DNA of 64,000 nt from a virus (Duplodnaviria; Heunggongvirae; Uroviricota; Caudoviricetes), in the IMG/VR virus record IMGVR_UViG_3300044814_000107, positions 3,224-67,223 of that record; one strand, given 5' to 3'. Shown in pieces: positions 1-64,000 of the stretch. Positions within the stretch are counted from its first letter, which is position 1; each line of letters begins with the position of its first letter. The notes beneath the pieces were generated by a model. It did not search any database and had not been told where the DNA came from. It worked only from the letters and a program-made list of their open reading frames with translations. Made by a program: the position numbers and the translations under genes.

Positions 1-1425
1 TGGCCGCCACCGGCGAAGGTATGGGCCGCGGTTGTATCCGTGATCGCGATGGTGGTCGTTCCAGCGGCGAGCGTCCCCGAGGCGAAGTTCCAGCACGTCG
101 CGTTGACGGCTCCGATCGTGACGTTGTCAGCGAGCGTGAGGGTGCCGCCGACGCACTGGATTACGAGAGCCTGGAGGATGGATACGGCGTTCGTGGTGAG
201 CGTGATTCCCCCCCGCCCTCGGAGGAAGAGGTTCTGGGAACCGCTTGTCGTCATTCCCGTCGCGAGCTTGAAGTCGCCGAAGCAGGAGCCCGCGACGGAA
301 AAGTTGAGGATCGGGCTGCCGGTGCAGGTGCAACTGATCGACCGGCCCATTCGCGGCATGTCCATCGTGACCGTCCGGCCCGCGACGAAAGCGTTCGAGA
401 TGATCACGTCGTCCTGCGGCAGCGGCGCGCGCGATGTCCAGCCGTGCGTGCTCCAGGTGAACGAAGCTGTGCCGGTTGCGGTCTGCGTAGCGGAGGTCGT
501 TGCGTTCGTCGTGACCGCGCCCGCGTTGCCGCCGCAATCACCGATGAAGGAGCCAGTGATGTTCGTCCACAAAGCGCTCCCCGAGTAGGCGAGGTTCATG
601 TCCCAGAAGTCGATGTCGCCGTTGATCGTGTAGTGCGATGCCGTGATCGTGCGCTGCGTCCCGACCGTGTCCGATTGGATAAGGAGCCGGTTAGCGCCGC
701 CCTGAGAGGGGCCGCCGAACACAATCGTCCCGAAGGTCGGGTTACCGGAGAGCGACCAAATCTGAGTCTTGGACGTTCCGCCTGTCCCGTAGACGATCGC
801 GGCGGCCGCAGCCGTCGAGGCAATCGTGATCGTGCCGCCCGCGGTCAGGCCCGAGTTGGCATCGAAGTTCGCGGTGTCGCTCGCCGTCGGCGCGGACGCG
901 CCCGAGGCACCACCCGTCGTTGCTGACCAGTGAGCAGTTGAGGAGTTGTCCCATGTTCCCGTCCCTCCGACCCAGAACCGCGTGACAGCCGCCCCTTCCA
1001 GCCTTGGCGTGAGAACCATCCCGCGCCGCGACTGCGTAAGCAGCGCGAGCCCGTCGCGGACCGTCCTCCGCCACCCGCCAGCCGCTTCGACCGCGCCACG
1101 GAACGCGGCCGGGATAACCGGCCTGACCTCGCGCCGCAGCCGCGCCCTGACCCGAGCTGTCCGCGACGCAGGGGCAGCGAGCGTGATCCGTCCCCCGTCG
1201 GGGAGCCGCAGGCGGCCCGTGTAGCCGCGCAACTCCAGACCAGCGGTCGGCATACCGCGCAGGTCGAGTTGCTCGTGTCCTTCGACATGGCAAACGACGA
1301 CAACGTCGTTGCCTCGGGCGTGGAGGTGGTGGAGCGGCTGGCCGCCCTCCTCCCGCGACCAGTTACGCGGGTCGCGCCACGACGACCCGCCGTGACCGAC
1401 GAGGTAGAGCCGACGCCGCGCCACG
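1..1425 (-). CDS. Gly/Thr/Ala-rich tail fibre-like or minor tail protein; partial, 3' end runs beyond the window start
   Basis: My own translation of the minus-strand frame, which is not in the ORF track because no stop falls inside the window. It is a continuous ORF of more than 470 codons reading ...GTWDNSSTAHWSATTGGASGASAPTASDTANFDANSGLTAGGTITIASTAAAAAIVYGTGGTSKTQIWSLSGNPTFGTIVFGGPSQGGANRLLIQSDTVGTQRTITASHYTINGDIDFWDMNLAYSGSALWTNITGSF... A candidate GTG start near 1423-1425 is preceded by GGAG. The plus-strand ORFs 21..926, 40..588 and 946..1224 are antisense to it. Confidence 0.55.
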
Positions 1426-1435
1426 GCGTCGGCTC

Positions 1436-2018
1436 CTACAACTCCGATGCGGTCAGGCCGTTGACGTTGATCTGCGGCGTGTCGCCATTCGCGACGACCG
1501 TCGACGTGATCGAACCCCAGAAGCGGATGTTCCCCGCCCCGATCGTGGCCGAGTCGAGAACAGCGATGAACGTGCAGGTCGTCGGCCCCGACCCGGCGGC
1601 CGGCCAAGTGATCGCCGTCGCGTTCTGGATGTTCGACCCTCCCGACGACGCCGGGAAGTTCGTCGTGTTCGACGTGACCGTCACGCGGGTATAGCCCGTG
1701 TAGGCCGCCTCCCCCGCCGTCGCGCCCGTCGACGTCTTGTCGAGCGTCGCCGTCCAGAGCGCGAAGAACTGCGACGCCGGCGCGGTCAGCGCGGTCGCGT
1801 TCCACTCCATGTTCAGGACCTTCGTGATCCAGTCGTTCGACTTGCCGGACGCGAAGACGACGAGATCGCGGAGCGACCTGAACCTCGGCCGGAAGACGAG
1901 GACCGCGCCGCCACGGCCGCGGAGGCGGTCACGGATCCGCCGACGGTAGATCGCGCGGTAGTCGAGCCCGTCCGCGCCGTGCCAATCGACCAGTGCCGGG
2001 TCGAGAGCGAATCCGTCC
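1436..2018 (-). CDS. putative minor tail or structural protein with a Thr/Gly/Ala-rich C-terminus
   Basis: Track ORF 1436..2158, trimmed to the internal start MDGFALDPALVDW. Its start overlaps the stop of the upstream gene at 2020. The C-terminal half has fibre-like composition (ITWPAAGSGPTTCTFIAVLDSATIGAGNIRFWGSI). Confidence 0.5.
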
Positions 2019-2019
2019 A

Positions 2020-2490
2020 TTACTGCCCACCTCCCTTGCTGCGGAGCTCGTCGAGGAACGTCTTCATCGGGCCGAGTTCCTCCTCGGTGACGCGGATCCC
2101 GTCCGAGCCGTCCTCGAGGTTGAACGACGCGAACCGCTGGTGCTTGCGGTCGTGCCACGACAGGTCGCCGTCCTCGGCGAGGTAATACGTGCCGCCGTCG
2201 TCGAGGTAGAGCTTCTGGTCCGGAATGTGGAACGGTGCCTCCTCGATTGCGGCGAGCGCTTCCTTCGCGTTCTCGAGCTGGTCGGCGGTGAACTGCCCGC
2301 CCCCGAGCGCGGCCCGCTTCTCCCAGAGCTCGACCTGCGCCTGCACGCCGGCGATGGCGGCCTGCTTCGCGTCAGTGTCCTCGATGACCGAGTAGTGGTA
2401 CCCGCCGTCGAGGAGGCGTCCGTCCGGCCCCTCGACGGTTCCGCCGGGGCTGACGTAGCAGGTAGGACCTTCGTACTTCACTGTCGCCAT
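2020..2490 (-). CDS. hypothetical phage protein
   Basis: Track ORF 2020..2619, trimmed to MATVKYEGPTCYV. A GGAGGGACGA sequence lies immediately 5' of that ATG. The amino-acid composition is protein-like. Confidence 0.55.
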   Translation of the reverse strand: MATVKYEGPTCYVSPGGTVEGPDGRLLDGGYHYSVIEDTDAKQAAIAGVQAQVELWEKRAALGGGQFTADQLENAKEALAAIEEAPFHIPDQKLYLDDGGTYYLAEDGDLSWHDRKHQRFASFNLEDGSDGIRVTEEELGPMKTFLDELRSKGGGQ

Positions 2491-2501
2491 TCGTCCCTCC
2501 T

Positions 2502-3158
2502 CTACGTGACCGGGAAGGTCTGGTAGCCGCAGGCGGCGTCGGGAATCGAGTCGGTGAGGAACCCGCCTCCGAGCTGCTTCGCCTCCTCCGGCAGGTCTCC
2601 GAAGATCCCGAGGCCCCACTCGCTGTTACCGCGAGAGAAGCCGCTCATCTTCGGCTGGTTGAAGTCGTTCTGGAGCGTGTCGGCCCCGACCGACCAGAAC
2701 GAGGACGGCCAGATCCAGTGGACGAACGGGAACGTCGCGTCCTGCCGGTCCTCGTTCCATCCCGTCTGCCAGCCCTCGAAGCAGACGTTCGGCTGCGCCG
2801 CGACGGAACAGTCGAAGGCGTTGTCGTTGAACCAGTGCCCGATCAGGTCACCGCCCGACAGGATCGCGGACGACCCGGTGAGCATCTCGAACAGGCCCCA
2901 CTCGAGCGCCGCGAGGTCGAGCTCGAAGTCGAACCGCTTCAGCTTGTCGAAGCCGCGGTACGTGGCGATGATGCAGTCGCAGCCGCCGATCAGGTCGGAG
3001 TCCTTGCCCGCGACGTACACGGGGGTGACGCCGAGCTGGATCGGCTTGTCCGAGACGTAGACGTTGTTCGGCCCGCTCATCGGCGAGCCGTCGTCGTTCA
3101 GACGGGTTGCCCTTACGCGGCACAAATGGATGGCCGCGAGGCACTCGTTTACAGCCAT
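2502..3158 (-). CDS. hypothetical virion-associated protein
   Basis: An AGGAGGTAAAGCG sequence lies 5' of the ATG at 3158. The 218-aa product is Trp-rich and protein-like. Confidence 0.6.
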   Translation of the reverse strand: MAVNECLAAIHLCRVRATRLNDDGSPMSGPNNVYVSDKPIQLGVTPVYVAGKDSDLIGGCDCIIATYRGFDKLKRFDFELDLAALEWGLFEMLTGSSAILSGGDLIGHWFNDNAFDCSVAAQPNVCFEGWQTGWNEDRQDATFPFVHWIWPSSFWSVGADTLQNDFNQPKMSGFSRGNSEWGLGIFGDLPEEAKQLGGGFLTDSIPDAACGYQTFPVT

Positions 3159-3243
3159 CGCTTTACCTCCTGGTTATGCCGGCGTTCCGGCTGATTTCCA
3201 ACGAGTCCGACCGACCCGTCAGCGAAAAGCGCGAGGGCGTTCA

Positions 3244-4272
3244 TCAGGAGCACCCCGTCATGCAGCGGTCGGCGAGAACCGCGACTTGGAGTTCCGTGTC
3301 CCACGTCGCTAGGGCATAGCGCTCGGCCCGGTACGTGATTCGGTTCGGGCGGCCGGTCGTCGCGCTGTCCGGGGTGCCGCGGTCGAGCGCCTGCTCGACC
3401 GTGTCCGGAACGACGAAAATCTCTGAGAGGCGGATGTCGACGGGGCCGGTCGCGTAAACCCACTCCTGCGTCCCGGTCGGTGCCCCGTGGCCGTGCGGAG
3501 TCGAGCCGGCGGCATAACCAGCGTCGGGGATGACGACGTTGCCGTTGATCGTCCGGATGACGCCGCCCTTGTTGTCGACCGTGAAGCGCTCGCGCAGCGC
3601 GGTCGCGAACTGCGGCGAGCAGTGGATGATCCCGAACCTCTCGCTGAGCCCGATCTGCTTCTCGAGCAGCGCGAGCGCGTTCGCTGCGCTCGTCGCTGTA
3701 TCGCCGGTCGGGAAGATGCAGTTCGAGTTCGCGTCCGACAGGTGCGGAGACAGCGGATCGGCCTCGCCGAACATGAGCTGCCGGGCGAGCGCCGCCGACT
3801 GCACGGCGGTCAGCGCAACGACCGCGCGCGCCTTGAAAGCCCCTTGGTCCCAGACCTTCGACGACGCGCAGGTCTCGGCGATGTAGAGCGTCGTCGCGGA
3901 GAACTGCGGATGCTCGAGATCGGTGCCGAAGTCCTTCTCTCCCGGGCCCGCCGTTTCCGCGTTCGAGTTACACGGCTCGTAGAGCTGGCCTTGGCCAGCG
4001 GGGTAGGGGTAGACGTCGACGCCGTTGAGCCAGCGAATATCGCCGGTAGTAGCGGGGAGGCTCCCCTCGGCCTGTAGCCGAGCGATCGCCTCGTCCATCG
4101 TCTCGCCGGTCGAGGAGAGGTCGTTCAGGTCTTCCGTCCCGTCAGCGGTGTCGACGATGATCCGAACGCCGGCCGCTGGAGCTGAGGCGGCCTGGATCAG
4201 GCCGTAGATCGGTGGGATGGGAGGAGGGCCGTCGATCCTCTCGAGCGGCCCATACCCGACTTGATTAGCCAC
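3244..4272 (-). CDS. putative HK97-fold major capsid protein
   Basis: The 342-aa product has a C-terminal region typical of HK97-like capsid proteins (GGVIRTINGNVVIPDAGY...GPVDIRLSEIFVVPD...NRITYRAERYALATWDTELQVAVLAD). Confidence 0.5.
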   Translation of the reverse strand: MANQVGYGPLERIDGPPPIPPIYGLIQAASAPAAGVRIIVDTADGTEDLNDLSSTGETMDEAIARLQAEGSLPATTGDIRWLNGVDVYPYPAGQGQLYEPCNSNAETAGPGEKDFGTDLEHPQFSATTLYIAETCASSKVWDQGAFKARAVVALTAVQSAALARQLMFGEADPLSPHLSDANSNCIFPTGDTATSAANALALLEKQIGLSERFGIIHCSPQFATALRERFTVDNKGGVIRTINGNVVIPDAGYAAGSTPHGHGAPTGTQEWVYATGPVDIRLSEIFVVPDTVEQALDRGTPDSATTGRPNRITYRAERYALATWDTELQVAVLADRCMTGCS

Positions 4273-4314
4273 GGTCCCTCCTCCCTCGTCCCAGTTCTCT
4301 CAGGTCTCCTCGGG

Positions 4315-6060
4315 TTAGCTCGTCGACCCGTAGGAGTACGGGCAGGCCGGGTTGTGCGTACCGGCCGTGATCCCCGTGTCGCACAGGGCCGAGATGACCG
4401 CGAGCGACTCGACGCCGATGAAGGCCACGTTCTCGAACGACTCGCCGAAAATCTCGAAGTCGTTCGTCGAGTTCAGGACCGAGTCGCGGACGAGGCCGAG
4501 CTCGAGCGTGCCGCCGTCGAGGTACAGGAACGACCCCTCGGGGAAGAGGTACCAGACGACGTCCGTCGGGAAGGTCTCGAGGTTCCCCGCGTTCTGGACG
4601 TCGAACTCCTGATGCCGGTTCGCGGCCGAGTCGATGTAGAACGTCGGCTCGACGCCGCCGGCGCGCAGCAGCGCGACGAACTTGTCCTGCGTCATCTCGA
4701 ACCGCTGGAACTGCGAGCGGTAGACGTCGGAGACGAGCAGGTCGAGGACCCACATCGGGAGCATGACGCGAAGGACGGCCCCCGGGTCCATGCGGTGCCT
4801 CGACCGCATTCCGGCCGCAGCGACGAGGATCTGCGAGAGCAGGCTCGCCGAGGCGCCGAGGCCGAGGCTGTCGGCGGTGACGGCCGTCGAGTTCGAGTCG
4901 ATGCCCGTCAGGAGCATCCTCTCCGCGAGGCGCGCGTGCGCCGCGAGGACGAGGTTGTTCCACTGCGCGACGCGCTCGGGGAAGGTGCGGGCACCGAGGT
5001 TCCCGAAGCGCAGGCAGTGGTAGAGGATCTCGACGTCGGTCTCGGTGAAGGCCGGACAGTCGACCGACTGGCAGGTCTTCGTCGCTCCCGCGGCGTCCTG
5101 GCCCGCCGTGAGCTGGCCGACGCCCGTCGTGATCGCCGAGAGCGCCGCCGGGCGAGCCGCCCGGATGCCGCCCCTGTCGGCGTTGAACGCCGGCAGCGCC
5201 GCGCGCACGGGGCGCTCGGCGACGGAGATCATCTGGAGGTTGTAGTACGGCGTCACCGGGGCGCAGAGGCCCCCGGACGCGACGAGCGACCCGCCGGACT
5301 GCTTCCGGCGCAGCTCGAAGTTCGACCGGATCTCGTGGTCGCTGACGACCGCAGCGATCAGAGCGGCCGTCGCCTCTTCGTCGAGGCCGATGAGCTTCCG
5401 GTCCTCGGGGTAGAGGTCGGACCAGTTGGCGACGGCGATCGAAACGTTGTCGGCGCCCTCCGGCATGTTGTCACCGAAGGAGCGGCGCCGCGAGATCATC
5501 GTGCGCGCGACGTCGGCCATCGACTCGAACGTCGAACCGAGCGACCTGTCGCCCGCCCCGGCAGCGGCGGTGAGCGGCACCATCGCCACCGACTCGACCG
5601 GCGCGGCCGCCCTTGAGCGTGCCGGGGCCGTGCCGCGACGCCGCGTGGCGCTCGCGGTGACCGCCTCGGGCTCCGCCGCGCCCTCCGCGGCGAGTGCGGC
5701 GATCTCCGCCGCTGCGGCCTCCGCCTCGGCGGGGACCTCGTCGCCCTCGGCGGGGACCTCGTCGCCCTCGGCGGGCGTCTCCTCGGCGGGGACCTCGTCG
5801 CCCTCGGCCGGGACCTCGTCGCCCTCGGCGGCGGGCTCTTCCGCCTCGAACGCGGCGGCGAGCGAACGCGCCTCCTTGACGGCCGCGATGGCCGTCTCGA
5901 CCTCGGCCTTGAGCTGCTCGTACGGCCGCTGGTCGGTCACGAACTCCGCCGGCGACTCGCTTACCTCGGAGAGGCGTGCGGTCGCGGCGTCGATGAAACT
6001 CTGGAGCCCGGCGGCATCGAGTGCGCCGAGGTCCTCCGGAATCTGGAAAAGCGGGTCCAT
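4315..6060 (-). CDS. capsid/scaffold-like structural protein with an N-terminal acidic coiled-coil repeat domain
   Basis: Track ORF 4315..6390, trimmed to MDPLFQIPEDL, where GAGGAGG precedes the ATG. The N-terminus carries AEGDEVP heptad repeats. The C-terminal ~330 aa are capsid-like (DFEIFGESFENVAFIGVESLAVISAL). Confidence 0.5.
   Translation of the reverse strand: MDPLFQIPEDLGALDAAGLQSFIDAATARLSEVSESPAEFVTDQRPYEQLKAEVETAIAAVKEARSLAAAFEAEEPAAEGDEVPAEGDEVPAEETPAEGDEVPAEGDEVPAEAEAAAAEIAALAAEGAAEPEAVTASATRRRGTAPARSRAAAPVESVAMVPLTAAAGAGDRSLGSTFESMADVARTMISRRRSFGDNMPEGADNVSIAVANWSDLYPEDRKLIGLDEEATAALIAAVVSDHEIRSNFELRRKQSGGSLVASGGLCAPVTPYYNLQMISVAERPVRAALPAFNADRGGIRAARPAALSAITTGVGQLTAGQDAAGATKTCQSVDCPAFTETDVEILYHCLRFGNLGARTFPERVAQWNNLVLAAHARLAERMLLTGIDSNSTAVTADSLGLGASASLLSQILVAAAGMRSRHRMDPGAVLRVMLPMWVLDLLVSDVYRSQFQRFEMTQDKFVALLRAGGVEPTFYIDSAANRHQEFDVQNAGNLETFPTDVVWYLFPEGSFLYLDGGTLELGLVRDSVLNSTNDFEIFGESFENVAFIGVESLAVISALCDTGITAGTHNPACPYSYGSTS
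5738..5830. repeat. tandem 21-bp repeats, at least 4 copies
   Basis: ggggacctcgtcgccctcggc is repeated in tandem. On the minus strand this encodes (P)AEGDEVP repeats inside the 4315..6060 CDS. Confidence 0.7.
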
Positions 6061-6440
6061 CTGCGAAGCCTCCTCTGCTGAACGCAGGACTGAGTTGGGT
6101 CGTGCTGACTCGGTTCGGCGCTCGGCGGCTATGTCGCCTCGCTGACGGGGAGCAACTCTGTCGCTCGATCCGGTAGCGGGAGTAAAGCACGGGCTATCCG
6201 TCGCGCCTCCGTCTCCCCGCGGGGGTATGCTCCTCGGCCGTGATCCCCGTCCTCGTTCTGAACCATTGCGTCGCGAACTCGGCCTTCGAGCCGAAGGGTC
6301 GCTGGACGGCCGAGGACGGCCGGATCGAGTCGGGCCGAACCGAACAACGGGATCTCTGCGAGGGAAGTAGGCGGCGGGCGCAGAGGCCAACAGCGCTGCT
6401 CGCGCTCACCCTGTCCTAACCCACCCGAAGGAGGCCACGA

Positions 6441-6692
6441 ATGGTCACTCGCTCCGGGGCGGGGCGGGGCCTTCGGAGCTTCCGACTCACCGACGTTCCG
6501 CAGGGCATCCGTTCCGCCGCCCTCGACAATCTGCTTCGTACTGAAGGCTCGAGCGACGGGATGCTCGTGCCGTCGTTCAGCCTGTCCGAGCGGATCGCGC
6601 TCGGCATCGCCGCCGACCGGCCGAGCGACCGCGTCTACTGGGTCTCGGCTGAGGCGTGGGAGAAGGCGTCGAAGAAGCGGAGCTGGCGATGA
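6441..6692 (+). CDS. hypothetical small protein
   Basis: AAGGAGG precedes the ATG. The stop overlaps the RNase H start (ATGA). This is a plus-strand pair inside minus-strand territory. Confidence 0.45.
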   Translation: MVTRSGAGRGLRSFRLTDVPQGIRSAALDNLLRTEGSSDGMLVPSFSLSERIALGIAADRPSDRVYWVSAEAWEKASKKRSWR

Positions 6693-7297
6693 CGACGTGG
6701 GAGGTGTGGACCGACGGGTCGTGCAAGTGCGTCGGCGACGGCTCGAGGGGAGATACTCCGAAGGGCGGTGTGGGCTTCGGCGGATGGGCCGCGATCGTCG
6801 AGCACGGCAGCGACGGGTTCGTCCTGCGCGGCCGAGAGTCGGAGACGACGAACGTCGAGATGGAGCTCCGAGCGATGATCGAGGGTCTGCGCGAGGTCGC
6901 CGACGGCGAGCGCGTCATCCTGCATACGGACTCGACCGTGGCGCTGGCGGTGCGCGAACGCTGGCAGCGCGAGGATCGGCTTCCACATCGCCCGGGCGTG
7001 CATCGGAACGGCCGACCGATCCACTGGAAGCTCTGGCTCGAGCTGATGGCCGAGTACGACCGCGTCGACGTCGAGGTTCGGCTCATCGGCAAGGGGCCGA
7101 ACGCCGTCCACTCCCGCGCGCACGCCTACGCCGGCGCGGAGGCTAAGGCGGGAGCGGGGAATCTGCCGAGACACCTCGTCCCGCTCGACGAGGCCGACCG
7201 GCGAATCCTCGGCGAGCGGTTCCGCCGCGACGTACGCGCGTGGCGGGACCGCCAGAACCAAACGACGGCGCGTCCGCTCCCTAGCTCGACCAGTTGA
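6689..7297 (+). CDS. ribonuclease HI
   Basis: The product shows the RNase H catalytic motifs: EVWTDGSC, TTNVEMELRAMIEGL and ILHTDSTVA. Track ORF 6656..7297 was trimmed to MTTWEV. Confidence 0.8.
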   Translation: MTTWEVWTDGSCKCVGDGSRGDTPKGGVGFGGWAAIVEHGSDGFVLRGRESETTNVEMELRAMIEGLREVADGERVILHTDSTVALAVRERWQREDRLPHRPGVHRNGRPIHWKLWLELMAEYDRVDVEVRLIGKGPNAVHSRAHAYAGAEAKAGAGNLPRHLVPLDEADRRILGERFRRDVRAWRDRQNQTTARPLPSSTS

Positions 7298-7952
7298 TCG
7301 CGGTCGCGTCGCAGCCGTAGTCGGGGTCGTCACCGATGAAGAAGTAGGCGCGCCGGTGGGGGTCGAGGCCGTCGCCGACGCGCCTGTTCCCGTTCATCAC
7401 GGAAGGCTCGGTATCGGGATGCTCGACGAGCGAGGGGACAGACGCGAGCATCGGCGTCTTGATCTGCGCGAGGAACCGGCCGACGATCTCGTCGTCCGCC
7501 GACCACGGGCGAGCCAGATTCGCGGCGTCGTACCAGGCGAGCAGACGGGCAGCGAGCTCGGCGGGCCACAGGCTCGCGACGACCGGCGCCCACGTCCCGA
7601 GCGGCAGTTCCGCCCACGCCGCGCCGGCGACGCGAGCCCGGTAGATCGCGTTCGTGTACGAGGTCGGCTTGCCGGGGACGAAGAAGGCGAGCGGCCGGTC
7701 TGGCCTCGCGGCAGCCGCCATCTCGACGCCCTCGAGCAGTCGGCCGCAGATCAGAACGTCCTCCTGCAGGATAAGGACGCTCCCTGCGTCCTCGCTCAGG
7801 CCGCGCTCTAGGCAGGCTCGGTAGGTCCGCCACGGAGACCGATGCGGAGAATCGGGGTCTGGGTCGTAGACAATCTCCGCCTCGCCGAGGCACTCGAGTA
7901 GTCCCTCGGCGAGGTCAGAGCGGGCAGGGTGCGCCTGGATCAGGCACTTCAC
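7281..7952 (-). CDS. hypothetical protein
   Basis: Track ORF 7281..8279, trimmed to the GTG (VKCLIQAHP) that overlaps the stop of the AAA ATPase gene as GTGA. The region upstream of that GTG in the same frame is Arg-rich and looks like noise. Confidence 0.45.
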   Translation of the reverse strand: MKCLIQAHPARSDLAEGLLECLGEAEIVYDPDPDSPHRSPWRTYRACLERGLSEDAGSVLILQEDVLICGRLLEGVEMAAAARPDRPLAFFVPGKPTSYTNAIYRARVAGAAWAELPLGTWAPVVASLWPAELAARLLAWYDAANLARPWSADDEIVGRFLAQIKTPMLASVPSLVEHPDTEPSVMNGNRRVGDGLDPHRRAYFFIGDDPDYGCDATAINWSS

Positions 7953-9544
7953 GCGCGACGTGCGAGCGCGAGCGCGCCGTCGATCGCGTCGAACGCTCGC
8001 TCGGCGAGCGACGCACGCGGAGCCTTGAACCCCAGCGCGGTGGGCCGAATCGCGAGCGGCCGGGTAGCGAGCGCCAGGACGCGCTCGTACGCCTCCTCCG
8101 ACCCTGGTACCGGCCAGACCTGCTCCCAGCCTTCGCCCTCGGGGGTGTTCGCCTCGGAGTCGCAGTCGAAGTTCTCGACGCCGTCGATCGCGAGGAACGC
8201 GGCCTCGGCCGCGTCGTGCTCGTCGTTCGACGTCCAGTCGGCGTGGTTCCAGAAGACCGCCTTCGCCTCGGCGTTCCACGAGGTCTCGCCGTAGCCGCCC
8301 TCAGGCGCGTGCTCGCTCGCGACCGCTTGGATCGCGGAAACGACATCGGTAGCCGCGGCAGCGGTGAGAGCCTCTTCCTCGGCCGGCTCATCGACAGGCT
8401 CGAGCGGCGCCGCTCCCTCGCCGACGTCCGCGTAGAGCTCCGCGAGCGTCGTCCCCGTAGCCGGTTCGCTCCCGAGCCACTCCGCCGCCTCCTCATCCGT
8501 CATCGGAGAGAAGACGATCTGCGAGGCGCACCGGCCGGGTCTGCGGACTGCCGCGTTCAGTTCGCCGAGCTCGTCGTTCGTCGTCACGAGAACGAGGACG
8601 CGGAGTCCCTGCCCGATCAGACCGTCGACGACGTTCAGGAGCCGCGAGAGACCCTGCCCGTACTTCTCCTTCGCGCCGGCCGAAAGCAGTTCGCCGGTGT
8701 CCTCGAGGATCAGGACGCGCCACTTCCCCTCGGGGGCCGCCTCAGAGACGACATCCCCGCCGGGCTCGCTGAGCGCCTCGTACGAGTCGGAGAGAAGGAC
8801 TTCGACCATGTAGGACGCGCTCTCGACGAAGAAGGCGTCCGGGTCGGTGATGTAGTGGAACTCTGCCCAGGGGAGCCACTCCGAGACGAGCGCGCGCAGC
8901 GCCCACGTCTTCCCCGTTCCTGGGGGTCCCTGCCAGAGCAGGAGCAGGCCACCCTTCCCCGGCTCGAACGACCGCATGACGCCGTCGAGTTCGTCGCGGA
9001 CGACCGCCGAGTAGTTGCGGCTGATCGTGTCCCAAGGGGAGGCGTCGATCATCCGGAGCCGACGCTCCGGCCCGTACTTGCCGTGCATCCAGAACGTGAC
9101 TGGGACGCGGTCGTCGGTCGCGTCAAGATAGGTCGCCGGGTAGAGCGTCTGGAACATCGACATCGACTGCTGGACCGATGCCGTCGACGCGCCGGCCAGC
9201 GTCGCGCCTGCCCAGCCCGAGCAGACCTTGACGAGCGCGAGCGTCCCGTCGGGAAGCCGGTAGAACGCTTGGCTGCCCTCCCGAAACAGTTCGCCGCGAA
9301 CGCCGCCGACGAAGTGGCCGTCGTACGGCCAGCTCCCCGAGTCGATCGTCGTGAGGCCGGACTCCATGACCGCCGCCTGAAAGAGGCGGTGCGCGTGTCC
9401 CCCGTAGAGCATGTCGTACGTCGGGAGAAGCCCAGGCGCGCCAGCGGCGACGAGAGCCTGCTCGAGCGCCGCCGCTCGAGGCGAGACGAAGGCGTCCGGC
9501 ACGCGCAGGGGCGCGTACCGGAGCTTGGCGCGTCCGCGCGGCAC
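7949..9544 (-). CDS. AAA+ ATPase
   Basis: A Walker A motif (GPPGTGKT), a Walker B-like motif (RVLILEDTGE) and a sensor-2-like motif (RRPGRCASQ) are present. The GTG start lies 3 nt after the stop of the upstream 812-aa gene. Confidence 0.8.
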   Translation of the reverse strand: MPRGRAKLRYAPLRVPDAFVSPRAAALEQALVAAGAPGLLPTYDMLYGGHAHRLFQAAVMESGLTTIDSGSWPYDGHFVGGVRGELFREGSQAFYRLPDGTLALVKVCSGWAGATLAGASTASVQQSMSMFQTLYPATYLDATDDRVPVTFWMHGKYGPERRLRMIDASPWDTISRNYSAVVRDELDGVMRSFEPGKGGLLLLWQGPPGTGKTWALRALVSEWLPWAEFHYITDPDAFFVESASYMVEVLLSDSYEALSEPGGDVVSEAAPEGKWRVLILEDTGELLSAGAKEKYGQGLSRLLNVVDGLIGQGLRVLVLVTTNDELGELNAAVRRPGRCASQIVFSPMTDEEAAEWLGSEPATGTTLAELYADVGEGAAPLEPVDEPAEEEALTAAAATDVVSAIQAVASEHAPEGGYGETSWNAEAKAVFWNHADWTSNDEHDAAEAAFLAIDGVENFDCDSEANTPEGEGWEQVWPVPGSEEAYERVLALATRPLAIRPTALGFKAPRASLAERAFDAIDGALALARRA

Positions 9545-9547
9545 GGC

Positions 9548-11986
9548 CTAGACCTCGGCCTGCGCCGTGAGCTCGCGAATCTCGGCCTCCTGCTCCGCCG
9601 AGATCCCCTCGAGGAGGATCCCCGCGGCGGTCAGCGTCACGACCTCCGCGTTCTCGCCGTCCGAGACCCCGAGCGCGTGCTGCCGCGGTACCGGAAATCC
9701 CGGCACGTTCACGGCGAGCAGAGCGATGAGCTCGAGGTTGCCGTCGACGCCGCGCCAATCTCCCGAGACGGTCGCGCCGCGCAGCAGGCGCAGCTTCTCC
9801 TCCGAGAGTTCCGGGCTGATCGCGCCGGCGAACCAGCCGCCGAACTCGTCCTCGCCGAAGTTGACGTGCGCTACGACGGTTCCCGTGTGGTCGTAGTGCC
9901 GGGTCGCCTGCTGGCGGGAGAGTCGCTGGCCGGCGTGCGCCGTATCGAGCGTGATCTTGCCGACCGCGAGCTGCTCGCCGTCCTCGCACTCGATCTCGCC
10001 GAGACGGAAGTAGGCGTATTCGGTCTCCGAGTGGGGAGCCGTGACGCACCCGTCGAACGAGAGGTGGCAGGTCTCCCACTCCCAGGCGTGGCCATAGACG
10101 CGACCATCGGGCGTGATCGTCATAGGCGTCAGCTCGGTCAGCTCGGGGTTCTGGAACCACTCGGCGGGCGGCGTAACCGGCGCGAGACCAGCAGCGGCCG
10201 CCGTCAGCGCGGTCGCAGCCTCGACCGCCTCGATGATCTCCGTGATCGGAGGGACGGTCTCGATGGTTTCCTCGGTGCAGCCGCAGTCGAACTCGACGCC
10301 GGACGCGACGAGCGCATCGCAGTCGACCTCGAACTCACTGGTCATTCCCTCGAAGCGGTAGAGCGGAGCGCCGGCGGACGCTGCGAGCGCGATGCTCGCT
10401 CCGCCGAACGCCGGGAACGGGCAGACGGTCGCCATACCGATGACGCCCTTCGTAATGACGAGGATCATCTGCTCGTCGCCGCCGAACAGGCGCTCGACAG
10501 CCTCCTCGAGCGACGGCGGCTCGCCGGCGGGAACCCACTCGCCGTCCTCGCCCTGCTGCGCGATCCAGTCCCCGTCGTCGCCGAACCAGTCGGAGCGCGG
10601 ACCGCGTTCCCACTCGAGCGGCGCGATGTCCACGCTCAGGCCGGTCAGCTCCTTCTCGGCGACCATCCTGGCAATCTGCTGGCCGTACTCCTCCTTCGAG
10701 AAGACGCCGGCCGCCTTGACGAGCTCTCCCTCGCGCCAGAGCTGGTCGATCCGGCCCGCGACCTTCGCGCCGTCGTGGCCGCCTTCCGCGGACGTCTCGA
10801 TCATCGCCATCAGGGTCAGCGGCAGATCGCGCGACCCCTCGTCGGGCGGCAGGATCAGCGCGCCTGGCGCGAACGCGCGGCCGTCCTCGGTCAGGACTCC
10901 CTCGGGCACGAACGTCGCCGTCCACGGGATCGACCCGTCGGTCGGCCGCGCCGTGTCGGCGGGTGCCGGAGTTGGCTCGCCGCTCGGCCCCGGCAGGATC
11001 TCGGCCGGCTCGTGCTCGGCCGGGATCGCGGGAGCGGTCGCCCCGTCCGCCAGTACGACGTCGCGAAGGGCGAAGCGGAACTTCGCCGACGCGGACATCA
11101 CGTCGGCGTCGTCGGGACTCTCGATCCAGCCGCTCTCGACGGTGACCCAGTCGGAGCGGTCGGAGAGGACGGGCTCGCCAACCCCGTCGATCGTGATGGG
11201 CGCGACGAAGTAGTCATCGCCGTCGCAGATCAGAACCTTGTCGAGCTTCACGCCGGCGTCGATCGCGCGCGGCCCGTCGAACGGCTCGCACCATTCGCTC
11301 GCGTAGCCGTCGCTGCGGCCACCCGAGAGGGTGTGGTTCACATCGCAGAGCAGGTCGACGAAGCCGTCCTCCGGCCCCCATGCGACGTCGCCGGCTGCGG
11401 CCTCGAGCGCGAGCAGCGTCCGGCGCGCGATGCGCGCGATCTCCTGCTCGCACCCCTCGAGGTCGGGCCTGACCGCGACCATCGCCGCGGCGAGAGCCTG
11501 TACGTCGGGCTCGGACTCGGGGTAGGCGAACTCGCCGCACCGGCAGGTGCCGCGGCCGTCCTCGTGAGCGCAGGTTCCGCCGGCGCCGGAGTGTTCGGAG
11601 AAGGGATGAGTGCAGGAGCAGCGGACGGCGGCCTGGTACGCCTCGAGCGCCTTGAGCGCCTCGTCCTCCGGCTGCATCTTCGCGCCGGGCTGGTTCTCCT
11701 TCAGCCGCTTGTCGGGCTTCGTCGCGGGGTTCGGCTTACCGCCGAGTTCGAGAGGGGCGAGCGCCTCGGCGAGCTGCGCGCGCTGCTCATCGGTGAGATC
11801 CGCGCCGATGACGAGCTCCTCGGAGTCGTCGGGAACGCCGACCTCGGTTGCGGCTGCGACGAGTTCGCGGATCTGCGCGATGTCCTCGGCCCCGAGGCGC
11901 TCGGTGCCCTGGACCCTGCGGCCGGCCGCGCGCCGTGCGCGCCTCCGGTCCTGCGCGTTCCCTCCACTGACGGTGCGACGGGCCAT
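9548..11986 (-). CDS. large hypothetical phage protein (812 aa) with an N-terminal Cys/His cluster
   Basis: GAAGGAGGAACGGG precedes the ATG at 11986. The product is an acidic 812-aa protein with a CSCTHPFSEHSGAGGTCAHEDGRGTCRCGEF cluster. It sits between the MuF-like gene and the AAA ATPase in the head-gene region. Its function cannot be assigned from sequence. Confidence 0.6.
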   Translation of the reverse strand: MARRTVSGGNAQDRRRARRAAGRRVQGTERLGAEDIAQIRELVAAATEVGVPDDSEELVIGADLTDEQRAQLAEALAPLELGGKPNPATKPDKRLKENQPGAKMQPEDEALKALEAYQAAVRCSCTHPFSEHSGAGGTCAHEDGRGTCRCGEFAYPESEPDVQALAAAMVAVRPDLEGCEQEIARIARRTLLALEAAAGDVAWGPEDGFVDLLCDVNHTLSGGRSDGYASEWCEPFDGPRAIDAGVKLDKVLICDGDDYFVAPITIDGVGEPVLSDRSDWVTVESGWIESPDDADVMSASAKFRFALRDVVLADGATAPAIPAEHEPAEILPGPSGEPTPAPADTARPTDGSIPWTATFVPEGVLTEDGRAFAPGALILPPDEGSRDLPLTLMAMIETSAEGGHDGAKVAGRIDQLWREGELVKAAGVFSKEEYGQQIARMVAEKELTGLSVDIAPLEWERGPRSDWFGDDGDWIAQQGEDGEWVPAGEPPSLEEAVERLFGGDEQMILVITKGVIGMATVCPFPAFGGASIALAASAGAPLYRFEGMTSEFEVDCDALVASGVEFDCGCTEETIETVPPITEIIEAVEAATALTAAAAGLAPVTPPAEWFQNPELTELTPMTITPDGRVYGHAWEWETCHLSFDGCVTAPHSETEYAYFRLGEIECEDGEQLAVGKITLDTAHAGQRLSRQQATRHYDHTGTVVAHVNFGEDEFGGWFAGAISPELSEEKLRLLRGATVSGDWRGVDGNLELIALLAVNVPGFPVPRQHALGVSDGENAEVVTLTAAGILLEGISAEQEAEIRELTAQAEV

Positions 11987-12095
11987 CCCGTTCCTCCTTC
12001 TTCAGGAGCGCTCCCTGCTCGGGAGTTGCTCGAATCGAGGAGGTTCTAGCACGGGAACTCCGCCGCGACCAGCCGCGCAGCGGAGTTCAGGGGAG

Positions 12096-12277
12096 GATCA
12101 GGCCGCGCTACGTTCGTCCGGGTCGACGCCGTGCTGGTAGACGAGGTGCTGCCTGAGGTTCCAGACAGCCGACTCTCGTGAGGAGCGGAGAAACTGGCGA
12201 CCGCAGTCCTCGACCTCGCAGCACGCGACGTAACGCTTCGCGACGGGGTCGTAGGTGACGTTCAGTTCGCGAGCCAC
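12096..12277 (-). CDS. possible small Cys-containing protein (about 59 aa)
   Basis: Own translation, below the track length threshold. A GTG start sits directly after the TAG of the upstream gene. The product reads VARELNVTYDPVAKRYVACCEVEDCGRQFLRSS... Confidence 0.25.
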
Positions 12278-12628
12278 CTAGACCTCCTCCGCGAGCGCGA
12301 TGGTCCACTTGCCCGCGTCGAGCGCCGGCGTATTCCCCGTGCCCTGACCGACCTCGATACACCCGGTCAGGTCGCGCACGACGTCCTCCGTCGCGAACGG
12401 CGCGTCGGGGGGAAGCTCGACGTTCAGGTGGACCAAGATCGTCCTCGGGACCGCGATCAGCGTCGCCCCGGAGACGGGGCAGCAGTGGGTCGTCCCGTGC
12501 CGCGGCTCCTTCAGACGGAGATCCCCGCGCCAGTAGTCAATGACCTCGAACTCCACCTTGCCGTAGCGGGAGTCCCTGACCTTCGACCCGATGGGGAACT
12601 GTTCGCTCAGATCAGACTGCGTGTGCAT
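12278..12628 (-). CDS. hypothetical protein
   Basis: GAGGAGG precedes the ATG at 12628. The 116-aa product is protein-like. Confidence 0.55.
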   Translation of the reverse strand: MHTQSDLSEQFPIGSKVRDSRYGKVEFEVIDYWRGDLRLKEPRHGTTHCCPVSGATLIAVPRTILVHLNVELPPDAPFATEDVVRDLTGCIEVGQGTGNTPALDAGKWTIALAEEV

Positions 12629-12861
12629 CCTCGCCTCCTCTCGGGTCTTCGCGAGCGGCGCAGAGGCGGCCGCGCACGGACTCGAGCAGCTCGAGCGGCC
12701 CAGCAGGAAGGCCGTCGAGACGATCCAGCGTCTCCACCGGAAACAGACACGGGGAGTAGAATCGAGCCGTGGCTGAGCCGCAGAAGAAGAAGGACGAGAT
12801 CGGAGAGCTCCTCGCTGAGGACGAGAACGCGACCGTCGTCGAGGGGCAGCAGGAAGCCTGG

Positions 12862-13152
12862 CTACTGACGGGCGACGCCGTCAAGATCGCCCACGACGCG
12901 CTGCCCGTCCCGAAGCGCAAATAGACGCGGCTTCCCGCTTACCTTCTGACGGACGAGCTCGAGTACGCCCTCGCCGCTCGTCGGCTCCTCCCATCCCGGC
13001 GACATCGCGCGCAGCGACCCGACGAGGACGGGTGGCCCGTACGAGTCCATGAGCAGGTCGTAGACGCGGCCGAGTTCTTGGCCGTCCGAGTCTGAGCCGA
13101 CGTCGACGAGATAGCGGTGGTCGCCCTGCTGCGCGATGATCTTGACGTCCAT
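12862..13152 (-). CDS. hypothetical protein
   Basis: The ATG at 13152 overlaps the stop of the upstream gene (ATGA). The sequence is protein-like. Confidence 0.5.
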   Translation of the reverse strand: MDVKIIAQQGDHRYLVDVGSDSDGQELGRVYDLLMDSYGPPVLVGSLRAMSPGWEEPTSGEGVLELVRQKVSGKPRLFALRDGQRVVGDLDGVARQ

Positions 13153-13631
13153 CAGATGTCCCCCAGGAAGTCCGCGTCGTGCGCGACGAACGCGGCGCTG
13201 CGGACGAGAGAGTCGAGGATGACGGTTCGCTCGTTGGCGCGCTTCGCGATGTCGCGTAGTTCCTTCGCGACATCGACGCTGGTCGGCGTCTCAGGCAGAT
13301 TCGTCTGGACGACCTGCTCGCCCTCGTAGTTCGCCGAGAGCGAGGTCAGCGCCTCGACGGCGTCCTTTAGCGACTGCGCGTGCTCGCGGCTGATGATCAG
13401 GTCGCGGTCCGGGGTGATCCCGCCGATGTCCGCAGTCGTAAGGCCTCCGTGGAGCTCGACCTCGACGTACTGCATCACGTCGGGAAGCGAGCCGTCCTCG
13501 GCGGCTTGAAGGATGTCGAAGTTCCCGGCCCAAGAGCCGATGCCGGGACTTGCGAGCGATGTCGGCGAGAGGTGGTTGGCGAGACCCTCGCGGTACGAAT
13601 CGCCCATCGCGAAGGTCGCGCGGCTGTTCAC
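13152..13631 (-). CDS. hypothetical protein
   Basis: The 159-aa product is protein-like. It is the first gene downstream of the IS insertion site. Confidence 0.55.
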   Translation of the reverse strand: MNSRATFAMGDSYREGLANHLSPTSLASPGIGSWAGNFDILQAAEDGSLPDVMQYVEVELHGGLTTADIGGITPDRDLIISREHAQSLKDAVEALTSLSANYEGEQVVQTNLPETPTSVDVAKELRDIAKRANERTVILDSLVRSAAFVAHDADFLGDI

Positions 13632-13762
13632 GGCCGGGTTGAGGTTGACGATGATGTCGCCATACTCGCCGACAGCGCCACCCTCGTTCGCGGTCCCGGC
13701 GAGGTAGCCATAGATCGGGGATGACTTACTTGACTAACCCCGAGAGGCAAGAGAGGCATAGG

Positions 13763-14482
13763 ATGGCACCTGTTCGGTGCCGTCAACCGCAGGAGGTTCC
13801 CTTGACGCTTCTCTACGACTCGTTCGGTGTTCGCCGTGTGTGGATCGACGTGAACTTCTGGCCCGAACTCCGTGACTTCCGACCAGGGGAACTATCGCAG
13901 CTCTACGCCCATCTCAACTCTGACGATCTCTTCTTGTCGTGCGACCTGAACTCCAACCAGGGCGCACGATTCGATGGGGAGCAATGGGCCTACGACATTA
14001 CGAGCGACCGGCTTGCGCTCAGATGCTTCGGCTACGAGTCCGTTGAACATCTACGTGGCCGTATCCGCGAAATGCTCAGAGGCACCCGAGAGTTCTTTGC
14101 GCCTCGCCGCGTCGCCTTCTTCGTCGATGAAGTTCGGATGTTCGGGGTCGTCCCGGATGACCGCGACCGTCCTATCGGCGAAGTCGTGCGCAAGCGTCTC
14201 CTGCGGGGAACGAAGGCCGAGGAGCTTGAGGGGCTGCCAGGACTCGTCGGCGCCGGTCTGCGGCTCGTAGGAGATACGGACGAGTTCCATTGGCATGCCA
14301 ACATTGAGCCCCCGCATGGCTCCTATGGCGTTCTCGGGCTGGGTGTAGAGGCTTACTTCACGCCGGATGTTGAACCGCCCACGCCCGAGACAGACATTGA
14401 GAGAATCAGCGGACAGGTCGATACTGCGTATACGTTTCTAAACGACCAAGTGAGGGAGTTTGCTAGCAAGCTCTTTCACTAG
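13763..14482 (+). CDS. hypothetical protein (IS cargo)
   Basis: Track ORF 13721..14482, trimmed to MAPVRCRQ, which is preceded by gagaggcatagg. The product is protein-like, with no recognisable family. Confidence 0.5.
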   Translation: MAPVRCRQPQEVPLTLLYDSFGVRRVWIDVNFWPELRDFRPGELSQLYAHLNSDDLFLSCDLNSNQGARFDGEQWAYDITSDRLALRCFGYESVEHLRGRIREMLRGTREFFAPRRVAFFVDEVRMFGVVPDDRDRPIGEVVRKRLLRGTKAEELEGLPGLVGAGLRLVGDTDEFHWHANIEPPHGSYGVLGLGVEAYFTPDVEPPTPETDIERISGQVDTAYTFLNDQVREFASKLFH

Positions 14483-14499
14483 AACAGGAGGAACGGAAG

Positions 14500-14658
14500 A
14501 TGGGTACAGCACGGATCCAGGACGCGGCGATTTCTGCTGCGCGCCGGAAGCGAACTCAGCGGCTCCGCGAGGAGCAGCGCGAGGACTGGGATCGCTTCAA
14601 GAGCTTGACGCGGACGCTCGTCCGCACGCCGAAAGACAAGACCCCCAAGTCCTAGCTA
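14500..14658 (+). CDS. possible small basic protein (52 aa)
   Basis: Own translation. AGGAGGAACGGAAG precedes the ATG. The product reads MGTARIQDAAISAARRKRTQRLREEQREDWDRFKSL... Confidence 0.3.
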
Positions 14659-14668
14659 GTGCGGCTAG

Positions 14669-14890
14669 CTAGCGAAGAACGCCAGAAGCGCGGAGTTGCC
14701 TCAGCGCGTTAGCGGCGATCCGATTCGTGCGCTCGATCTCTGGGCGCCTGCGACGCATCTGATCGCGCGCAGCGCGAAGCGAAGCCTCGTTGTCCCGAAG
14801 CTGTCGCTGAACGCGGGCCAAGAGTTCGCGATCGGATGCGGTCACGAGAGACAGAGTATCGGCGGAAGGGCGGCCTCGGTCAAGAGTCAC
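14669..14890 (-). CDS. small coiled-coil protein
   Basis: AAGGAGG precedes a GTG start that overlaps the upstream stop (GTGA). Confidence 0.4.
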   Translation of the reverse strand: MTLDRGRPSADTLSLVTASDRELLARVQRQLRDNEASLRAARDQMRRRRPEIERTNRIAANALRQLRASGVLR

Positions 14891-15408
14891 AGTTCCTCCT
14901 TAAGCCGAGCAATTTCAACCAGAGCGGCTTGGTAATTCGTGTTCAGGTCGGCAATCAGCTGATCCGACTGTTCGACGCGCTCTTCAAGTTCGGTGCGGCG
15001 GTCGAACTCCTCCTCCCACCATCCCTGCCACTGTTCGACGGCGCCCCGAAGATCCTCAAACGCCTGCGTCTCCAGGGGTCCGAACTTGGACATCCAGTGG
15101 CCCGCCTTACCCCGCTTCCAGAACGAGATGACCATGAATATCGCGGCGACCGCAAGGACGCCGGCGGCGGAGAGCAGGACGAGGCGCGCGGCGAACAACA
15201 CCAGGTTGTTCGCGAAGATGACGTCGATGAAGTTCGGGTTCTTCTGCAGCGGGTGCTGATTGGGGTAGACCCGGTACACAAGTAGTGCGACGGGAGCCAG
15301 GAGTACAAGAAGGGCCACGGCTCCTCTGACAGGATGCTGCTGTTCGGCCGCCTGCGGTTCGGCCTCGGAGCCAGCGTCAGGCAGACCAGCAGCGGGCGGC
15401 TCAACCAT
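14887..15408 (-). CDS. membrane protein with a C-terminal coiled coil
   Basis: Two hydrophobic helices (AVALLVLLAPVALLVY and LLSAAGVLAVAAIFMVISF) are followed by a coiled-coil tail. Confidence 0.5.
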   Translation of the reverse strand: MVEPPAAGLPDAGSEAEPQAAEQQHPVRGAVALLVLLAPVALLVYRVYPNQHPLQKNPNFIDVIFANNLVLFAARLVLLSAAGVLAVAAIFMVISFWKRGKAGHWMSKFGPLETQAFEDLRGAVEQWQGWWEEEFDRRTELEERVEQSDQLIADLNTNYQAALVEIARLKEEL

Positions 15409-15451
15409 GCGGGACCGAGCCTACTACCCGCACCGGTCAATTTCGCCTAGA

Positions 15452-15532
15452 GGTGCGGCCCCGGAAGGATTCGAACCTTCGACCGTCCCCTGAGACCAGC
15501 AGGGCGCTCTGTCCACTGAGCTACGGGGCCGC
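15452..15532 (-). tRNA. tRNA-Thr (anticodon GGT)
   Basis: Minus-strand sequence GCGGCCCCGTAGCTCAGTGGACAGAGCGCCCTGCTGGTCTCAGGGG...GGTTCGAATCCTTCCGGGGCCGCACC. The acceptor stem is a perfect 7 bp, the D-arm is canonical, the anticodon loop is CTGGTCT and the T-loop is GGTTCGAATCC. It lies inside the IS insertion. Confidence 0.75.
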
Positions 15533-15716
15533 TGCGGTCCACAGGCTACGAAGTGGTGCGGACGGAACCCCGCGCAAAGGTCCTGCAAATGAGGCACTGT
15601 TGCGCCGTCCGGTTGAGGGACCTAAACTCTGTTTGCCTGAGACCAGCGTTCTAGGCGCTGAGCTGCGGGGCATTCCCGTTGCACAGCGGAGCGGCCCTGC
15701 GGGGCCGCTCCAACGT

Positions 15717-16229
15717 CTAGGAGGCGGTGAGTTCGAGCCAGGTCAGGCGTCGGCCGAACGCTGTGCCGAGTACGGCGGCGAAGCGGTCGTAGTCGGTGAG
15801 CTTGCGGAGGTTGTAGGCGAGCGTCCGCTCGTCCAAGTACCGGTTCAGGTGTGCCGGATCGACGCTGATGTACGTGCCGTACAGCGACCGCTTCAAGACC
15901 GACCAGAAGTTCTCGATGGTGTTCGTGTGGGTATCGCCGTCCACGTAGCCGTTCATGTGGTTGATGGACGAGTGCTTGAAGCCGTACTCCCAGAGCGCGT
16001 CGTAGGCGCGAGCATTGTCCGTGTAGACGGTCGCTCCGCGCTCGACGGTGTTGACCACATGGCCTTTGAGCGATTGGTGCCCCGCGTCAGGGACGACGCT
16101 CGCGCGGACTTCGCCGCCGCGCTCGACGGCCCCAACGACGACCGTCTTGCTCTTGCGAGTGGCCCTCTGGCGAGCGTTCATCTTCGCGGCCTTCGCGCCG
16201 ACGAACGTTTCGTCAAAAGGGGTATCCAC
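15717..16229 (-). pseudogene. IS1595 (ISXO2-like) transposase, C-terminal DDE fragment
   Basis: The ORF resumes at FDETFVGAKAAKMNARQRATRK...GHVVNTVERGATVYTDNARAY. It is separated from the N-terminal fragment by the MITE-like insertion. Confidence 0.8.
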
Positions 16230-16418
16230 TTACGTGGCCCGATTGTGACGTGGCCCGATTGTGCTGGGAAACGTCGCAACACTTAGACATCGAGTCCTCC
16301 GTGGCAGATGAAGCGCAGGCAGCCAAACTTGCCGCAGCGAGGACAGATGAACCAGCGCCCCACCATCGGATTGGTTCTCCCGGTACTCGCTGAATGGGTC
16401 ATCTAAGTGGATACCCCC
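16217..16418. mobile_element. MITE-like miniature insertion (~200 bp) splitting the transposase gene
   Basis: Terminal inverted repeats aaaggggtatccactta and taagtggataccccctt are flanked by a direct repeat tttcgtcaa. An internal 14-bp direct repeat gtggcccgattgtg occurs twice. The insertion site falls exactly at the EIDE/TFVG junction of the transposase. Confidence 0.55.
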
Positions 16419-16827
16419 TTTCGTCAATCTCGACCTCACCGCTGAACTTCTCGAAGCTCCCGCGCCGCATCGCTTCGCGGACCCGATGGAGGACGAACCA
16501 CGCCGACTTCTGAGTGATCCCGAGCGACCGGCCGAGTTCATGCGAGCTGATCCCGTTCTTCGAGTTCGCAACCAGCCAGATAGCCGGAAGCCACTTGTCG
16601 AAGCCGAGCGCGGAGTCCTCGAAGATCGTGCCGACCTTGACGCTGAACTGCCGCTTGCAGGACTTGCACTTCCACCTGCGCTGATTGGCCAGGTAGGAGT
16701 GTTCGGGAGCGCCGCAGGACGGGCAGACAGGGCCATCGGGCCAACGCAGATCGGCCACGAACTTGGTGGCTACGTCGAGGTTGGAGAAGTAGCGGATCAC
16801 TTCGAGGAGGTTCGTGGGTTCGTTCAT
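16399..16827 (-). pseudogene. IS1595 (ISXO2-like) transposase, N-terminal zinc-ribbon fragment
   Basis: The product reads PDGPVCPSCGAPEHSYLANQRRWKCKSCKRQFSVKVGTIFE and ends ...SGEVEIDERGYPLR* at the MITE boundary. Confidence 0.8.
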
Positions 16828-16900
16828 AAGGGTTACTCTACTACCTCACGGCTGGTTAGTCAAGTAAGTCATCCCCCATAGATCGGACGCTTCTCCGGCG

Positions 16901-18307
16901 TCACATAGCGGTCGTAGCCGAACATTCTGCGCTCGGACTCAGCTCGCCCCGCGACCATGTTGGGAGTGACGCCGGGGGGCCATACGTCAGGACGCACCGG
17001 CAAGCGCAGACCTCTCCCGGATCGCCGTCCGGGTCGCCGGGGAACTGGAGCTGGTCCTCGCCGACCTGGAAGGTTCCGTCAAGCTCGACCGTCTGGCCGT
17101 CGAGGCCGGCGTAGAGCTCGTGGCGGGGGTATTTCGCGCCCGGCGCTGTCCGCCACGTCTTCGAGTAGTTCTGGCCGGTCGCGCCGGCGACGAGCTGCGT
17201 CGCGGCGAGCGAGCCACCATTTGCGGCGCCCGCCAACTCTGTACGCGCAATCAGCGTCGCCCTGGTCGCGGACGCGGCCTTCATCCCGGCGCGGATCGCG
17301 GTCGCTGTCTGCGGGATCGTGAGGCCGTTCTGATAGGCGGACTGGATGATCCGCATGACGTTGAGCTGCGTCGTCTCCGCGATGCTCGTGATCTGGCTGG
17401 CGCTCTGCGCCAAGACCCTCGCGGTCAGCGGGTTCGTCACGTCCCACGAGAGGCCCGCCTGCTCGAGCGCCGGCGTCATCGTCTGCTCGATCATCGCCTT
17501 GCGGACGGGCTCGGTCTTCTGCAGGAGATCGGCGACGAGCTGGTCGACGTCGATGACCTCGTCGGGGAACGGTGCCGACCACGTCGGCGGCTCGCCGGCA
17601 GCGGTCAGCGACGGCACGCCCACGAGCGGGACAACGACCTCCTCGCTATCGCCGCGCACGACGTGGATCGCGTCGAAGTGGAGCGGCTTCCCCGCGGCGC
17701 GCTCGATCGCCGCGTCCCGCTCCTCGGTCGAGGGGTCGGAGTGGACGGTGATATGAGCGGCGAATCCGTGCTGCCTGCCGTAGTCGATCCGCGCCTCGAG
17801 CAGCGCCTCGGTGACGGCGACGCGGAGCTCGACGAGGCCGCGCACGTCGGGGAGCAGGATCCCGACGCCGGGGAAGAGGCCGTAGCCGCCGACGACGCCG
17901 GTCAGCGGGGCGAGCGAGGCGGCGACCGGCCGTAGCGCGTCCGCGATCTCCTCGAGCGGCTGCTCCGTCTGGCCGAGATAGGCGAGCGTCACGTGAAGAC
18001 GCGCCGGCGGATCTCCGTCGGGATCGGCGATCGCCTCAGCCTCGTCGAAGCGGGGCCGCAGGCAGACCATCGTCGCGGTCGCCGAGACGTTCTCGTTCCC
18101 AGCCGCGGCGGTCAGGTGGTTCGTCGCCTTCTGCTCGAAACGGTGCGCGGCGCGCGCACCGGCGCGCGCGAGGATCGGGACTAGAACCCTCGCGAGTCTC
18201 CCCTCGAGAGCGTCTACGCGCTCCTGCGCCGCCGCCAGGACATCGTTGTGCTGTGCGGGGGTCACCCGTACGGCCTTCCTCCGAGCTGTCGACGCAGCCC
18301 TAGCCAC
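16901..18307 (-). CDS. MuF-like head morphogenesis protein with an N-terminal 2H-phosphoesterase-like domain
   Basis: AAGGAG precedes the GTG start. The C-terminus matches the Phage_Mu_F domain (ARTELAGAANGG...YSKTWRTAPGAKYPRHELYAGLDGQTVELDGTFQV). The N-terminus has the paired HxT motifs of a 2H phosphoesterase (LHVTLAYLG and AAHITVH). Confidence 0.75.
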   Translation of the reverse strand: MARAASTARRKAVRVTPAQHNDVLAAAQERVDALEGRLARVLVPILARAGARAAHRFEQKATNHLTAAAGNENVSATATMVCLRPRFDEAEAIADPDGDPPARLHVTLAYLGQTEQPLEEIADALRPVAASLAPLTGVVGGYGLFPGVGILLPDVRGLVELRVAVTEALLEARIDYGRQHGFAAHITVHSDPSTEERDAAIERAAGKPLHFDAIHVVRGDSEEVVVPLVGVPSLTAAGEPPTWSAPFPDEVIDVDQLVADLLQKTEPVRKAMIEQTMTPALEQAGLSWDVTNPLTARVLAQSASQITSIAETTQLNVMRIIQSAYQNGLTIPQTATAIRAGMKAASATRATLIARTELAGAANGGSLAATQLVAGATGQNYSKTWRTAPGAKYPRHELYAGLDGQTVELDGTFQVGEDQLQFPGDPDGDPGEVCACRCVLTYGPPASLPTWSRGELSPSAECSATTAM

Positions 18308-18314
18308 GGCTCGA

Positions 18315-21300
18315 CTACTCCTTGCGGGCGAGGACGCCGGAGACGTAGGTGGCGAACTGCGGAGGCAGCGGAGCCGGTGACTCGTCGTAGAGCGTCCGGG
18401 CCGCGTGACGCTCGACCTGCTCGAGCAGAACGGCTACCTGATCCGCGCGGAGGTTCCAGCTCGAAAGCGTCTCCTCGAGGACCCCGCGCGCGCCCGCGAT
18501 CAGCTCGCGCTCCGACGTTCCGAGTGCCCGCGTCCTCTCCGGCCCCAGCCGCGCGGCGACAATCTGGTTAGGTACGCCGTCGATCAGCTTCTCGCTGTCC
18601 CTGTCGCGCTTGGCGAGGGAGCGGAGTCGACTTCCCGCGAGCTCGCGGCAGCGCCGAAGCGCCAGGTCGGCCGCGCCGACGACCCTCGCCGCCTCGAGCG
18701 CCGACCCGACGACGCTCGAGATCGGTTCCTCGGCCGCGCTCTTCCCCGCGGGCGGTCCGGGCTCGACCTCGGCCCCGACTGCAGGCCCTTGCGACGCGCC
18801 CTCGGTGCCAGTCGCGGAGACGATCTCGCCGCCCTGCGGTTCGATGCCTCCCGACTTGATGGACGGGATGCCGTAGAGCGCGAGGCTGCCGTCGCGGACG
18901 GCGACGCCGATCATCTCGTTCAGCTCGTCGTCTGAGGGCGCGTCCACGTCGTCGAACCCCTTCGCCTTCCGCAAGGCTGCCTTCCCGATCGCGCGCGACT
19001 GGTAGGCGTCGAGCGCGTCCTTGCCGCGATCCGGATGGTTCACGACGTCGGTCGCGTCGTACTTGATCGCGAACTCCGCCCAGTCCTCCCGGCCGCTCGC
19101 GCGCATCTCGGGGCCGAAGTAGGAGGCGGTCAGGTCGTTCACGAGCTGGTTCGACGCCGGCTGGCCGTGAGCCTTCCACGTCTGGTCGTCGACGAGCCAT
19201 CCCGTGTTCCCGGTGAAGAAGACCTTGCCGTTGCGGCGCGCGAACCATGTGTGGTTCGGCGTGACTGGGCACCAGACGATCCCGTCGTAGAAGACGATCC
19301 GGTCGGTCGCGCCGTCAATCCCCTCCCGACGCGCGTGCTCCGCGGCCTTCACCGGCCGGACGCTCTTGGTCTCTAGCCCGTGAACTACGACTCCTCCACC
19401 GCTCTCGTGACGAGAAACGGCGCAACCCGCGAGGATGCACGCCAACTCGAAGGCGTCGAGTCCGTCGCCGTCCTTCTGCCAGATGTCGATGCGGCCCTGC
19501 GAGTAGTGCCAGCCGTCAGCCGCGCAGGAGACGGCGACGAAGATTTGGAGCTGTTCAAAGGTCAGCGCGCGGATGAAGTCGAGCGAGACGCGCTTCTTCG
19601 GCGCGACCACAAACAGATCCTTTGCGGCGTACTGGTTCAGTCGGAAGACGGTGATCGCGCCGCCGTGGCTCGACTCGTTCGACTGCTCGGCCTCGCGCCA
19701 GGCGGGCGCGGACGAGCCGCGCAGCGTGTCGCTGGCGGGGCCGTAGAGACGGCCGAGCAATTCGCGGATCTGCACGACCCGTTCTGGGTTCCTCGTGTGC
19801 GACTGAGAGATGGTCACGTTGCCGCCGATGCTCCCTTCCGTCCAGAACCAGGCGACCAGCCGCACGAAGTCGGACGAGTACGTCGCCTCCTCGGGCGCAG
19901 CGTGCGGCGCGGCGGTGATGATCGAGTGCTTCGCGGCCAGCTCAGCCGAGGTCGTCCACTCTCGGACAAACGGGATTCCTTCGCGCACCGCCCGCGACCG
20001 AGCTTGTGAACGCGCCGCCATGTCAAGAAGCCACGCCTCCTCCTCGGTTAGCTCTCCTCCGACCGTCACGACTATCGGATCGACGACTGCGTTCTCGTCG
20101 ATCGAGCCCGGACATAGGACGGGCCAGCGATGCGGAAGCGTCGTCAGCGAGGAGTGCGTCCGGCTCCGCAATTCGCGCATCGGCTCTCTCTGCGCCTCGG
20201 CGCGATAGATGTCCTGCACGGGCTGCCACTCCGACGCGCCAGTCTCATGGTTCAGCGTCAGAACCTCATCGCCCACGTCGAACTCGTTGTAGTGCCGCCA
20301 ACCCCCAGCCGTCAGGATCTCCGTCTCCTCGTCAACGCACCAGTGATTCGCGTCGGTCATCCCGAGCAGGATCTCGGGAGGCATATCGACTCCGAGCGCG
20401 ATCCGCTTCACGCACTCGTAGCGGAGGCCAGTCTCGGGGTAGAGCTGCGTCGGGTCGATGACCTGGATATGCCGGATCCCTCTCTCCACGGCTTCCGTCG
20501 AGCCGCGAATGACGAGCGGGACGATCTGCGACGCTGCGCCCTCGTTCGCGATCGGGGCCATCATCGCGTTCTTCAGGTCGCGCAGGAACGGGTCCTCCTC
20601 GATGTCCTCGCCGGGTGTGGCCTCGAGCGGCGCGTGCGAGAAGTCCTCCGAGATCGCGAGGATGCCGCTGCCGGCGAGCCGCGACCGGCCGCGCGCCCGG
20701 ACGGCGCGTGTCAGGATCAGTAGCTCCTCGCAGAGGTCGAGGACGCCCTTCATCGGCGAGTCGGCGAGCATCGAGTAGCGCGGGTGGCGGCGCCAGAGCC
20801 GGTAGACGACCGCTTGGTCACCAAGCGGCTCGAAGTCCTCGTCCGCAGCCTCGTAGAGCTGCTCGGCGGCCATCGACGGTGCCCTGTACCGCGTGTAGAT
20901 GCCGGACTGGACGCGAAGCTCGTCGGTCGAGAGCATCTCCCACTGCTCTTGGCCCGTATCGGGATCGGTCGAGCAGAGGAGGTACGTCTCGCCGGCGATG
21001 AACATGAGTCGGCCGTACGAGCTCAGCAGGCCCTCGCGACCGCCACCCGGATCTTGGATCCGCTCGAGTGCGGCGACCGCGTCTGGATCGTCGGTCTCCT
21101 CCCACTCGCCCTTCGCGTTCTTCTTCGCCGGGTAGAGCCGCAGGAGAGACATCATCCGCGCGTAGAACTGCGAGGCGTACCAGATTTCGCCGATCTGGTC
21201 GTAGTAGGAGAACGAGCGCGCCTGCCACGGCTGGATCAGCCGCCGCATCTGGTCGCTGTCTTGGTGGGTGACGCGGAAGCCGGCCGCAGTCAGCCCCTCG

Positions 21301-21365
21301 AGGCCCAGTCCGGAGGCGTTCGGATTACCCGTGCCGTAAGACTTCCGACGCGAGAAGAACCCCAT
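18315..21365 (-). CDS. portal protein interrupted by an intein (1016-aa precursor)
   Basis: The flanking (extein) regions resemble an SPP1 gp6-type portal (SFSYYDQIGEIWYASQFYARMM ... ETGLRYECVKRIALGVDMPPEILLGMTDANHW / TGWLVDDQTWKAHGQ). The intein shows block A (CVDEETEILTAGGW), block B (TLPHRW), a LAGLIDADG-like segment (LVAWFWTEGSIGGN) and blocks F/G (IVWCPVTPNHTWFARRNGKVFFTGN, followed by Thr). Confidence 0.8.
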   Translation of the reverse strand: MGFFSRRKSYGTGNPNASGLGLEGLTAAGFRVTHQDSDQMRRLIQPWQARSFSYYDQIGEIWYASQFYARMMSLLRLYPAKKNAKGEWEETDDPDAVAALERIQDPGGGREGLLSSYGRLMFIAGETYLLCSTDPDTGQEQWEMLSTDELRVQSGIYTRYRAPSMAAEQLYEAADEDFEPLGDQAVVYRLWRRHPRYSMLADSPMKGVLDLCEELLILTRAVRARGRSRLAGSGILAISEDFSHAPLEATPGEDIEEDPFLRDLKNAMMAPIANEGAASQIVPLVIRGSTEAVERGIRHIQVIDPTQLYPETGLRYECVKRIALGVDMPPEILLGMTDANHWCVDEETEILTAGGWRHYNEFDVGDEVLTLNHETGASEWQPVQDIYRAEAQREPMRELRSRTHSSLTTLPHRWPVLCPGSIDENAVVDPIVVTVGGELTEEEAWLLDMAARSQARSRAVREGIPFVREWTTSAELAAKHSIITAAPHAAPEEATYSSDFVRLVAWFWTEGSIGGNVTISQSHTRNPERVVQIRELLGRLYGPASDTLRGSSAPAWREAEQSNESSHGGAITVFRLNQYAAKDLFVVAPKKRVSLDFIRALTFEQLQIFVAVSCAADGWHYSQGRIDIWQKDGDGLDAFELACILAGCAVSRHESGGGVVVHGLETKSVRPVKAAEHARREGIDGATDRIVFYDGIVWCPVTPNHTWFARRNGKVFFTGNTGWLVDDQTWKAHGQPASNQLVNDLTASYFGPEMRASGREDWAEFAIKYDATDVVNHPDRGKDALDAYQSRAIGKAALRKAKGFDDVDAPSDDELNEMIGVAVRDGSLALYGIPSIKSGGIEPQGGEIVSATGTEGASQGPAVGAEVEPGPPAGKSAAEEPISSVVGSALEAARVVGAADLALRRCRELAGSRLRSLAKRDRDSEKLIDGVPNQIVAARLGPERTRALGTSERELIAGARGVLEETLSSWNLRADQVAVLLEQVERHAARTLYDESPAPLPPQFATYVSGVLARKE
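19206..20339 (-). mobile_element. intein (~378 aa) with a homing-endonuclease-like domain, in the portal gene
   Basis: Coordinates were derived from the amino-acid positions of intein blocks A through G (aa 343-720 of the precursor). The ending is unusual: GN followed by Thr. Confidence 0.65.
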
Positions 21366-21370
21366 CTAGG

Positions 21371-21553
21371 TCAGGCCGCCGACGGCTCGGGCTCGGCGGC
21401 GGCTGGCTTCGGGTTCCGCTTCGGGCCGCTCCACTTGAAGCCACCCGGATCGGCACCGCGCGCCTGGTCCGGCGACCGCTGACCCCGTACGACCTGCTCG
21501 CGCGGAACCCGTTCCGCTGAGCGCTTCGAGCCACCGCAACCGCAACCGCCCAT
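21371..21553 (-). CDS. small basic protein (60 aa)
   Basis: ACAGAGGAGGAACGGG precedes the ATG. The stop abuts the portal start codon. Confidence 0.4.
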   Translation of the reverse strand: MGGCGCGGSKRSAERVPREQVVRGQRSPDQARGADPGGFKWSGPKRNPKPAAAEPEPSAA

Positions 21554-21584
21554 CCCGTTCCTCCTCTGTTTTGACCTTGGACGA

Positions 21585-21658
21585 TGGCGCCGGCGGGACT
21601 CGAACCCGCGACCTCCGGATTATGAGTCCGGCGAGCTACCGACTGCTCTACGGCGCGC
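21585..21658 (-). tRNA. tRNA-Met (anticodon CAT)
   Basis: Minus-strand sequence CGCGCCGTAGAGCAGTCGGTAGCTCGCCGGACTCATAATCCGGAGGTCGCGGGTTCGAGTCCCGCCGGCGCCA. The anticodon loop is CTCATAA. The characteristic AGSSPAG peptide appears in the overlapping spurious ORF. Confidence 0.75.
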
Positions 21659-21662
21659 ACGC

Positions 21663-21836
21663 GAGGGTACTACGGGGAACCGTTGCCGCCATCGTCGCGC
21701 TGATGCGCGTCTCCGGTCAGCGTATGCCCCTCATACTCGGCGATGTCGTTGCGGAGGCGTTCCCGCTCGTCGTCGTCGGTGGCCGCCGCGAGCTGTGCGC
21801 GGAGCTCGGCGGCGACCTCGAGCTGGTTCTTGTTCA
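21663..21836 (-). CDS. possible small protein (57 aa)
   Basis: Own translation. GGGGGGAGG precedes a GTG that overlaps the upstream stop. The product reads VNKNQLEVAAELRAQLAAATDDDERERLRNDIAEYEGHTL... Confidence 0.3.
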
Positions 21837-22298
21837 CGGGGTAGCGCCTCCCCCCTCGTACGAGTAGCCGTTCGGAGGAGCCGCGATACCGACTCCCTTC
21901 GCGGGGAACTCGTTCGTCGTGAGAAGTCCCTGTACCGCGCGCAAGCCGGCGTTCAGAGCGCCGAGGATCGCGGCGACCGCGAGCGACTTCATCGTGTTCA
22001 GGTCGGGAGCTCCGAAAGTGCCGGGCAACGTCACGACAAGTGACGCGACGAACGCCTGCAGGAACGAGTCGGCCCAGTCCCCGAACGGGCTGCCGAAGTA
22101 GCTGACGAAATCGAGCTTCGGCAGGTACGCCTGGATACCCCGCAAGAACGCGACGATCGCCGCTCCGAGCGCGGCGACGCCGAAGAGATACATCTTGCCG
22201 AGGTTCGGAGCCGCGAGGATGCCGAGTCCGTAGGTGATGAGAGCCGCGAGGAAGGCACGAATCGCCGCCCGTCCGGCTGCTCCGAGTGTCGTTGTCAC
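21834..22298 (-). CDS. multi-pass membrane protein, possibly holin-like
   Basis: Track ORF 21834..22331, trimmed to a GTG preceded by AAGGAGG. Four predicted transmembrane helices. Confidence 0.5.
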   Translation of the reverse strand: MTTTLGAAGRAAIRAFLAALITYGLGILAAPNLGKMYLFGVAALGAAIVAFLRGIQAYLPKLDFVSYFGSPFGDWADSFLQAFVASLVVTLPGTFGAPDLNTMKSLAVAAILGALNAGLRAVQGLLTTNEFPAKGVGIAAPPNGYSYEGGGATP

Positions 22299-22445
22299 CG
22301 CTGAGTCCTCCTTCTGAAGGATGGCTTGCACGCTGAGAGGCTAGTGCGCGAAGGGGTCAGCGGCTACGCGCGGTCAGGGCGCGACCGCTTGCCAGACCCC
22401 GCAACCCCGAAGGGGATTCGGTGCTAGCCGCGCCCGACAGGGACG

Positions 22446-22742
22446 CTAGCAAGCGAGCGGTGGCCGACGCGGTACGTTGTGGAACGCCCAGTAGGCGTCG
22501 GGGTCGCGCGAGGCGGGGAACTGCCCGTAGGGGATGCGTTCGCAGTGGAGGCGGTAGCCGGTCTTCGTCTCGAAGACGCCGAAGACCTCGTAGGCGCGCT
22601 CGACCTCGTCCGGGTCACCGCCCGGTCCGTCGGTCTGGACGATCACGTCGAGGAGCTGCGGGCGGCGCCTGTCGCGCGGCCAGTCGGGGAACCGCATCCA
22701 CGTCGTCGTACCGAGCGGCCGGTGGTGGCCCGGCCGGATCAT
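22446..22742 (-). CDS. hypothetical protein
   Basis: Trimmed to MIRPGHH. The start overlaps the upstream stop (ATGA). Confidence 0.45.
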   Translation of the reverse strand: MIRPGHHRPLGTTTWMRFPDWPRDRRRPQLLDVIVQTDGPGGDPDEVERAYEVFGVFETKTGYRLHCERIPYGQFPASRDPDAYWAFHNVPRRPPLAC

Positions 22743-22921
22743 CCCGGCCAGACGCCGCCGCACGCGGCGAGGAGTTCCTCGTACCGCTCCTCCCACTCGC
22801 GCGCGTCGTCGAGCTCGGTGAGCAGGTCGACGAGGACGGAGCCGATGCGCGAGTGCTTACTGCCCGGTGACGTGAAGCGCTCGGCGAGCGCGCGGATCTC
22901 GGCTTCCCGCTCGGGCGTCAC
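22739..22921 (-). CDS. hypothetical small protein
   Basis: Translationally coupled to its neighbours by GTGA and ATGA overlaps. Confidence 0.4.
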   Translation of the reverse strand: MTPEREAEIRALAERFTSPGSKHSRIGSVLVDLLTELDDAREWEERYEELLAACGGVWPG

Positions 22922-23121
22922 CCGACGCGGCGCGCGGACGGCGCGAAGAGTTTCGCCTCGACGCTGCCCGGCGCGAGGTACTCGTAGACCTCGGCACCCT
23001 GGGGCCGTACGAGACGGACGGTCCCGGTCGTTCGGACGTCGTGGCGAATCCGGGCGGCGTCTTTCTTCCAGCAGAGGACCTTCTTGCCGTCAGGCAGCGT
23101 CAGCTCGAAGGTCGCTTTCAC
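22918..23121 (-). CDS. hypothetical small protein
   Basis: The 67-aa product is protein-like. The stop overlaps the next start. Confidence 0.45.
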   Translation of the reverse strand: MKATFELTLPDGKKVLCWKKDAARIRHDVRTTGTVRLVRPQGAEVYEYLAPGSVEAKLFAPSARRVG

Positions 23122-23462
23122 GGGTCCCAGTTCTTACTGACGAGGCCGACGGCGGCGTTCAGCGCGAACGCTGCGAGGGCGTAGAGCGTCCAGCGCGGCT
23201 CCTCGAGCCAGGCGACGTAGACGCCGCAGCCGACCCAGAAGCCGGCGCACCAAGGACAGCCGAGGAACTTCGCGAGTACCGGTCGGGTGTAGGTGCCGCG
23301 CGGGTCGTCGTTGTAGACGCGGACGCCCTTGTTCCGCTCGTTCCGGCCAGAGAGCCAGTGGCGGAGCCTAACGGCGTACGGCCACTCATCCCAGCCGATG
23401 AGTCTCACGAGACGAAAGGTCCCGAGCGCGAGAACGAGCGCGACCCACGGCGACGGGATCAC
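23118..23462 (-). CDS. membrane protein with a CPWC motif (DUF1360-like)
   Basis: Track ORF 23118..23507, trimmed to the GTG (VIPSPW) that overlaps the epimerase stop as GTGA. The product contains FLGCPWCAGFWVGCGVYVAW. Confidence 0.5.
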   Translation of the reverse strand: MIPSPWVALVLALGTFRLVRLIGWDEWPYAVRLRHWLSGRNERNKGVRVYNDDPRGTYTRPVLAKFLGCPWCAGFWVGCGVYVAWLEEPRWTLYALAAFALNAAVGLVSKNWDP

Positions 23463-24345
23463 GAGACGAGCTCCGAGAGTCCGACTTCGAGCGGACGCGG
23501 GTTCCACCCGCGCAGGCCCGCGCGGATCTTCGTCGAGTCGAGACAGCTCGATCGAACCTCTCCCGGCCGCGCCGCGACGAACTCATGGCGCGACCCGAGC
23601 CGCGTAAGCAGCGAGAGAATCCGCGTCTCCGCTCCGGTGCCGACGTTGTAGACGCCGGGCAGAAGATGGCAGGCGTCGATCGTCGCCGACGCGACGTCGG
23701 ATACGTGGACGAAGTCGCGGGTCTGCTCGCCGTCGCCGTAGACGACCGGGACGAGACCCCGTTCGATCTGGTCGAGGAAGATCGCGACGACGCCGCCTTC
23801 GGCGTCCGCTCGCTGACGAGGCCCGTAGACGTTCGCGTAGCGCAGGATGACGTGACTGCAGTCGAGGCCGAGGTAGCCCTCGCCGGCGAGCTTCGAGACG
23901 GCATAGGGGGAGACTGGCTTCGGAAGGTCGATCTCCAGCGCCGGCCCTCGACAGTCGCCGTACATCGCTCCGCCCGTCGATGCGAAAACGACCTTCGCCT
24001 CGCAGAGAGCGGCCGCCTGCGCAACGCGGAGAGTGCCGAAGACGTTCGTTCGCGCGTCCTCGAACGGATCGACGACGCTGCGGGTTACGTCGGTCTGCGC
24101 CGCCAAGTGATAGATGACCTCGGGCTCGGCCTCGATGATCGCTTCGGCCGCCTCTACGGTCGCGACGTCCCGCTTCACGAAGTAGGCGGCCGACCCTACG
24201 AGGTTCTCGAGCCTGCCGGTCGAGAGGTTGTCGATCACGAGGACGTATTCGCAGCCGCGCTCGAGAAGCTGCTCGACGAGGTGCGATCCGATGAAGCCTG
24301 CGCCGCCGGTGACGACAGCGCGGCGCGGCGTTCGGCGAGAGTCCA
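23459..24345 (-). CDS. NAD-dependent epimerase/dehydratase (GalE-like)
   Basis: A Rossmann motif (VVTGGAGFIGSHLVEQL) and a catalytic YxxxK motif (YAVSKLAGE) are present. The start was approximated at the GTG of VDSRR. Track ORF 23459..24499. Confidence 0.75.
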
Positions 24346-24419
24346 CGCCCGAAGGATGCCACGAACGGCGAGAGAGCGCGGAGGGAGCCTCACGGCCCCC
24401 CTCCGCCAGGTTGGTTCCT

Positions 24420-24884
24420 CTACGCCGACGGCGTGAGGATGATCTCGCCCGAGGTCTCCTCGCTCGCGGCGACGGTGAGCGTCGCTGCGAGGTGGACATC
24501 GACGCCGTCCGAGCTGCGCGTCGAGTCGCAGGAGATGACGGTCGCGCCGAGCGCGGTCGTCAGGGTGACGACGGCGGACAGGCCGTCCGCAGCCGCCTCG
24601 ACCGTCGCGACGCTCTCGTCGCTGGACGCCCAGACCGGCACGTCGTCCGGCGCGGTCGGGTTACCGTCCACGTCGAGGAACGACGCCGCGGCGCTGAGCG
24701 GAGAGCTGGTGTCGAGGACCTGAAGGTCCATGATGGTGACTCCTTCCAGTTGATGCCAGACTATGAATCCGAGGAGGGGCGGCCCTGGCGCAGCCAACTC
24801 CACCTGTCGCGCGAGTTGCCGTAGCAGTCGCGCTACGACCGTGCCGTTGGCCTCGATGAGTTGCCGCCAAAATCCCTTGGTCAT
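24420..24884 (-). CDS. bacterial Ig-like (Big_2-type) domain protein
   Basis: The C-terminal ~100 aa have an Ig-like pattern (VWASSDESVATVEAAADGLSAVVTLTTALGATVISCDS). An alternative internal start MDLQVLD at 24731 is preceded by GGAAGGAG. Confidence 0.55.
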   Translation of the reverse strand: MTKGFWRQLIEANGTVVARLLRQLARQVELAAPGPPLLGFIVWHQLEGVTIMDLQVLDTSSPLSAAASFLDVDGNPTAPDDVPVWASSDESVATVEAAADGLSAVVTLTTALGATVISCDSTRSSDGVDVHLAATLTVAASEETSGEIILTPSA

Positions 24885-24930
24885 GACTCTCCCTCTCGAA
24901 CGCTAGACGGCCTGGCGCGATTCTAGTCCT

Positions 24931-25218
24931 TTACGACGCCCGGCGCAGCCGACCGATCAGCGCGTCGACCTCGGTGAGGTCACCCGGCCACGACCTGCGG
25001 TGCCGCATATGGCTGATGAACGAGTCCGCTTCGATGATCAGCGAGAGCAGCGCCGAGCATTCGCCGGCGCTCAGAGGCGCGCCGCCGATGATGTCCTGCA
25101 CGCCGTCCTTCAGGAGCGCGATCGCGTTCCGTTCGTCGGCTAGATCCGCCACGGTCTCCCCTCCCATCCGTCGGGCTTCGAGGCGAGCCCGTGGACGGGC
25201 CTGCCGATCCGCCACCAC
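24931..25218 (-). CDS. hypothetical protein
   Basis: Protein-like C-terminal 78 aa. The start is uncertain (25218 or 25167). Confidence 0.35.
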   Translation of the reverse strand: MVADRQARPRARLEARRMGGETVADLADERNAIALLKDGVQDIIGGAPLSAGECSALLSLIIEADSFISHMRHRRSWPGDLTEVDALIGRLRRAS

Positions 25219-25382
25219 TCGTCCCAGGAGAGATTCGTCGCGATCAGCGCCTTGAGACGCAGGTCGCCTCCGAACTCGGACGGGCCGAGATCGCTGGTCG
25301 CGAACAGCGCGGCTTCGATGTCGTCGTGGACATCCTCGAGCGTCTTCCCCTGCGGGGTCACCTGCTGCTCGTCGTCACCCAT
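25140..25382 (-). CDS. hypothetical small protein
   Basis: Track ORF 25140..25613, trimmed to MGDDEQQ, which is preceded by GGGAGG. Confidence 0.4.
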   Translation of the reverse strand: MGDDEQQVTPQGKTLEDVHDDIEAALFATSDLGPSEFGGDLRLKALIATNLSWDEWWRIGRPVHGLASKPDGWEGRPWRI

Positions 25383-26995
25383 CGCGTGCCTCCCTTCAGC
25401 CCGCCCCTTACCGGGGCGGGGTCGTAGATCAGCTCGGCGTCGGCCGCGGGGTCGCGGCGGACGAAGTGCTCGTGGTAGCTCGCGCGGATCGCCTCCTCGG
25501 GCGCGCCGTCGTAGACGCGCCAGCCGGCGCCATACATCGCGGGGAGGTTCGTCGCGGCGTAGGCAGCGCGGCCGTTCGTGATCTTCCGACAGTTCTTCGA
25601 GGCATACCCCCACGCGACGTAGTTCCCGGTAGCCGTGGTGAGACTGATGACTTCGCTTTCGCCGTCCTCTTCAACCGCAACAATCTTGTCTGGGTGGCCG
25701 ATCGTACCGCCGATCCCGCGACTGGCGAGCATTTGGTCTGCCCACGTGCTTCGCTTCTTCGGCCGGACGAGATTGGCGAATCTGACAAAGGTTTCGCGGC
25801 CACCGACTAGATGGACACCCATTTCCGCCTTGCGGTACGGGAAGCCGAAGTGGTCGAGCGCTTCGCACAGCTCCTCGTAGAGGAAAGGGTTGGCGGCCGC
25901 GCTCTGTGCGATGTGGTTTCGGTGGCCCTCGCCGTCGAACATCCCCGCGAGCCAGCCGGCTAGCCAAGCATCATCGTAGTCAGGCGACGGGAACGACGGA
26001 GTTATGACGTGGGTTAGCGACCGGCCAATGGCCGCCGTCTTGAACACTCCGCTTCCCCGTACATAGGTAGCGTCGCCAACAATGACCTCGTTTCCCTGCC
26101 CCCATCTTCCTATCCCCTGCCCCCGGCCTTGCTCTCCGCCGACAGCGATGGGGAAGCGATCCGGCCCGCGAGTACCGTAGAAGTGCTGCCGCCAAAGGTG
26201 ATCAGGCGAGCAGCGAAGACTTCGGCCGGACTCAAACTCCACACGAACGATTGGCGACTGTCGTACCGAGACGTCCGTTACAGCGGATGGCAGTAGATGG
26301 ATCTTCGTTCGCGCAGAGGAGTGTCCCCAGCCGATCACCTCGTCACCCACTCGGACATCGCCTAGATGGCGAAAAGTGAGATCGCCCATCCAGATCGGTG
26401 CCTCTGGCGGATTACAGAACTGCGCCTCGGAGCGCCACGAGAAGTGCCGGACGTTCAGGGGCGCGTCGATCGTCAGCGTGCCGCCGGTCGTCTGGGCTCC
26501 GTGGTTTCCCATCTCGATCGAGAGGTCGGGCCTCAGTCGGCACGCGACCTTCACCATCCCGTGTTTCTTCTGCCGCCAGCAGAGCTGCGCGACAGGATTC
26601 GCCGCCGGCTCGTCGACATCGGTCGCGAAGTGGTTGAAGACGAGAGCGCGCAGGATTCCGACGTCGGGGCCGAGACCGCCGAGGTAGTCGCGGATCGGCA
26701 GGTCGCAGTCGCCGTGGTGCCAGATTTCGTCGGCGTCGCAGGGCAGCACCCAGCGGTGGCCGCGCGCGAGGGCCTCCATCGCGAGCGCGGTCGTCTTCCT
26801 GTCCTGGTAGTAGCCGATCTCGGGATCGTCGCGCAGTTCGACCGGCAGCCGCTCGAGGATCTCGCGCGTCCCGTCGCTCGAGAGGTTGTCGGCGACGATG
26901 ACCTCGTCGACGTGCCAGAGCAGGTGCCGAATCGTCGTCTCGACAATATCCGCCTCGTCTTTGACGAGCATGACCGCGCAGACCGTGCCGCTCAT
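25358..26995 (-). CDS. GT2-family glycosyltransferase interrupted by an intein (545-aa precursor)
   Basis: The flanking (extein) regions carry GT-A motifs: MLVKDEADIVETTI, VADNLSSDGT and a DxD motif (PCDADEIW). The insert runs from CNPPEAPIWM to SLTTATGNYVAWGYASKN and is followed by Cys. It contains block B (RCSPDHLW) and a LAGLIDADG motif (WLAGWLAGMFDGEGH). Confidence 0.8.
   Translation of the reverse strand: MSGTVCAVMLVKDEADIVETTIRHLLWHVDEVIVADNLSSDGTREILERLPVELRDDPEIGYYQDRKTTALAMEALARGHRWVLPCDADEIWHHGDCDLPIRDYLGGLGPDVGILRALVFNHFATDVDEPAANPVAQLCWRQKKHGMVKVACRLRPDLSIEMGNHGAQTTGGTLTIDAPLNVRHFSWRSEAQFCNPPEAPIWMGDLTFRHLGDVRVGDEVIGWGHSSARTKIHLLPSAVTDVSVRQSPIVRVEFESGRSLRCSPDHLWRQHFYGTRGPDRFPIAVGGEQGRGQGIGRWGQGNEVIVGDATYVRGSGVFKTAAIGRSLTHVITPSFPSPDYDDAWLAGWLAGMFDGEGHRNHIAQSAAANPFLYEELCEALDHFGFPYRKAEMGVHLVGGRETFVRFANLVRPKKRSTWADQMLASRGIGGTIGHPDKIVAVEEDGESEVISLTTATGNYVAWGYASKNCRKITNGRAAYAATNLPAMYGAGWRVYDGAPEEAIRASYHEHFVRRDPAADAELIYDPAPVRGGLKGGTRWVTTSSR
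25592..26416 (-). mobile_element. intein (~275 aa) with a LAGLIDADG homing endonuclease, in a glycosyltransferase gene
   Basis: Positions were derived from aa 194-468 of the precursor. The penultimate residue is Lys rather than the usual His, and the +1 extein residue is Cys. Confidence 0.65.
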
Positions 26996-27681
26996 CAGCG
27001 CTTCTCCACGAGCTCGCGGACGGCGGCGCGGCCGATAGCGGCAGCGTCGCGGTATTCCGCGAGGATCGTGAACTGCTCGGTGTAGCCTTCGCCTCCGGGG
27101 ATCGACTGTGGGAGTCGCTCGTGGAAGCTATGCAGAGCCAGTCCGAGGACGCGACGTGCCGGGGTCTCGCAGAAGGCGTCGCAGGCGTATGCGAACGCGC
27201 CGTCGTCGCCGCCCCAGAGTCCGAAGCGCTCGTCGTAGCCGTGCGCTCGTTCCCATGTCGAGCGGGAGAAGACGGTGAGGAGGCCGCTGCCGCCGTGGCC
27301 GAACTGCTGGCAGTCCGCCTCGCTGAAGGTAGGCAGCCCGCGCCAGAGTGAATCGTGGAGACGGACGGTCGCGGCCCGGTCGAGGTATGCGTAGTCGCTG
27401 AAGGGGACGACGAGCCCGTCGTGCTCGCTGGCGAGTTCGATCGCCAAGTCGAGCTGCGGCAACGGCGCGACGACATCCGGGTCGAGTTGGACGATCAGGT
27501 CGTGCGACGCGGCCGAGATGGCGGCGTTCAGGCCGCGCGCCTTAGTGAACGGCTCCGGGGCTCCGACGATGAACTCGGCGCTCGGGTAACGGCTGCGCCA
27601 CCACCGCTCTACGAACTCGAACGCGCGGAGGCGGTCGGGGTCGCCGAGATCCTTCCAAGCGGTGACGATCGAGAAGTTCAC
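26995..27681 (-). CDS. glycosyltransferase-like protein (GT-A fold)
   Basis: Track ORF 26995..27834, trimmed to a GTG preceded by AGGAGGAGGG that overlaps the upstream stop (GTGA). The product contains FSIVTAWKD, LIVQLDPDV and GLWGGDDGAFAYA. Confidence 0.55.
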   Translation of the reverse strand: MNFSIVTAWKDLGDPDRLRAFEFVERWWRSRYPSAEFIVGAPEPFTKARGLNAAISAASHDLIVQLDPDVVAPLPQLDLAIELASEHDGLVVPFSDYAYLDRAATVRLHDSLWRGLPTFSEADCQQFGHGGSGLLTVFSRSTWERAHGYDERFGLWGGDDGAFAYACDAFCETPARRVLGLALHSFHERLPQSIPGGEGYTEQFTILAEYRDAAAIGRAAVRELVEKR

Positions 27682-28412
27682 GCCCTCCTCCTGAGGTCGT
27701 CGCGCTCGGCGATCCGCCACTGGTAGATGTCCGGGTGGACGAGAGAGAGCGGCAGACCATCCGGACTCGGGATCTCCGCGTAGCCCGTCGATGCCTGGAT
27801 GTCGGTGAAGAAGAGAAGGTTCTGCCGGTACCACGGCTCGACGAGTTCATCGTTCCAGAATTCGCTGCGGATGAAGTCGTGCGCGTAGAGGCCGAACGTC
27901 TCGAACTTCTCGGCCCAATACGCCGGCCACTGTTCGTTCAGGTGGCCGTGTCCGCCCTGGCCGGGGATCGCAGCGGAGAAGACGATGCGCCGCGAGACGG
28001 CACAGAGTCCCGCGACGAGGTCGTCGGCGAGCTCAGCCGGCAGGTGTTCGGCTACCTCGAGGCAGACAGCGAGGTCGAAGGTGGGACTGCCCCCGTGGAT
28101 ATGCGCGATCTCGGCGCGCTCGTCGACGACGCGGCTGGCCCAGCTCCGGGAGCGCAGATCGACCGGGAGGAAGTCGATGCGGTGGGGATCGGGGGAGCCG
28201 AACGCCTCGAACTTCCAGACGTCGATCGAGTCGTCGGCGATGAGGACGTCGCAGCCGCGGTCGAAGAACGCGCGGCCCCACCAGCCTTCGCCGCCACCGA
28301 TGTCAGCGACGGTCTTCGGGAGGATCAGCTCGTAGAGGCGTGGGACGACCGCCTCGGCGCTGCGCTGGCATCCCTCGCGAATCCGTTCGTAGACCTCCGG
28401 CGAGAACGTCAT
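27678..28412 (-). CDS. class I SAM-dependent methyltransferase
   Basis: Motif I (VADIGGGEGWWG), an acidic loop (CDVLIADDS) and a post-I motif (DLAVCLEVAEHLP) are present. Confidence 0.75.
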   Translation of the reverse strand: MTFSPEVYERIREGCQRSAEAVVPRLYELILPKTVADIGGGEGWWGRAFFDRGCDVLIADDSIDVWKFEAFGSPDPHRIDFLPVDLRSRSWASRVVDERAEIAHIHGGSPTFDLAVCLEVAEHLPAELADDLVAGLCAVSRRIVFSAAIPGQGGHGHLNEQWPAYWAEKFETFGLYAHDFIRSEFWNDELVEPWYRQNLLFFTDIQASTGYAEIPSPDGLPLSLVHPDIYQWRIAERDDLRRRA

Positions 28413-28647
28413 CGCAAAACCAACCAGGCGAAGAAGACGATCCAGAGAGTGACAAGCGCGCCGATCGCGGCGCCGAGGATGAGCGTTCCTTTGACGAGGT
28501 TACGGTAGACGTCGCGGTTCCAGCGGAAAACAGCGACCGAGTCGGAGACCCACTGGTCGAGAACCGCAGCGATGCCCTGGCGTCTGCCGTGCTGGTAGCG
28601 CTCGGCCAGCCTGACCAAGCCGCTGGTGAGGGCGTCGCGAGCCATCA
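28409..28647 (-). CDS. small membrane protein
   Basis: Track ORF 28409..28759, trimmed to MARDALTSG. The ATG overlaps the upstream stop. It has a C-terminal transmembrane helix. Confidence 0.45.
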
Positions 28648-29310
28648 GTACCCGGCCCCCGAGCGGACGCCGATGTGCTCGACCTGCGGCTCGCCGTCGC
28701 CCCAGACTCCGAAGCGGTACCCCTGACGGACGAGCTCTAGTCCGAACCGACCTTCGCACTCTGGAAGTCCGTCGTCAGGCCAAGGGTTGGAGCGCATGAA
28801 CTCTGTACGCATGAGATTCGGGTTAGTCGTTAGGTACGAGCGGTGGCGGAGCCAGCCGCGCATCGCCTCGTACTCGCCGGGGCGCGACTCGACGAGTCCG
28901 CCGGCGGCGATCTCCTGCTCGCTCACGGCGTCCCGCATCAGCGCCATCTGCGCGAGCGTGTGGTCGGAGTCGAGGACTGCCGCGAGCTCGTGGAGGTCGA
29001 GGCGGTCGAGGAAGAGGAAGTCGTGCTCGAGCCAGAAGACGTATGGGATGTCGGAGTCGCACGCCCACGTCCAGAGCTGCCCGGTCGCGCGACAGAAGCC
29101 GACCTGCGCGGGACCGCCACGCAGCGAATAGCCGTCGCGGTGGCGGACGGTCCACTCGCTCTCGAGGCTCCGGAAGATGCCGTCGCCGAGGATCCGGACG
29201 TCGGCCGGTCGTGGCGACACGTTCTCGAAGAACGACTCCAGCGTCTCGTCCAAGGTCGACATCCGGCCGTGCGTGAGGACGGCGAGCTGGTAGCGGATCG
29301 CTTCCTCCAC
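28645..29310 (-). CDS. hypothetical protein, possibly a sugar-modifying enzyme
   Basis: The GTG start lies 2 nt after the CGACGACCGTAG variant of the start-associated motif. The product is protein-like (YVFWLEHDFLFLDR). Confidence 0.5.
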   Translation of the reverse strand: MEEAIRYQLAVLTHGRMSTLDETLESFFENVSPRPADVRILGDGIFRSLESEWTVRHRDGYSLRGGPAQVGFCRATGQLWTWACDSDIPYVFWLEHDFLFLDRLDLHELAAVLDSDHTLAQMALMRDAVSEQEIAAGGLVESRPGEYEAMRGWLRHRSYLTTNPNLMRTEFMRSNPWPDDGLPECEGRFGLELVRQGYRFGVWGDGEPQVEHIGVRSGAGY

Positions 29311-29311
29311 G

Positions 29312-29323
29312 CGACGACCGTAG
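29312..29323 (-). promoter_or_regulatory. start-associated motif variant (CGACGACCGTAG), 2 nt 5' of the GTG of 28645..29310
   Basis: One mismatch from CTAC-N4-GTAG. Confidence 0.4.
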
Positions 29324-29342
29324 CGGATCGAGCAGACGGCGT

Positions 29343-29825
29343 CTACCAGCTACCGCGCGTATCGACGCTGGCCGACGGCCATTGCTCGTCGGTCAGCGCG
29401 GCGACGTAGAACCGTTCAGGCGCAAGTTCGGGATGCTGGTAGCCGAACTCGGGACGCTCGAAGAAGCCGGCAAGCGCCGGGTCGGCGAACAGCGCCGCGA
29501 AACTCAGCGTCCGGTGGCTCGTAATCTCCTCGTGCGCGCTCCGCAGCAGAGCCGTCGCGTACCCCTTCCCGCGATGGTCAGGGTCGGTGCAGACGTTCAT
29601 CACGGCTCCGACGCGGACGACCGTCGCCGCGACTCCGATGCCGGCGCCGGGCGCGCTCGACGCGCGGACGAGGACGCTGCGGTAGGCGATCCCGACGAGC
29701 GCCCGAACGTGAACGATCTGCGGGTTCTCGTCGTCGAACTCCTGCTGGACGAGGTACTTCTCCGGGCGAGGCAGGTCGTCGACGGGGCGGCCGAAGCAGA
29801 GCTCGAGGAGCTCGTCGCGATTCAC
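29343..29825 (-). CDS. GNAT family N-acetyltransferase
   Basis: GNAT motif A is present (VCTDPDHRGKGYATALL). Confidence 0.7.
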   Translation of the reverse strand: MNRDELLELCFGRPVDDLPRPEKYLVQQEFDDENPQIVHVRALVGIAYRSVLVRASSAPGAGIGVAATVVRVGAVMNVCTDPDHRGKGYATALLRSAHEEITSHRTLSFAALFADPALAGFFERPEFGYQHPELAPERFYVAALTDEQWPSASVDTRGSW

Positions 29826-29959
29826 GCTGCGAGCCTACCGAGGATCGCTCGGACGTCCCCGACTTTCAGGCCGAGCCGCTTCGCGATCATCCGCGGCGGC
29901 ATCCCGTTTCTCGTGAGGCTGAGAACGGCCTGCTCGCGTTTAGCCTGCGGCGATTTCAT
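29822..29959 (-). CDS. small HTH DNA-binding protein
   Basis: Track ORF 29822..30037, trimmed to MKSPQAKREQAVLSLTRNGMPPRMIAKRLGLKVGDVRAILGRL, which is a LuxR- or sigma-region-4-like helix-turn-helix. Confidence 0.45.
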   Translation of the reverse strand: MKSPQAKREQAVLSLTRNGMPPRMIAKRLGLKVGDVRAILGRLAA

Positions 29960-30327
29960 CCCGGCGCCGGCGCAGGGAACCGCTCGGCGGCGCGGAGCTT
30001 GATCGGCTTTGGCATCCGCAGTTTCACCTTCGCCCACTCGTGCTTACGGCGGGGTTCGTCGTCGTCTCCGGTGATCCAGTCGTCGATGCTCCAGACGAGG
30101 TAGGCGACGTTTACGACGATGCACGGGAGCGCGAGGTCGGCGATCGTGAGCAGGGGCGCAGACGTGAGCAGCGCGATCTGGGAGGCCCATACCCGGAGAT
30201 ACGTCCAGCGGAGTCGGCGCCCTAGAGGACGACTGACGTGACGGCCGCGACCGCGGCGGCGCGTGGGGCATCCGACGATGGTTCCGAGTATCGCGAGTTG
30301 GGTCGCGCCTGTGATGAGCCAGATCAT
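29956..30327 (-). CDS. membrane protein
   Basis: Three hydrophobic segments. The stop overlaps the downstream start. Confidence 0.4.
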   Translation of the reverse strand: MIWLITGATQLAILGTIVGCPTRRRGRGRHVSRPLGRRLRWTYLRVWASQIALLTSAPLLTIADLALPCIVVNVAYLVWSIDDWITGDDDEPRRKHEWAKVKLRMPKPIKLRAAERFPAPAPG

Positions 30328-30551
30328 CGCGGCGTGCGTCCCTTCTTCGCGTTACCCAGCATGGGGGTTCGCGGCGTCCGTCCGTGCGTCTTCTTCTGGT
30401 AGGCGCCGCAGCAGTACCAGCGGTCAGGGTTCGAGATCGACGGCCCCCGGCTCGTCTCGCAGCCGCAGGCGAGCGTCACCGTCGCTATCGGCTCCGCCGA
30501 CAGCCCGACGAGCTTCTGCTTCGCGTCCTTCGACCTCGGGAAGTACGTCAC
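30324..30551 (-). CDS. small Cys-rich protein
   Basis: Contains CGCETS...WYCCGAY. The gene is overlap-coupled to its neighbours. Confidence 0.3.
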   Translation of the reverse strand: MTYFPRSKDAKQKLVGLSAEPIATVTLACGCETSRGPSISNPDRWYCCGAYQKKTHGRTPRTPMLGNAKKGRTPR

Positions 30552-30717
30552 CGGAGCCGGACCGCCTCGATCTTCTCGAGGACGCCCTCGTCCTCCTCGT
30601 TGAAGTCGTGCGCGACGATCTCGTCGGGGATCGCTCGGAGTGCGGAGACGCTGCTAGCGACTTCCGCCCAGGAGACGAGGACGGTCAGTTCGTCGTCGGT
30701 GAGTAGGAGCATCCGCT

Positions 30718-31032
30718 TCACGCGGGGCTCTTCGTCTCGAGGAAGAGCGGCCCGGTATCGTCGGTCAGGACGAGACCGTGGCGCATCCCGACCGCCATCT
30801 CGCCCGAGCGCTCGACGCCGAACTGCTCCATCGCGGCCTTCAGCGACTCGAGCCGCCAGTGCGCCCCGAGCAGACCGAGCGGCGTAGAGCGGAAGGTGTG
30901 GACGCAGGGTCCCGGCCCCTCCGTCCCGCCGGGGTCGTAGTCCTCGGTGATCGCGAGCATCGCGACCGCTTCGTCAAAGCTGACCGCGACAGGCTTCTCA
31001 GCCGTCACGATCGTCACCGCGCGAGAACGCAT
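30718..31032 (-). CDS. hypothetical protein
   Basis: The 104-aa product is protein-like. Confidence 0.45.
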   Translation of the reverse strand: MRSRAVTIVTAEKPVAVSFDEAVAMLAITEDYDPGGTEGPGPCVHTFRSTPLGLLGAHWRLESLKAAMEQFGVERSGEMAVGMRHGLVLTDDTGPLFLETKSPA

Positions 31033-31336
31033 CGACAGCGAGAGCGGCCGCTTCCTCGTCGTCCGAGTTGCCCTTCTCCCACACGGGCGAGATCCAGAGG
31101 GCGTACTCGATCAGGAGAGCGCGTTCCCGTTCCCGCGCTCGCTCGACCTCGGCGGTCCCGGCGCGCTCGCGATACTCGGTGATCGCGCGGTCGATGCCGT
31201 CGCCGAGCAGCGCCCCCGTCGTACCGACGTAGAAGACGCCGTCCTTCTGCCAGGCGAAGAGGTAGATCCCAGCGACGAGACCCAGCTCGTACGGCGAGAG
31301 CGGCTGGTGCTTCTCGATGGCCTCTTCGTATCTCAT
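30998..31336 (-). CDS. hypothetical protein
   Basis: The ATG lies 2 nt downstream of the CTACGGTCGTAGCG motif, and there is no separate Shine-Dalgarno sequence. Confidence 0.5.
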   Translation of the reverse strand: MRYEEAIEKHQPLSPYELGLVAGIYLFAWQKDGVFYVGTTGALLGDGIDRAITEYRERAGTAEVERARERERALLIEYALWISPVWEKGNSDDEEAAALAVDAFSRGDDRDG

Positions 31337-31338
31337 CG

Positions 31339-31350
31339 CTACGACCGTAG
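31339..31350 (-). promoter_or_regulatory. start-associated motif CTACGGTCGTAG(CG), 2 nt 5' of the ATG of 30998..31336
   Basis: Exact 12-mer. No separate Shine-Dalgarno sequence. Confidence 0.55.
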
Positions 31351-31533
31351 CCTACCCGAGTCAGTCGCGCCCATCCGCTCGTTCGCCTCGTCGATCTCGG
31401 CGTTCTCGCGCTCGAGCTGACGGACGTGTTCGAGGTTGGAGAGGCGCCGCTGCCGACGGCGCCTCCTCCACATGAGCCCGATCAGGATGGCCCCGAAGTT
31501 CAGGGTGCCGGCCAGATCGAGAACGAGTCTCAC
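31339..31533 (-). CDS. small membrane/coiled-coil protein
   Basis: An N-terminal transmembrane helix is followed by an Arg-rich stretch and a coiled coil. Confidence 0.3.
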   Translation of the reverse strand: MRLVLDLAGTLNFGAILIGLMWRRRRRQRRLSNLEHVRQLERENAEIDEANERMGATDSGRLRS

Positions 31534-31537
31534 CGTC

Positions 31538-32443
31538 TTACTTCTTCGCCGCCGAGTCGCCGAGCGTCCCGAGGAACGCGGGACAAGAGGCGTTCGCGCA
31601 GTAGATGACCTCGGCCTTCGGGCTCAGATGCTCGAGCGCCCGGAGCTTGAGAACCTCGGGGAAGTTCTGCAGCGCGTGACCGACGAGCGAGATCGACGCC
31701 GCCTGACCCTCGGCGAACTGGATGGCCTGCTGCGCCTCGGCGTGCGCCTGCGCGACCTTCGCCTGCGCCTGCTGCGCCTTCTGGACCTGTACCTGCTTGG
31801 CGGTGATCGCGTTCTGATACGCCTGCGAGAAGCCGATGTTCTGGATGAAGAAGTCGGTCACCGTGATCGAGTACGGGGCGAGTTCCTGCTTCAGACGTGC
31901 GAGAGTGTCGCGGCGGAGCTGCTCCCGGTGGTTCGTGATGTCGATCGTGTGGTAGGTCGCGGTGACCTCCTTGAAGTCCTGCAGGACCCGCGAGTCGACG
32001 AGCTTCTGCTTCCAGCTCGGCCCGACGTTCTTGTAGAGGGTGAAGACGTGCTGCGGGTCGACCTCGTAGTTGATCGCCAGGTTCGCCGTGATCTCCTGCT
32101 GGTCGTTCGTGACCGCGGAGTTCTCGGCACCGAGGACGAAGTCCTCGCGCTGGATCTGTACCGACTCCTTGACGATCGACGTCCAGGGAGCCTTGGCGAT
32201 CAGACCGGGCTGGGTCTTTACGCCGGTCAGTTTCCCAGCGAAGTTGTAGACGAGGCCGACCTGCCCCGTCCCGAGCAACGCGAACGAGGAGGCGAGCGTA
32301 AGAACGACCTCGGCGAGGAGCGCGAGGATAACAGTGATTGCGCCACCAAAGCGGCCGTCGGTGCCCTTCGCGGCTGCGACGAAGACGAAGAGACCGATCG
32401 CTCCGATGACGACGAAGATGACGGTGAGTACGAGCCAGACCAT
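31538..32443 (-). CDS. SPFH/Band-7 (prohibitin/HflC-like) domain membrane protein
   Basis: An N-terminal transmembrane helix precedes an SPFH core (GQVGLVYNFAGKLTGVKTQPGL...PWTSIVKESVQIQ...) and an AQ-rich coiled coil. GAAGGAGGG precedes the ATG. Confidence 0.85.
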   Translation of the reverse strand: MVWLVLTVIFVVIGAIGLFVFVAAAKGTDGRFGGAITVILALLAEVVLTLASSFALLGTGQVGLVYNFAGKLTGVKTQPGLIAKAPWTSIVKESVQIQREDFVLGAENSAVTNDQQEITANLAINYEVDPQHVFTLYKNVGPSWKQKLVDSRVLQDFKEVTATYHTIDITNHREQLRRDTLARLKQELAPYSITVTDFFIQNIGFSQAYQNAITAKQVQVQKAQQAQAKVAQAHAEAQQAIQFAEGQAASISLVGHALQNFPEVLKLRALEHLSPKAEVIYCANASCPAFLGTLGDSAAKK

Positions 32444-32467
32444 TGACCCTCCTTCGGGGGATTAGGA

Positions 32468-32479
32468 CTACGACCGTAG
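32468..32479 (-). promoter_or_regulatory. CTACGGTCGTAG motif, 24 nt 5' of the SPFH gene start
   Basis: Exact 12-mer, followed by GAAGGAGGG and then the ATG. Confidence 0.5.
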
Positions 32480-32601
32480 TAGTTCGGTCGGACGGCGTTT
32501 AGGGGATGACACCGAGGCCGAGCTAGACTGCCCCGCATGATCCTCTGGATTCTCGTAGTGGCCGTGATCGTGGTGCTGCTCGTGCTCCTCGCCAAGCACC
32601 T

Positions 32602-32853
32602 TTAGGCGGTACGCCACTTCCGGCGCTCGTGTGCGGCGATCTCGCGCGGGACAGCCTCACGATCCTGCTTCGCCTGGATCGCCGCGCGATGGATCAGCGA
32701 GCGCGCGAGCTTCGACGTCCTGCAGAGGCTACCTCGCGCGAAGACGAGCAGCGACCAGAAGACGATCCCGAGAGCCAAGCGGAAACGGATGATCTGGCGG
32801 CTGCTGAACTTCTCGGCGAGGAGACGGGCGAGCGGCGGATCAGGCTGCGGCAT
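32602..32853 (-). CDS. small membrane protein
   Basis: Track ORF 32602..32949, trimmed to MPQPDPPLARLL, which contains a transmembrane helix. Confidence 0.35.
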   Translation of the reverse strand: MPQPDPPLARLLAEKFSSRQIIRFRLALGIVFWSLLVFARGSLCRTSKLARSLIHRAAIQAKQDREAVPREIAAHERRKWRTA

Positions 32854-33541
32854 CAGCGATCCTCGCGAGGTGGTCGGCCCAGATCGCCGCGTAGGGCGAC
32901 TGGTCGACGTTCCGGCCGCTCGAGCTGACGTAGGCGCGGTACACGGCATCGGGAGCGTACACGAGGTGCGCGCCGGCGTCGAAGCAGCGGAGCCAGAGGT
33001 CGTAATCTTCGAGCGAAGACAGCTCCGTCCCGTCGTCGGTGCAGCCGCGGAACCCGCCGACCCGCTCGAACAGATCGCGGTGAACGGCCGTCCCGATGAC
33101 GCACTCGTTCAGCTCGGGCCACCGGCCCTGCTGCGGGATCCCGACGTACGGGTCGAAGCGGAGGCCGCGCGCGGTCTGCCGAACGTACTGGACGGCAGGG
33201 ATGAGCAGCGGCGGCGTCACCCAGAGCTCCTCGTAGTAGTCGTCGTCCTCCCATATCCCCGAGGGGTTGCGCTCGAGCGCGCAGTCGATCTCGCAGAGGA
33301 AGTTCTCGTCGAGCTCGTCGTCGGCGTCGAGGAAGATCAGCCACTCGGCGGCCGCGTTCGCCGCGGCGGCGTTCCGGGCCGCGGAGACCGTCAGCTCCGG
33401 GTAGTGCTCGACGACGATCTGCGGCCGATCCCCTTGCCCGTCGCGCTGCTTCTCGGCGGACGGGTGCGCGCGCGACCACGCGAGGTCGGACCACGGGTGT
33501 GCGTTCCCGCAGGTCGCGATGACGATGGCGAAGCGCGTCAC
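32840..33541 (-). CDS. GT2-family glycosyltransferase
   Basis: GT-A motifs are present: FAIVIATCGN, LIFLDADDEL (DxD) and EDYDLWLRC. Confidence 0.75.
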   Translation of the reverse strand: MTRFAIVIATCGNAHPWSDLAWSRAHPSAEKQRDGQGDRPQIVVEHYPELTVSAARNAAAANAAAEWLIFLDADDELDENFLCEIDCALERNPSGIWEDDDYYEELWVTPPLLIPAVQYVRQTARGLRFDPYVGIPQQGRWPELNECVIGTAVHRDLFERVGGFRGCTDDGTELSSLEDYDLWLRCFDAGAHLVYAPDAVYRAYVSSSGRNVDQSPYAAIWADHLARIADAAA

Positions 33542-34125
33542 GGCGTGGCCGTCGCTGCTGCCTCGGCCGCATGTTCCGGCCGTACGACGACGATCACGCT
33601 GGGGTTGGGCGGCGGCAGGAAAGCCTCTAGCCAGAGCACATGCTGGACTAGGAGGCGGGGGTCGTTACGGCCGTTTCTCAGTCGGATAAGTTCGCCCTCG
33701 CGGGGTACTCCTGACAGGACAACCTCCTGCCGTTCGCCGTCGGGATAGAGCAGAACGACCGGAGTAGCTTCCTGCACGGGCAGCTTCGAGGTTCCCGCGT
33801 CGCCCTCGGCGACAAGCCTTGCGACCTCCTTCGTGCCCTTGGCGGCCTCTTGCGCCAACCGCGTCGTCTCCGACTGCGCGGCCAACAGCAGCGCCGCTGC
33901 CTTCTCCGCCGTCCTCGCGACCTCCTCGCGCTGGCGCTGCTCCTCAGCCTTCGCCGCCTCTTCACGCTGCGACCTTCGGGTTTCGGCCTTCGCCTGCGCG
34001 CGCAGAAGCAACAGCGGTCCAGTGATGACGCCGCCCGCCGTAATGACTCCGGCCAGCACGACCCACAGGGGATCGACGCCGGGCGGGGTGATAGCAGAGA
34101 TGAGGAACGCACCTACGCCGACCAT
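33538..34125 (-). CDS. membrane protein with an EAAK-rich coiled coil
   Basis: Two N-terminal transmembrane helices, then AKAETRRSQREEAAKAEEQRQREE. Confidence 0.5.
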   Translation of the reverse strand: MVGVGAFLISAITPPGVDPLWVVLAGVITAGGVITGPLLLLRAQAKAETRRSQREEAAKAEEQRQREEVARTAEKAAALLLAAQSETTRLAQEAAKGTKEVARLVAEGDAGTSKLPVQEATPVVLLYPDGERQEVVLSGVPREGELIRLRNGRNDPRLLVQHVLWLEAFLPPPNPSVIVVVRPEHAAEAAATATP

Positions 34126-34325
34126 TCCCGCGGGACTTTACCCACCGCGGCGGTGGCCCTACAGGTCTGTCGTCCGACGCGCCCAGACGGAGAGAACGAC
34201 CATGAGGGCAGCGAAGGCGAGTTCGACGCCGCGGGTACGCCACGTCATCCACGGCACGATCACCGCCATAATCGTCGGGACGACAGCGGCGAGCCACGCC
34301 GACCGACAGTAGTACCGAAGCTCGC

Positions 34326-34580
34326 TCACCGCTCGTACTCCCGCGAGTCCCTTCCGAGCGTGACCTCGGCGCCGCACTCGTGCAGTCGCGCGGCCAGATC
34401 CTCGCCTGAAATGATCTCGCCAGCGAACCGGAAGACGGCCCCGTCGCGCTCGTACCGCGCGTACCGAACCGGCTCCTCGCCGACGCAACGCCACGTCTCC
34501 TCGAAGCCCTCGACCGGCAGCTCGGCGATGTGGCCGTCGCACGGGCCACCGATCAGACGGAACGCCTCGAGGCGGGTCAT
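34326..34580 (-). CDS. hypothetical small protein
   Basis: GGAAGGAGACGA precedes the ATG. The 84-aa product is protein-like. Confidence 0.5.
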   Translation of the reverse strand: MTRLEAFRLIGGPCDGHIAELPVEGFEETWRCVGEEPVRYARYERDGAVFRFAGEIISGEDLAARLHECGAEVTLGRDSREYER

Positions 34581-34867
34581 TCGTCTCCTTCCAAGTCGCT
34601 TTCGTCGAGCCAGCCGCGCTCCGGGTCGTTCTCGTCCTGAACGCCAACGAACGCGACGACTCGCCGGCCGTTCTCTAGTGCTCGGCGCCGCCAGTCGCGC
34701 AGGAGTGCGTCAGCCTCCTCGAGCGCCCTCCGCAGCGACGGGTACGTCGCGTCGCGCTCCGGGTTACCGTCGGCTTGGACGACGTAGACGCCGAACTCTC
34801 CGAGCTCGTCGTACTGCTGTGGGTAGCCCGCCTGGGGGCATCCGGTACCGAGAGCGATGCGAGTCAC
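34577..34867 (-). CDS. hypothetical protein
   Basis: This is the C-terminal 96 codons of track ORF 34577..35398, starting from the GTG at VTRIALGTG. That GTG overlaps the stop of the Zn-ribbon ORF (GTGA). The upstream part of the track ORF is Arg-rich noise. Confidence 0.4.
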   Translation of the reverse strand: MTRIALGTGCPQAGYPQQYDELGEFGVYVVQADGNPERDATYPSLRRALEEADALLRDWRRRALENGRRVVAFVGVQDENDPERGWLDESDLEGDE

Positions 34868-35017
34868 GGCCGGACCTCGTACGTCGGCGGGATCGCGGTC
34901 GCGACGCGCAGCGGGAGACTCCCGTCGACGACGACGCAGCCCGACTCCGAGCAGCGGACGTGGTCGAGCGGCGGATGGCCGCAGTACGGGCAGGGGTCGA
35001 GCAGGCCGGCGCGCTTC
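34862..35017 (-). CDS. possible small zinc-ribbon protein (about 51 aa)
   Basis: Own translation gives MKRAGLLDPCPYCGHPPLDHVRCSESGCVVVDG... The frame assignment is uncertain because of a homopolymer run at about 34920. Confidence 0.3.
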
Positions 35018-35550
35018 ATCGCTTCGTAGAACTCGACGATCGCGGCGGCCGCGCGCTCGACGACCGGCCCGAAGGCGAGTCCGAACTTGCTTCTCGAGCT
35101 CGCGGAACGCCTGCGTCATCCGGATCATCGCGCGGCGCGCCTCGCCGCCGACCCGGCCGCGCTCGCCGCCGACCCGGCCGCGCTCGACCCCGACGCGCCA
35201 GATCAGGACGAACCAGAAGACGAGAACGCCGACGATGATCGCGAAGGTCAGCACGTCGCCTCCGAACGACGATCCCCTCGGACGTTGAAGTTCGGGTGCG
35301 AGCGCCGCCAGAGCGCCCGAGCCAGCTTCCGTCGAACCCCGCGCTCGGTAAGCGCTGTAACGCTCTGCACGAGACGCGGCTTCACGCCGTCGATCCACTC
35401 GTTACCCCACGGAGGAGGACAGTGGAAAATCTCGCCGACCCAGAGGAGCCAGCCCTTACGCCGATAGCGGCGCCGATACGTCCACTCGCGGCTCACGTCG
35501 CGTCCCAGCGCGCGCGGCGCTCGGCGAGTTTCTCGGCGATACGCTCGATC

Positions 35551-36027
35551 TCAGCGGCCTCGCCCCAGCAGAACGCGCCCGGGAGGAGGTCGTACGGGCC
35601 GCGAAGAAGATCCTCCAACGGAGGGTTCGGCACGACGGTCGGCGGGGCGAATGGGTCGAGCGCGAGAACCTCGGCGAGCGTTCCCCTGCCAGACGAAGAC
35701 GAGCCCGCCGAGGAACCCGGCCGGCCGCGCGACGACGCGGATCTGGCGCTCTTCGTCTGAGGCTCCGGTGTCGTCGAGTCCCATCGCCTGCTGCCCGTAC
35801 TCGAGCACTACGGCGTAGCAGAGAAGCCCATCCTTCACGGCCTTCAGGAAGTCGAGCGGGCCATCGGACGACGGGAAGCGGTGCGGCGTGTCGTCGTTCT
35901 GGCAGTTGAGCGGCAGGCCGGTCTCCTTGTCCGTGAACTGGACCTTGTCCGGCTCGTCGTTCCAGGGACCGGCGCCCCACTCGCTCTTGTCGACGGTCGT
36001 GTAGACGCGCTCGGCGGCGTTACCCAT
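35551..36027 (-). CDS. hypothetical protein
   Basis: Track ORF 35551..36069, trimmed to MGNAAERVYTTVDKSEWGAGPWNDEPDKVQF. The sequence is protein-like. The C-terminal extent is uncertain. Confidence 0.5.
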   Translation of the reverse strand: MGNAAERVYTTVDKSEWGAGPWNDEPDKVQFTDKETGLPLNCQNDDTPHRFPSSDGPLDFLKAVKDGLLCYAVVLEYGQQAMGLDDTGASDEERQIRVVARPAGFLGGLVFVWQGNARRGSRARPIRPADRRAEPSVGGSSSRPVRPPPGRVLLGRGR

Positions 36028-36379
36028 CGCGGAGTCTCTCGCCGAACGCCTGCCCCGCCGCCATCGCACTATCGGGCGTCACCTTGTCGGCTAGATCGGG
36101 ACCGCCGAAGATCGGGTGCGCTGTCTGGAACAAGCGCAGCAGCTCGACCATCGTGTCGTGGCCGTAGTAGCCGCAGAGGTCGCAGAGGTAGCCGACGTTC
36201 GCGTCGGCGTACTCGGTATGGGCGCGGTACGCCTCCATGAAGGCGTCGGCCGTCCGCTGCCGATCCTCAGGGTCGGGCAATTTCCGGATCGCGTCCATCG
36301 CGTTCGCGATGTCGCCGAAGGTGGCGAGCGTTTCTCCCTGCCACTCGAACTGTGCCATCGGTACCTCCGTCGTCGTCAT
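36020..36379 (-). CDS. hypothetical protein
   Basis: The ATG lies 3 nt downstream of the CTACGGTCGTAGCG motif. An internal alternative start MAQFEWQ is preceded by GGAGG. Confidence 0.55.
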   Translation of the reverse strand: MTTTEVPMAQFEWQGETLATFGDIANAMDAIRKLPDPEDRQRTADAFMEAYRAHTEYADANVGYLCDLCGYYGHDTMVELLRLFQTAHPIFGGPDLADKVTPDSAMAAGQAFGERLRDG

Positions 36380-36382
36380 TCG

Positions 36383-36394
36383 CTACGACCGTAG
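36383..36394 (-). promoter_or_regulatory. start-associated motif CTACGGTCGTAGCGA, immediately 5' of the ATG at 36379
   Basis: Exact 12-mer. Confidence 0.55.
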
Positions 36395-36411
36395 CCTACC
36401 GGACGGACGGA

Positions 36412-37926
36412 TCAGGAACGAACGCCACGACGCGGCATACGGCGCGGATCCCACAGACGCCGGCGCTCCTCGAACAGCGCCCCGTCCTCCTGGATCGTCG
36501 CTTGCCCGATCCGGTAGGTCTCGTCGTCGTCTGCCTTCGACCAAGCGGGATGGAGATGCTCGACGATCGCGTCGTGCGCGTGCGCGTAGGTGCCACGTAT
36601 CTGAGCCGTCTGGACAAACTCGTCGTCGCAGTTGCGGCTTGCATATCCGTGAGCGATGTAGTTGCCGCTACTCGTCGTCATAGAAACAACCTCACCCTCA
36701 CCGTCAGGGTGGACGGAGACGATCCGGTCGCGACGACCGAATCTGCGCGCCCCGATCTTCTCGCCTCGCAGACGCGACCTGCCACGCGCTCGCCATCCGA
36801 CGATCAACTCCTCTAGTTTGGCCCGCTTCGTTGGCTCCACCCGGAGCAGAAAGTCGAGGTATCCCTGACGACCCCCTTGCAGGTTGAAATAGGTCATCCC
36901 GTGGTGCTGTTGCTGTGAGTACCGCTTCTCCGTTACAGGGATCTCGAGCATCTCGCACACGTGTCGTACGCGATCAACGATCTCTTCGTTCCGAAGGTGG
37001 CTCTGTGCGGCAACAATTAGACCCGATCCTTCGCCATCGTAGATACCAGCGAGCCAGCCGGCCTCACGCTCTAGGCCAGCAGGGATCGGCTTCGGCTCGT
37101 CGGCCACGTGTAGCAGCAGCGCACCAGGGTGAGGAGTCACCCACTGTCGATCCGGCTGTTTATCTAGGAGTGCAGGAGTCCACCACGCATTCAGCCAACG
37201 GTGATCGGGTGTGCAGCGAAACTCGCGCCCCGATTCCATGACCACCCGCACGAGCTCGGCATGACGTCTCTGCACGCTGAGGACATCCGCGAAGCAAAGA
37301 CTCCTCCTCGGAGATCCGACAGTCGGTCGCGCTGCTGCGTTGTATTCCCACCCGATTACTCGATCGCCTACCTCGATCTCCCCGAGAGGCGTAAAGGAGC
37401 AGTCGGCCATCCAGATAGGTGCCTCGGGCGGGTTGCAGTACCAATGCCCATACACCTCCGGGAGGATCCGGGTCGGGTCGTCGATGACGCCGCCGCAGGC
37501 GAGGTAGTCGCGATGCACGAGCGGGTGCGTCGAGTGGACGCCCGAGAGGACGCGCCGGTTCCCGAGGTCGTTCGTGCCGACGACGCAGGCGCCGAACGGG
37601 TGCCGGGAGGCGGCTCGTAGGCACGCCTCGAACCAGCCGTCGTGGAAGAGGAGGTCGGAGGCGGCGAGCAGGATCCAGTCCTCGCTCATCAGATCGTAGG
37701 CGCGGTTGTGCTTCCGAGCCCAGTCCGCGCGACACGGCTGCTCCCACGGGACGACGACAACTTCTTCGCCGGTCGATCGGCACGCCTCGATCGTCTCGTC
37801 GTCGCCGGGCGAACAGGAGAACAGGATCCGCGCGTGGGGAGCTGTCGCTCGAGCTGAACGCGCGGTCTCGACGCAGCGCTCGGGCCGGCCGAGAGTCGGA
37901 ATCGAGATAAGCAGCGACGGCGTCAT
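36412..37926 (-). CDS. glycosyltransferase-like protein interrupted by an intein (504-aa precursor)
   Basis: The N-extein carries GT-A-like motifs (ISIPTLGRPERC and ILFSCSPGDDET). The insert begins CNPPEAPIWM and ends GNYIAHGYASRN, followed by Cys. It contains block B (RCTPDHRW) and a LAGLIDADG motif (WLAGIYDGEGSG). This is a paralog of the intein in 25358..26995. Confidence 0.75.
   Translation of the reverse strand: MTPSLLISIPTLGRPERCVETARSARATAPHARILFSCSPGDDETIEACRSTGEEVVVVPWEQPCRADWARKHNRAYDLMSEDWILLAASDLLFHDGWFEACLRAASRHPFGACVVGTNDLGNRRVLSGVHSTHPLVHRDYLACGGVIDDPTRILPEVYGHWYCNPPEAPIWMADCSFTPLGEIEVGDRVIGWEYNAAARPTVGSPRRSLCFADVLSVQRRHAELVRVVMESGREFRCTPDHRWLNAWWTPALLDKQPDRQWVTPHPGALLLHVADEPKPIPAGLEREAGWLAGIYDGEGSGLIVAAQSHLRNEEIVDRVRHVCEMLEIPVTEKRYSQQQHHGMTYFNLQGGRQGYLDFLLRVEPTKRAKLEELIVGWRARGRSRLRGEKIGARRFGRRDRIVSVHPDGEGEVVSMTTSSGNYIAHGYASRNCDDEFVQTAQIRGTYAHAHDAIVEHLHPAWSKADDDETYRIGQATIQEDGALFEERRRLWDPRRMPRRGVRS
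36631..37437 (-). mobile_element. intein (~269 aa) with a LAGLIDADG homing endonuclease, in the second glycosyltransferase gene
   Basis: Positions were derived from aa 164-432 of the precursor. Its N-terminal and C-terminal blocks are identical to those of the intein at 25592..26416. Confidence 0.6.
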
Positions 37927-38002
37927 TCGAAGAACCCGCCGCCGCAGCCCGCCGCGATCAGCACGACCGCGGTGAACAGAACGACGGCGGGTAAACCGAG
38001 TC

Positions 38003-38848
38003 TCACGCCGAGGATGCCTCCCCCGCGCCCTCAGACGCCGCCTGCGTCCCGCCGCCGCTGCCGCCGGTGATCGCGGTCAGGTCGGCCTCGAGCGCCGACA
38101 GATCGAATCCTGCGGGCGAGGAGTCCTTCCCGCCGAAGAAGTCAGGAGAGAGCAGGGCGTAGACCTCGTCGACGTACTCGGCGAAGAAGGCGTTCGTCAT
38201 CTTCAGGACGCCGCCCCACGTCACGACGACGAGAGAGTCCTCGTCGTAACCGACGATCGGGACCGCGTGGCCGCCCCACGATCCCGGCTGGCTCCGCTCC
38301 GGATCGTCCGCGACGACGTCCCAGACCGGCTGGCCCTGCGCCGTCAGCGGCAGCCCGACGCCGATGTAGACGCCGCCGAACAGCGCGATCGCGGCCTTCA
38401 CGAGCTCGAGGTTCGACGCCTCGACGCCTGCGTACGCGGTGATCTTGTCCACCCACGTCGTTCCGGCGGCGATGCCCTGCTTCCGCCAGTAGTTGAGAAC
38501 GTCGATCTCCGACCGGCCGTTGTCGTCGCTGCCGGTCGCCCAATACACACCGACCACGTCGGCGTCACCCATCGTCTTGAGACCGCCAGCGGCGGCGCTC
38601 CACGCCTGGACCATGTGGCCCGAAGCGGCGCAGGTGCAGTCGCCGAGCGAGTCGTTGTCGTACATCGGCCACGACGGGACGTCCGAGTAGAAGTCGGTCG
38701 TCAGCGGCGTCGCGGGGAGTACGACGGCCTCGTCGACGTACTTGGCGAGGCGCAGTTTCGGTGGCTCGGCGGGCTTGATGCGGCCGAGGCGGAGATGTCC
38801 GAAGTCGCCGTGCTCGGCGAACTCGGGATGGATAGCGAGCTCGATCAT
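38003..38848 (-). CDS. papain-like (C1-type) cysteine peptidase
   Basis: Track ORF 38003..38947, trimmed to MIELAIHPEF. A catalytic Cys motif (GDCTCAASGH) and a His motif (WGGHAVPIVGYDEDSLVVVTWG) are present. It may be a lysis or virion peptidase. Confidence 0.6.
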   Translation of the reverse strand: MIELAIHPEFAEHGDFGHLRLGRIKPAEPPKLRLAKYVDEAVVLPATPLTTDFYSDVPSWPMYDNDSLGDCTCAASGHMVQAWSAAAGGLKTMGDADVVGVYWATGSDDNGRSEIDVLNYWRKQGIAAGTTWVDKITAYAGVEASNLELVKAAIALFGGVYIGVGLPLTAQGQPVWDVVADDPERSQPGSWGGHAVPIVGYDEDSLVVVTWGGVLKMTNAFFAEYVDEVYALLSPDFFGGKDSSPAGFDLSALEADLTAITGGSGGGTQAASEGAGEASSA

Positions 38849-39089
38849 GCTGCTGGGTCTCCTTCCGGTAGTGCCCTGGGGAGGGCTAGGCGTAGGGGCG
38901 TGACGACGGGCGTCGATCGTTTCCGATTCGTTCGCGCCTGGCGGCACGACGGCGAAGGTGTCGCGGAAGGCGTCGAGGCTGTCGGCGAACTCGCGCGCGT
39001 CCGCGGCGAGCCGCTCGAGTACGCGGGCGTCATCCTGAGAGAGCGCCGGGCGGATCCGGTACGAAGATGCCTCCGACCTGCACGGGCGC

Positions 39090-39250
39090 GAACGCTAGCA
39101 ACTCCTACGGACGTAGTTCAACTCAGAGCGGCGGCTTGTCTCGCGAGGAACGGAAGCGAGGACGTTGCGGCGAGGGGAACCTTTCCACTTTGGGTTTGTG
39201 GCGCCCGAAGAAGTGGCCTCCCTCGTGGGAGTCGCTGCCGCCGCTCTGAG
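39090..39250 (-). ncRNA. structured intergenic element with nested hairpins, candidate regulatory or non-coding RNA
   Basis: An outer 14-bp stem (ctcagagcggcggc paired with gccgccgctctgag) encloses inner stems (ccactt paired with aagtgg, and cgaggggaa paired with tccctcg). It has no coding potential. It lies between the peptidase gene and the upstream Zn-finger gene. Confidence 0.3.
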
Positions 39251-39261
39251 TATTCGAGATC

Positions 39262-39621
39262 CTACGTCGCAGGCGCGCCCTTGCGGCGGAAGATCGGACG
39301 GACCCCGCTCATCCAGACGCTCCGGTACGTCTTGATCAGGAAGTCGTTGACAACCGCGTACGCCGGTAGGTCTTCCAGAGACGACGCCGAGATCGTCGCC
39401 TTCAAGTCCTGCTCGAGTTCGCCGGCCTTCGTCAGAACGTCGTTCAGCGGTACCTGCCCCGCGATGTCTGCCACGTCACCCGACGCCCTGACTTCCTCTG
39501 CGGCCCATCGGTGTAATCCCGAGACATGCACCAAGCATTTGGTCATCGGGAACTGTGACTTCTTGTATCCACAGTCGACACACCGGATCGTGCCGGCAGG
39601 AGACACGGAGGGATCAGGCAT
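39262..39621 (-). CDS. small zinc-finger protein
   Basis: AAGGAAG precedes the ATG. The product contains CVDCGYKKSQFPMTKC. Confidence 0.5.
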   Translation of the reverse strand: MPDPSVSPAGTIRCVDCGYKKSQFPMTKCLVHVSGLHRWAAEEVRASGDVADIAGQVPLNDVLTKAGELEQDLKATISASSLEDLPAYAVVNDFLIKTYRSVWMSGVRPIFRRKGAPAT

Positions 39622-40141
39622 CGGACTTCCTTTGCAGCCGGTCGATCTCAGCGGCGATCAGCGCTCCGGCCTTTACGAGTTCGCGCTTGCGGTCGTAGGG
39701 CGTCCGCTTGTACCAGCGCCCCGCCCACGGCCAGAGCGGAGGGATCGTCACGCCGTCGAGCAGCGAGCGCGTCGGGAAGCGCACAGGCTCAGAAGCGTCA
39801 CCGCCGTCCGGTATCGCGTAGCAGGCTGCGGCGAGAGCAAGCTCGCCCTGGTCGTGGAGGTCGTCGTGATCCGGCGTCCATCCCTCCGCGTCGATCTGAC
39901 GTTGCCGTTCGGTGGCGATCAACTCAACTCCCGACGGTTCGGCGGGAGACACGGACACGGCAGCGGGATCGGAACGCGCCACAACGAACAGGTCTAAGCT
40001 CTCAGCGACGGTATGGAGCGCCGCGCCGCGGGCCTCGTGCTCGGTTCCCGCATCGACAGTGAAGCCGCCGCAGTCAAGCGTCACATCCCACGTAGCTGCT
40101 TCAGGGTCGCTCACGGTAGAGCGGGAATCAGGCGCGGTCAC
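39614..40141 (-). CDS. hypothetical protein
   Basis: GGGAGG precedes the GTG start. The 175-aa product is protein-like. Confidence 0.5.
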   Translation of the reverse strand: MTAPDSRSTVSDPEAATWDVTLDCGGFTVDAGTEHEARGAALHTVAESLDLFVVARSDPAAVSVSPAEPSGVELIATERQRQIDAEGWTPDHDDLHDQGELALAAACYAIPDGGDASEPVRFPTRSLLDGVTIPPLWPWAGRWYKRTPYDRKRELVKAGALIAAEIDRLQRKSDA

Positions 40142-40400
40142 GAGACTCAGCCTCCCGATGTAGCTTGCGGCCGAAGTCGAACGCTTCCCACGGAGGGCGG
40201 CGCGTGACGATGAACCGAGCGCCGTTAGGGGGCCACTCGCGGTACTGCGCCGCGATGTAGAACCGCCGCAGGAACCACGGCAGGCGGTCGATCATCCAAT
40301 GCAGAGGATCGCGGAATCGGTCAAGGCGCGGCTTCACATCGGTCGTGTGATCGAACCACGGGCAGCGCGGTGCGGTAGAGCGGGGATCGTCAGCGGCCAT
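40128..40400 (-). CDS. hypothetical small protein
   Basis: Track ORF 40128..40442, trimmed to MAADDP, which is preceded by GGGAGG. Confidence 0.4.
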   Translation of the reverse strand: MAADDPRSTAPRCPWFDHTTDVKPRLDRFRDPLHWMIDRLPWFLRRFYIAAQYREWPPNGARFIVTRRPPWEAFDFGRKLHREAESRDRA

Positions 40401-40557
40401 GCTCAGCCTCCCTCTCCTTCGCCATCGTCTCCAGACGGTCAAGCGTCCAGAACGCCTCCGGCTGCCGAGCGTGAGCGCCGCGCGGGAACCCGAAGATGCG
40501 GAGATACGCGCCGAGACGCCGAACCCACGGGCGGGGAACGTCAGCGGGGCGCTCAGA
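40390..40557 (-). CDS. possible small protein (about 56 aa)
   Basis: Own reading of the C-terminal part of track ORF 40390..41232. A GTG start is preceded by GAAGGAGG. The product reads VSERPADVPRPWVRRLGAYLRIFGFP... Confidence 0.3.
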   Translation of the reverse strand, partial: SERPADVPRPWVRRLGAYLRIFGFPRGAHARQPEAFWTLDRLETMAKEREAEHGR

Positions 40558-40601
40558 CACGGCGCAGCCTCCTTCGCAGGCCCTTGTTCCAGGGGTCGAT
40601 G

Positions 40602-42226
40602 TCAGATCCTTTCGGCGATGAAGTCGCTCAGGATGTTCGGAGTCGCGGTGTCCATGCCAACCACGTCCATCATCCCCGCGTCGTTCGGGTCGGCGATCGA
40701 GAAGCCGTTCGAGACCATCCCGACGACAGCGCAGCGCGCGTCGATCTGCGACGAACGCCGGTACTGGTCGAGGGCCTGCTTCGGATGGATCGAGCCGGCC
40801 CACGTCTCGCTGTCGGTCAGGACGACGAACGAGTCGAAGTCCTTCCCCTGCTGCTGCGCGTAGAGCATCGGGAGCGCGCAGTCCGTCCCGCCGAACGGCA
40901 GGCCCGTGACCGTCCGTACGGCGTCGTCGAGCCGCTGCCGCGACGAGAGGCCGAGCGGCGTCAGAGCGGTATCGCCGCCGAACGTCGAGTAGCGGCCGGT
41001 CTTCGACGTGAAGCCGACGACCTCGCAGTCCTTCTCCTTCGCGAGCGTGACGAGCGCGAGCGCGGCCGACGCGCCGCGGGGCGTCAGCGGCGAACCGGCG
41101 ACGTTCCCCGAGGCCATCGACCCGGAGACGTCGAGCGCGAGCAGGATCCGCTTCCCCGTCGCCTCGACGTTGTCGAACGCGAGGTAGAACGCCGCGTCGA
41201 GCGCGTCGATGACGACCGGCAGCGGAGTCCACGTGTTCGTACTCCGCATCCCGTGGCCGACCCCGTACGTCGCGAGCGCGACGAGCAGCGCCAGCGGATG
41301 CAGGCGCGACTTCCGGATCCGCTCGCCGTCGGCGAGCTGCTCGACGACGAGCTTCCGGTAGTCGCCCTCGAGGACCCCGAGGCGCGTCATGTTCGCGAGG
41401 TTCCGCGTCAGCGCGTGGATCGGCATCCCCCCGTCGAGGAGCGCGCGCCAGACCTCCGGATCGGTCAGGTGCTCCGTCTTCAGCGCCTCACGCGGAAGGA
41501 CGTATTCGCGGCAGAGCGACGCGGTCTGCGCCGGCGTCTCGGCCCGCTGTGCCCGCTCGAAGCCGTTCACGATGAGCGTGTTGTCCGAGAGCGGCGTCTT
41601 CTCCGACCCGCCGACGATCCAGGCGAAGAGCTGGTCGAGCTCGGAGCCGCGCTCGGGCGTCGGCTTCGCGAGGCGGAGCAGGTCGCGGTGCGACCAGCCG
41701 TCGCGCTGCCGGTACTTCACGGCGTCGTACGCGAGCGAGGAGACGCCCTTCGTCTCGTACCAGTTCCGGATCGCCCACTTCGCCGTCCGGCCCCAGCCGC
41801 GCTGCGTCTCGAGGTACGTCGCGAAGTGGTACAGGTGCGTCCCGATGCGCGCGACGAGCGGCAGCGCCTCGGCGGCCGCCTTCTTCGTCGCCTTGTCGCC
41901 GGCCGAGATCGCGACGGCCAGCGCGAAGAGCGCCGGGTCGTTCGAGGGTGCGCGACCGGCCTGCGATACCTGGACGATCTCGGCAACGAGGCGCTCGCCG
42001 TCCTGCTGCGCGAGCTCGCGGAGCGCGCCGACGTTCTCGCGGGTCAGGTCACGCTCGGTCGCGTAGTACGACCCGCCCTCGGAGCCGAGGATCAGGAAGC
42101 GCCGGAGGCGCGTCCAGCCGTCGACGGCCCAGACGAACCCGCCGGCCGAGTTCTCGACCTGGCCGGGCTCCATCGGCTCGTCCTGCGGGGTCTGAAGGGT
42201 CGAACCGTGCTTCTCGAGGTAGCTCA
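40602..42226 (-). CDS. rsr: Ro60 ortholog (Rsr; TROVE domain plus vWA/MIDAS)
   Basis: Track ORF 40602..42668, trimmed to MSYLEKHG, which is preceded by GGAGA. The product has a TROVE region followed by a C-terminal vWA domain with a MIDAS motif (ILLALDVSGSMASG). Confidence 0.85.
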
Positions 42227-42379
42227 TCTCGGTCTCCAATCGGCAGAGGGAACGGGACGTCGCGGACGAGATGTGGGAGTCGGATCGGGCGAGCGTCACG
42301 CCCATGCTCCGTTGCGAGGTAACCGACCTAGCCCTCCGGTCCAGCGACAGCGGGGAGACTACCTGACGCAGCGGTCGTA

Positions 42380-43168
42380 GTCGAGGGGGCGAGTAACGCG
42401 ACGGTGTCGGACTCCTGCCAGCTTCAGCAGCCGGTGATAACCGACGGGGTGCCGCTCCGGCCCACCTCTTCTGTCTCTGCCGAGAGACGTCAGGGAGAGT
42501 ACCGCGCGGGCGAGGAACTGACGGCCGAGTCCATCCGATCCCGAGGGATCGTACGGCGGGAGTCGAACCCGCTTTACCAGATAACCGGCTACGTCTCCGG
42601 CCCAGCGCTCGAGCCAGCGTACCGCCCGCGCAGATCCCTCGTTCGAGGGATTCTCTCGATCTCGGCACGTTCCGATCTATCCGACATGGATACAGAAGAA
42701 GAGATCGAGATCATCCCGGGCCGCTGCGTCGTCTGCGACGGGCCGGCCGAGGAGGACGGCGGACTCCTGTTCTGCGAGTTCTGCCCCGCCGTCGACGACG
42801 AAGCGAGAGGTGGAAGGCTGAAGTTGCGCGGGCGAGGTGTCGAAATCGGGTTTAGCGCTCTTCCAGTTGAGCTACCGCCCGCCGAAGCGGAACGACCGGG
42901 GATCGAACCCGGATCTCTCCTTTAGCAGAGGTAACCGATTCCGTTCGGCCCAGCGCGACGCCCAGCCTAGCAGGGCTGTCTCGTCGGCGTCGCGCTTGAG
43001 CGAGGAAGGAGTGCAGTGCGCGGGCGAGATTATCGAGGACCGGGTTTTAGGCGTCCTGTGCCACTTAGACGACGTCGCCCGAAGGCTACGGCGGGAGTCG
43101 AACCCGCGTCTCCCCCTCCAGATGGGTAACCGGATCTCGGCCGGCCCAGCGCGACGCGGACTCTATCA
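42380..43168 (-). ncRNA. cluster of about four tRNA-like, Y RNA-like repeats upstream of rsr
   Basis: The minus strand carries repeated canonical T-arms (GCGGGTTCGACTCCCGC and CCGGGTTCGATCCCCGG). There is one acceptor-plus-D-arm module (GCGGGCGGTAGCTCAACTGGAAGAGCGC...CGCCCGC). Conserved GCGCTGGGCC and GGTTA(C/T)C blocks recur in each unit. The units do not fold as complete cloverleaves, because the anticodon arm is missing, which fits the tRNA-mimic domain described for bacterial and phage Y RNAs. Boundaries are not resolved. Confidence 0.5.
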
Positions 43169-43169
43169 G

Positions 43170-43251
43170 CGGAAGGTGAAGGAGTCGAACCCTCGGGCAT
43201 TACCCCGGCCTGGTTTTCGAGACCAGTTTGCTCCCACGAGCGCCACCCTCC
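43170..43251 (-). tRNA. tRNA-Ser (anticodon CGA)
   Basis: Minus-strand sequence GGAGGGTGGCGCTCGTGGGAGCAAACTGGTCTCGAAAACCAGGCCGGGGTAATGCCCGAGGGTTCGACTCCTTCACCTTCCG. The acceptor stem is 7 bp including one G-U pair. The anticodon stem is CTGGT/ACCAG with loop CTCGAAA. The variable arm is long. Confidence 0.7.
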
Positions 43252-43263
43252 AGGGAAGCGGCG

Positions 43264-43521
43264 TCATTCTGCCTCCATTGTGTAGACGATCTGCAAGGGG
43301 TTCAGGAACGCCCGCCTCGGCGGAGCGCCGTGGACGATCCCGATGAGGCGCGGCTTCGAGCGGACACGAACTCCGAACCAGCGATGGACGCGGATGACCG
43401 TGCGCCAGTAGAACGTACCCAGCATCGCCCTCTGCCAGCGACGGTTGAACGAACGGTACGAATCGGAAACGGTAAAGGTGATCCCGTCCCCCATGCGTAC
43501 CAGCGTCGATCGCCTAGCCAC
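43264..43521 (-). CDS. hypothetical protein
   Basis: An 85-aa ORF downstream of the HNH gene. Support is only moderate. Confidence 0.35.
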   Translation of the reverse strand: MARRSTLVRMGDGITFTVSDSYRSFNRRWQRAMLGTFYWRTVIRVHRWFGVRVRSKPRLIGIVHGAPPRRAFLNPLQIVYTMEAE

Positions 43522-43885
43522 GGGAGGCCACGGTCTGTTCGGGCAGCGGAAGAACTCCCGCCTCTTGTTGTCGCCGCCATGTTCGCTCGCGGTGGCAGTT
43601 CGCGCAGACGACGTCGCACATCGCGATCTCGGCGAGGAGACGCGCGAGCGAACCGCCCTTGTGGGCCAGCTCGCAGATGCCGCTCGTCTTAGGTTCGCCC
43701 GGTCGGTGATCGAGATCCATCACGTAATGCGGGTACGAGTGGCCGCAGTCTTGGCAGGGCTTCGCCTTCGCCTCCCTGACGACAGCGGCGTTCCGCGCCT
43801 TGACTCGGTTGCGCGTCCGCGGCCTGTTCTCACGCGCCCACTTCGCCTGCGCCTCTCGTTGCCGGTCCTCGTCCTTGTACGGCAT
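43514..43885 (-). CDS. HNH endonuclease
   Basis: HNH motifs are present: CQDCGHSYPHYVMDLDHRPGEPK and CANCHRER. Confidence 0.8.
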   Translation of the reverse strand: MPYKDEDRQREAQAKWARENRPRTRNRVKARNAAVVREAKAKPCQDCGHSYPHYVMDLDHRPGEPKTSGICELAHKGGSLARLLAEIAMCDVVCANCHRERTWRRQQEAGVLPLPEQTVASRG

Positions 43886-43912
43886 CCCCGCACCGCAGTC
43901 TAACGGGTTATA

Positions 43913-43996
43913 CGGCGGGCGAGGGAGTCGAACCCTCTCAGCCTTGCGACCTCACGCGGCTAGCAACCGCGGCTCGTCACCGTGCGAGCACCCGCC
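43913..43996 (-). tRNA. tRNA-Ser (anticodon GCT)
   Basis: Minus-strand sequence GGCGGGTGCTCGCACGGTGACGAGCCGCGGTTGCTAGCCGCGTGAGGTCGCAAGGCTGAGAGGGTTCGACTCCCTCGCCCGCCG. The anticodon stem is CGCGG/CCGCG with loop TTGCTAG. The variable arm is long. Confidence 0.7.
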
Positions 43997-44049
43997 GTAG
44001 TCGGCTAGGCAGATGACGAACTGAAGACCGCGAACCTCACGCCGGCGAG

Positions 44050-44198
44050 TCTAGCTGTGACGAGCGCTCTCGGCGACGATCTTCCTTGCTGCGCCACGGC
44101 TTGACCTCGGCGTTGCAGTTCGAGCATCGTCCTTCGACGATCTTGCAGCGGCCACCCTTCTCCGGGCAGAACGTAACCTCGCCGAGGAATCGCATGTG
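44050..44198 (-). CDS. possible small zinc-ribbon protein (about 49 aa)
   Basis: Own translation gives MRFLGEVTFCPEKGGRCKIVEGRCSNCNAEVKPW..., directly after the stop of the upstream gene. Confidence 0.3.
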
Positions 44199-44206
44199 GC
44201 CGTCGA

Positions 44207-44782
44207 TCAGAAGAGGTCGTCTCCCATCCCGAGGCCGCGCTTGCGTTCCGGCCGTTCGAGCATCGCGAGGTCTACGGACGGCATCAGTTCGTCGACCGAC
44301 GGCATCGTCTCGAGGAATCCGAGCGCCGCGTCGCTGGTCAGGCCGGCGCGGACGAGCTGCGTCTGCACCTCGAGAAGCTGCCGGTCGATCTCGGCGACCG
44401 CCGTCCGTTCGCTCGCCTCGATCCGCTTATACGCCGCGCGGCGGAGGTCGTTCTGCTCGAACGCGACCGCGACCGGCCCCTGCGCCTGCCACGAGAACGC
44501 GAGCCGAGGCGCAAAGCCGGCCGGGATCCCGAGTTCCGCGCAGCGCTGCGCGACCTTCTCCTGCGCCTCGTCGACCGCCTTCTTTGCCTCCTCGACGGCC
44601 TCCTTCCAGACGTCGTCGCGGTTGTAGTCGTAATGGGTCAGGAGCTCCTGCTCGAACATGGCCTTCAGATCGGAAGAGCGGCGCTTCGCGTCACTCTTCG
44701 CGACCCTGGCCCGCTCGCGGGCGAGTCGGCGAAGGTCCTCGCGCTCGCCCTTCGTCATCGGTTTCTGCTCGGGCTCAGACAC
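44207..44782 (-). CDS. hypothetical coiled-coil protein
   Basis: Track ORF 44207..44911, trimmed to a GTG preceded by GGAGGAG (VSEPEQKPMTKGERE). Confidence 0.5.
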   Translation of the reverse strand: MSEPEQKPMTKGEREDLRRLARERARVAKSDAKRRSSDLKAMFEQELLTHYDYNRDDVWKEAVEEAKKAVDEAQEKVAQRCAELGIPAGFAPRLAFSWQAQGPVAVAFEQNDLRRAAYKRIEASERTAVAEIDRQLLEVQTQLVRAGLTSDAALGFLETMPSVDELMPSVDLAMLERPERKRGLGMGDDLF

Positions 44783-45122
44783 GGCTCCTCCATAGCATCG
44801 GCCTCTGGCCCTCGATCTGGATGCGCTCGACCGCGCCGCGCTTCTCGAGCGCTCGGAGGCGAGGGTGGAGCTGGTAGCCGAGGGTCTTGATTCCCTCGTC
44901 CTTCGCCTCACCCAGCGCGAGCAGGCGAGCGCCGAGCGGCTCTTCTGTGCCGCGCGCGTCCGTTCCCCACTCGAAGTCGTATCCGTGCCGGTCGCTCCAA
45001 CGATCGAAGGCTCGCTGCCGGATGCGATCAGCGATCTCGTTGGCCGAGAGCGGCCCGTTCTCCAGCACGGCGAGGATCTCGCGGTCGTCCGCGCGAAGGG
45101 TCACCTGCGTACTGGTCGTCAC
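44775..45122 (-). CDS. putative winged-helix DNA-binding protein
   Basis: The product reads LRADDREILAVLENGPLSANEIADRIRQ. The GTG start overlaps the upstream stop (GTGA). Confidence 0.45.
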   Translation of the reverse strand: MTTSTQVTLRADDREILAVLENGPLSANEIADRIRQRAFDRWSDRHGYDFEWGTDARGTEEPLGARLLALGEAKDEGIKTLGYQLHPRLRALEKRGAVERIQIEGQRPMLWRSRV

Positions 45123-45385
45123 CGTCTGCCGCTGCCGCGCGCGATGTACCCGCCAAGCTCGGCCGTGCCGGTCTTCCGGTCGAAGACGGGAACACCGGCA
45201 CCACGGATCGCGTCGTCGTCGGCGATCTGCGCCGTCGTCCGCGCGCCCTGGCGGCGCCTACCCCTCGAAACGGCAGACTCGTACCCGGGAGCTTCGCGGC
45301 CGGCGATCAGGCCGTCGTCGTCGTCGCGGTTGACGCCGGGGATCCGGCTCTTCGTGAAGAACAGACCGCGAGGAAGTTTCGGCAC
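45119..45385 (-). CDS. hypothetical small protein
   Basis: The GTG start lies 8 nt after the TerL stop. The stop overlaps the next start. Confidence 0.35.
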   Translation of the reverse strand: MPKLPRGLFFTKSRIPGVNRDDDDGLIAGREAPGYESAVSRGRRRQGARTTAQIADDDAIRGAGVPVFDRKTGTAELGGYIARGSGRR

Positions 45386-45395
45386 GCCGAGAAGT

Positions 45396-48002
45396 CTAGT
45401 AGTCGTGGACGCCGGCGCCCATCGGGACGATCCCCGGAATGTCGCCCTTCGCGACGAACGAGCCGTGCGGCGCCGTCGCTGGCTTCCACATCTTCAGCTC
45501 CCAGAACCCCCAGACGAGCGCGTCCATGCGGTTCGGAGACTCGTCCGCGGGCGTCCAGGTCGTCATCTCGTCCTCGAGCTCGGGGAAGGCGCCGACGTGC
45601 CGGATCGTCGCCTGCTTCTCGTGCTCCACGTCGGAGAAGTAGAGGGCCGAGATCGGCTCCGCCCTGGTGCGCTTCCCGCGGCTGGCCGTGACGAGCCTGA
45701 CGGGGACCGTCGAGTCGTACCCCTTGATCGTCAGCTCGACCATCTCGCCGCCGTTGTTCGACTCGGCGACGATCTTGTCCGCCTTCCAGTCGTGGAAGGC
45801 GTCGACGCTCGCGGCCGCCCACGCCTTCGGGCCACCCTTGATCTGCGTGCGGTCGTCGAGGACGTACCCGAGACCGTCTTCGCCGAGCCCGACGACGACG
45901 ATCCCGGCCGCGTCGGCCGACTCGCCTGACGTCGTGTTCGGGTCGACGCCGACCACGATCTTTCGCATCCGGTCGCCCCACTCGTCCCGCAGCGCCGCGA
46001 CCCGCTGCCAGCCACCCTGAACGACCGGCGCTTCGACGCGGATAGCGTCGATCGCCGCGCGCGTCCAGAGCGCCCCCTCGACGTCCTCGAGCAGTTCGGC
46101 CTCGATCTCCTGCCGGCCCGTCCGCGTCCCCTCAAGCGGCGCGACGACCTCCTGCCACCAAACGTCCGAGAGGTTCTCGCGGTTCTCGTACGACGAGCCG
46201 CGGACGAGGACGTACGCGGCTCGCGTCTTCGTCAGTTCGACCAGCTCGCGCGTCAGCCGGTTCGCCTTCGGCGTCGACGTCAGCACCGCCCGCGGATGCA
46301 CGCCGAGGCGCAGACCCAGCGTCATGTTCGACCACGTCGTGTCCATCTGCGACCCGACAGCCGCGCCCTTCGCCGCGTCCTTCCACGACGAGGTCTCCTC
46401 GCACCATGCGTAGTGGTGCTGCGGGCCTCGGAGCCGGTTAGGCTCCTCCGACCCGAACCCCTTGTAGATCGTCCCGTTCGCGAGGGTCAGCTCGAGCAGA
46501 GACTTGTTCCAGGCGACGCTGCGCGACCCGCCGAGCAGCTCCGAATCGGCGAAGACGGAGAGCAGGCCGGTCTCGCCCTCGAAACAGGTAGCGCGGACAT
46601 CGCCGAGCGTCGGCGCGATCACCGCGATCCGGCGCCGCGGAGCTTCGAGGCCGCGCGCCCTGGCCCACTGCGCCGCGCTGACCGTGTTGTGGGTCGGAAT
46701 CATCGCGTCCCCGGCGAGGTAGATCCGGTGAGGCGAGCCGACGGCGACGCAGTACATCGGCAGATCGACGCCTGTCGGCTCGATATTCACGATCATCCGG
46801 TGAAGCGACCGGAACGCCTGCCGCCCGAGCGGCCGACACCGATCGGCCTTGCGAGGGAGCCGGAAGACGGGCAGCGTCGGCCGCCACGTTACGCGATAGC
46901 GGCGCTTGCACTCGCGGCCGTTCAGGAAGGACGGACCGTCGGAGAGGGACGGCTTCTGGCCTAGCGACGTCGCGAGTTCCATCACAGCCTCCGCGAGCTG
47001 CGGGAGAGACGACGCGAACTCGACGTGCGAGGTCTGCGCGACAGCATGTCCGTCCGAATCCATGAGCCCCTGCAAGAGCGCGAGTCTCTGCGCGATAGAC
47101 CCGCGCAGGTACGCGGCCGGGACGTGCTTATTACCGAGCAGCCCCTCCTCCCTGAGAAGTCCGCGCAGACCGCGCGTACCGACGTCATTCGGATGCGAGA
47201 GTCGCCGGGGCGAGAACGCGGCAGCCTCCTTGAAGAACGACGTCTGGTCGTCCGGATGAATCGTTAGCTGCCCCGAGATCGTCGTCCCATCGCCGAGCCA
47301 GTAGCCGAGGACGTACGGGTCGATCGGCAGGTCAGCCTCGGGAAGGTCGAGCGGTGCCGCGACCGGGATCGAGTGGTTCAGGTCACCGCGGACGCCTCTC
47401 CGCAAATCGAACGCGAGCTGCGCGGTCGTACGAACGCGCGGCCCCGGACCGTCCTCGACCCTCTGCGGCTCCCTGTCGCGCCTCCACGCCCGCCGTACGC
47501 GCCACGCAGGCCAGTCATCCGGAAGCCGCGTCGAGTCCTCATAGGCCGACCGGAGATACGCCTTCCGCGCCGCCTTATCCCATGTCGTCCACTGGTGATC
47601 GGCGCAGGCGAGGATCGAGCTCCCGTCCGAGAACGTCAACCGATACGCCTCGACGATGCGACGCTCCGACTTCCAAGTAACGCGCGTCGGGCACCCCTGC
47701 TCGTCGAGCAGAAGATCGCCTACCCGCACGTCGCGCATCGTCACCCACCCGGACGGCGTCGGAAGCCGCGTCTCCTCGTGCAGGAGCTTCCCGAAGCCGC
47801 GGCCGGCCATCAGGTACCAGAACACCCAGTCGCCCGCAGGCGCGAGCTGCTTCGGCCTGGCGCGGTACCGCCAGTTCGTCAGGGCCCGACGGGATAGCTC
47901 GTCGGGAGAGATGTTCGACTTCGCAGCCTCGTCCGCGAGCCACGCGCGTCGCTGCTCCGGCGCGAACCCGGCGACCCGCTCGAGCAGGGACTCCTCGGTC
48001 AC
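45396..48002 (-). CDS. terminase large subunit with a P-loop intein (868-aa precursor)
   Basis: The Walker A motif AGRGFGK is split before its final Thr by an insert that runs from LLHEETRLPTPSG to MIPTHN. The insert contains block B (CADHQW) and a LAGLIDADG-like segment (LGYWLGDGTT). The C-extein has nuclease-like residues (VVGVDPNTTSGESADAAGIVVVG) typical of a terminase nuclease domain. Confidence 0.85.
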   Translation of the reverse strand: MTEESLLERVAGFAPEQRRAWLADEAAKSNISPDELSRRALTNWRYRARPKQLAPAGDWVFWYLMAGRGFGKLLHEETRLPTPSGWVTMRDVRVGDLLLDEQGCPTRVTWKSERRIVEAYRLTFSDGSSILACADHQWTTWDKAARKAYLRSAYEDSTRLPDDWPAWRVRRAWRRDREPQRVEDGPGPRVRTTAQLAFDLRRGVRGDLNHSIPVAAPLDLPEADLPIDPYVLGYWLGDGTTISGQLTIHPDDQTSFFKEAAAFSPRRLSHPNDVGTRGLRGLLREEGLLGNKHVPAAYLRGSIAQRLALLQGLMDSDGHAVAQTSHVEFASSLPQLAEAVMELATSLGQKPSLSDGPSFLNGRECKRRYRVTWRPTLPVFRLPRKADRCRPLGRQAFRSLHRMIVNIEPTGVDLPMYCVAVGSPHRIYLAGDAMIPTHNTVSAAQWARARGLEAPRRRIAVIAPTLGDVRATCFEGETGLLSVFADSELLGGSRSVAWNKSLLELTLANGTIYKGFGSEEPNRLRGPQHHYAWCEETSSWKDAAKGAAVGSQMDTTWSNMTLGLRLGVHPRAVLTSTPKANRLTRELVELTKTRAAYVLVRGSSYENRENLSDVWWQEVVAPLEGTRTGRQEIEAELLEDVEGALWTRAAIDAIRVEAPVVQGGWQRVAALRDEWGDRMRKIVVGVDPNTTSGESADAAGIVVVGLGEDGLGYVLDDRTQIKGGPKAWAAASVDAFHDWKADKIVAESNNGGEMVELTIKGYDSTVPVRLVTASRGKRTRAEPISALYFSDVEHEKQATIRHVGAFPELEDEMTTWTPADESPNRMDALVWGFWELKMWKPATAPHGSFVAKGDIPGIVPMGAGVHDY
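46686..47786 (-). mobile_element. class-3-like intein (~367 aa) with a LAGLIDADG domain, in the TerL P-loop
   Basis: It has a non-nucleophilic Leu at position 1, the WCT signature residues (Trp after the block B His, Cys in block F at MYCVAV, Thr in block G at PTHN), and Thr as the +1 residue. Confidence 0.6.
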
Positions 48003-48490
48003 CCGCCGGCGGTCTGGCGGGCAGCCTCGCGCGCGTCCCTGCGCCGGCGCGCATCCGCGATCTCGTCGCAGCGACGCTCGAGCCGCTCAGCGATCGACTC
48101 GTCCTGAACGAGCTCGAGGTCGAGCGGGTCGCTGTCGTCGATCGGGACGAACTCCGCCGGCCTGCCCCAGCCGCGCTCGGCGAGGATCTTCGAGACCGCG
48201 AGCCGGTCACCGATCGAGACCGGCTCGTACGTCGTCTCCTTCTCGCCGGTCGGCTCGCCCTTCGCGTTCACGACGGTGCGCTGCGTTCGGAGCTCGCCGG
48301 AGAGGACAGCTCCCCAGAAGCCGACGAGGCTCTCGCCGTCGTCGCCGATGGTCTCGCGGACGCGGGATGCGAGGCCCTTCTTGCGGCCTCCGGGGTTGCC
48401 GGAGACGCCCTTCTCGAAGGGGCGGCCGACCGTCGCTGTTCTTGGGCTGTTCTCAGCGGGCGGTTCGGCTTGATCAAGCGGTTCGCGCAT
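47999..48490 (-). CDS. putative terminase small subunit
   Basis: It sits immediately upstream of TerL with an ATGA overlap. A GNPGGRKKG-type motif (FEKGVSGNPGGRKKG) is present. The CTAC-CCTC-GTAG motif lies 5 nt upstream of the ATG. Confidence 0.5.
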   Translation of the reverse strand: MREPLDQAEPPAENSPRTATVGRPFEKGVSGNPGGRKKGLASRVRETIGDDGESLVGFWGAVLSGELRTQRTVVNAKGEPTGEKETTYEPVSIGDRLAVSKILAERGWGRPAEFVPIDDSDPLDLELVQDESIAERLERRCDEIADARRRRDAREAARQTAGG

Positions 48491-48495
48491 TGGGA

Positions 48496-48507
48496 CTACG
48501 AGGGTAG
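48496..48507 (-). promoter_or_regulatory. CTAC-CCTC-GTAG variant, 5 nt 5' of the terminase small subunit ATG
   Basis: Same arms as the canonical motif, with a different 4-nt spacer. Confidence 0.4.
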
Positions 48508-48625
48508 CGCGCGAGGGGGTGAGCGGGCAAGTCCGCCGGCTTATCGGCGCTTCGACTTAGCGATCCCGATGATGCGGCCGTCACGGACGTAGAGGGTCAG
48601 TCGCCCAGCTACGTTCGTAGCACTT

Positions 48626-50221
48626 TCAGGCTACTCGGCGGCGTTTGTCGCGGGCGATAGCGGCGCTGATGAGGTCAGACGCCTCGCCCTTCGTCAGGCC
48701 GTCCGTGACCGGGATCCCGTGCTGGTGGAGGAACGCGACCTGCTTCCCGGACGGCGGCTTGGCCCTCCACGGAGCGGTCTTGTCGACGAGAGCCTTCACG
48801 CTGCTGTCCTGGTTACTGCGGAGGAACTCTTCGGCGACGCCCATCGCGTATCCGATGTCGAGTCCTTCGCCGAGGCTGACGTTGCGGCCACCCTTCTCGC
48901 GGCGTATCGCGTCCCATCGTTCGGCGGGTCGCGGGTGGAGGAAGATGTCGCCGAGGTCGCCGAGGTTGAGGAGCCAGCTTCCGTCCTCGAGGCGGAGCCA
49001 GTTGAGGTCCTTCCGCTCGAAGAGGTTCGCGACCTCCATGCCCGCGCCGCTGGCGGTCGGGTCCCAGAGGCCGGCGAGTTTCGCGGGGCCCTGCGCCAGG
49101 ATGCGAACGGCCCCTTCCTTTTCGCAGGATCCGGGCCGGAGGCCGAACATCTTCGGCAGCGACATGATGTCGAGGCGGTCGCTGTTTCCGACGAGGTCGA
49201 GGACGACGAGGTCGTCCTTGCCGGGGTGGAGGCGCGTGCCGCGGCCGACCATCTGGACGTAGAGCGGTCGGCTGCGCGTCGGGCGGGCGACGATGATGCA
49301 GCCGACGGATGGCTCGTCGTATCCCTCGGTTAGGACCATCGCGTTCGCGACGACGCGCGTCTCGCCTGATGCGAACCTGTCGAGGACGGCCCGACGGTCG
49401 GAGATGTCCATGAGTCCGTCGACGGCCTCGGCCGGGACTCCTGCGGCGCTGAACGTGGCCGCCATCTGGTGTGCGGCGACGACGGTCGGGGTGAAGATGA
49501 TCGCTTTGCGGCCGTCCGCGTGTTCGAGGTAGGAGTTCGCCGCGACTGAGTAGGCGTGCGTGGCGTTGAGCATCCCTTCGACGTCGCGGCCGACGAAGTC
49601 GCCTCGGCTGACGCGGAGCTTGCCCATGTCGTAGGCGAGCCGGACGGCGTAGGCGCGGACGTCGACGAGGTATCCAGCGGCGATCATTTCGCGGATGTCC
49701 TTGAAGTAGACGACACGCTCCCAGACGGCTCCGAGGCCGACCCTGTCTCCTCGCTCGAGGGTCGCGCTGACGCCAACGAGCAGCGAACCCGGCGCGCGGG
49801 CGTCGATGATCCGACGGTAGGTGGCGGCGACGGCGTGGTGGGCCTCGTCGATCACGGCCGTCGCGAACAGGTCGAAGGGGAACTCGTCGATTCTGCGCTG
49901 CCGGGAGAGCGACTGAACGCTGGCGATCACGACGTCGTGGTCGATGTCGTTGGTGCCCGCCTGGACGAATCCGATGTCGACCGCTGGGTTGATCTCCCGG
50001 TACTTGTCCGCCGCTTGGCGGAGTAGCTCGTCCCTGTGCGCGAGGATCAGCGTCCGGCCGAGGTGCTTCCGCTCCTCCGCGAGCTGCGAGAAGACGATCG
50101 TCTTGCCTGTCCCCGTCGGGAGTCCGACCGCTGGTGCCATGCAGCCATCGGCCGCGGCGGCGTGAATCGCATCTACGGCTTCTCGCTGGTACGGCCGAAG
50201 CCGGATCGTCGGAACGGTCAC
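48626..50221 (-). CDS. SF2 DEAD/DEAH-box helicase
   Basis: Motif I (LPTGTGKT), motif II (DEAHH), a SAT-like motif and motif VI (QMVGRGTR) are present. The GTG start lies 2 nt after the CTACGGTCGTAGCG motif. Confidence 0.8.
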   Translation of the reverse strand: MTVPTIRLRPYQREAVDAIHAAAADGCMAPAVGLPTGTGKTIVFSQLAEERKHLGRTLILAHRDELLRQAADKYREINPAVDIGFVQAGTNDIDHDVVIASVQSLSRQRRIDEFPFDLFATAVIDEAHHAVAATYRRIIDARAPGSLLVGVSATLERGDRVGLGAVWERVVYFKDIREMIAAGYLVDVRAYAVRLAYDMGKLRVSRGDFVGRDVEGMLNATHAYSVAANSYLEHADGRKAIIFTPTVVAAHQMAATFSAAGVPAEAVDGLMDISDRRAVLDRFASGETRVVANAMVLTEGYDEPSVGCIIVARPTRSRPLYVQMVGRGTRLHPGKDDLVVLDLVGNSDRLDIMSLPKMFGLRPGSCEKEGAVRILAQGPAKLAGLWDPTASGAGMEVANLFERKDLNWLRLEDGSWLLNLGDLGDIFLHPRPAERWDAIRREKGGRNVSLGEGLDIGYAMGVAEEFLRSNQDSSVKALVDKTAPWRAKPPSGKQVAFLHQHGIPVTDGLTKGEASDLISAAIARDKRRRVA

Positions 50222-50223
50222 CG

Positions 50224-50235
50224 CTACGACCGTAG
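50224..50235 (-). promoter_or_regulatory. start-associated motif CTACGGTCGTAGCG, immediately 5' of the helicase GTG
   Basis: Exact 12-mer. Confidence 0.55.
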
Positions 50236-50472
50236 CGCAGCGGTCGGACGGGATCTACGCAGCGCGGAGGAGTTCGAGCTCTTCGAGTTCGACAACGGAC
50301 TCGGGCAGCAGTCGCAGCGGCACCTTGAAGTCCTGCTCGACCTCGTGACGGATCATGGGAAGGTTCCGCCGGCGCGTCTCCGCGTCGATCCGTCTACGGA
50401 TCTCGTCGAGCTCCGGAACGGTGAGGGATCGCCTGTCGATGCGTGGAGTTGAGCAGATCCATCGGCCGGACG

Positions 50473-50841
50473 CTAGGCAACGCGCGCCGCGCGCCGCTCG
50501 AGCTGCTCGGCACGCTGACGGAGCCGACGCCGCTCGCACTCCCTCCGGCCCGAGGCGTAGACGTGCCGGTGACGGCAAGGCGGCAGGTCGCCGCGGAACG
50601 CGCGCATCAGCCGGGCGAGCATCTCGACCTGCGGGTGATGGTGGGCGCACGCGGTCACGCAGTTGTCCTCGTCGAGAGCGAGGTCGGGGCGCTGCTCGCG
50701 CGGGATCAGGTGATGGACGTGGAGGACGCCGCGGCAGTCCCCGCCGAGGAGACGGGCGACACTACAGCGGCCAGCGTCGCGCGCGAGAACGCGCTCGCGG
50801 ACGAGCTTCCACTCGGGTGAGGTGAGGAACGGGTCTGTCAC
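50473..50841 (-). CDS. HNH endonuclease
   Basis: HNH motifs are present: CRGVLHVHHLIPREQ and NCVTACAHHH. Confidence 0.75.
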   Translation of the reverse strand: MTDPFLTSPEWKLVRERVLARDAGRCSVARLLGGDCRGVLHVHHLIPREQRPDLALDEDNCVTACAHHHPQVEMLARLMRAFRGDLPPCRHRHVYASGRRECERRRLRQRAEQLERRAARVA

Positions 50842-50948
50842 AGCGGATCACCGCTAGGAGGATGCCCGACCCGTCGGACAGCAAAACGCCCATAGCGAGC
50901 GCGACGAGCCACAAGCAGGGCCGGTAGAGACTCTACGCCGTGCAGCGA

Positions 50949-51929
50949 TCAGAACGCGACGAGCGGCTCGAAGATCGGCAGCGACTCCTGGTTCGCCTCG
51001 TCCCCAGCAGCAGCGACGTTCTTCACGGCCTGCCGGTAGTAGCTCGGCTTCAACTCGACGCCGATCCCGAAGCGGCCGTTCTGGACGGCCGAGTAGACCT
51101 CCGACCCGACCCCCATGAATGGCGTCAAGACTCGCTCGCCGGGATTCGACCAGAGCACTACAGCCCGGTCGATCACGTCGAGTTGGAGCGGATGAACGTG
51201 CTTCTCGTCCTCGTCGTCGCGGGCCTCACGGAACGGGAGCACACGGTCGAGCCGCACGTCGTCCCAGAACGCGGATGCGTACTGTCGCCAGATCCAGTGC
51301 GAGTAGCGGTTCTCGGTCTGCTTGCCGTCGTAGCCGCGGTAGCGGAGCAGGTCCTCGGGGATAGATCGTTCGCCGGCGTAGTCCAGTAGGCCGTTCGGGT
51401 GTTCCACCGGGACGGGGTTTTCGCCGGCGCTGCGGAAGACGAGGAGGTAGTCGGCCGAGGCGACCGAGCAGCGCGTCGCGTCCTCGACGACTGTCCGGTG
51501 CGTGAGTCCCTTCACCATCGTCCGGTTGCGAACGGTGAGCGGCTCCTTCCAGACGTGGTAGCGGGCGACGTAGTCGAACCCGAGCTCGCGGTGGAGGCGG
51601 ATGATGTCGCCAGGGAAGTCCGTCAGGCCGTCGCCCTTGCCGGTGTTCCCGGTCGGCACGTCCATGCAGTGAACGCAGCTCATCCGACCCGGCATCGTCG
51701 CGCGACCGATCTCCTCAACAAAGAAGCGGTAGTGGTCGAAGAACTCGTCGTAGTCGCGGCTGTTCGAGAGATCCCGCTCGCTCGACGTGTACTGGTAGAG
51801 ACCCGCGAACGGCGGCGAGTAGATCGACAAATGGATCGACCCGTCAGGCAGAGACGGCATAACCTCCATCGCATCGCCGCAGTAGAGGGCGTATCGCTCG
51901 GTGAGCGTCTGGTCTACGACTTGAGCCAT
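50949..51929 (-). CDS. DNA methyltransferase (beta-class N6A/N4C; motif IV SPPF)
   Basis: Track ORF 50949..52367, trimmed to MAQVVDQTL. Motif IV (IYSPPFAG) precedes a C-terminal motif I (VLTPFMGVGSEVYSAVQNGRFGIGVEL), which is the permuted beta-class order. Confidence 0.75.
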   Translation of the reverse strand: MAQVVDQTLTERYALYCGDAMEVMPSLPDGSIHLSIYSPPFAGLYQYTSSERDLSNSRDYDEFFDHYRFFVEEIGRATMPGRMSCVHCMDVPTGNTGKGDGLTDFPGDIIRLHRELGFDYVARYHVWKEPLTVRNRTMVKGLTHRTVVEDATRCSVASADYLLVFRSAGENPVPVEHPNGLLDYAGERSIPEDLLRYRGYDGKQTENRYSHWIWRQYASAFWDDVRLDRVLPFREARDDEDEKHVHPLQLDVIDRAVVLWSNPGERVLTPFMGVGSEVYSAVQNGRFGIGVELKPSYYRQAVKNVAAAGDEANQESLPIFEPLVAF

Positions 51930-53317
51930 GCGGGTACCTCCATCGTGGTCTCGTAGGTTTGGGAGCGGGCGACATCGGTGGCGTCTCGCATGTGCGAGAC
52001 GAGAGCGTCGAACATCCGGTCGGCCTGCGCCGCCTTCCGCTCGAGGCTCCGTAGCGTCGACTCGCCGCCCGTCGTCGTGATGACATCGACGCGGACGGGG
52101 CGCGTCTGGCCGAACCGCCAGCTCCGGCGTACGGCTTGGTAGAACTGCTCGTAGGAGTGGTTCGGGAAGTACGTCATCCGGGCGCAGTGCTGCCAGTTCA
52201 AACCCCACGCTCCGATCGCGGGCTTTGTAACGAGAACGCGGATCTCGCCCCGCCCGAACGCGGCCAGCTTCTCCTCCTTCGCGTCGAGCGAATCGGCGCC
52301 CGAGACCTGGACTGCCCCGTCGATGAGCCGCGAGAGCAGGTCTCCCTCGTCGTTTAGCTGACACCACGCGACTCCGCTGTCGGCGCCTGCGAGCAGCTCG
52401 GCCGCGCGGTCGCAGCGCTCCTCGAGCGTCCGTCGCGCCTCCTCGCGCTCCTCGTTCAGACCTTGCGCCGGCAGATCGAAGAGTTGCCCCTCCCGCGGCC
52501 TGTTCGCGGCGATGATGTGGTCTACCTGCTCAAGTGGGGGAAGTACGAACTGGTCATCGGAGTAGCCGAGATCCGACGGCTTCCGCATCGACCGCGCCCA
52601 CGACGCGACCCAGCGCCAGAACGGGTCCTCAGCGTGGCCCTTGAAGCGCCAGTTCTCGCCGCCACGCGGACGCCACCGGCCACCCATCGACTGAGAGGTC
52701 TTCTCCTTGTTCGTGAAGAACCGAGAGAGCATGTCCATGTGGCCGAGATAGCCAAGCGCCTCGCTCGACGTACCGAGCTCGATGTAGTCGTTCGGCGCAG
52801 CCGTAGCGGTACAGAGAAGGCGGTAGGGAGTCTTGCGGACGAACTCAGTCACGGCCTGTCGGCGCACCCCGTCGAACGCCTTGATCGCGCTCGACTCATC
52901 GCAGACCACCGCTCCGAAGTCGCCCCGGTCGAATAGGTGAAGACGCTCGTAGTTCGCAACTGTGATTCCGGCTGCGATCTTCCCGTCGCGAGAGACAGCC
53001 GCCTCGATCCCGAACTTCTCTGCTTCCCCCTCGGTCTGGTATCCGACGGCGAGAGGCGTCAAAAGGAGAACGGGTTTCCCAGTCGCGCGGCGGGCGTTCT
53101 CTGCCCAGACGAGCTGCATCGGCGTCTTGCCGAGTCCGCAGTCAGCGAAGATCGCTGCTCGGCCCCGAGATACAGCCCACCTTACGAGGTCAGCCTGGAA
53201 GGGGTAGAGGAAGTCGGGCATCCACTCCGGGTCGAAGCCGCTCGCGGCGTCGAGTTGCGTCTTCCTCTCAAGGAAGTCGAGGTAGGTCGCGATCTCCTTC
53301 TGGGACGAGGACGCCAT
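51914..53317 (-). CDS. SF2 helicase-domain protein (possible partner of the methyltransferase)
   Basis: Motif I (ADCGLGKT), motif II (VCDESS), a TAT motif and a helicase-C motif (WRFGQTRPV) are present. The ATG lies 3 nt after the CTACGGTCGTAG motif. The 3' end overlaps the methyltransferase start. Confidence 0.7.
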   Translation of the reverse strand: MASSSQKEIATYLDFLERKTQLDAASGFDPEWMPDFLYPFQADLVRWAVSRGRAAIFADCGLGKTPMQLVWAENARRATGKPVLLLTPLAVGYQTEGEAEKFGIEAAVSRDGKIAAGITVANYERLHLFDRGDFGAVVCDESSAIKAFDGVRRQAVTEFVRKTPYRLLCTATAAPNDYIELGTSSEALGYLGHMDMLSRFFTNKEKTSQSMGGRWRPRGGENWRFKGHAEDPFWRWVASWARSMRKPSDLGYSDDQFVLPPLEQVDHIIAANRPREGQLFDLPAQGLNEEREEARRTLEERCDRAAELLAGADSGVAWCQLNDEGDLLSRLIDGAVQVSGADSLDAKEEKLAAFGRGEIRVLVTKPAIGAWGLNWQHCARMTYFPNHSYEQFYQAVRRSWRFGQTRPVRVDVITTTGGESTLRSLERKAAQADRMFDALVSHMRDATDVARSQTYETTMEVPAWLKS

Positions 53318-53320
53318 TAG

Positions 53321-53332
53321 CTACGACCGTAG
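53321..53332 (-). promoter_or_regulatory. start-associated motif CTACGGTCGTAGCTA, immediately 5' of the ATG at 53317
   Basis: Exact 12-mer. Confidence 0.55.
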
Positions 53333-53358
53333 CGTAAAGATCGGCCGGACAGGGGCCA

Positions 53359-53940
53359 CTACTCGCCCGTTCCTTCTACGTCTAGCTGGGGATGGCCCCT
53401 CAGTGCTTTCGCGCGGGATCTCCTACCCGCCCGCTTATCGGCTGTCGGGCTGAGTCCCATGAAGAACCCCGGCTGCACTCTCCACGCCTCCCATGCTCGG
53501 CCGACAGCGCCCGATCCAGGGAAGAGGTCATCAAGCAGATCGTCAGGTCGAGCGCCGAGCCACTCGAAGATCCAGCGCGAGAACGCTTCGGGCTTCTGCC
53601 CGATGACGTAGCTTTCGGGGATCGGACGCCACGTAAAGCCCTCGGTCTCGCAGTGGATCCAGTCGCGCAGATCCGCCGGCGGGCGGGCGCTTGAGACGAT
53701 CACCGGCTCCCAGCCGTAGCGGACGGTGTTCTTCACCCAGGCGAGAACACGTACTCCGGGCGGGCAGAGAGCGAGTATGTCTCTCAGCGCGGCAGCGCTG
53801 GTCGAGAGCGCCCAGCCGTCGTAGCCGACGAGCCGCTCGAGGAGCTCGACGTGGTCGACCTCGCCCGCGTAGTCCGGGTGGTCCGCGTACAGGTGGGCCT
53901 TCCCAGGGTACGGCGGATCGGCGTAGGCGAGTAGTAGTGG
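53359..53940 (-). CDS. MT-A70 family N6-adenine methyltransferase
   Basis: Track ORF 53359..54294, with the start placed downstream of the CTACGACCGTAG motif at the GTG of VPNEAPLLL. The catalytic motif is DPPY (LLLAYADPPYPG). Confidence 0.65.
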   Translation of the reverse strand, partial: PLLLAYADPPYPGKAHLYADHPDYAGEVDHVELLERLVGYDGWALSTSAAALRDILALCPPGVRVLAWVKNTVRYGWEPVIVSSARPPADLRDWIHCETEGFTWRPIPESYVIGQKPEAFSRWIFEWLGARPDDLLDDLFPGSGAVGRAWEAWRVQPGFFMGLSPTADKRAGRRSRAKALRGHPQLDVEGTGE

Positions 53941-53984
53941 CGCTTCGTTCGGCACGACAGGACGGTACTCGGCACCCCGGACAA

Positions 53985-53996
53985 CTACGGTCGTAG
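53985..53996 (-). promoter_or_regulatory. CTACGACCGTAG motif, about 40 nt 5' of the proposed MT-A70 gene start
   Basis: Exact 12-mer in the opposite centre orientation. Confidence 0.45.
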
Positions 53997-54038
53997 CGAA
54001 TAGTTCACGCAGGCAGTAGTCGCAGGTTTTCGTCTCGC

Positions 54039-55979
54039 TCAGAGAACCCCCGTCAGAGTCAGTCGGCCTAGCCACAACCCTACTTGCTCCGAGACCTGAA
54101 CCTGAACGGAGTTCCCGAGGATGCGGAGTTGAGCCGTCCGCGGGATGTCGACGTCGCTGACCCAGCCCGCGGGGAAGCCGAGCATCCACTCGACGAAGGC
54201 TGGGGCTAGTCGTCCCTGTTCGTCGGTAGGAGCGGGAGCTGGCCGTCCGAGGATTCGCTCCCATCGGTCGACGGCGGGTCCGTAGACGCCCCATTCGACG
54301 TTTCCTCGTTCACCGCGCTCGAGAGCGTCGGACCGCCCGTCCCGAACCTCTGCCCCTTGCTCCCCTTCTCCCCGTCGGAGCTCATCGGGGTCGGCAGCAG
54401 CTTCTTCGTCCTGCCCCGGTTCGGCCGGCCCATCGTGTCCGTCCCCGTCTCGTTTCTGCGGCTCTCGCCGTGCGTCAGCGCCGCCCGCAGTTCGCCTCCC
54501 GCGCCCGGGTTCTCCTCGTTCGCGACCGGCGTCGGCAACAGGGTCGGCTGCTCGCCCTCCTGCGTGAACGGCGTTTCGGAGATCGTCTCGCGCATCGAGA
54601 TCGCCGTCCCGAGCGGCAGAGTCGCCTTCTGGCCCGACGGTCGGCGTCCCGACTGCGACATCGCGCCCCTCTCCTGCCTGCCCCCGTCCCCGTCCGCAGC
54701 CTGCGGCGTCGGCAGCAGCCGCGGCGTCCTCGAGTCGCCTGTCTGGATCGCGTCCGTCAGGCTCACCCCCGAATGCGCCCTCGACCCCTCCAGATTCCGT
54801 GAGCCGCTCGCCTCCGAGTCCCCCGCCGTCGGCGTCGGAAGGAGTTTCCCGTCCACCTGCTGACGGCGAATCTCCGGTCCCAGTAGTCGACGGAACCCGT
54901 CCGGCCTCTCTCCGTCGCCGCCCGTCTGCGCCGTCGGGGTCGGTAGTAGTTTCCCCACGGCCGCGTCCGCCGCAATGAGGTTCAGCGGTGGCGAGTTCCT
55001 CTCCCGCTGCGACGGCCCCGCCGTGTTCTCGCCGTCCTGCGTCGTCGGCGTCGGCAGCAGCCGGTCTACCTCCCGAAGGCTCGGCCCCCCGTCCCTCGTC
55101 TCGCCGTCCGTCAGGCCCCGGCTGTCCGAGACGACCGGCGTCGGCAGCAGCCTTACCTCGGCCGCGATCGCGTCCGGCAGTTCGACCGATCGCTTCCCGC
55201 GCGTCCCCTCGTGCTCCCTCGACGCCGCCCGCTCCGGATCCGCCATCGAGTTCTCCGGCCTCCGACCCAGCCACGCGCCCGGCGTCGGCAGCAGATCCTC
55301 CTCGCCCTTCGGGAGGAGCGCCGGGACCGTCCTCGAGAGCGTCCGCTGCGTCATCCACTTCCGGCCCGGCAGCCACAGCCGGTGAAGCGGATCGTCCGGA
55401 TCCAGGTGCGTCCGGAACTCCTCGAGGAACTCCCCCGTCGGCGTCGACTCCTGCGCCGACGGGGTCGGCAGAAGGAAGTCGGGCGATGAGGAACCATCGG
55501 TCTCGGCCGTGAGGCGCTCCGACATCGGCAGCTCGCAGGCAGTCGTAGGCCCACCGATAGCCGAGCGCGGCCAGGTCGGCGCAGACCACTCCGAGAGCAG
55601 ATTCTCCTGCATCGAGGCGTAGGCCGGCCGCTGTTCGGATTCCGGGGACGTTCTCGAGGACGACGTAGCGGGGACGAAGCGCGCGAAGGGCGTCGGCGAC
55701 TCCGAACCAGACCTGGCCGTGGTCGCCCTCGATCCCGGCTCGGCGCCCGGCGAGGCTGTAGTCGGGGCAGGGGAACCCGGCGGCGAGGAGATCGACTCGC
55801 TCGACGGTGGACCAATCTCGAAAGAGGTCTCCATGATTCGGTACTCCAGGGTAGTGGGTTTCGAGGACGGTGGCCGCGGCCGGGTCGGGCTCCGCGAACC
55901 ACGCCCACTGGATGCCGAGCGCCTGCTCGAGGCCGAGGTCGAGACCACCGCCTCCCGAGCAGAGCGACCCGCCGATCAT
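54039..55979 (-). CDS. Dcm-like DNA cytosine-5 methyltransferase with an aberrant ~1-kb variable region
   Basis: Motif I (LCSGGGGLDLGL), motif IV (FPCPDYS), motif VI (ENVPG), motif VIII (HGRDRWFLIA), motif IX (FVEWMLGFP) and motif X (GNSVQVQ) are all in this frame. The intervening ~330 codons are low-complexity Gly/Arg/Asp/Ala-rich. In the +1 frame (track ORF 54206..55948) the same DNA encodes at least 10 LLPTP repeats. Confidence 0.55.
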   Translation of the reverse strand: MIGGSLCSGGGGLDLGLEQALGIQWAWFAEPDPAAATVLETHYPGVPNHGDLFRDWSTVERVDLLAAGFPCPDYSLAGRRAGIEGDHGQVWFGVADALRALRPRYVVLENVPGIRTAAGLRLDAGESALGVVCADLAALGYRWAYDCLRAADVGAPHGRDRWFLIARLPSADPVGAGVDADGGVPRGVPDAPGSGRSASPAVAAGPEVDDAADALEDGPGAPPEGRGGSAADAGRVAGSEAGELDGGSGAGGVEGARGDAREAIGRTAGRDRGRGKAAADAGRLGQPGPDGRRDEGRGAEPSGGRPAAADADDAGRREHGGAVAAGEELATAEPHCGGRGRGETTTDPDGADGRRRREAGRVPSTTGTGDSPSAGGRETPSDADGGGLGGERLTESGGVEGAFGGEPDGRDPDRRLEDAAAAADAAGCGRGRGQAGEGRDVAVGTPTVGPEGDSAARDGDLDARDDLRNAVHAGGRAADPVADAGRERGEPGRGRRTAGGADARREPQKRDGDGHDGPAEPGQDEEAAADPDELRRGEGEQGAEVRDGRSDALERGERGNVEWGVYGPAVDRWERILGRPAPAPTDEQGRLAPAFVEWMLGFPAGWVSDVDIPRTAQLRILGNSVQVQVSEQVGLWLGRLTLTGVL

Positions 55980-56220
55980 CGCGCGGAGAGAGGGATCTGG
56001 AACGGGGAGTCTGGCGGCGACGTGAACGCGGGTTCGCCGACGATCTCGGTTCGTTCCTCGTCGGAGAGCAGACGGGCGTCGAAGCAGACCTTGACCTCGT
56101 GGAGGACGCAGAGTTCGTGGGCGATCTTGCTCTTCTCGATCCCTGCGGCATCAGCTTCGGCCATCATCAAGCGGACGAGAGCCGTCTCCTCCTCCGTGTA
56201 TTCAGCGACTCGGCCGCTGT
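55976..56220 (-). CDS. hypothetical small protein
   Basis: This is the C-terminal ~80 codons of track ORF 55976..56557, from the GTG (VEIEFPKDSG) that lies about 25 nt downstream of the CTACGACCGTAG motif. Confidence 0.35.
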
Positions 56221-56274
56221 CCTTAGGGAACTCGATCTCCACGAAGGGGTGACCGTAGCCGCCTTCTCGGACGG

Positions 56275-56286
56275 CTACGGTCGTAG
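56275..56286 (-). promoter_or_regulatory. CTACGACCGTAG motif, about 25 nt 5' of the GTG of 55976..56220
   Basis: Exact 12-mer, with a half-site (gaccgtagcc) 15 nt away. Confidence 0.45.
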
Positions 56287-56289
56287 GAC

Positions 56290-56616
56290 TTACAGCGACG
56301 ACGGGCTTGCGCCGGCGACGGCCATCGCGCGGCGAACCCCGCCGATCATCGCCAGCGTGCGAGCTTCGATGCCGAACGCCCGCTCGAGCTGGAGCGAGAG
56401 GTGGTAGAGCCTGCGCCCGAGCCGCCGGTCGAGGTCGGAGGCGTAGGCTCCGGTCGAGTCGTATTCGATCTCGACCATCTTCGCCCAGAACGCGGCGAAG
56501 CGATCCCAGTCGAAGTGGACTCCTTCGTTCTCGACGTACTCCTCGCAGCGGGCGCACCCGTCGACGAGGAACTCGTCGCGCTCGTCCGGGCTCGGGTGGG
56601 CGATGTGGGTCGTCAC
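56290..56616 (-). CDS. hypothetical protein
   Basis: The GTG start (VTTHIAHP) overlaps the upstream stop (GTGA). The sequence is protein-like. Confidence 0.45.
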   Translation of the reverse strand: MTTHIAHPSPDERDEFLVDGCARCEEYVENEGVHFDWDRFAAFWAKMVEIEYDSTGAYASDLDRRLGRRLYHLSLQLERAFGIEARTLAMIGGVRRAMAVAGASPSSL

Positions 56617-57002
56617 CGGACGCACCGGACCGAGATCGTGTACGTCATCTCGGGAATCGCGGTCGGCGGCGGGTTCGGGACCTCGATGTAGCCCTTCGCC
56701 CTCCGAACGCCCTTCAGGACGGCGCTGACCTTGCGACCGACGGGAGTCAGGATCGGCGACTGCTGCCAGCCGCCGCGCCGCGCCTTGTAGGTGAGCCAGA
56801 CTTGGAAGCTGTCCGTCGGGATCCGCGACAGGACGATCCTGCCCGACCTCCTGTGGCAGACGAGCCGTGCTGACGTCCTGCAGGGGAGGTTGTCCCCGTT
56901 GCCGGAGCAGGTCACGGTCTGGCTCGTCGAGGATGACCGCGCGAGCGCGGCCGGGACGAGAACGAGCGCGGCCAGGGCCGCGAGTACGACGAGATTCTTC
57001 AT
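56613..57002 (-). CDS. secreted protein or lipoprotein with a signal peptide
   Basis: Track ORF 56613..57329, trimmed to MKNLVVLAALAALVLVPAALARSSS, which is preceded by AAGGAG. The mature part contains Cys residues. Confidence 0.5.
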   Translation of the reverse strand: MKNLVVLAALAALVLVPAALARSSSTSQTVTCSGNGDNLPCRTSARLVCHRRSGRIVLSRIPTDSFQVWLTYKARRGGWQQSPILTPVGRKVSAVLKGVRRAKGYIEVPNPPPTAIPEMTYTISVRCVR

Positions 57003-57433
57003 TTCACTTCTCCTTCTTGGTCGTGGGGGAATCGGGTTCGGGCGCCGACTGGTTGCGCCCAGCCGGCGCGAAGCGCCTCCCAGACGCGGTCTCGGATCCA
57101 GTCGACGCTGTTCGGGAAGCCGCAGACCTCGGCCCAGCCGTCGAGGATCGCTTCGACGTTCGCATCGGGTAGCGGGCCGTCGAACGGCGGGATGACGCAG
57201 AGCAGTTCGGTCGTCCCGTCGCCGAGGCGGAGCAGGTAGAGCTCGCCGGGGTCGGCGGATGTCGGACCGCGTCCGAGGGGGCCGATCCATGTCAGCCGGT
57301 AGTGGTCGCGGCCCGAGCCGCCGCGCCACAGGACTCCGAACTCGTAGCCGTCCTCCATGTAGCCGCCGTCCGTTCGGGGCTGGATCTGGCGGTTCCGCAG
57401 CAGGTCGGCGAGGGTGGGGAAGATGACGCTCAC
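56999..57433 (-). CDS. hypothetical protein
   Basis: Trimmed to a GTG preceded by GGAGG (VSVIFPTL). The stop overlaps the next start. Confidence 0.5.
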   Translation of the reverse strand: MSVIFPTLADLLRNRQIQPRTDGGYMEDGYEFGVLWRGGSGRDHYRLTWIGPLGRGPTSADPGELYLLRLGDGTTELLCVIPPFDGPLPDANVEAILDGWAEVCGFPNSVDWIRDRVWEALRAGWAQPVGARTRFPHDQEGEVK

Positions 57434-57645
57434 GACTCGCCTCCGTGCGAGCGGATGTACTCGAGAGCCTCCTCGGGACTGATGAACGCGAACGGGGTCG
57501 CGTCGATCTCGGCCGCCTTCAGGCCGTGCTGCGCGATACAGATGCGGCAGACCCACCACTGTCCGATCGCGCCGACGGTGACCTTGACCGGCTCGTCCCA
57601 CTCGATCTCCGGGTAGCTGTCGCGGAGTTCCTGTACGGAGATCAC
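57430..57645 (-). CDS. hypothetical small protein
   Basis: Coupled to its neighbours by GTGA overlaps at both ends. The 71-aa product is protein-like. Confidence 0.45.
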   Translation of the reverse strand: MISVQELRDSYPEIEWDEPVKVTVGAIGQWWVCRICIAQHGLKAAEIDATPFAFISPEEALEYIRSHGGES

Positions 57646-58106
57646 TGGTCGCGTCCGATCCGCGGGCTGAGCAGACCGCCGCGGCTGAGTTCAGCCCCGA
57701 GCGGGTAGTGCGCGTCCGTCCTGCGGCGTCCCTTCCCGGGCGAGTTCACGATCTTCGCGAGGTGACGCTCGACGAGCGCCTCCCGCAGGCCCGGCTCGAA
57801 CTCGTAGGGAACGCCGCCGGGCCAGAGCTCGTGTGTATCGCGGAGCCCGAGCCCGTCGTCGACAACGTGGACGAACCAGCGATCGCCGGCGCGGTTACAC
57901 GCCCGCCAGATCGTCGCGCCGAACGACGTATCCTCCTCGTCGGCGCGAGCGGCCATGACTTCCCCGACTCGCGCGAGGCCGCGCTCGTAGACCTCTCCGG
58001 CCGCATCCTTATCGGGGAACTCGAAGGCGAAGACGTCGACGCGGTCGATCATCTCCGTCAGGGTTTCGACGCCCCGAGCGAGGCGTTCAGTGTTGGTGGT
58101 TTCCAT
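57642..58106 (-). CDS. hypothetical protein
   Basis: GGAAGGAGAG precedes the ATG. Confidence 0.55.
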   Translation of the reverse strand: METTNTERLARGVETLTEMIDRVDVFAFEFPDKDAAGEVYERGLARVGEVMAARADEEDTSFGATIWRACNRAGDRWFVHVVDDGLGLRDTHELWPGGVPYEFEPGLREALVERHLAKIVNSPGKGRRRTDAHYPLGAELSRGGLLSPRIGRDQ

Positions 58107-58411
58107 CAGTGTTCTCTCCTTCCGGCCGTAGGACGGCCTATGGTCGTTTCTCTTTCAGGTCGGTGCCAGCAGGGGATTAGCCAGCGGCCGGCGACAGCGT
58201 CGAGGACGCCGATCGCGCCGAGGTCGCAGAGCCGCCGGCCGTGCTCGGCCTCGTCCGCGTCGAGCTGGCGGAGCGCCGGCCCGAGCCCCTCGAAGTCGGT
58301 CGCGGCGACGACGCGGAGTCGTTTCCCGACCCGCGCGTAGATGCGGAGACGATGCTCCTCGTCGAGCGGGTAGAGCGCCGTCGACGGAATCACGTAGGTC
58401 GGGCGCGCCAT
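58106..58411 (-). CDS. hypothetical protein
   Basis: Track ORF 58106..58543, trimmed to MARPTYVIP. The start overlaps the upstream stop (TGATG). Confidence 0.45.
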   Translation of the reverse strand: MARPTYVIPSTALYPLDEEHRLRIYARVGKRLRVVAATDFEGLGPALRQLDADEAEHGRRLCDLGAIGVLDAVAGRWLIPCWHRPERETTIGRPTAGRREH

Positions 58412-58890
58412 CAGATGTCGCGCCCCCGTTCGCGAAGTACCGAGACCAGCTCGGCCTCGGCGCAGGCGTCGATTAGCAGGATCGCCCACCGGAGCGCCGC
58501 GAGCTCCTCGCGGGTGCGGTCGGCGTCGCGGCGCGGATCCCACTCCGCGAGGCGACGCTCGAGCCGGTCCCGTCGGCGATCAAGCGCCGCGCGGTAGTCC
58601 CGCTCGCGCTTCCTGAGCTGCGGCACCGCCTCGTTCGGGAGTTTCACCATCGCCAGCGCCGGGTCGTCGATGGTGCTGTCGCGCCTGACCTCCTGCGCGG
58701 ACTGGAGACAGCGAAGGCACCACGCTATGCGGGCGCTATTCGCCTCTCGCCTCGTTACCGGCCGAAGACTGATCGCCGTTCCGCAGAACGGCTGGCCGGC
58801 GTCGTCCAGCAGGTGCAGGTCGAGGGTGTGGCCGCGCGAGGCGACCACACCCTCGTACCCGCCGAACCACGTCAGGGACTTCGTCGCCAT
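58411..58890 (-). CDS. hypothetical protein
   Basis: GGAGACG precedes the ATG. The 159-aa product is protein-like. Confidence 0.5.
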   Translation of the reverse strand: MATKSLTWFGGYEGVVASRGHTLDLHLLDDAGQPFCGTAISLRPVTRREANSARIAWCLRCLQSAQEVRRDSTIDDPALAMVKLPNEAVPQLRKRERDYRAALDRRRDRLERRLAEWDPRRDADRTREELAALRWAILLIDACAEAELVSVLRERGRDI

Positions 58891-59672
58891 TAGGCCGACG
58901 TCTCCTCCGCGGTCGAAACGGCGGCGGCCGCGATTGCAAGCGCGTGCGCGACCTTCGGTACGTCCGCCTTACGGCTGACCGTCCGGGTCAGACCCCACTT
59001 CGTCTCGTGGAAGCCCGCTCCCGCAGGGAGGCTTTCCATGACCGCCATCAGCGGCTTCGGGATCTTCACCGGCTGGCCGGTCGCGCGGCCCTTCTCGAGA
59101 TACGCGAACGCCTTCTTCCCGACCAGCAGCCGGGTCATTCCGGAGGCGTTCGTCGCGACCTCGACGCCAGCGACGCGCTCCTTTACCGCTGCGATCAGGA
59201 CGGCCGCGAGATCCTCGCCGCCCTCCTGCCGCTTCTGCGGCGTCTTCTTCGTGGTCGTATTCTCCGCCACGGAGTCCTCCTTCGTAGGGGTGGTAGGCGG
59301 GGGAGCCTCACTAGCGACGCGGCGAGAGCGGTAGCGACTGCTAGCGGTCGTCGGGCGTTCGCCTTGAAGGTCTGCTCCCCCGTTAGGCCGACCGCGACTG
59401 CGGCCGACCGCCGAGCGACCCGTCCCGGCGAGGGAGAACGGGTCGCTCGGCGCTCGGTCGATGTTGTTGGGGCCGTAGATGTTGACGTTTCCGTGACCGT
59501 CGGCGTCCGTACGGCCGACGACCTTGCCTGACGGATCGCGGACGTAGAAGCTCGCCTCGACGCCGCCGCGCGTGGCCTCGTTCGCGACCGTGATCGCGGC
59601 GGACAGGCCGAGAGCAGCGCTCTCGGCCTTCCTGTCCACCTCGGGTCCGGTGACGGTGTACCGAGCCTTCAC
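58890..59672 (-). CDS. hypothetical two-domain protein
   Basis: Track ORF 58890..59873, trimmed to a GTG preceded by GAGGAG (VKARYTVTGPEV). A Pro/Thr-rich linker separates two domains. The C-terminal domain contains LLVGKKAFAYLEKGRATGQPVKIP. Confidence 0.5.
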   Translation of the reverse strand: MKARYTVTGPEVDRKAESAALGLSAAITVANEATRGGVEASFYVRDPSGKVVGRTDADGHGNVNIYGPNNIDRAPSDPFSLAGTGRSAVGRSRGRPNGGADLQGERPTTASSRYRSRRVASEAPPPTTPTKEDSVAENTTTKKTPQKRQEGGEDLAAVLIAAVKERVAGVEVATNASGMTRLLVGKKAFAYLEKGRATGQPVKIPKPLMAVMESLPAGAGFHETKWGLTRTVSRKADVPKVAHALAIAAAAVSTAEETSA

Positions 59673-60355
59673 GAAGTGCTCCTCGGGTCGTCCAGCGAGC
59701 GGACGGGGTTCCGCTCGAAGAACCGAACGTAGAGCTGCTCGAGCTCGGCGACGTCGAATCGCTCGCGCGGTACCCCGATCCGCTCGAAGTCGGCGCGGTC
59801 GAGGACGTGCGCTGCGAGTTTCGCTGCGTCGCCCTGCTCGACGACCGGGTCGCAGTCGGGGCAGGCGGCCCAATACTCATCTTGGACGATTGTGGCGACG
59901 CCCGATCCGACCTCCGGACGCCCCGGGGAGGCGATGAGGATGTCCTCGACGAGATGGCCGTCGGTCGTGTACGTGACGACGTTCTCCCCGAGCAGGTGGC
60001 AACAGAAGTCGCAGACGCCTCCCTCCGCGACGTTCTGTGCCGCCCACTCGTTCGCGTCGGCTGCTGCGCGGTCGATGAACTCCTGCGGGTTCCGGGCGTG
60101 CCGCTTCTCGACGCTCGTCCTGACGTTCTCGCGGACAGACTCGATCTCCTCCTCGGAGTAGCCGAGGTCGGCGACACCGTCGATCCCTTGCTTCCCGCCG
60201 ACGACGTCGATCTCGTACTGCCAATCCTCGCCGGACTTGAGCGTCAGTTCGCAGCGACAGCGATGGGACTCCGCCGACAGGAAGGCCGCGTGCGGCTTCC
60301 TGATGGCGTAGCGGTTCCCCGAGGGGTAGACGGCGACGACCTGAAACTCGGCCAC
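59669..60355 (-). CDS. hypothetical Cys-containing protein
   Basis: The 228-aa product is protein-like (CRCELT...CDFCCHLL...CPDCDP). The stop overlaps the next GTG. Confidence 0.5.
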   Translation of the reverse strand: MAEFQVVAVYPSGNRYAIRKPHAAFLSAESHRCRCELTLKSGEDWQYEIDVVGGKQGIDGVADLGYSEEEIESVRENVRTSVEKRHARNPQEFIDRAAADANEWAAQNVAEGGVCDFCCHLLGENVVTYTTDGHLVEDILIASPGRPEVGSGVATIVQDEYWAACPDCDPVVEQGDAAKLAAHVLDRADFERIGVPRERFDVAELEQLYVRFFERNPVRSLDDPRSTS

Positions 60356-60727
60356 CTAGACCGCCCCCTCGTCCTTCGCGCGGGCCTCGTCCGAGGCGCG
60401 GTCGAAACGCTCGACCGTCTTCACGATCCCCTCAACCGCGCGGTCGCGCGCCTCGAGGACATCGCGTCCGCTCCGTTCGAGGACGTACTCCGGAGAACCC
60501 TTCGTCCCCGGTTCTACCTCGGTGCGCGAGGGGACGTACGAGTTGTAGAAGTCGCGATGCCCCTCGGGGCCGAGTGCGATCTCTCCCGCTTCGAGCAGGC
60601 GGTCGGCCGTCCGTCCGACGTGGCCTTCGAGGTGCCACGCGAGTCCGGTATCGACCAGCTCTTGGTAACAGGCGACGACCTCCTCCTCGGAGGCCGTCTC
60701 GTCGTAGAGCGCAGTCAGGTCGGCCAT
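60356..60727 (-). CDS. hypothetical protein
   Basis: GGAGGCGAGC precedes the ATG. Confidence 0.5.
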   Translation of the reverse strand: MADLTALYDETASEEEVVACYQELVDTGLAWHLEGHVGRTADRLLEAGEIALGPEGHRDFYNSYVPSRTEVEPGTKGSPEYVLERSGRDVLEARDRAVEGIVKTVERFDRASDEARAKDEGAV

Positions 60728-61015
60728 CTAGCTCGCCTCCCCGGGAGCGCCGAGGTACTCGATCCGACGCGCGACGACGGCGAAGTGGCCGTCTGTCGAC
60801 TGGATTCGTCCGTCGATGGCGATACGCCGACCCTTCGAGAGGTACTGGCTAGCGAGTTCGGCCTGCCTGCCGAAAGTCTCGACAGAGATTAGGTCAGTAC
60901 CGCCAGCGCTGGTCGGGCGGTCGACCGCGAGGGTGAAGGTTGCCTTCGCCTCGCTGCCGACGCCTTCAGCCTCTACGTCGGTCGTCAGGTTACCGATCAG
61001 GGTGACGAGGTTCAT
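60728..61015 (-). CDS. short SSB-like OB-fold protein
   Basis: The product reads MNLVTLIGNLTTDVE...FTLAVDR...ETFGRQAELASQYLSKGRRIAIDGRIQS. This pattern resembles the SSB N-terminal OB fold. Confidence 0.6.
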   Translation of the reverse strand: MNLVTLIGNLTTDVEAEGVGSEAKATFTLAVDRPTSAGGTDLISVETFGRQAELASQYLSKGRRIAIDGRIQSTDGHFAVVARRIEYLGAPGEAS

Positions 61016-61440
61016 GCCGCCACCGCCGCCCAGACCCGCGCCTCGTAGCCGCGATCGTCGATAGTCCCGCGTCCGCGCCGCGACGCGACGAGCGAGGGTG
61101 CCGCTTCGACGGCCTTCCGCAGTTTCGTAACAGCGAGCGGGTCGCTCCCTGTCTTCTGCGTCGCGACCGTGTCGATCCCGAGCGCTCTCGCCCGGTCGCA
61201 GAGCGCGTAGTACGCCTCTGGCGTGATAAACGAATCGGCCAGCGAGGACAGGTCTGCCCTGCGGACCCTCTCGCGGATTAGCTGGCCGTCGACGTAGAAG
61301 TCGGCGGTCAGGAACCGCGACGCCGCGCCGTTGTCGGTCGCGTCGTTCATCAGCGTCCGGGCCGCGACGACCGCAGACTCCGGATTCTCCGCCTCGGCTG
61401 TATCGCCGTTCGAGAGGCGGATCTCGATCATGGTTTCCAT
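61012..61440 (-). CDS. hypothetical protein
   Basis: The 142-aa product is protein-like. The stop overlaps the SSB-like gene start (ATGA). Confidence 0.5.
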   Translation of the reverse strand: METMIEIRLSNGDTAEAENPESAVVAARTLMNDATDNGAASRFLTADFYVDGQLIRERVRRADLSSLADSFITPEAYYALCDRARALGIDTVATQKTGSDPLAVTKLRKAVEAAPSLVASRRGRGTIDDRGYEARVWAAVAA

Positions 61441-61572
61441 CTGTTTGCCCTACTTTCCGCCCCGTCCCCGGGGCCGTTGTTATCTGCTGTTGTTGTAACA
61501 GGTTCGTAGCGTCACCGCCAGCCGCAAGACGAGTTATCTAGCGGAATACGAGGCTACGTCGTAGCGTTACTC

Positions 61573-61800
61573 TCAGGTCGTCGCCGCGAGAAGCGCGTCG
61601 CGCAGGTCAGCCCACGCGCTCGTCTCAGGCAGCGACGTAAAGAGGCGGTCGCATATCTCGCGGGGAGACTCCCCCCGGCGGATCGCGACGCAGTAGACGC
61701 TCGCCAGAAGGAAGGCGTCAGCGATCTCCGGCTCCTGCTCGAGCAGAGCCGTTGTCGACCGGAGAACCGCGTTGCCCTTCTCCTCGGTCTCGGTGTCCAT
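61573..61800 (-). CDS. hypothetical small protein
   Basis: This is the C-terminal 75 aa of track ORF 61573..62049 (MDTETEEKGN...). The upstream part is Arg/Pro-rich noise. Confidence 0.35.
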   Translation of the reverse strand: MDTETEEKGNAVLRSTTALLEQEPEIADAFLLASVYCVAIRRGESPREICDRLFTSLPETSAWADLRDALLAATT

Positions 61801-61877
61801 CGAAGCGGCCGGCTGCGAGTCGAACGCGCTGATCCCGACTGGATCGTCGGGCTGCCCCCGTGGGCTCGGCCGCGTGG

Positions 61878-62519
61878 TCAGGCTATCGCGCGCTTCGGAT
61901 ACGGGCGGCGGCGCAGCTCGACGAGCTCGCGCATATCCGAGTCGAGCGGCATTTCGTAGCGGTATTTCCCCGGCATCGTCCGGGTCGGCGTCGTGGCGAG
62001 TCGGCCGCTCTCGCGGAGGTCGTAGTAGACGCCCTTCTTGTGCCTCCACCGGCCACCGACGAAGTATTCGACGACGCTCGCGGACTGGCCGGTGAAGATC
62101 CAGTTGCCCGCCTGGTAGATCCCGCCGACGTGGTCCTGCGACGGGTCGGCGAACGAGACGACGAGACGGAGGCCAGGGTTCGACCGCTTCAAGAAGCGGA
62201 GCGCGATCGCGACGATCTTCGAGACCGGCGCGTCATGCTCGCGGAGCGCTACCCGCGTCAGCTCGCAGACCTCCGTGTGGTCGAGGTCGAACTGCCGGCC
62301 GAGGTGCGGGGACGCGCCGCGGGAGAAGATCACGACGCCCTTGAAGTGTTCGTCCTCCCAGACGCCGACGATGACGAGTTTCCCGGTCGGCAGGACGCCG
62401 GCGTAGTGCCAGCGAGTGCAGGCGAACTCGGCGGCCGCGTGGTCGGCAAAAGCGAGGCGGAGGGCTCCTCCGGAGGAGCGTTCAGTGGCACCCTCGAGCC
62501 ATTCGCGCTCGCTCGGCAT
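61878..62519 (-). CDS. conserved phage protein of unknown function
   Basis: Trimmed to MPSEREW. The product is protein-like (WHYAGVLPTGKLVIVGVWEDEHFKGVVIFSRG...YQAGNWIFTGQS). Confidence 0.5.
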   Translation of the reverse strand: MPSEREWLEGATERSSGGALRLAFADHAAAEFACTRWHYAGVLPTGKLVIVGVWEDEHFKGVVIFSRGASPHLGRQFDLDHTEVCELTRVALREHDAPVSKIVAIALRFLKRSNPGLRLVVSFADPSQDHVGGIYQAGNWIFTGQSASVVEYFVGGRWRHKKGVYYDLRESGRLATTPTRTMPGKYRYEMPLDSDMRELVELRRRPYPKRAIA

Positions 62520-62535
62520 CCCTTCGCCGTCAGAG

Positions 62536-62841
62536 CTAGCCACGCTGTACCACGTCCTCTCTGACGATGCCGGTCATCGGTTCGCTCTGGCCGATCGCGC
62601 CGCACTTCGTACAAGCAAAGCGCAGGACGCCCTCGACGAGCGGGATACCGTGAACGTGCGGCCTGTCGGAGTCGCGGTACTCGTTCGTCTGACGCCATAC
62701 ATGCTCGCAGGCGGCAGACGGGGTGTAGCCGGCGCACTCGCACGGGCCGCGCTTCGGATCGGCGAAAGCGTGGAGGCAGCGCCGACCCCGCGTGAAGGCG
62801 TGATCGCTTTCGGGATGCCCACACTCGCAAGCGGACTCGCT
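62536..62841 (-). CDS. small Cys-rich (zinc-binding) protein
   Basis: This is the C-terminal 102 codons of track ORF 62536..63489 (MSESACECGHPESDH...CECAGY...CEHVW...CTKCG). The ATG overlaps the ParB-like gene stop (ATGA). Confidence 0.4.
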   Translation of the reverse strand, partial: SESACECGHPESDHAFTRGRRCLHAFADPKRGPCECAGYTPSAACEHVWRQTNEYRDSDRPHVHGIPLVEGVLRFACTKCGAIGQSEPMTGIVREDVVQRG

Positions 62842-63482
62842 CATGTGCGCTCGGCCGCCTCGCGGACCGCCCGTACGACCGCCTCCGCCGCCGTCTCGAG
62901 GCCCCACTCGCGGCGCAGGATCGAGACGTGTCGGGCGAAGTCCTGGCGACCCTCGCGCGAGAGAAGCAGCGGTACCTCGAACGTCTCCGGAAGCGGGGAG
63001 CGCGCGTCGAGCGCCGGGACCCCTTCGACCTCGGGGAACTGTGGGTCGGCGAGGAACGCGAGCCGTTCGGCGAGCTCGGCGGCGTCCTCCTGCGAGTAGC
63101 CGGTCCCCTCGAAGTTGGCGAGGTCGGCTAGCTGCGCGGCGAGCAGCTCCTCGTCGAAGCCACCGGCGCGCCCGGTCGCGTTGTCGCCGACGAGGTAGGC
63201 GCGAGCTTCCTCCTCGTTCGCGAACTGGTTCGGGATCGCGGCGATGTGCGTCCAGCCGAGAGACCGAGCCGCAGCGACGCGGGTGTGGCCGGCGACGATG
63301 CGCGAGCCGTCGACGCTGATTGGGAGCACCTGCCCGAATCGGGCGAGCGAGCGCGAGACGAGTTCGACATCGCCTTGGTTCGGGTTGCCGGGCCACGGCT
63401 CGAGCGAGTCGATCTCGACGAGGAACCGCTTCAGATCCGCGGCGCCGTTCCAGACCTTCGGCTTCGTACGAGGAGGCGTCAC
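62841..63482 (-). CDS. ParB-like nuclease domain protein
   Basis: Track ORF 62841..63788, trimmed to the GTG (VTPPRTKPKVW) that overlaps the upstream stop (GTGA). The product carries a ParB/Srx N-terminal domain motif (LVEIDSLEPWPGNPNQGDVELVSRSLARFGQVLPISVDGSRIVAGHTRVAAAR). Confidence 0.7.
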   Translation of the reverse strand: MTPPRTKPKVWNGAADLKRFLVEIDSLEPWPGNPNQGDVELVSRSLARFGQVLPISVDGSRIVAGHTRVAAARSLGWTHIAAIPNQFANEEEARAYLVGDNATGRAGGFDEELLAAQLADLANFEGTGYSQEDAAELAERLAFLADPQFPEVEGVPALDARSPLPETFEVPLLLSREGRQDFARHVSILRREWGLETAAEAVVRAVREAAERT

Positions 63483-63727
63483 AAGGCACCCAGGAGCCAC
63501 GTAGCGACCCGGTAGAGGCCGACGAAGGCTGCGAGCAGGAGAACCGCCACCAGCGCGTAGACGAGCAGTACGAAGGCCCGGCCGACGACCGCCCCGACGA
63601 CCGAACCGATGGCGGCGCTCAGCGGCGCGCGGGCGCGGTTGCGCGCCTTCTCCTGCAGCTTCGCTACGCGCGCCCCGATCTCGGGATCGTCGGCGCCGCC
63701 GATCATCGGCACGTCGTCCTTCTTCAC
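63479..63727 (-). CDS. small membrane protein
   Basis: The GTG start overlaps the stop of the upstream partial gene (GTGA). It has C-terminal transmembrane helices (FVLLVYALVAVLLLAAFVGLY). Confidence 0.4.
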   Translation of the reverse strand: MKKDDVPMIGGADDPEIGARVAKLQEKARNRARAPLSAAIGSVVGAVVGRAFVLLVYALVAVLLLAAFVGLYRVATWLLGAL

Positions 63728-64000
63728 GCGACATACCCCACCGGCTCGACGCCGGTCTCGCGGATCCACGCGCCGCCGATCCGTTCACCGTGCTTCCCGC
63801 CGAGGTCGATGCAGAGCACGAACGGCTCGTCCGGCTCGAATCCTTCCGGGCGACCGTCCACGAAGCGAGCGTCGTCGGCGTCGCGGCCGAGAGCCTTCAT
63901 GTCCTTGATGCGAGCCGGCTGGCCCTGAACGCGGAAGACCACGCCGGGCGTGTGCCCGACGATCTGCGAGAACCCGGCCGTGGACTTCGGCTCCTGCCAG
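63724..64000 (-). CDS. metallophosphoesterase (calcineurin-like); partial, 5' end beyond the window
   Basis: The minus-strand frame is open to the window end and reads ...SQIVGHTPGVVFRVQGQ...FVLCIDLGGKHGERIGGAWIRE, which contains the GHT(P) motif of the phosphoesterase C-terminal region. Confidence 0.5.
   Translation of the reverse strand, partial: WQEPKSTAGFSQIVGHTPGVVFRVQGQPARIKDMKALGRDADDARFVDGRPEGFEPDEPFVLCIDLGGKHGERIGGAWIRETGVEPVGYVA

Follow-up and report, generated by a model that had tools for sequence, protein, structure and literature searches.

The phage DNA described here very probably carries an IS1595-family transporter insertion sequence (tIS), complete with cargo, that lies within a phage gene and has been disabled by a nested MITE-like element. 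The window, meaning the whole stretch of 64,000 nucleotides (64 kb) that was analysed, is part of a contig of about 92 kb, and all sequences are metagenome assemblies. An earlier note on this DNA had proposed an IS1595-family cargo insertion with a nested MITE, and that core reading is supported. Taken together, the locus exemplifies cleanly two kinds of element already known, a transporter IS and a MITE, in immobilised form, and is not a new kind.

In the proposed history, a DDE transposase bound to the pair of 23-bp terminal repeats would have placed the element in the phage gene, with a staggered 8-bp cut giving rise to the CATAGATC duplication. The target was a DUF3626-domain gene, with the MuF-like head-morphogenesis gene on one side and the prohead protease on the other, and it was destroyed by the insertion. 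Three layers make up the element. The first is the 2-kb layout standard for the clade, a transposase and a convergent passenger module (a 226-aa TBP-fold protein and a 51-aa "tail"). The second is an extra 1.06 kb or so placed exactly between the two convergent stop codons, holding a predicted tRNA-Thr(GGT), a relic tRNA half, and a pair of membrane and small basic proteins known on other mobile elements. The third is a non-autonomous element of about 203 bp, with the ends of another IS1595-family lineage and its own 8-bp duplication, whose insertion point falls in the codons for the first of the catalytic aspartates (EVEID|ET). Because the nested element breaks the transposase frame, this copy cannot move itself, and it would be mobile only with an intact related transposase supplied in trans. 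We infer the order of the insertion events and a later gain of the additional 1.06 kb; the cargo may be expressed, and the phage presumably tolerates loss of the DUF3626 gene. Coordinates are given in Table 1.

Table 1. Features of the outer element, the nested element and the interrupted phage gene (window positions).
Feature	Position	Strand	Remark
3' portion of interrupted DUF3626-domain gene	13152..13716	-	in-frame join to 16877-16958 after excision
Left target-site duplication CATAGATC	13709..13716	.	identical 8-mer at 16877-16884
IRR, inverted repeat distal to transposase, GGTTAGTCAAGTAAGTCATCCCC read inward	13717..13739	-	23/23 against 16854-16876
226-aa passenger gene	13802..14482	+	TTG start 13802, 5 nt after AGGAGG
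51-aa "tail" ORF (…EDWDRFKSLTRTLVRTPKDKTPKS), small-ORF family typical of the IS clade	14500..14655	+	own AGGAGG ribosome-binding site
73-aa basic helical protein	14669..14890	-	4-nt overlap with stop of 173-aa gene
173-aa protein, two transmembrane helices and long C-terminal helix	14887..15408	-	start uncertain, 143-aa form by gene caller
tRNA-Thr (anticodon GGT), predicted	15455..15530	-	ARAGORN; Rfam 53.8 bits, gathering threshold 29
Degenerate copy of tRNA 5' half (acceptor arm, D arm, same anticodon loop)	15636..15671	-	local alignment
G+C-rich hairpin GGAGCGGCCC-CGCA-GGGCCGCTCC, directly past transposase stop	15688..15711	-	read from sequence
Transposase 3' part, DDE domain, from ..TFVG to stop	15717..16216	-	DDE_Tnp_IS1595 and reconstruction
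Left nested duplication, probably TTCGTCAA	16209..16216	.	9 bp if T16208 included
Nested MITE-like element, ~203 bp, termini NN+GGGGTATCCACTTA, without transposase	16217..16419	.	
Right nested duplication, probably TTCGTCAA	16420..16427	.	
Transposase 5' part, Zn ribbon and HTH region, to ..EVEIDE	16428..16827	-	Zn_ribbon_IS1595
IRL, inverted repeat adjoining transposase start; TTGACT -35-like hexamer inside, facing transposase gene	16854..16876	+	
Right target-site duplication CATAGATC	16877..16884	.	
5' portion of interrupted DUF3626-domain gene (MVAGRAESERRMFGYDRYVTPEKRPIYG..)	16877..16958	-	overlaps end of MuF-like gene 16901-18307

The outer element and the interrupted phage gene

The 23-bp inverted repeat occurs exactly twice in the window, perfect at both ends of the element, and none of 100 shuffles produced a match even with three mismatches permitted. 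Repeats not unique to the ends would, by the earlier note, have counted against the insertion; both copies are terminal. An 8-bp duplication abuts both repeats directly, so that the perfect repeats and the flanking direct repeat noted previously are both present. The element spans 13717-16876 (3160 bp); the earlier size of about 3.16 kb holds, and the earlier extent of 13718-16878 was displaced by 1-2 nt. The G+C content is about 58-65% in the element versus about 66-74% in its flanks. It contains one transposase gene and one repeat pair, and the stretch from the end of the transposase gene to the far repeat holds four ORFs and the tRNA gene. No second copy of the exact outer element was found: the 23-bp repeat is absent from IMG/VR by exact scan, and a megablast against PLSDB plasmids was empty.

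Removal in silico of the element and one copy of the duplication fuses two phage ORF fragments in frame into a DUF3626-domain gene, which places the element inside a gene and not merely downstream of the MuF-like gene. The insertion had been described as lying just downstream of the latter; instead, the next gene, the DUF3626-domain ORF, is interrupted at about codon 27. In the restored protein, residues 5-68 match DUF3626 at 31.5 bits (cutoff 27) and residues 2-122 match DUF3626 proteins of Nodularia phages; both matches cross the junction at residues 25-28. A search for relatives of this protein in IMG/VR found none, and phmmer against PDB sequences gave nothing significant. The genes around the insertion site are those for the portal, MuF-like, protease and major head proteins. 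In a related phage (L099) there is no transposase between the MuF-like and protease genes, and the DUF3626 gene is entirely absent.

Megablast of 11500-19500 found no close relative among GenBank phages, and no natural empty site was found, the empty-site 24-mer being absent from IMG/VR. The only other record of the locus is a Logan assembly contig (L016/L101, run SRR24887271), which reproduces the structure to the base; at 100% identity over 15.3 kb it is not independent. Since a look-up of the MuF-like protein returned this Logan contig only, no IS-free variant is on record. An exact-protein look-up of P0121 gave no match, and no integrase was found among the 10 large ORFs scanned. The portal and terminase genes of the same genome contain inteins.

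The transposase and the nested element

The transposase is split between two minus-strand ORFs, with Pfam matches to Zn_ribbon_IS1595 (PF12760) at 16399-16827 (48 bits, residues 19-60) and to DDE_Tnp_IS1595 at 15717-16229 (124 bits). The reading frame is interrupted at EVEIDE|TFVG by 203 bp of insertion and an 8-bp duplication, a total that is not a multiple of three. Removal of the nested element in silico yields an intact 299-aa protein, full length against relatives of about 300 aa and at best 84% identical to metagenomic relatives. The restored protein scores 134 bits for DDE_Tnp_IS1595 (PF12762), 47 bits for Zn_ribbon_IS1595 and 183 bits for NCBIfam transpos_IS1595 (cutoff 75). Its motifs EIDET…YTDN…TIENFWSVLK supply D, D and E, with a K seven residues beyond the E. 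The earlier assignment to an ISXO2-like/IS1595 transposase agrees with Pfam and NCBIfam, which both put it in IS1595, and the interruption proposed between EIDE and TFVG agrees with the excision, which rebuilds the conserved motif EVEIDETFVG. A 29-mer of the uninterrupted transposase is absent from IMG/VR. The hairpin past the stop codon is not called an intrinsic terminator because no T-run follows it.

The nested element has perfect 14-bp termini (16219-16232 and 16404-16417), of which there are no further copies in the window, and these extend to 26 nt at 85% identity. Terminal inverted repeats thus exist as had been claimed, with the length of 17 bp inexact; the claim of an element of about 200 bp with its own duplication of about 8 bp fits the 203 bp or so and the 8-9 bp found. 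The duplication as seen is TTTCGTCAA (16208-16216 and 16419-16427), and comparison with sister elements suggests that the true one is probably the 8-bp form in Table 1. Inside lie a tandem 16-bp duplication (16232-16263) and one 39-codon ORF with no significant family match.

Passenger genes and the tRNA

The three or four cargo ORFs claimed for the insert were found as stated. For the 226-aa gene, the longer forms starting from ATG at 13763 or 13721 are less likely. Its protein has a TBP-like double-domain fold; a diverged trypsin-like passenger was considered and rejected, given this fold and the lack of sequence similarity. The 51-aa ORF matches the C-terminus of the passenger in a sister element, L002 (blastp 1e-6), and is the sole match to the tail-family profile among 1027 window ORFs (E 1.2e-5). 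An AF2 model of the 173-aa protein shows transmembrane and long helices only (pTM 0.35). This protein has 23 homologues, including one in an integrase/Prim-Pol island (L017) and one beside another IS (L019), with about 74% nucleotide identity to those loci. In L017, L018 and L019 the homologue of the 173-aa gene is followed by a conserved partner ORF, as the 173-aa gene here is by the 73-aa gene, and these loci have no tRNA alongside. Searches with the 226/239-aa, 51-aa, 73-aa and 173-aa proteins gave no matches in PADLOC (PADLOC-DB v2), PHROGs, Pfam or NCBIfam.

The tRNA-Thr and the 173-aa/73-aa pair together occupy the extra segment of about 1.06 kb, and none of the relatives has such a segment. 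That the tRNA travels with the membrane-protein module was rejected, as the homologous modules elsewhere are without a tRNA. ARAGORN, with a good cloverleaf, and Rfam both call the tRNA-Thr previously noted in the insert. In functional elongator tRNAs position 37 is a purine and the variable loop is of standard form; a pyrimidine at 37 is very unusual. The predicted tRNA-Thr(GGT) has neither feature: its anticodon loop is C-U-G-G-U-C-U, with C at position 37, and its variable loop is 7 nt. The relic agrees with tRNA positions 2-42 at 31 of 36 aligned positions, with one 5-nt gap.

Related elements and competing readings

In addition to the phage copy, 42 other elements of 1.75-5.4 kb were delineated, every one of them flanked by a perfect 8-bp duplication. 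Of 52 genome loci, 37 yielded both a pair of repeats and such a duplication, all of 1754-5412 bp. Five elements (L001, L002, L003, L005 and L015; 1987-2704 bp) have ends that differ from the phage repeat at 1-5 positions and are bounded by perfect 8-bp duplications. In each of the five a passenger runs convergent to the transposase, and the one in L015 (1987 bp) has the same 226-aa-family gene and tail ORF. Passenger carriage is the rule in this clade, none of the 42 being transposase-only. Passengers of sister elements include trypsin-like proteins that match the PADLOC candidate PDC-S45 at E 2e-10 to 4e-9, with a weak match to LmuA as well; DNA methyltransferases, one of them fused to an Mrr-like nuclease; and a ParE toxin. 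A tRNA gene is present in only 2 of the 43 delineated elements, and the tail family in at least 25 of the 43, the phage copy included.

The 226-aa and 51-aa ORFs are the usual passenger module of the clade. The predicted tail protein, small and conserved, is characterised by F/W-x-R-F-x-x-L-T-x-x-L-V-x-(T/V)-P-K followed by a basic tail, and it accompanies diverse passengers or is fused to them. It is an ORF adjacent to the transposase in most elements or a C-terminal fusion to unrelated passengers (trypsin-like protease, Dam-type methylase); in the phage copy it is a free-standing ORF beside the TBP-fold protein. It is conceivable, and in our view quite improbable, that the clade is a specialised conflict-gene shuttle built around this undescribed tail module, and that the tail, as an adaptor or an antidote for instance, couples or regulates the passenger. 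If so, the phage copy would show such elements delivering cargo, including a tRNA, to phage genomes. The clade and its tail ORF may interest IS-family curators and those who search for defence or addiction cargo.

The tIS of the IS1595 family are known from Siguier, Gagnevin and Chandler (2009), as cited in PMC3129680, and the term is defined in the TnCentral preprint (10.1101/2021.05.26.445724). The phage element shares with them terminal inverted repeats, an 8-bp duplication, one DDE transposase whose N-terminal domain is a zinc ribbon, and passengers within the repeats that are unrelated to transposition. Unlike them, it sits in a head-gene region and has a tRNA gene, an extra two-gene module and a broken transposase. 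The delineated clade, with ends GGyAATAATATACTTGAC or GGGGATGACTTACTTGAC, fits the ISNwi1 group "with passenger genes" of the ISfinder table (about 1.75-4.75 kb, ends GGnnAT…), which is a possible subgroup for it. IS insertions are known in phage and prophage genomes, such as the coliphage IS elements and the small mobile elements of mycobacteriophages, in which a transposable element occupies a non-essential slot and is recognisable by its duplication and by comparison with relatives. In contrast to these, the insertion here is a passenger-carrying tIS that is itself interrupted by a second element, and no description of an IS1595 tIS in a phage was found in a shallow literature search. Here a tIS has brought a passenger module, together with a tRNA and a pair of membrane-protein genes, to the structural region of a phage of actinobacterial type, one concrete route to accessory genes for phages, and the locus records three-layer nesting of phage gene, tIS and MITE. 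In practice, the annotation of the phage now shows that its DUF3626 gene is disrupted, that the transposase is inactive and that the cargo is without assigned function.

The earlier note also suggested that the cargo could be a moron, such as a defence gene. On this reading, the tRNA-Thr would aid translation, one of the two gene pairs (173-aa/73-aa or 226-aa/51-aa) would act in exclusion, defence or counter-defence, and the insertion would be retained for its benefit to the phage or lysogen. The conflict-type passengers of the sister elements favour this, as do the recurrence of the membrane/73-aa module on other mobile elements, the three tRNAs that the phage has of its own, and the intact state of every cargo ORF beside a broken transposase. 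Direct support is lacking, however: none of the four cargo proteins has a database match, the tRNA-Thr has C37 and a 7-nt variable loop, a phage gene was destroyed, and the insertion is seen in one phage lineage only, so that no selection signal can be read. We regard a moron as unlikely. A misjoin of host-genome IS reads into the phage contig is extremely improbable. Repeated elements do often cause chimeric joins in metagenome data, and the G+C content of the element differs from that of the phage, but a misjoin would not produce the same 8-bp duplication at both junctions together with a restored ORF whose Pfam match crosses the rejoined site, and the Logan assembly is identical.

It is likewise very unlikely that the nested segment is a one-off rearrangement, or a fragment with inverted ends arising by chance, and not a mobile MITE. 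Three collections yielded no further copy whose interior is similar (scans for the termini: 0 matches in IMG/VR and 0 in 185,579 genomes; four metagenome matches share the termini only), and the interior weakly resembles the transposase zinc-ribbon region (blastx E 0.12). Against this stand the perfect termini, the duplication and the exact restoration of the transposase on removal, as well as the four other elements of 190-206 bp, from unrelated metagenomes, with identical termini, their own 8-bp duplications and the same 2-nt offset. There is also a full-length 1031-bp IS (L087, 7850-8880) that encodes a 310-aa IS1595-family transposase; its ends match the nested termini at 12 of 14 bases, and its 8-bp duplication shows the 2-nt offset too. 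The source of this IS is a Bryobacterales MAG, and it is not the actual partner of the nested element. A MITE-like nested element, the preferred reading, is like MITEs from bacterial ISs in its size of about 200 bp, lack of transposase, terminal inverted repeats and 8-bp duplication typical of the presumed IS1595 parent, and possibly in having a cognate autonomous IS, given the near-identical ends of the one in L087; it is unlike them in that MITEs are usually multi-copy within a genome, and copies of this one were not found in the collections searched. Among the five elements with these termini the interiors are unrelated and the hosts range over 38-68% G+C. They have the look of derivatives that arose separately and kept strongly conserved ends, not of a single amplified MITE family. 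A preference for transposase genes was considered and dropped, as none of the other four copies lies in a transposase. The copy in L006 sits within a 208-aa ORF, and its junction (…MKTARLFNNGKSQA|VRIPAEYRFEGDEV…) looks AbrB-like.

Boundaries of the outer element and the gene that it interrupts

Exactly two copies of the 23-mer GGTTAGTCAAGTAAGTCATCCCC are present in the window, as an inverted pair (13717-13739 and 16854-16876), and 100 dinucleotide-preserving shuffles gave no match even with three mismatches permitted. The octamer CATAGATC adjoins both repeats (13709-13716 and 16877-16884), so the outer element extends from 13717 to 16876, a length of 3160 bp. Its G+C content is approximately 58-65%, compared with 66-74% in the flanks. 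All of the features that the earlier note had described were found, with coordinates shifted by 1-2 nt. The repeat beside the transposase holds an inward-facing TTGACT, a -35-like hexamer, and no intrinsic terminator was predicted across the element, so transcription of the late phage genes could read through.

The insertion had been placed merely downstream of the MuF-like gene, but in-silico restoration puts it inside a gene. Removal of 13717-16884 (the IS and one CATAGATC) joins a 44-codon stub (16869-17003) to the ORF at 13152-13631 in a single frame on the phage coding strand (MVAGRAESERRMFGYDRYVTPEKRPIYG followed by YLAGTANEGG…), and the resulting site reads …GCGAGGTAGCCATAGATCGGACGCTTCTCC…. 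The restored protein matches Pfam DUF3626 at residues 5-68 (31.5 bits, cutoff 27) and, by tblastn, aligns at residues 2-122 with DUF3626 proteins from Nodularia phages; each match crosses the junction at residues 25-28. Since the frame is restored, the IS sits within a gene, and the predicted DUF3626 ORF serves as a virtual empty site. The DUF3626 domain also occurs in the Salmonella effector SopF (PMC6682159). Neither a natural empty site nor a phage closer than the IMG/VR phage L099 was found. This structure is also present in a Logan contig of run SRR24887271, whose 100% identity over 15.3 kb means that it is not independent evidence.

The neighboring genes, identified by PHROGs, are all on the minus strand. 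In L099 the MuF-like protein is 69% identical and the portal–MuF–protease order is the same, while the interval of 1.6-1.9 kb that separates the MuF-like gene from the protease gene holds neither a transposase nor a DUF3626 homologue; it is thus a variable slot. The 2'-5' RNA ligase/LigT-like phosphoesterase domain of the window's MuF-like protein is N-terminal, at residues 89-216.

Features of the interrupted region and its phage neighbors
Feature	Coordinates	Strand	Basis or remark
Major head protein	4315-6390	-	PHROGs
Prohead protease	9548-11986	-	PHROGs
tRNA-Thr(GGT)	15455-15530	-	ARAGORN; Rfam 53.8 bits, threshold 29
Degenerate copy of tRNA-Thr 5' half	15636-15671	-	~100 nt upstream of the tRNA; same anticodon loop
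Transposase fragment	15717-16229	-	DDE_Tnp_IS1595 match
Transposase fragment	16399-16827	-	Zn_ribbon_IS1595 match
MuF-like head-morphogenesis protein	16901-18307	-	PHROGs; fused to 2'-5' RNA-ligase-like domain
Portal protein	18315-21365	-	PHROGs

The transposase and the element nested within it

Removal of 16217-16427 (the nested element and one copy of its duplication) yields an unbroken 299-codon transposase gene that reads …FSGEVEIDETFVGAKAA… across the junction; the IS without its nested element reads …GAGGTCGAGATTGACGAAACGTTCGTCGG…. The restored transposase matches the two Pfam domains of IS1595 (134 and 47 bits), scores 183 bits against NCBIfam transpos_IS1595 (cutoff 75), and aligns over its full length with thousands of IS1595-family transposases of approximately 300 amino acids, the best being 84% identical. 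The insertion point of the nested element falls in the codons for the first catalytic aspartate, and the present copy of the outer element is immobile by itself.

The nested element has perfect 14-bp inverted termini, GGGGTATCCACTTA (16219-16232 and 16404-16417), which extend to 26 nt at 85% and have no other copy in the window; TTTCGTCAA flanks the element on both sides. The two 14-bp ends, sought as exact sequences spaced 150-180 nt apart, gave no hit in IMG/VR or in 185,579 genomes; metagenome contigs with 38-59% G+C yielded four such elements, 190-206 bp long. Each of these sisters has its own longer terminal repeats of about 22 bp, and their interiors are unrelated to one another and to that of the window element. 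With two variable outer nucleotides counted in, their 8-bp duplications are ATCCGTAC, TTATGTTA, ACCGTCAA, and TAAATGAA, and that of the window element is TTCGTCAA. A 1031-bp element in a Bryobacterales MAG (L087, 7850-8880) ends in GC followed by CGGGTATCCACTTG…, a 12/14 match to the termini, and is flanked by the 8-bp duplication TTTGAAAG with an identical offset; its 310-aa transposase contains both Pfam domains of IS1595 and is only 34% identical to the window transposase. The sister elements and the L087 ends together indicate that the nested element is a non-autonomous derivative with ends from a different IS1595-family lineage. An ISSod11-type subgroup would be expected for it. In the strict sense, which calls for several copies in one genome, it is a candidate MITE. 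One sister element (L006, 249-448) breaks a 208-aa ORF between …MKTARLFNNGKSQA and VRIPAEYRFEGDEV…; by eye, this junction looks like that of a candidate AbrB/SpoVT-type antitoxin.

Related elements and their passenger genes

The five closest relatives with fetchable context (L001, L002, L003/L004, L005, and L015) share the window element's terminal repeat apart from 1-5 mismatches, and each has a perfect 8-bp duplication (CTTACAAC, CTTGCAAG, CTTGTGAG, TTTACAAG, and TGGCGTTT). Their lengths, 1987-2704 bp, are roughly double the requirement of a transposase by itself, and the surplus in each is a gene that runs convergently to the transposase. From named genomes, 79 loci were fetched and delineation was attempted for 52; a repeat pair with a perfect 8-bp duplication was present in 37, all of them 1754-5412 bp, so members of this clade carry passengers as a rule. 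In ends and size range they presumably correspond to ISfinder's ISNwi1 group "with passenger genes". The window element belongs to the already known "transporter IS" (tIS) category, which was established with the IS1595 family and is reportedly confined to the IS1595 and IS66 families (Siguier et al. 2009, cited in PMC3129680). The nearest named hosts are Actinomycetota MAGs (Propionibacteriales, 76% in a partial match; Actinomycetes, 68%; Solirubrobacterales and Acidimicrobiia, about 60%).

Passengers of sister elements include trypsin-like proteins matching the PADLOC candidate PDC-S45, DNA methyltransferases (one with an Mrr-like nuclease fusion), a DUF3800 protein, and a ParE toxin. The clade's cargo has the flavor of conflict systems, which for the window copy is circumstantial. 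A defense function for the window cargo, raised in the earlier note, is unsupported; its four proteins have no match in PADLOC, PHROGs, Pfam, or NCBIfam. The 226-aa ORF beside the distal repeat most likely starts at TTG 13802, 5 nt past AGGAGG, and belongs to a family of 22 proteins without a Pfam domain. A homologue occupies the equivalent position in the 1987-bp element of L015, and another is carried with a 99-aa ORF and a ParE-family toxin by an IS1595 element with other repeats (GGGGATTATCCCTTG…) at L013 (5919-8314).

A separate ribosome-binding site serves the 51-aa ORF (14500-14655), which has a terminal motif, …DRFKSLTRTLVRTPK…, that also closes the trypsin-like passengers of L001, L002, L003, and L005. 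Free-standing "tail" ORFs of this kind, about 60 aa in length (range approximately 50-90), adjoin the transposase in at least 25 of the 43 delineated elements, lying just 3' of it in L015, L025, and L032-L064; in L064 the tail is fused to the C-terminus of a Dam-type methylase. The family motif is (F/Y)xxFxxxLxx(V/I)LxV(P/S)(K/H) followed by a basic tail, often NPNRRGPKPK. A profile of the family run against 1027 window ORFs matched the 51-aa ORF only (E 1.2e-5). The family has no Pfam match, and no description of it was found in a shallow check of the literature.

An extra segment of about 1.06 kb (14656-15716) is set exactly between two convergent stop codons that abut or overlap in the relatives. 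It encodes a protein of 173 aa that has two transmembrane helices and, at its C-terminus, a long helix; the gene for this protein is overlapped by an ORF for a 73-aa basic protein. This pair occurs at about 74% nucleotide identity in L017 (an integrase/Prim-Pol island), L018, and L019 (beside an unrelated IS), in none of which is a tRNA beside it. The tRNA-Thr has a good fold, but its position 37 is a C and its variable loop has 7 nt. Pyrimidines are very unusual at position 37, so the function of this putative tRNA is uncertain. The variant tRNA and the degenerate copy of its 5' half hint that the segment derives from a tRNA locus that was rearranged or used as an attachment site. Only two of the 43 delineated elements contain tRNAs, the other being that of L052 (Acidobacteriaceae MAG; 4947-10029, 5083 bp), with a tRNA-Ala and an odd 91-nt tRNA-Ile call. 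The L052 element also has a second transposase-like stretch and may be a nested or composite structure.

Proposed history and other genes of the phage

A tIS of approximately 2 kb, of the L015 type, would have taken up, between its two convergent genes, the module with the membrane protein and the segment with the tRNA. A copy may then have transposed into the phage DUF3626 gene, during infection or in a prophage state, and a small IS1595-family element would have struck the transposase gene either earlier or later than this; in the former case, mobilization of the tIS must have occurred in trans. Repeats, duplications, and in-silico restorations bear out every structural point of the proposed IS insertion with a nested MITE-like element. 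Both parts belong to known categories, the outer one to the IS1595 tISs and the nested one to the IS-derived MITEs; the case is slightly above routine for its location in a phage, its tRNA as a rare passenger, its nesting at three levels, and the tail ORF shared across the clade.

The 1016-aa portal protein has an insertion of about 370 residues beginning CVDEETEILTAGGW…; its PHROG match is in two pieces, and the L099 tblastn segments (query 1-348 and 721-1014) abut without the insertion, which on this pattern is most likely an intein. The large terminase (45396-48002, minus strand, 868 aa) has LAGLIDADG_3 at residues 305-354 and Terminase_6C at 684-831; the former region probably marks a second intein, one that includes a homing endonuclease. 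A Ro60 orthologue (40602-42668, minus strand; TROVE 134 bits, Ro60 vWA 195 bits) is encoded directly downstream of two tRNA-Ser genes (43169-43251 and 43912-43997). Other minus-strand phage genes encode an SPFH/Band-7 protein (31538-32443), an NAD-dependent sugar epimerase/dehydratase (23459-24499), and a family-2 glycosyltransferase (32840-33541).

What the first reader, a model, noticed from the sequence alone, without database searches (positions are those of the whole stretch)
23118..38848. Large glycosylation and small-membrane-protein island inside a phage genome
Between the structural genes and the Ro/terminase block lie four GT-A-type glycosyltransferases (three GT2-family and one GT-A-like), two of them intein-bearing. 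Also here are a GalE-like epimerase, a class I SAM methyltransferase, a GNAT acetyltransferase, an SPFH/Band-7 protein, an Ig-like (Big_2) protein, a papain-like peptidase and more than 10 small membrane or Cys-rich proteins. Most of these are translationally coupled. This looks like a self-contained sugar-modification pathway. It could glycosylate virion proteins or modify the host envelope, for example superinfection exclusion or receptor masking.
Basis: inference. Interest (0 to 1): 0.6.

Follow-up and report, generated by a model that had tools for sequence, protein, structure and literature searches.

The report
Phage sugar-coating gene cassette with inteins
An uncultured high-GC phage carries, between its DNA-packaging and head genes, five sugar-transferring enzymes plus sugar-tailoring enzymes that most likely coat its own particle with glycans, as a few mycobacteriophages are known to do. 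Unusually, two of these enzymes are interrupted by self-splicing inteins.

Summary
All genes in 23118-38848 lie on the minus strand between Ro60/TerL and the portal. The region encodes five GT-A glycosyltransferases, not four: the 221-aa ORF at 28645-29310 was missed. It also encodes an NDP-sugar epimerase/dehydratase, a probable SAM methyltransferase, a GNAT, an SPFH protein, a papain-fold peptidase and about 11 small membrane or Cys-rich ORFs. 22 of 32 gene junctions overlap. Two GTs carry class-1 LAGLIDADG-type inteins, and intein-free homologues align straight across both insertion sites. The Big_2 call is not supported, and "GalE" is too specific.

This is not a foreign island. Portal-anchored sampling shows that GT(ext2)-GT233-epimerase-DUF1360 upstream of the portal is near-universal in this uncultured lineage. 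The SPFH protein and the small ORFs are not conserved with it.

One GT (26995-27681) is homologous to Corndog gp37 and Che8 gp109, which belong to the experimentally shown virion-glycosylation cassettes. Virion O-glycosylation is therefore the best reading (about 0.55); envelope modification is the main rival.

The system is a new variant of a known kind. GT-hosted inteins recur in metagenomes but are absent from the published actinophage intein survey.

The parts
38003..38848 (-). Papain-fold (C1-like) cysteine peptidase, 281 aa. It is the first gene of the conserved block.
   Evidence: The AF2 model has pLDDT 88. Foldseek's top hit is xylellain 3ois (E 4e-10), followed by procathepsins B/K. 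Cys71 and His194 are invariant in 40 homologues. About 2,900 metagenomic homologues were found. L036 has it at the same position.
37923..38006 (-). 27-aa ORF with a lipobox-like LIAAGC, overlapping both neighbours by 4 nt.
   Evidence: L036 has two 29-aa ORFs at the same place. Whether it is a real gene is uncertain.
36412..37926 (-). GT-A glycosyltransferase 'GT(ext2)', 504 aa as precursor and 235 aa once spliced.
   Evidence: Pfam Glyco_tranf_2_3 scores 26.5 bits against a GA of 27. phrog_14945 scores 8e-9. A profile search of the PDB hits PglI-like and ArnC GT-A enzymes (E 1.4e-3 to 9e-3). It is found in 13 of the GT-anchored loci and in 7 portal-anchored loci.
36631..37437 (-). Class-1 intein (269 aa), inserted before the conserved C/V-DDE motif of GT(ext2).
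   Evidence: The junctions read HWY|CNPPEAPIWM...YASRN|CDDEF. All 12 homologues in loci lack it. P0023 and P0046 carry a 48-50% identical intein at the same site.
32840..33541 (-). GT2-family glycosyltransferase 'GT233', DxD motif FLDADDE.
   Evidence: Pfam Glycos_transf_2 scores 30.4 bits against 23.3, and Glyco_trans_2_3 scores 30 against 27. phrog_14775 scores 9e-7. 25 IMG/VR relatives were found.
29343..29825 (-). GNAT acetyltransferase.
   Evidence: Pfam Acetyltransf_9 scores 33.3 bits against 25. It is conserved in L027, L036 and L039.
28645..29310 (-). Fifth glycosyltransferase, 'GT221'. GT-A fold with an E-x-D motif (LEHDF).
   Evidence: There is no Pfam or NCBIfam hit. The AF2 model has pLDDT 94.5. 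Foldseek hits RmlT, ppGalNAc-T2/T7, TarP and SpsA (E 4e-9, TM 0.6-0.7). tblastn hits 'galactosyl transferase' genes of Gordonia phages and of GX15bay. The family has more than 230 metagenomic members, yet only two small MAG contigs among 185,579 species genomes.
28409..28645 (-). 78-aa single-pass membrane protein between GT221 and the methyltransferase.
   Evidence: Transmembrane score 2.5. L036 has a 73-aa ORF at the same position. No sequence homology was detected.
27678..28412 (-). Probable class I SAM-dependent methyltransferase.
   Evidence: Methyltransf_23 scores 22 bits against 27, below GA. Motif I aligns with SAM methyltransferase 3e8s. Orthologues are present in L020, L027, L036 and L039, and the L036 orthologue has an unmarked Methyltransf_23 hit.
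26995..27681 (-). GT-A glycosyltransferase 'GT228', homologue of Corndog gp37 and Che8 gp109.
   Evidence: blastp gives 2e-19 (32% identity) to Corndog gp37 and 1e-13 to Che8 gp109. tblastn hits GTs in 364 Mycobacterium phage records, and the sampled rows name phages I recognise as clusters O, F, I, J and C. phrog_1721 scores 2e-22. Glyco_transf_7C scores 23 bits, equal to GA.
25358..26995 (-). GT2-family glycosyltransferase 'GT(ext1)', 545 aa as precursor and 270 aa once spliced. DxD motif CDADE.
   Evidence: Glyco_tranf_2_4 scores 41.1 bits against 27.5 on the spliced sequence. Intein-free homologues are 45-54% identical over residues 4-269.
25592..26416 (-). Class-1 intein (275 aa) in the conserved RS.EQF|x(R/S)K..NG motif of GT(ext1).
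   Evidence: The junctions read AQF|CNPPEAPIWM...YASKN|CRKITNG. It matches portal inteins of ~154-158-kb Mycobacterium phages at 31-33% identity (E 1e-34 to 1e-36). P0002-P0005 carry 44-46% identical inteins at the same site.
23459..24328 (-). Extended-SDR NDP-sugar epimerase/dehydratase (GGAGFIGSH, YxxxK).
   Evidence: Pfam Epimerase scores 1.4e-49. phrog_540 scores 3.6e-64. No NCBIfam equivalog cut-off is met.
23118..23507 (-). DUF1360 three-pass membrane protein with a CPWC motif. It is a constant neighbour of the portal.
   Evidence: PF07098 scores 45.7 bits against 21. phrog_781 scores 8e-17. It lies upstream of the portal in at least 16 related loci.
31538..32443 (-). SPFH/Band-7 membrane protein. 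It sits inside the region but is not conserved with the cassette.
   Evidence: Band_7 scores 8.4e-27 and phrog_200 scores 7e-42. It is absent next to the cassette in relatives. In L042 a homologue lies downstream of the head genes on the other strand.
24420..24884 (-). Not verified.
   Evidence: Big_2 gives E 0.097 (13 bits against 22.8) over residues 82-104. There is no PDB hit and no homologue in any locus.
29822..31533 (-). Run of seven small ORFs (45-123 aa): two with transmembrane segments and one with four Cys. Lineage-specific filler.
   Evidence: None has a homologue in related loci.
33538..36379 (-). Run of small ORFs (46-195 aa), including two Cys-rich ones and two membrane ones. A 531-nt stretch (35020-35550) carries no gene in the Logan gene calls.
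   Evidence: Only 35551-36027 has a partial homologue, in L036.
18315..21365 (-). Portal protein, the downstream anchor of the block. It carries an intein at aa 343-720.
   Evidence: phrog_776 scores 9.5e-82. Relatives match residues 1-348 and 721-1014 contiguously. The junctions read HW|CVDEE...FFTGN|TGW.
45396..48086 (-). Large terminase, the upstream anchor. It has an insert of about 355 aa in the Walker A loop.
   Evidence: PHROG terminase hits fall in two stretches. DSL-LC01 TerL matches residues 32-100 and 455-880 only. The junctions read GRGFGK|LLHEE...PTHN|TVS.

Best explanation
The core of the region is a late-expressed, cytoplasmic glycan-assembly cassette that belongs to the phage's head-morphogenesis gene block.

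Proposed mechanism (inferred):
1. Five soluble GT-A glycosyltransferases, mutually unrelated at sequence level, take host NDP-sugars.
2. Some of these sugars are first remodelled by the phage's SDR epimerase/dehydratase.
3. The GTs build an O-linked hetero-oligosaccharide on virion proteins, most likely on exposed C-terminal Ser/Thr of the major capsid and tail-tube subunits.
4. The methyltransferase and the GNAT add methyl and acetyl groups to the glycan.
5. Two of the GTs become active only after their class-1 inteins splice out at conserved motifs.

The likely benefit is surface shielding or altered adhesion of the particle.

The SPFH protein and most small membrane or Cys-rich ORFs are unrelated accessory genes that have accumulated between the cassette genes.

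Shown: gene content, folds, intein boundaries, synteny, and homology of one GT to Corndog gp37 and Che8 gp109.

Inferred: the acceptor, the glycan composition, the timing, the benefit, and that the inteins splice.
For: 1. GT228 is homologous to Corndog gp37 (2e-19) and Che8 gp109 (1e-13). These are members of the gp36-38 and gp108-110 GT cassettes. Che8, Corndog and Myrna carry glycosylated virion proteins (PMC12363180, citing Freeman 2023). The glycans sit at the C-termini of capsid and tail-tube subunits (PMC12619734).
2. The placement logic matches Corndog, where a methyltransferase plus three GTs lie between the portal and the protease (PMC4351075). Here the cassette is on the same strand as TerL and the portal, lies between them and is tightly coupled. 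In the GX15bay-like loci L004, L008 and L010 the cassette lies 2-4 kb upstream of TerL-PhoH-portal.
3. Portal-anchored sampling, which is independent of the GTs, covered 13 loci with at least 2.4 kb of upstream sequence. 10-11 of them carry GT(ext2), GT233 or the epimerase upstream of the portal, down to 36% portal identity. The minimal form is TerL-GT(ext2)-GT233-epimerase-DUF1360-portal.
4. None of the five GTs has a predicted transmembrane segment. No flippase, polymerase or polyprenyl-phosphate transferase was detected.
5. The GT221 family has more than 230 metagenomic members, but only two small MAG contigs turned up among 185,579 species genomes. It is phage-specific rather than borrowed from host cell-wall loci.
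6. All five GTs keep a DxD or ExD motif.
7. The MCP ends in ...YSYGSTS and the tail-tube homologue in ...TFPVT. Corndog's MCP ends in ...PLVGS. This is weak evidence.
Against: - There is no direct evidence for any acceptor.
- GT228 is homologous to gp37 and gp109, not to gp38 and gp110, which PMC12363180 names as essential. The other four GT families have no detectable counterpart in Che8 or Corndog.
- MCP C-termini are no longer than in the GT-less relative DSL-LC01, which also has Thr there.
- The best structural matches of GT221 include the wall-teichoic-acid GTs RmlT and TarP as well as the protein O-GalNAc transferases, so the fold does not discriminate between acceptors.
- A conserved membrane protein (DUF1360) sits between the cassette and the portal, and small membrane ORFs are interleaved. 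This would fit a membrane-linked step.
- The host and the lifestyle are unknown.
Confidence: 0.55

Rival explanations
1. Host-envelope modification. The soluble GT-A enzymes glycosylate a cell-wall glycopolymer (teichoic-acid-like polymer, arabinogalactan or lipoglycan intermediate) on the cytoplasmic face. This would mask the receptor, giving superinfection exclusion or protecting progeny from adsorbing to debris. The membrane proteins (DUF1360, SPFH, small transmembrane ORFs) would assist.
For: GT221's structural neighbours include RmlT and the prophage-encoded TarP, which are soluble GT-A enzymes acting on wall teichoic acid. DUF1360 and several transmembrane ORFs lie in or beside the cassette. 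The A1 and A2 profiles hit TarP, TarS and ArnC weakly.
Against: - The cassette is embedded in the head gene block in three different architectures, whereas conversion genes usually sit by integration or immunity modules.
- No integrase or repressor was seen in the roughly 80 kb examined.
- The GT221 family is virtually absent from bacterial genomes and therefore from prophages.
- DUF1360 tracks the portal even where no GT is detectable (L042 and L044).
- SPFH and the small transmembrane ORFs are not conserved with the cassette.
Confidence: 0.2
2. No common function. The GTs and tailoring enzymes are independently acquired accessory genes with different targets, collected in a permissive TerL-portal gap.
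For: The gap is clearly permissive. It also holds Ro60, SPFH, tRNAs and about 20 orphan ORFs. In DSL-LC01 the gap is only about 3 kb with no GTs. The five GTs are mutually dissimilar. The epimerase changes position and type between relatives.
Against: The same GT families co-occur in the same order in dozens of contigs that are only 30-60% identical. That degree of linkage implies joint selection.
Confidence: 0.1
3. DNA hypermodification. The GTs add sugars to hydroxymethylated bases in phage DNA to evade restriction.
For: Phage GTs that hypermodify DNA with diverse glycans are known (Pyle et al. 2024, as cited in PMC12619734). The phage invests in DNA modification: it has a Mom-family protein and an N6/N4 methyltransferase.
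Against: No dNMP hydroxymethylase or thymidylate-synthase homologue, nor any other hypermodified-base pathway gene, was detected in the window or in about 17 kb of flanks. The cassette is linked to head genes, not to replication genes. One GT is homologous to protein-glycosylation cassette members.
Confidence: 0.05
4. Glycopeptide production. A GT S- or O-glycosylates one of the small Cys-rich ORFs (SunS/sublancin-like glycocin) or a membrane peptide.
For: Cys-rich ORFs of 51-84 aa are interleaved with the GTs. SunS appears among the weak PDB hits of the ext2 profile (E 0.89).
Against: The SunS hit is not significant. None of the Cys-rich ORFs is conserved in any cassette-bearing relative. No leader-peptidase or ABC exporter is present.
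Confidence: 0.03

Closest known systems
Virion O-glycosylation cassettes of mycobacteriophages: Corndog gp35-38 (methyltransferase plus three GTs between portal and protease) and Che8 gp108-110 (Freeman et al. 2023; PMC4351075; PMC12363180)
   Same: Both are phage-encoded clusters of small soluble GT-A enzymes with a methyltransferase. As in Corndog, the cluster sits inside the head-assembly gene block. GT228 is a sequence homologue of Corndog gp37 and Che8 gp109. The phage background is actinophage-like.
   Different: - Five GTs instead of three, and four of them have no detectable homologue in Che8 or Corndog.
- No homologue of gp38/gp110.
- It additionally has an NDP-sugar epimerase/dehydratase and a GNAT.
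- It lies between TerL and the portal rather than between the portal and the protease.
- Two of its GTs carry inteins.
- Its function is untested.
Multi-GT cluster of the metagenomic phage Caudovirales GX15bay (MK557849) and GX15bay-like IMG/VR contigs
   Same: GX15bay has homologues of GT233 and GT221 (34-36% identity). Together with a methyltransferase and about five further GTs, they sit immediately upstream of TerL-PhoH-portal.
   Different: The backbone differs (another TerL and portal type), there are no inteins, and it is only annotated, never studied.
Lysogenic-conversion glycosylation: GtrABC O-antigen modification and prophage TarP wall-teichoic-acid GlcNAc transferase
   Same: Both are phage-encoded GT-A enzymes. 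TarP is a structural neighbour of GT221.
   Different: Gtr systems need a flippase and integral-membrane GTs, and neither is present here. Conversion genes belong to temperate phages, whereas this family is essentially absent from bacterial genomes.
Class-1 LAGLIDADG inteins of actinobacteriophages, for example portal inteins of ~154-158-kb Mycobacterium phages such as JayJay (cluster C from my own knowledge) (Kelley et al. 2016, PMC5050341; Gosselin et al. bioRxiv 10.1101/2025.01.02.630785)
   Same: The splicing architecture is the same. Identity to those portal inteins is 31-33%. A non-His penultimate residue (Lys or Arg) is documented for phage class-1 inteins.
   Different: The host protein is a glycosyltransferase. 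That extein type is not among the 19 listed for about 800 actinophage inteins. At least three GT-A families carry site-specific branches of this intein clade.
DNA-glycosylating phage GTs (T4 alpha/beta-GT; Pyle et al. 2024)
   Same: Both are phage GT arrays that use host NDP-sugars.
   Different: No hydroxymethyl-base pathway was found, and the cassette is linked to head genes rather than nucleotide-metabolism genes.

Membership tests
GT-A fold glycosyltransferases (GT2-like) | The family HMM reaches its curated threshold. | tested here: met
   Two of five clearly pass: GT(ext1) at 41.1 against 27.5 and GT233 at 30.4 against 23.3. GT228 is exactly at GA (23 against 23). GT(ext2) is 0.5 bit below (26.5 against 27). 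GT221 has no Pfam hit. PHROG GT families hit all five, with E from 2e-22 to 1.5e-3.
GT-A fold glycosyltransferases (GT2-like) | Rossmann-like alpha/beta/alpha nucleotide-binding fold. | tested here: met
   Tested by structure for GT221 only: pLDDT 94.5, and its best Foldseek PDB matches listed were GT-A enzymes. The GT(ext2) and GT221 profiles hit GT-A chains in the PDB. The other three were not modelled.
GT-A fold glycosyltransferases (GT2-like) | DxD (or ExD) metal/nucleotide-binding motif. | tested here: met
   CDADE in ext1, FLDADDE in GT233, LDPDV in GT228, LEHDF in GT221 (E95 and D97 invariant), and AASDL in ext2 (family consensus GADDL; A89 and D91 invariant).
Actinophage virion O-glycosylation system (Che8/Corndog type) | A phage-encoded GT homologous to a cassette member. 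| tested here: met
   GT228 against Corndog gp37 gives 2e-19, and against Che8 gp109 gives 1e-13.
Actinophage virion O-glycosylation system (Che8/Corndog type) | A homologue of the GT reported as essential (Che8 gp110 / Corndog gp38). | tested here: not met
   No window GT matches gp110 or gp38 better than E 0.1 by blastp. A structural comparison was not done.
Actinophage virion O-glycosylation system (Che8/Corndog type) | The cassette lies within or next to the virion structural genes (as in Corndog). | tested here: met
   It lies between TerL and the portal on the same strand. The synteny is conserved in L003, L014, L027, L028, L036, L039 and L047-L055.
Actinophage virion O-glycosylation system (Che8/Corndog type) | Glycans are attached to the C-termini of capsid and tail-tube subunits. 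| not testable with these tools
   The only available clue is that the C-termini end in Ser or Thr. Mass spectrometry is needed.
Class-1 intein | Cys/Ser at position 1, terminal Asn, and Cys/Ser/Thr at +1. | tested here: met
   Both inteins have C1...N|C. The same holds in seven metagenomic alleles.
Class-1 intein | Block B TxxH. | tested here: met
   CSPDH in the ext1 intein (Ser in place of Thr) and CTPDH in the ext2 intein.
Class-1 intein | Penultimate His (block G). | tested here: not met
   The residue is Lys or Arg (SKN, SRN). This is a documented variation in phage class-1 inteins (PMC5050341), so it does not exclude membership.
Class-1 intein | The exteins are contiguous in intein-free homologues, and the insertion lies at a conserved site. 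| tested here: met
   12 + 12 homologues align across both sites, in the motifs RS.EQF-x-(R/S)K..NG and Y.H..-(C/V)-DDE.
Class-1 intein | Homing-endonuclease domain (LAGLIDADG). | tested here: inconclusive
   One clear motif is present (LAGWLAGMFDGEG and AGWLAGIYDGEGS). Pfam LAGLIDADG_3 gives only E 0.076. A second motif was not identified, and activity is unknown.
Class-1 intein | Splicing competence. | not testable with these tools
   The inteins are in frame, intact, and conserved across alleles. This is suggestive only.
Gtr-type / lipid-linked envelope glycosylation | An integral-membrane GT, a flippase or a polyprenyl-phosphate GT. | tested here: not met
   None of the five GTs has a predicted transmembrane segment. 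No such Pfam family was found.
UDP-glucose 4-epimerase GalE | The NCBIfam equivalog cut-off is reached. | tested here: not met
   TIGR01179 scores 119.6 against 262.3, and dTDP-glucose 4,6-dehydratase scores 127.9 against 365. Only membership of the extended-SDR superfamily is met (Pfam 1.4e-49).
Papain-like (clan CA, C1-like) peptidase | Papain fold with a Cys-His dyad. | tested here: met
   Foldseek gives xylellain at 4e-10, followed by cathepsins. Cys and His are invariant. Sequence HMMs alone are not significant (E 0.16-0.26).
Big_2 Ig-like domain | Pfam PF02368 gathering score is reached. | tested here: not met
   13.1 bits against 22.8, E 0.097. There is no PDB sequence hit. No structure was predicted.
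SPFH/Band-7 | Pfam PF01145 gathering score is reached. | tested here: met
   94.8 bits against 23.6, with two N-terminal transmembrane segments.

The most novel reading that the evidence does not exclude
Particle glycosylation is not an accessory island here. It is an ancestral, near-universal component of the head-assembly module of a large, entirely uncultured high-GC phage lineage. In this phage it has expanded to a five-transferase line that builds a methylated and acetylated hetero-oligosaccharide. Two steps of that line are gated by protein splicing, because a dedicated intein clade has radiated across at least three GT-A families. That is an extein class not recorded in phage intein surveys. 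The conserved papain-fold peptidase at the head of the block may prepare the acceptor.
Probability: 0.3. Interest if true: 0.65.

Novelty: new variant of a known kind. Interest (0 to 1): 0.45.

Why it matters
Virion glycosylation in phages was first shown in 2023, for a few mycobacteriophages, where it blunts antibody recognition. This locus suggests that the trait is far more widespread and more elaborate than those cases. The same cassette sits next to the portal in dozens of environmental phage contigs, and part of it (the GT221 family) is essentially confined to phages.

If confirmed, three things follow:
- It would give a set of compact, soluble, phage-specific glycosyltransferases for engineering phage surfaces.
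- It would point to an ecological role for phage glycans outside animal hosts.
- It would show that inteins colonise glycan-synthesis enzymes, extending the list of proteins on which inteins persist and offering a natural splicing-dependent switch on glycosylation.

Tried and rejected
- Megablast of the whole region against 50,697 phage records found nothing.
- tblastn of GT(ext1) against phages found only intein matches and no extein match at E 1e-5. GT233 and GT221 hit only GX15bay and three Gordonia phages.
- NCBIfam gave no usable assignment for any GT, the peptidase or the methyltransferase.
- Single-sequence and profile searches of the PDB were not significant for the peptidase (E 0.16-0.26). 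The claim was settled only by structure prediction.
- Big_2 could not be supported.
- The Freeman 2023 paper itself is not held, so its content is cited through PMC12363180, PMC12619734 and PMC13313380.
- I searched for an S/T-rich C-terminal extension on the MCP as a glycosylation signature. The tails are no longer than in the GT-less DSL-LC01, so this does not discriminate.
- I considered the region as a lysis cassette (peptidase plus small membrane proteins). I rejected this as the main reading, because the small ORFs are not conserved and the peptidase has a cathepsin-like rather than an NlpC/CHAP-like fold. A lytic role for the peptidase is not excluded.
- I considered a recent intein jump between the two GTs within this genome. 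I rejected it: the two inteins are only 34% identical, and each is closer (44-50%) to same-site inteins in other contigs.
- Rfam found only tRNAs and no regulatory RNA in the region.
- The genome-contig scan gave no host clue.

Full report
SETTING. The window is 62-71% GC and is a piece of a tailed-phage genome with nearly all genes on the minus strand. In the direction of transcription the order is:
- two helicases and a DNA methyltransferase;
- the large terminase (45396-48086);
- Ro60/TROVE (40602-42668);
- the region in question (38848 down to 23118);
- the portal (18315-21365);
- a MuF-like head protein (16901-18433);
- a portal/protease-like protein (9548-12001);
- the major head protein (4315-6405);
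- a tail-tube homologue (2502-3158).

No phage record is similar at the DNA level. The nearest cultured relatives by capsid protein are Actinomycetia phage DSL-LC01 and Arthrobacter phage Atuin, at under 40% identity. The same sequence occurs in a Logan assembly of SRR24887271 and in a 92-kb JGI contig.

THE OBSERVATION.
- Pfam supports the epimerase family (1.4e-49), the GNAT, SPFH/Band-7 (8e-27) and DUF1360.
- Among the GTs, GT(ext1) at 25358-26995 and GT233 at 32840-33541 pass Pfam's cut-offs. GT228 at 26995-27681 sits exactly on its cut-off and GT(ext2) at 36412-37926 sits half a bit under. PHROG glycosyltransferase families hit all of them.
- The methyltransferase is below cut-off. It has motif I, and its orthologue in L036 scores well.
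- The papain-like peptidase has no HMM hit at all. A confident model (pLDDT 88) matches xylellain and cathepsins (E 4e-10), and Cys and His are invariant in the family.
- The Big_2 call rests on E 0.097 and is not supported.
- 'GalE-like' is true only at superfamily level.
- I count eight small membrane proteins and three Cys-rich ORFs.
- 22 of 32 junctions overlap, 14 of them by the classic 4 nt.

A FIFTH TRANSFERASE. The 221-aa ORF at 28645-29310 was not listed. It has no Pfam or NCBIfam hit. Its family has more than 230 metagenomic members. It gives a pLDDT-94.5 model whose best Foldseek PDB matches listed were GT-A enzymes: RmlT, polypeptide GalNAc-transferases, TarP and SpsA. Its few homologues in cultured phages are annotated as galactosyltransferases. 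The five GTs show no pairwise BLAST similarity to each other, and each keeps a DxD or ExD motif. This fits five different linkages.

THE INTEINS. Both are real.
- They are 275 and 269 aa. Each starts with CNPPEAPIWM, contains (S/T)PDH and a LAGWLAG..DGEG motif, and ends in S(K/R)N followed by Cys.
- The GT(ext1) intein (the one searched) resembles portal inteins of ~154-158-kb Mycobacterium phages, one of them annotated 'intein-containing portal protein'. The Lys or Arg in place of the penultimate His is a known phage variation (PMC5050341).
- Twelve intein-free homologues of each GT align straight across the insertion points. These points lie in the most conserved motifs: RS.EQF|x(R/S)K..NG and Y.H..|(C/V)DDE.
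- The protein database holds four more GT(ext1)-type and two more GT(ext2)-type precursors with inteins at the same sites, plus a third GT2 type.
- Same-site inteins are 44-72% identical, and cross-site inteins are 33-43% identical. These are therefore old, site-specific branches of one clade, not a recent jump within this genome.
- The latest survey of about 800 actinophage inteins lists 19 host proteins and no glycosyltransferase. A phrase search found no paper on GT inteins.

WHAT BELONGS TOGETHER. Searching IMG/VR with GT233 and with spliced GT(ext1) gave 29 viral contigs. tblastn with every ORF of the window shows two classes of gene.
- Genes that recur together and in the same order: the five GTs, the epimerase, the methyltransferase, the GNAT and DUF1360.
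- Genes with no counterpart anywhere: SPFH, the Big_2-like ORF and essentially all the small ORFs.

The closest relative is L036, at 45-75% identity. Its order is peptidase, two 29-aa ORFs, GT(ext2), GT233, epimerase, GNAT, GT221, a 73-aa ORF, methyltransferase, GT228, a second methyltransferase, GT(ext1), DUF1360, portal, MuF. It has no inteins.

To avoid circularity I then anchored on the spliced portal. Of 13 loci with at least 2.4 kb of upstream sequence, 10-11 carry GT(ext2), GT233 or the epimerase upstream of the portal, down to 36% portal identity. The minimal version is TerL, GT(ext2), GT233, epimerase, DUF1360, portal. DSL-LC01 has a more distant portal and only about 3 kb with no GT in this gap. 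The cassette is therefore an old resident of this lineage's head module. In this phage it has been enlarged and interrupted by orphan ORFs and inteins. It is not a foreign island.

FUNCTION. Three lines of evidence favour glycosylation of the particle.
1. GT228 is homologous to Corndog gp37 (2e-19) and Che8 gp109 (1e-13), and to GTs in 364 Mycobacterium phage records. Che8, Corndog and Myrna virions are glycosylated by their own GTs, at the C-termini of capsid and tail-tube subunits (Freeman 2023, as reported in PMC12363180 and PMC12619734).
2. The cassette is physically tied to head and packaging genes in three architectures: here (TerL-cassette-portal), GX15bay-like phages (cassette-TerL-PhoH-portal) and Corndog (portal-cassette-protease).
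3. The enzymes are soluble, there are no lipid-carrier, flippase or polymerase genes, and the GT221 family is practically absent from 185,579 bacterial and archaeal species genomes.

The pathway is not self-contained. No NDP-sugar-forming enzyme was found, so host nucleotide sugars must be used. The epimerase/dehydratase, methyltransferase and GNAT act as tailoring steps.

The main rival is modification of a wall glycopolymer (TarP/RmlT-like). It is kept alive by the structural neighbours of GT221 and by the unexplained, strictly conserved DUF1360 membrane protein next to the portal.

DNA glycosylation is unlikely. No hydroxymethyl-base pathway gene was seen in the window or in about 17 kb of flanks.

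A glycocin-like role for the Cys-rich ORFs is unlikely, because none of them is conserved.

MCP C-termini end in Ser/Thr-containing tails, but so does that of the GT-less DSL-LC01, so this does not discriminate.

COMPARISON AND VERDICT. In working principle this is the Corndog/Che8 type of phage-encoded virion glycosylation. Membership is only partly established.
- Met: one homologous GT and the structural-module placement.
- Not met: a homologue of the reportedly essential gp110/gp38 was not found by sequence.
- Not testable here: the defining biochemical feature.

It differs from the known systems in size (five GTs), in added tailoring enzymes, in its wide distribution across an uncultured lineage, and in having two intein-interrupted GTs. 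I rate it a new variant of a known kind with moderate interest (0.45). The gene content is solid and the intein hosts are new to the literature I could search, but the mechanism is inferred and the general idea is already published.

Noticed in passing
window 18315-21365 (intein about aa 343-720, roughly 19206-20339): The portal protein carries a 378-aa class-1 intein (HW|CVDEE...FFTGN|TGW). It is absent from every related portal found.
   Followed up: partly
window 45396-48086 (insert about aa 101-455): The large terminase has an insert of about 355 aa inside the Walker A loop (GRGFGK|LLHEE...PTHN|TVS). There is no N-terminal Cys, so it looks like a class-3 intein. DSL-LC01 TerL lacks it. That makes four inteins in 64 kb.
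   Followed up: partly
window 61878-62543: A Mom-family protein (Pfam PF25680, E 7e-40) lies near an N6/N4 DNA methyltransferase (54206-55975). This suggests that the phage modifies its DNA.
   Followed up: no
window 15717-16229 and 15455-15530: An ISXO2/IS1595-like transposase domain (E 5.5e-36) sits beside a tRNA-Thr gene, in the middle of the head gene block between MuF and the protease-like gene.
   Followed up: no
window 43169-43251, 43912-43997 and 21585-21657: Two tRNA-Ser genes called by ARAGORN only (not by Rfam at gathering score) lie between Ro60 and TerL. They could be tRNA-like or Y-RNA-like partners of Ro60. A tRNA-Met lies between the region and the portal.
   Followed up: no
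window 23118-23507; L003, L014, L027, L028, L036, L039-L044, L048-L050, L052, L053, L055: A DUF1360 three-pass membrane protein with a CPWC motif is the most constant upstream neighbour of the portal in this lineage. It is present even where no GT is detectable. Its role is unexplained.
   Followed up: partly
P0355: One member of the papain-fold peptidase family (547 aa) has an intein Pfam hit (PF14890). This conserved phage protein is therefore another unrecorded intein host.
   Followed up: no
window 4315-6405; MCP genes of L014, L041-L054: MCP C-termini in this lineage share a Cys...Cys-bracketed tail of about 15-20 residues containing Thr/Ser (for example CPSGEFPATTTALSC and CAVGQFPPAGTARTC). 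The GT-less DSL-LC01 lacks the Cys pair.
   Followed up: partly
window 35020-35550: A 531-nt stretch carries no gene in the Logan gene calls. Only weak 46- and 82-aa ORFs lie there, and there is no Rfam hit.
   Followed up: no
P0031, P0055, P0034, P0083: Relatives of the GT intein also sit in thermolysin-like metalloproteases (PF02868/PF01447) and PAPS-reductase-like proteins (PF01507). These are further unusual, non-DNA-metabolism exteins.
   Followed up: no
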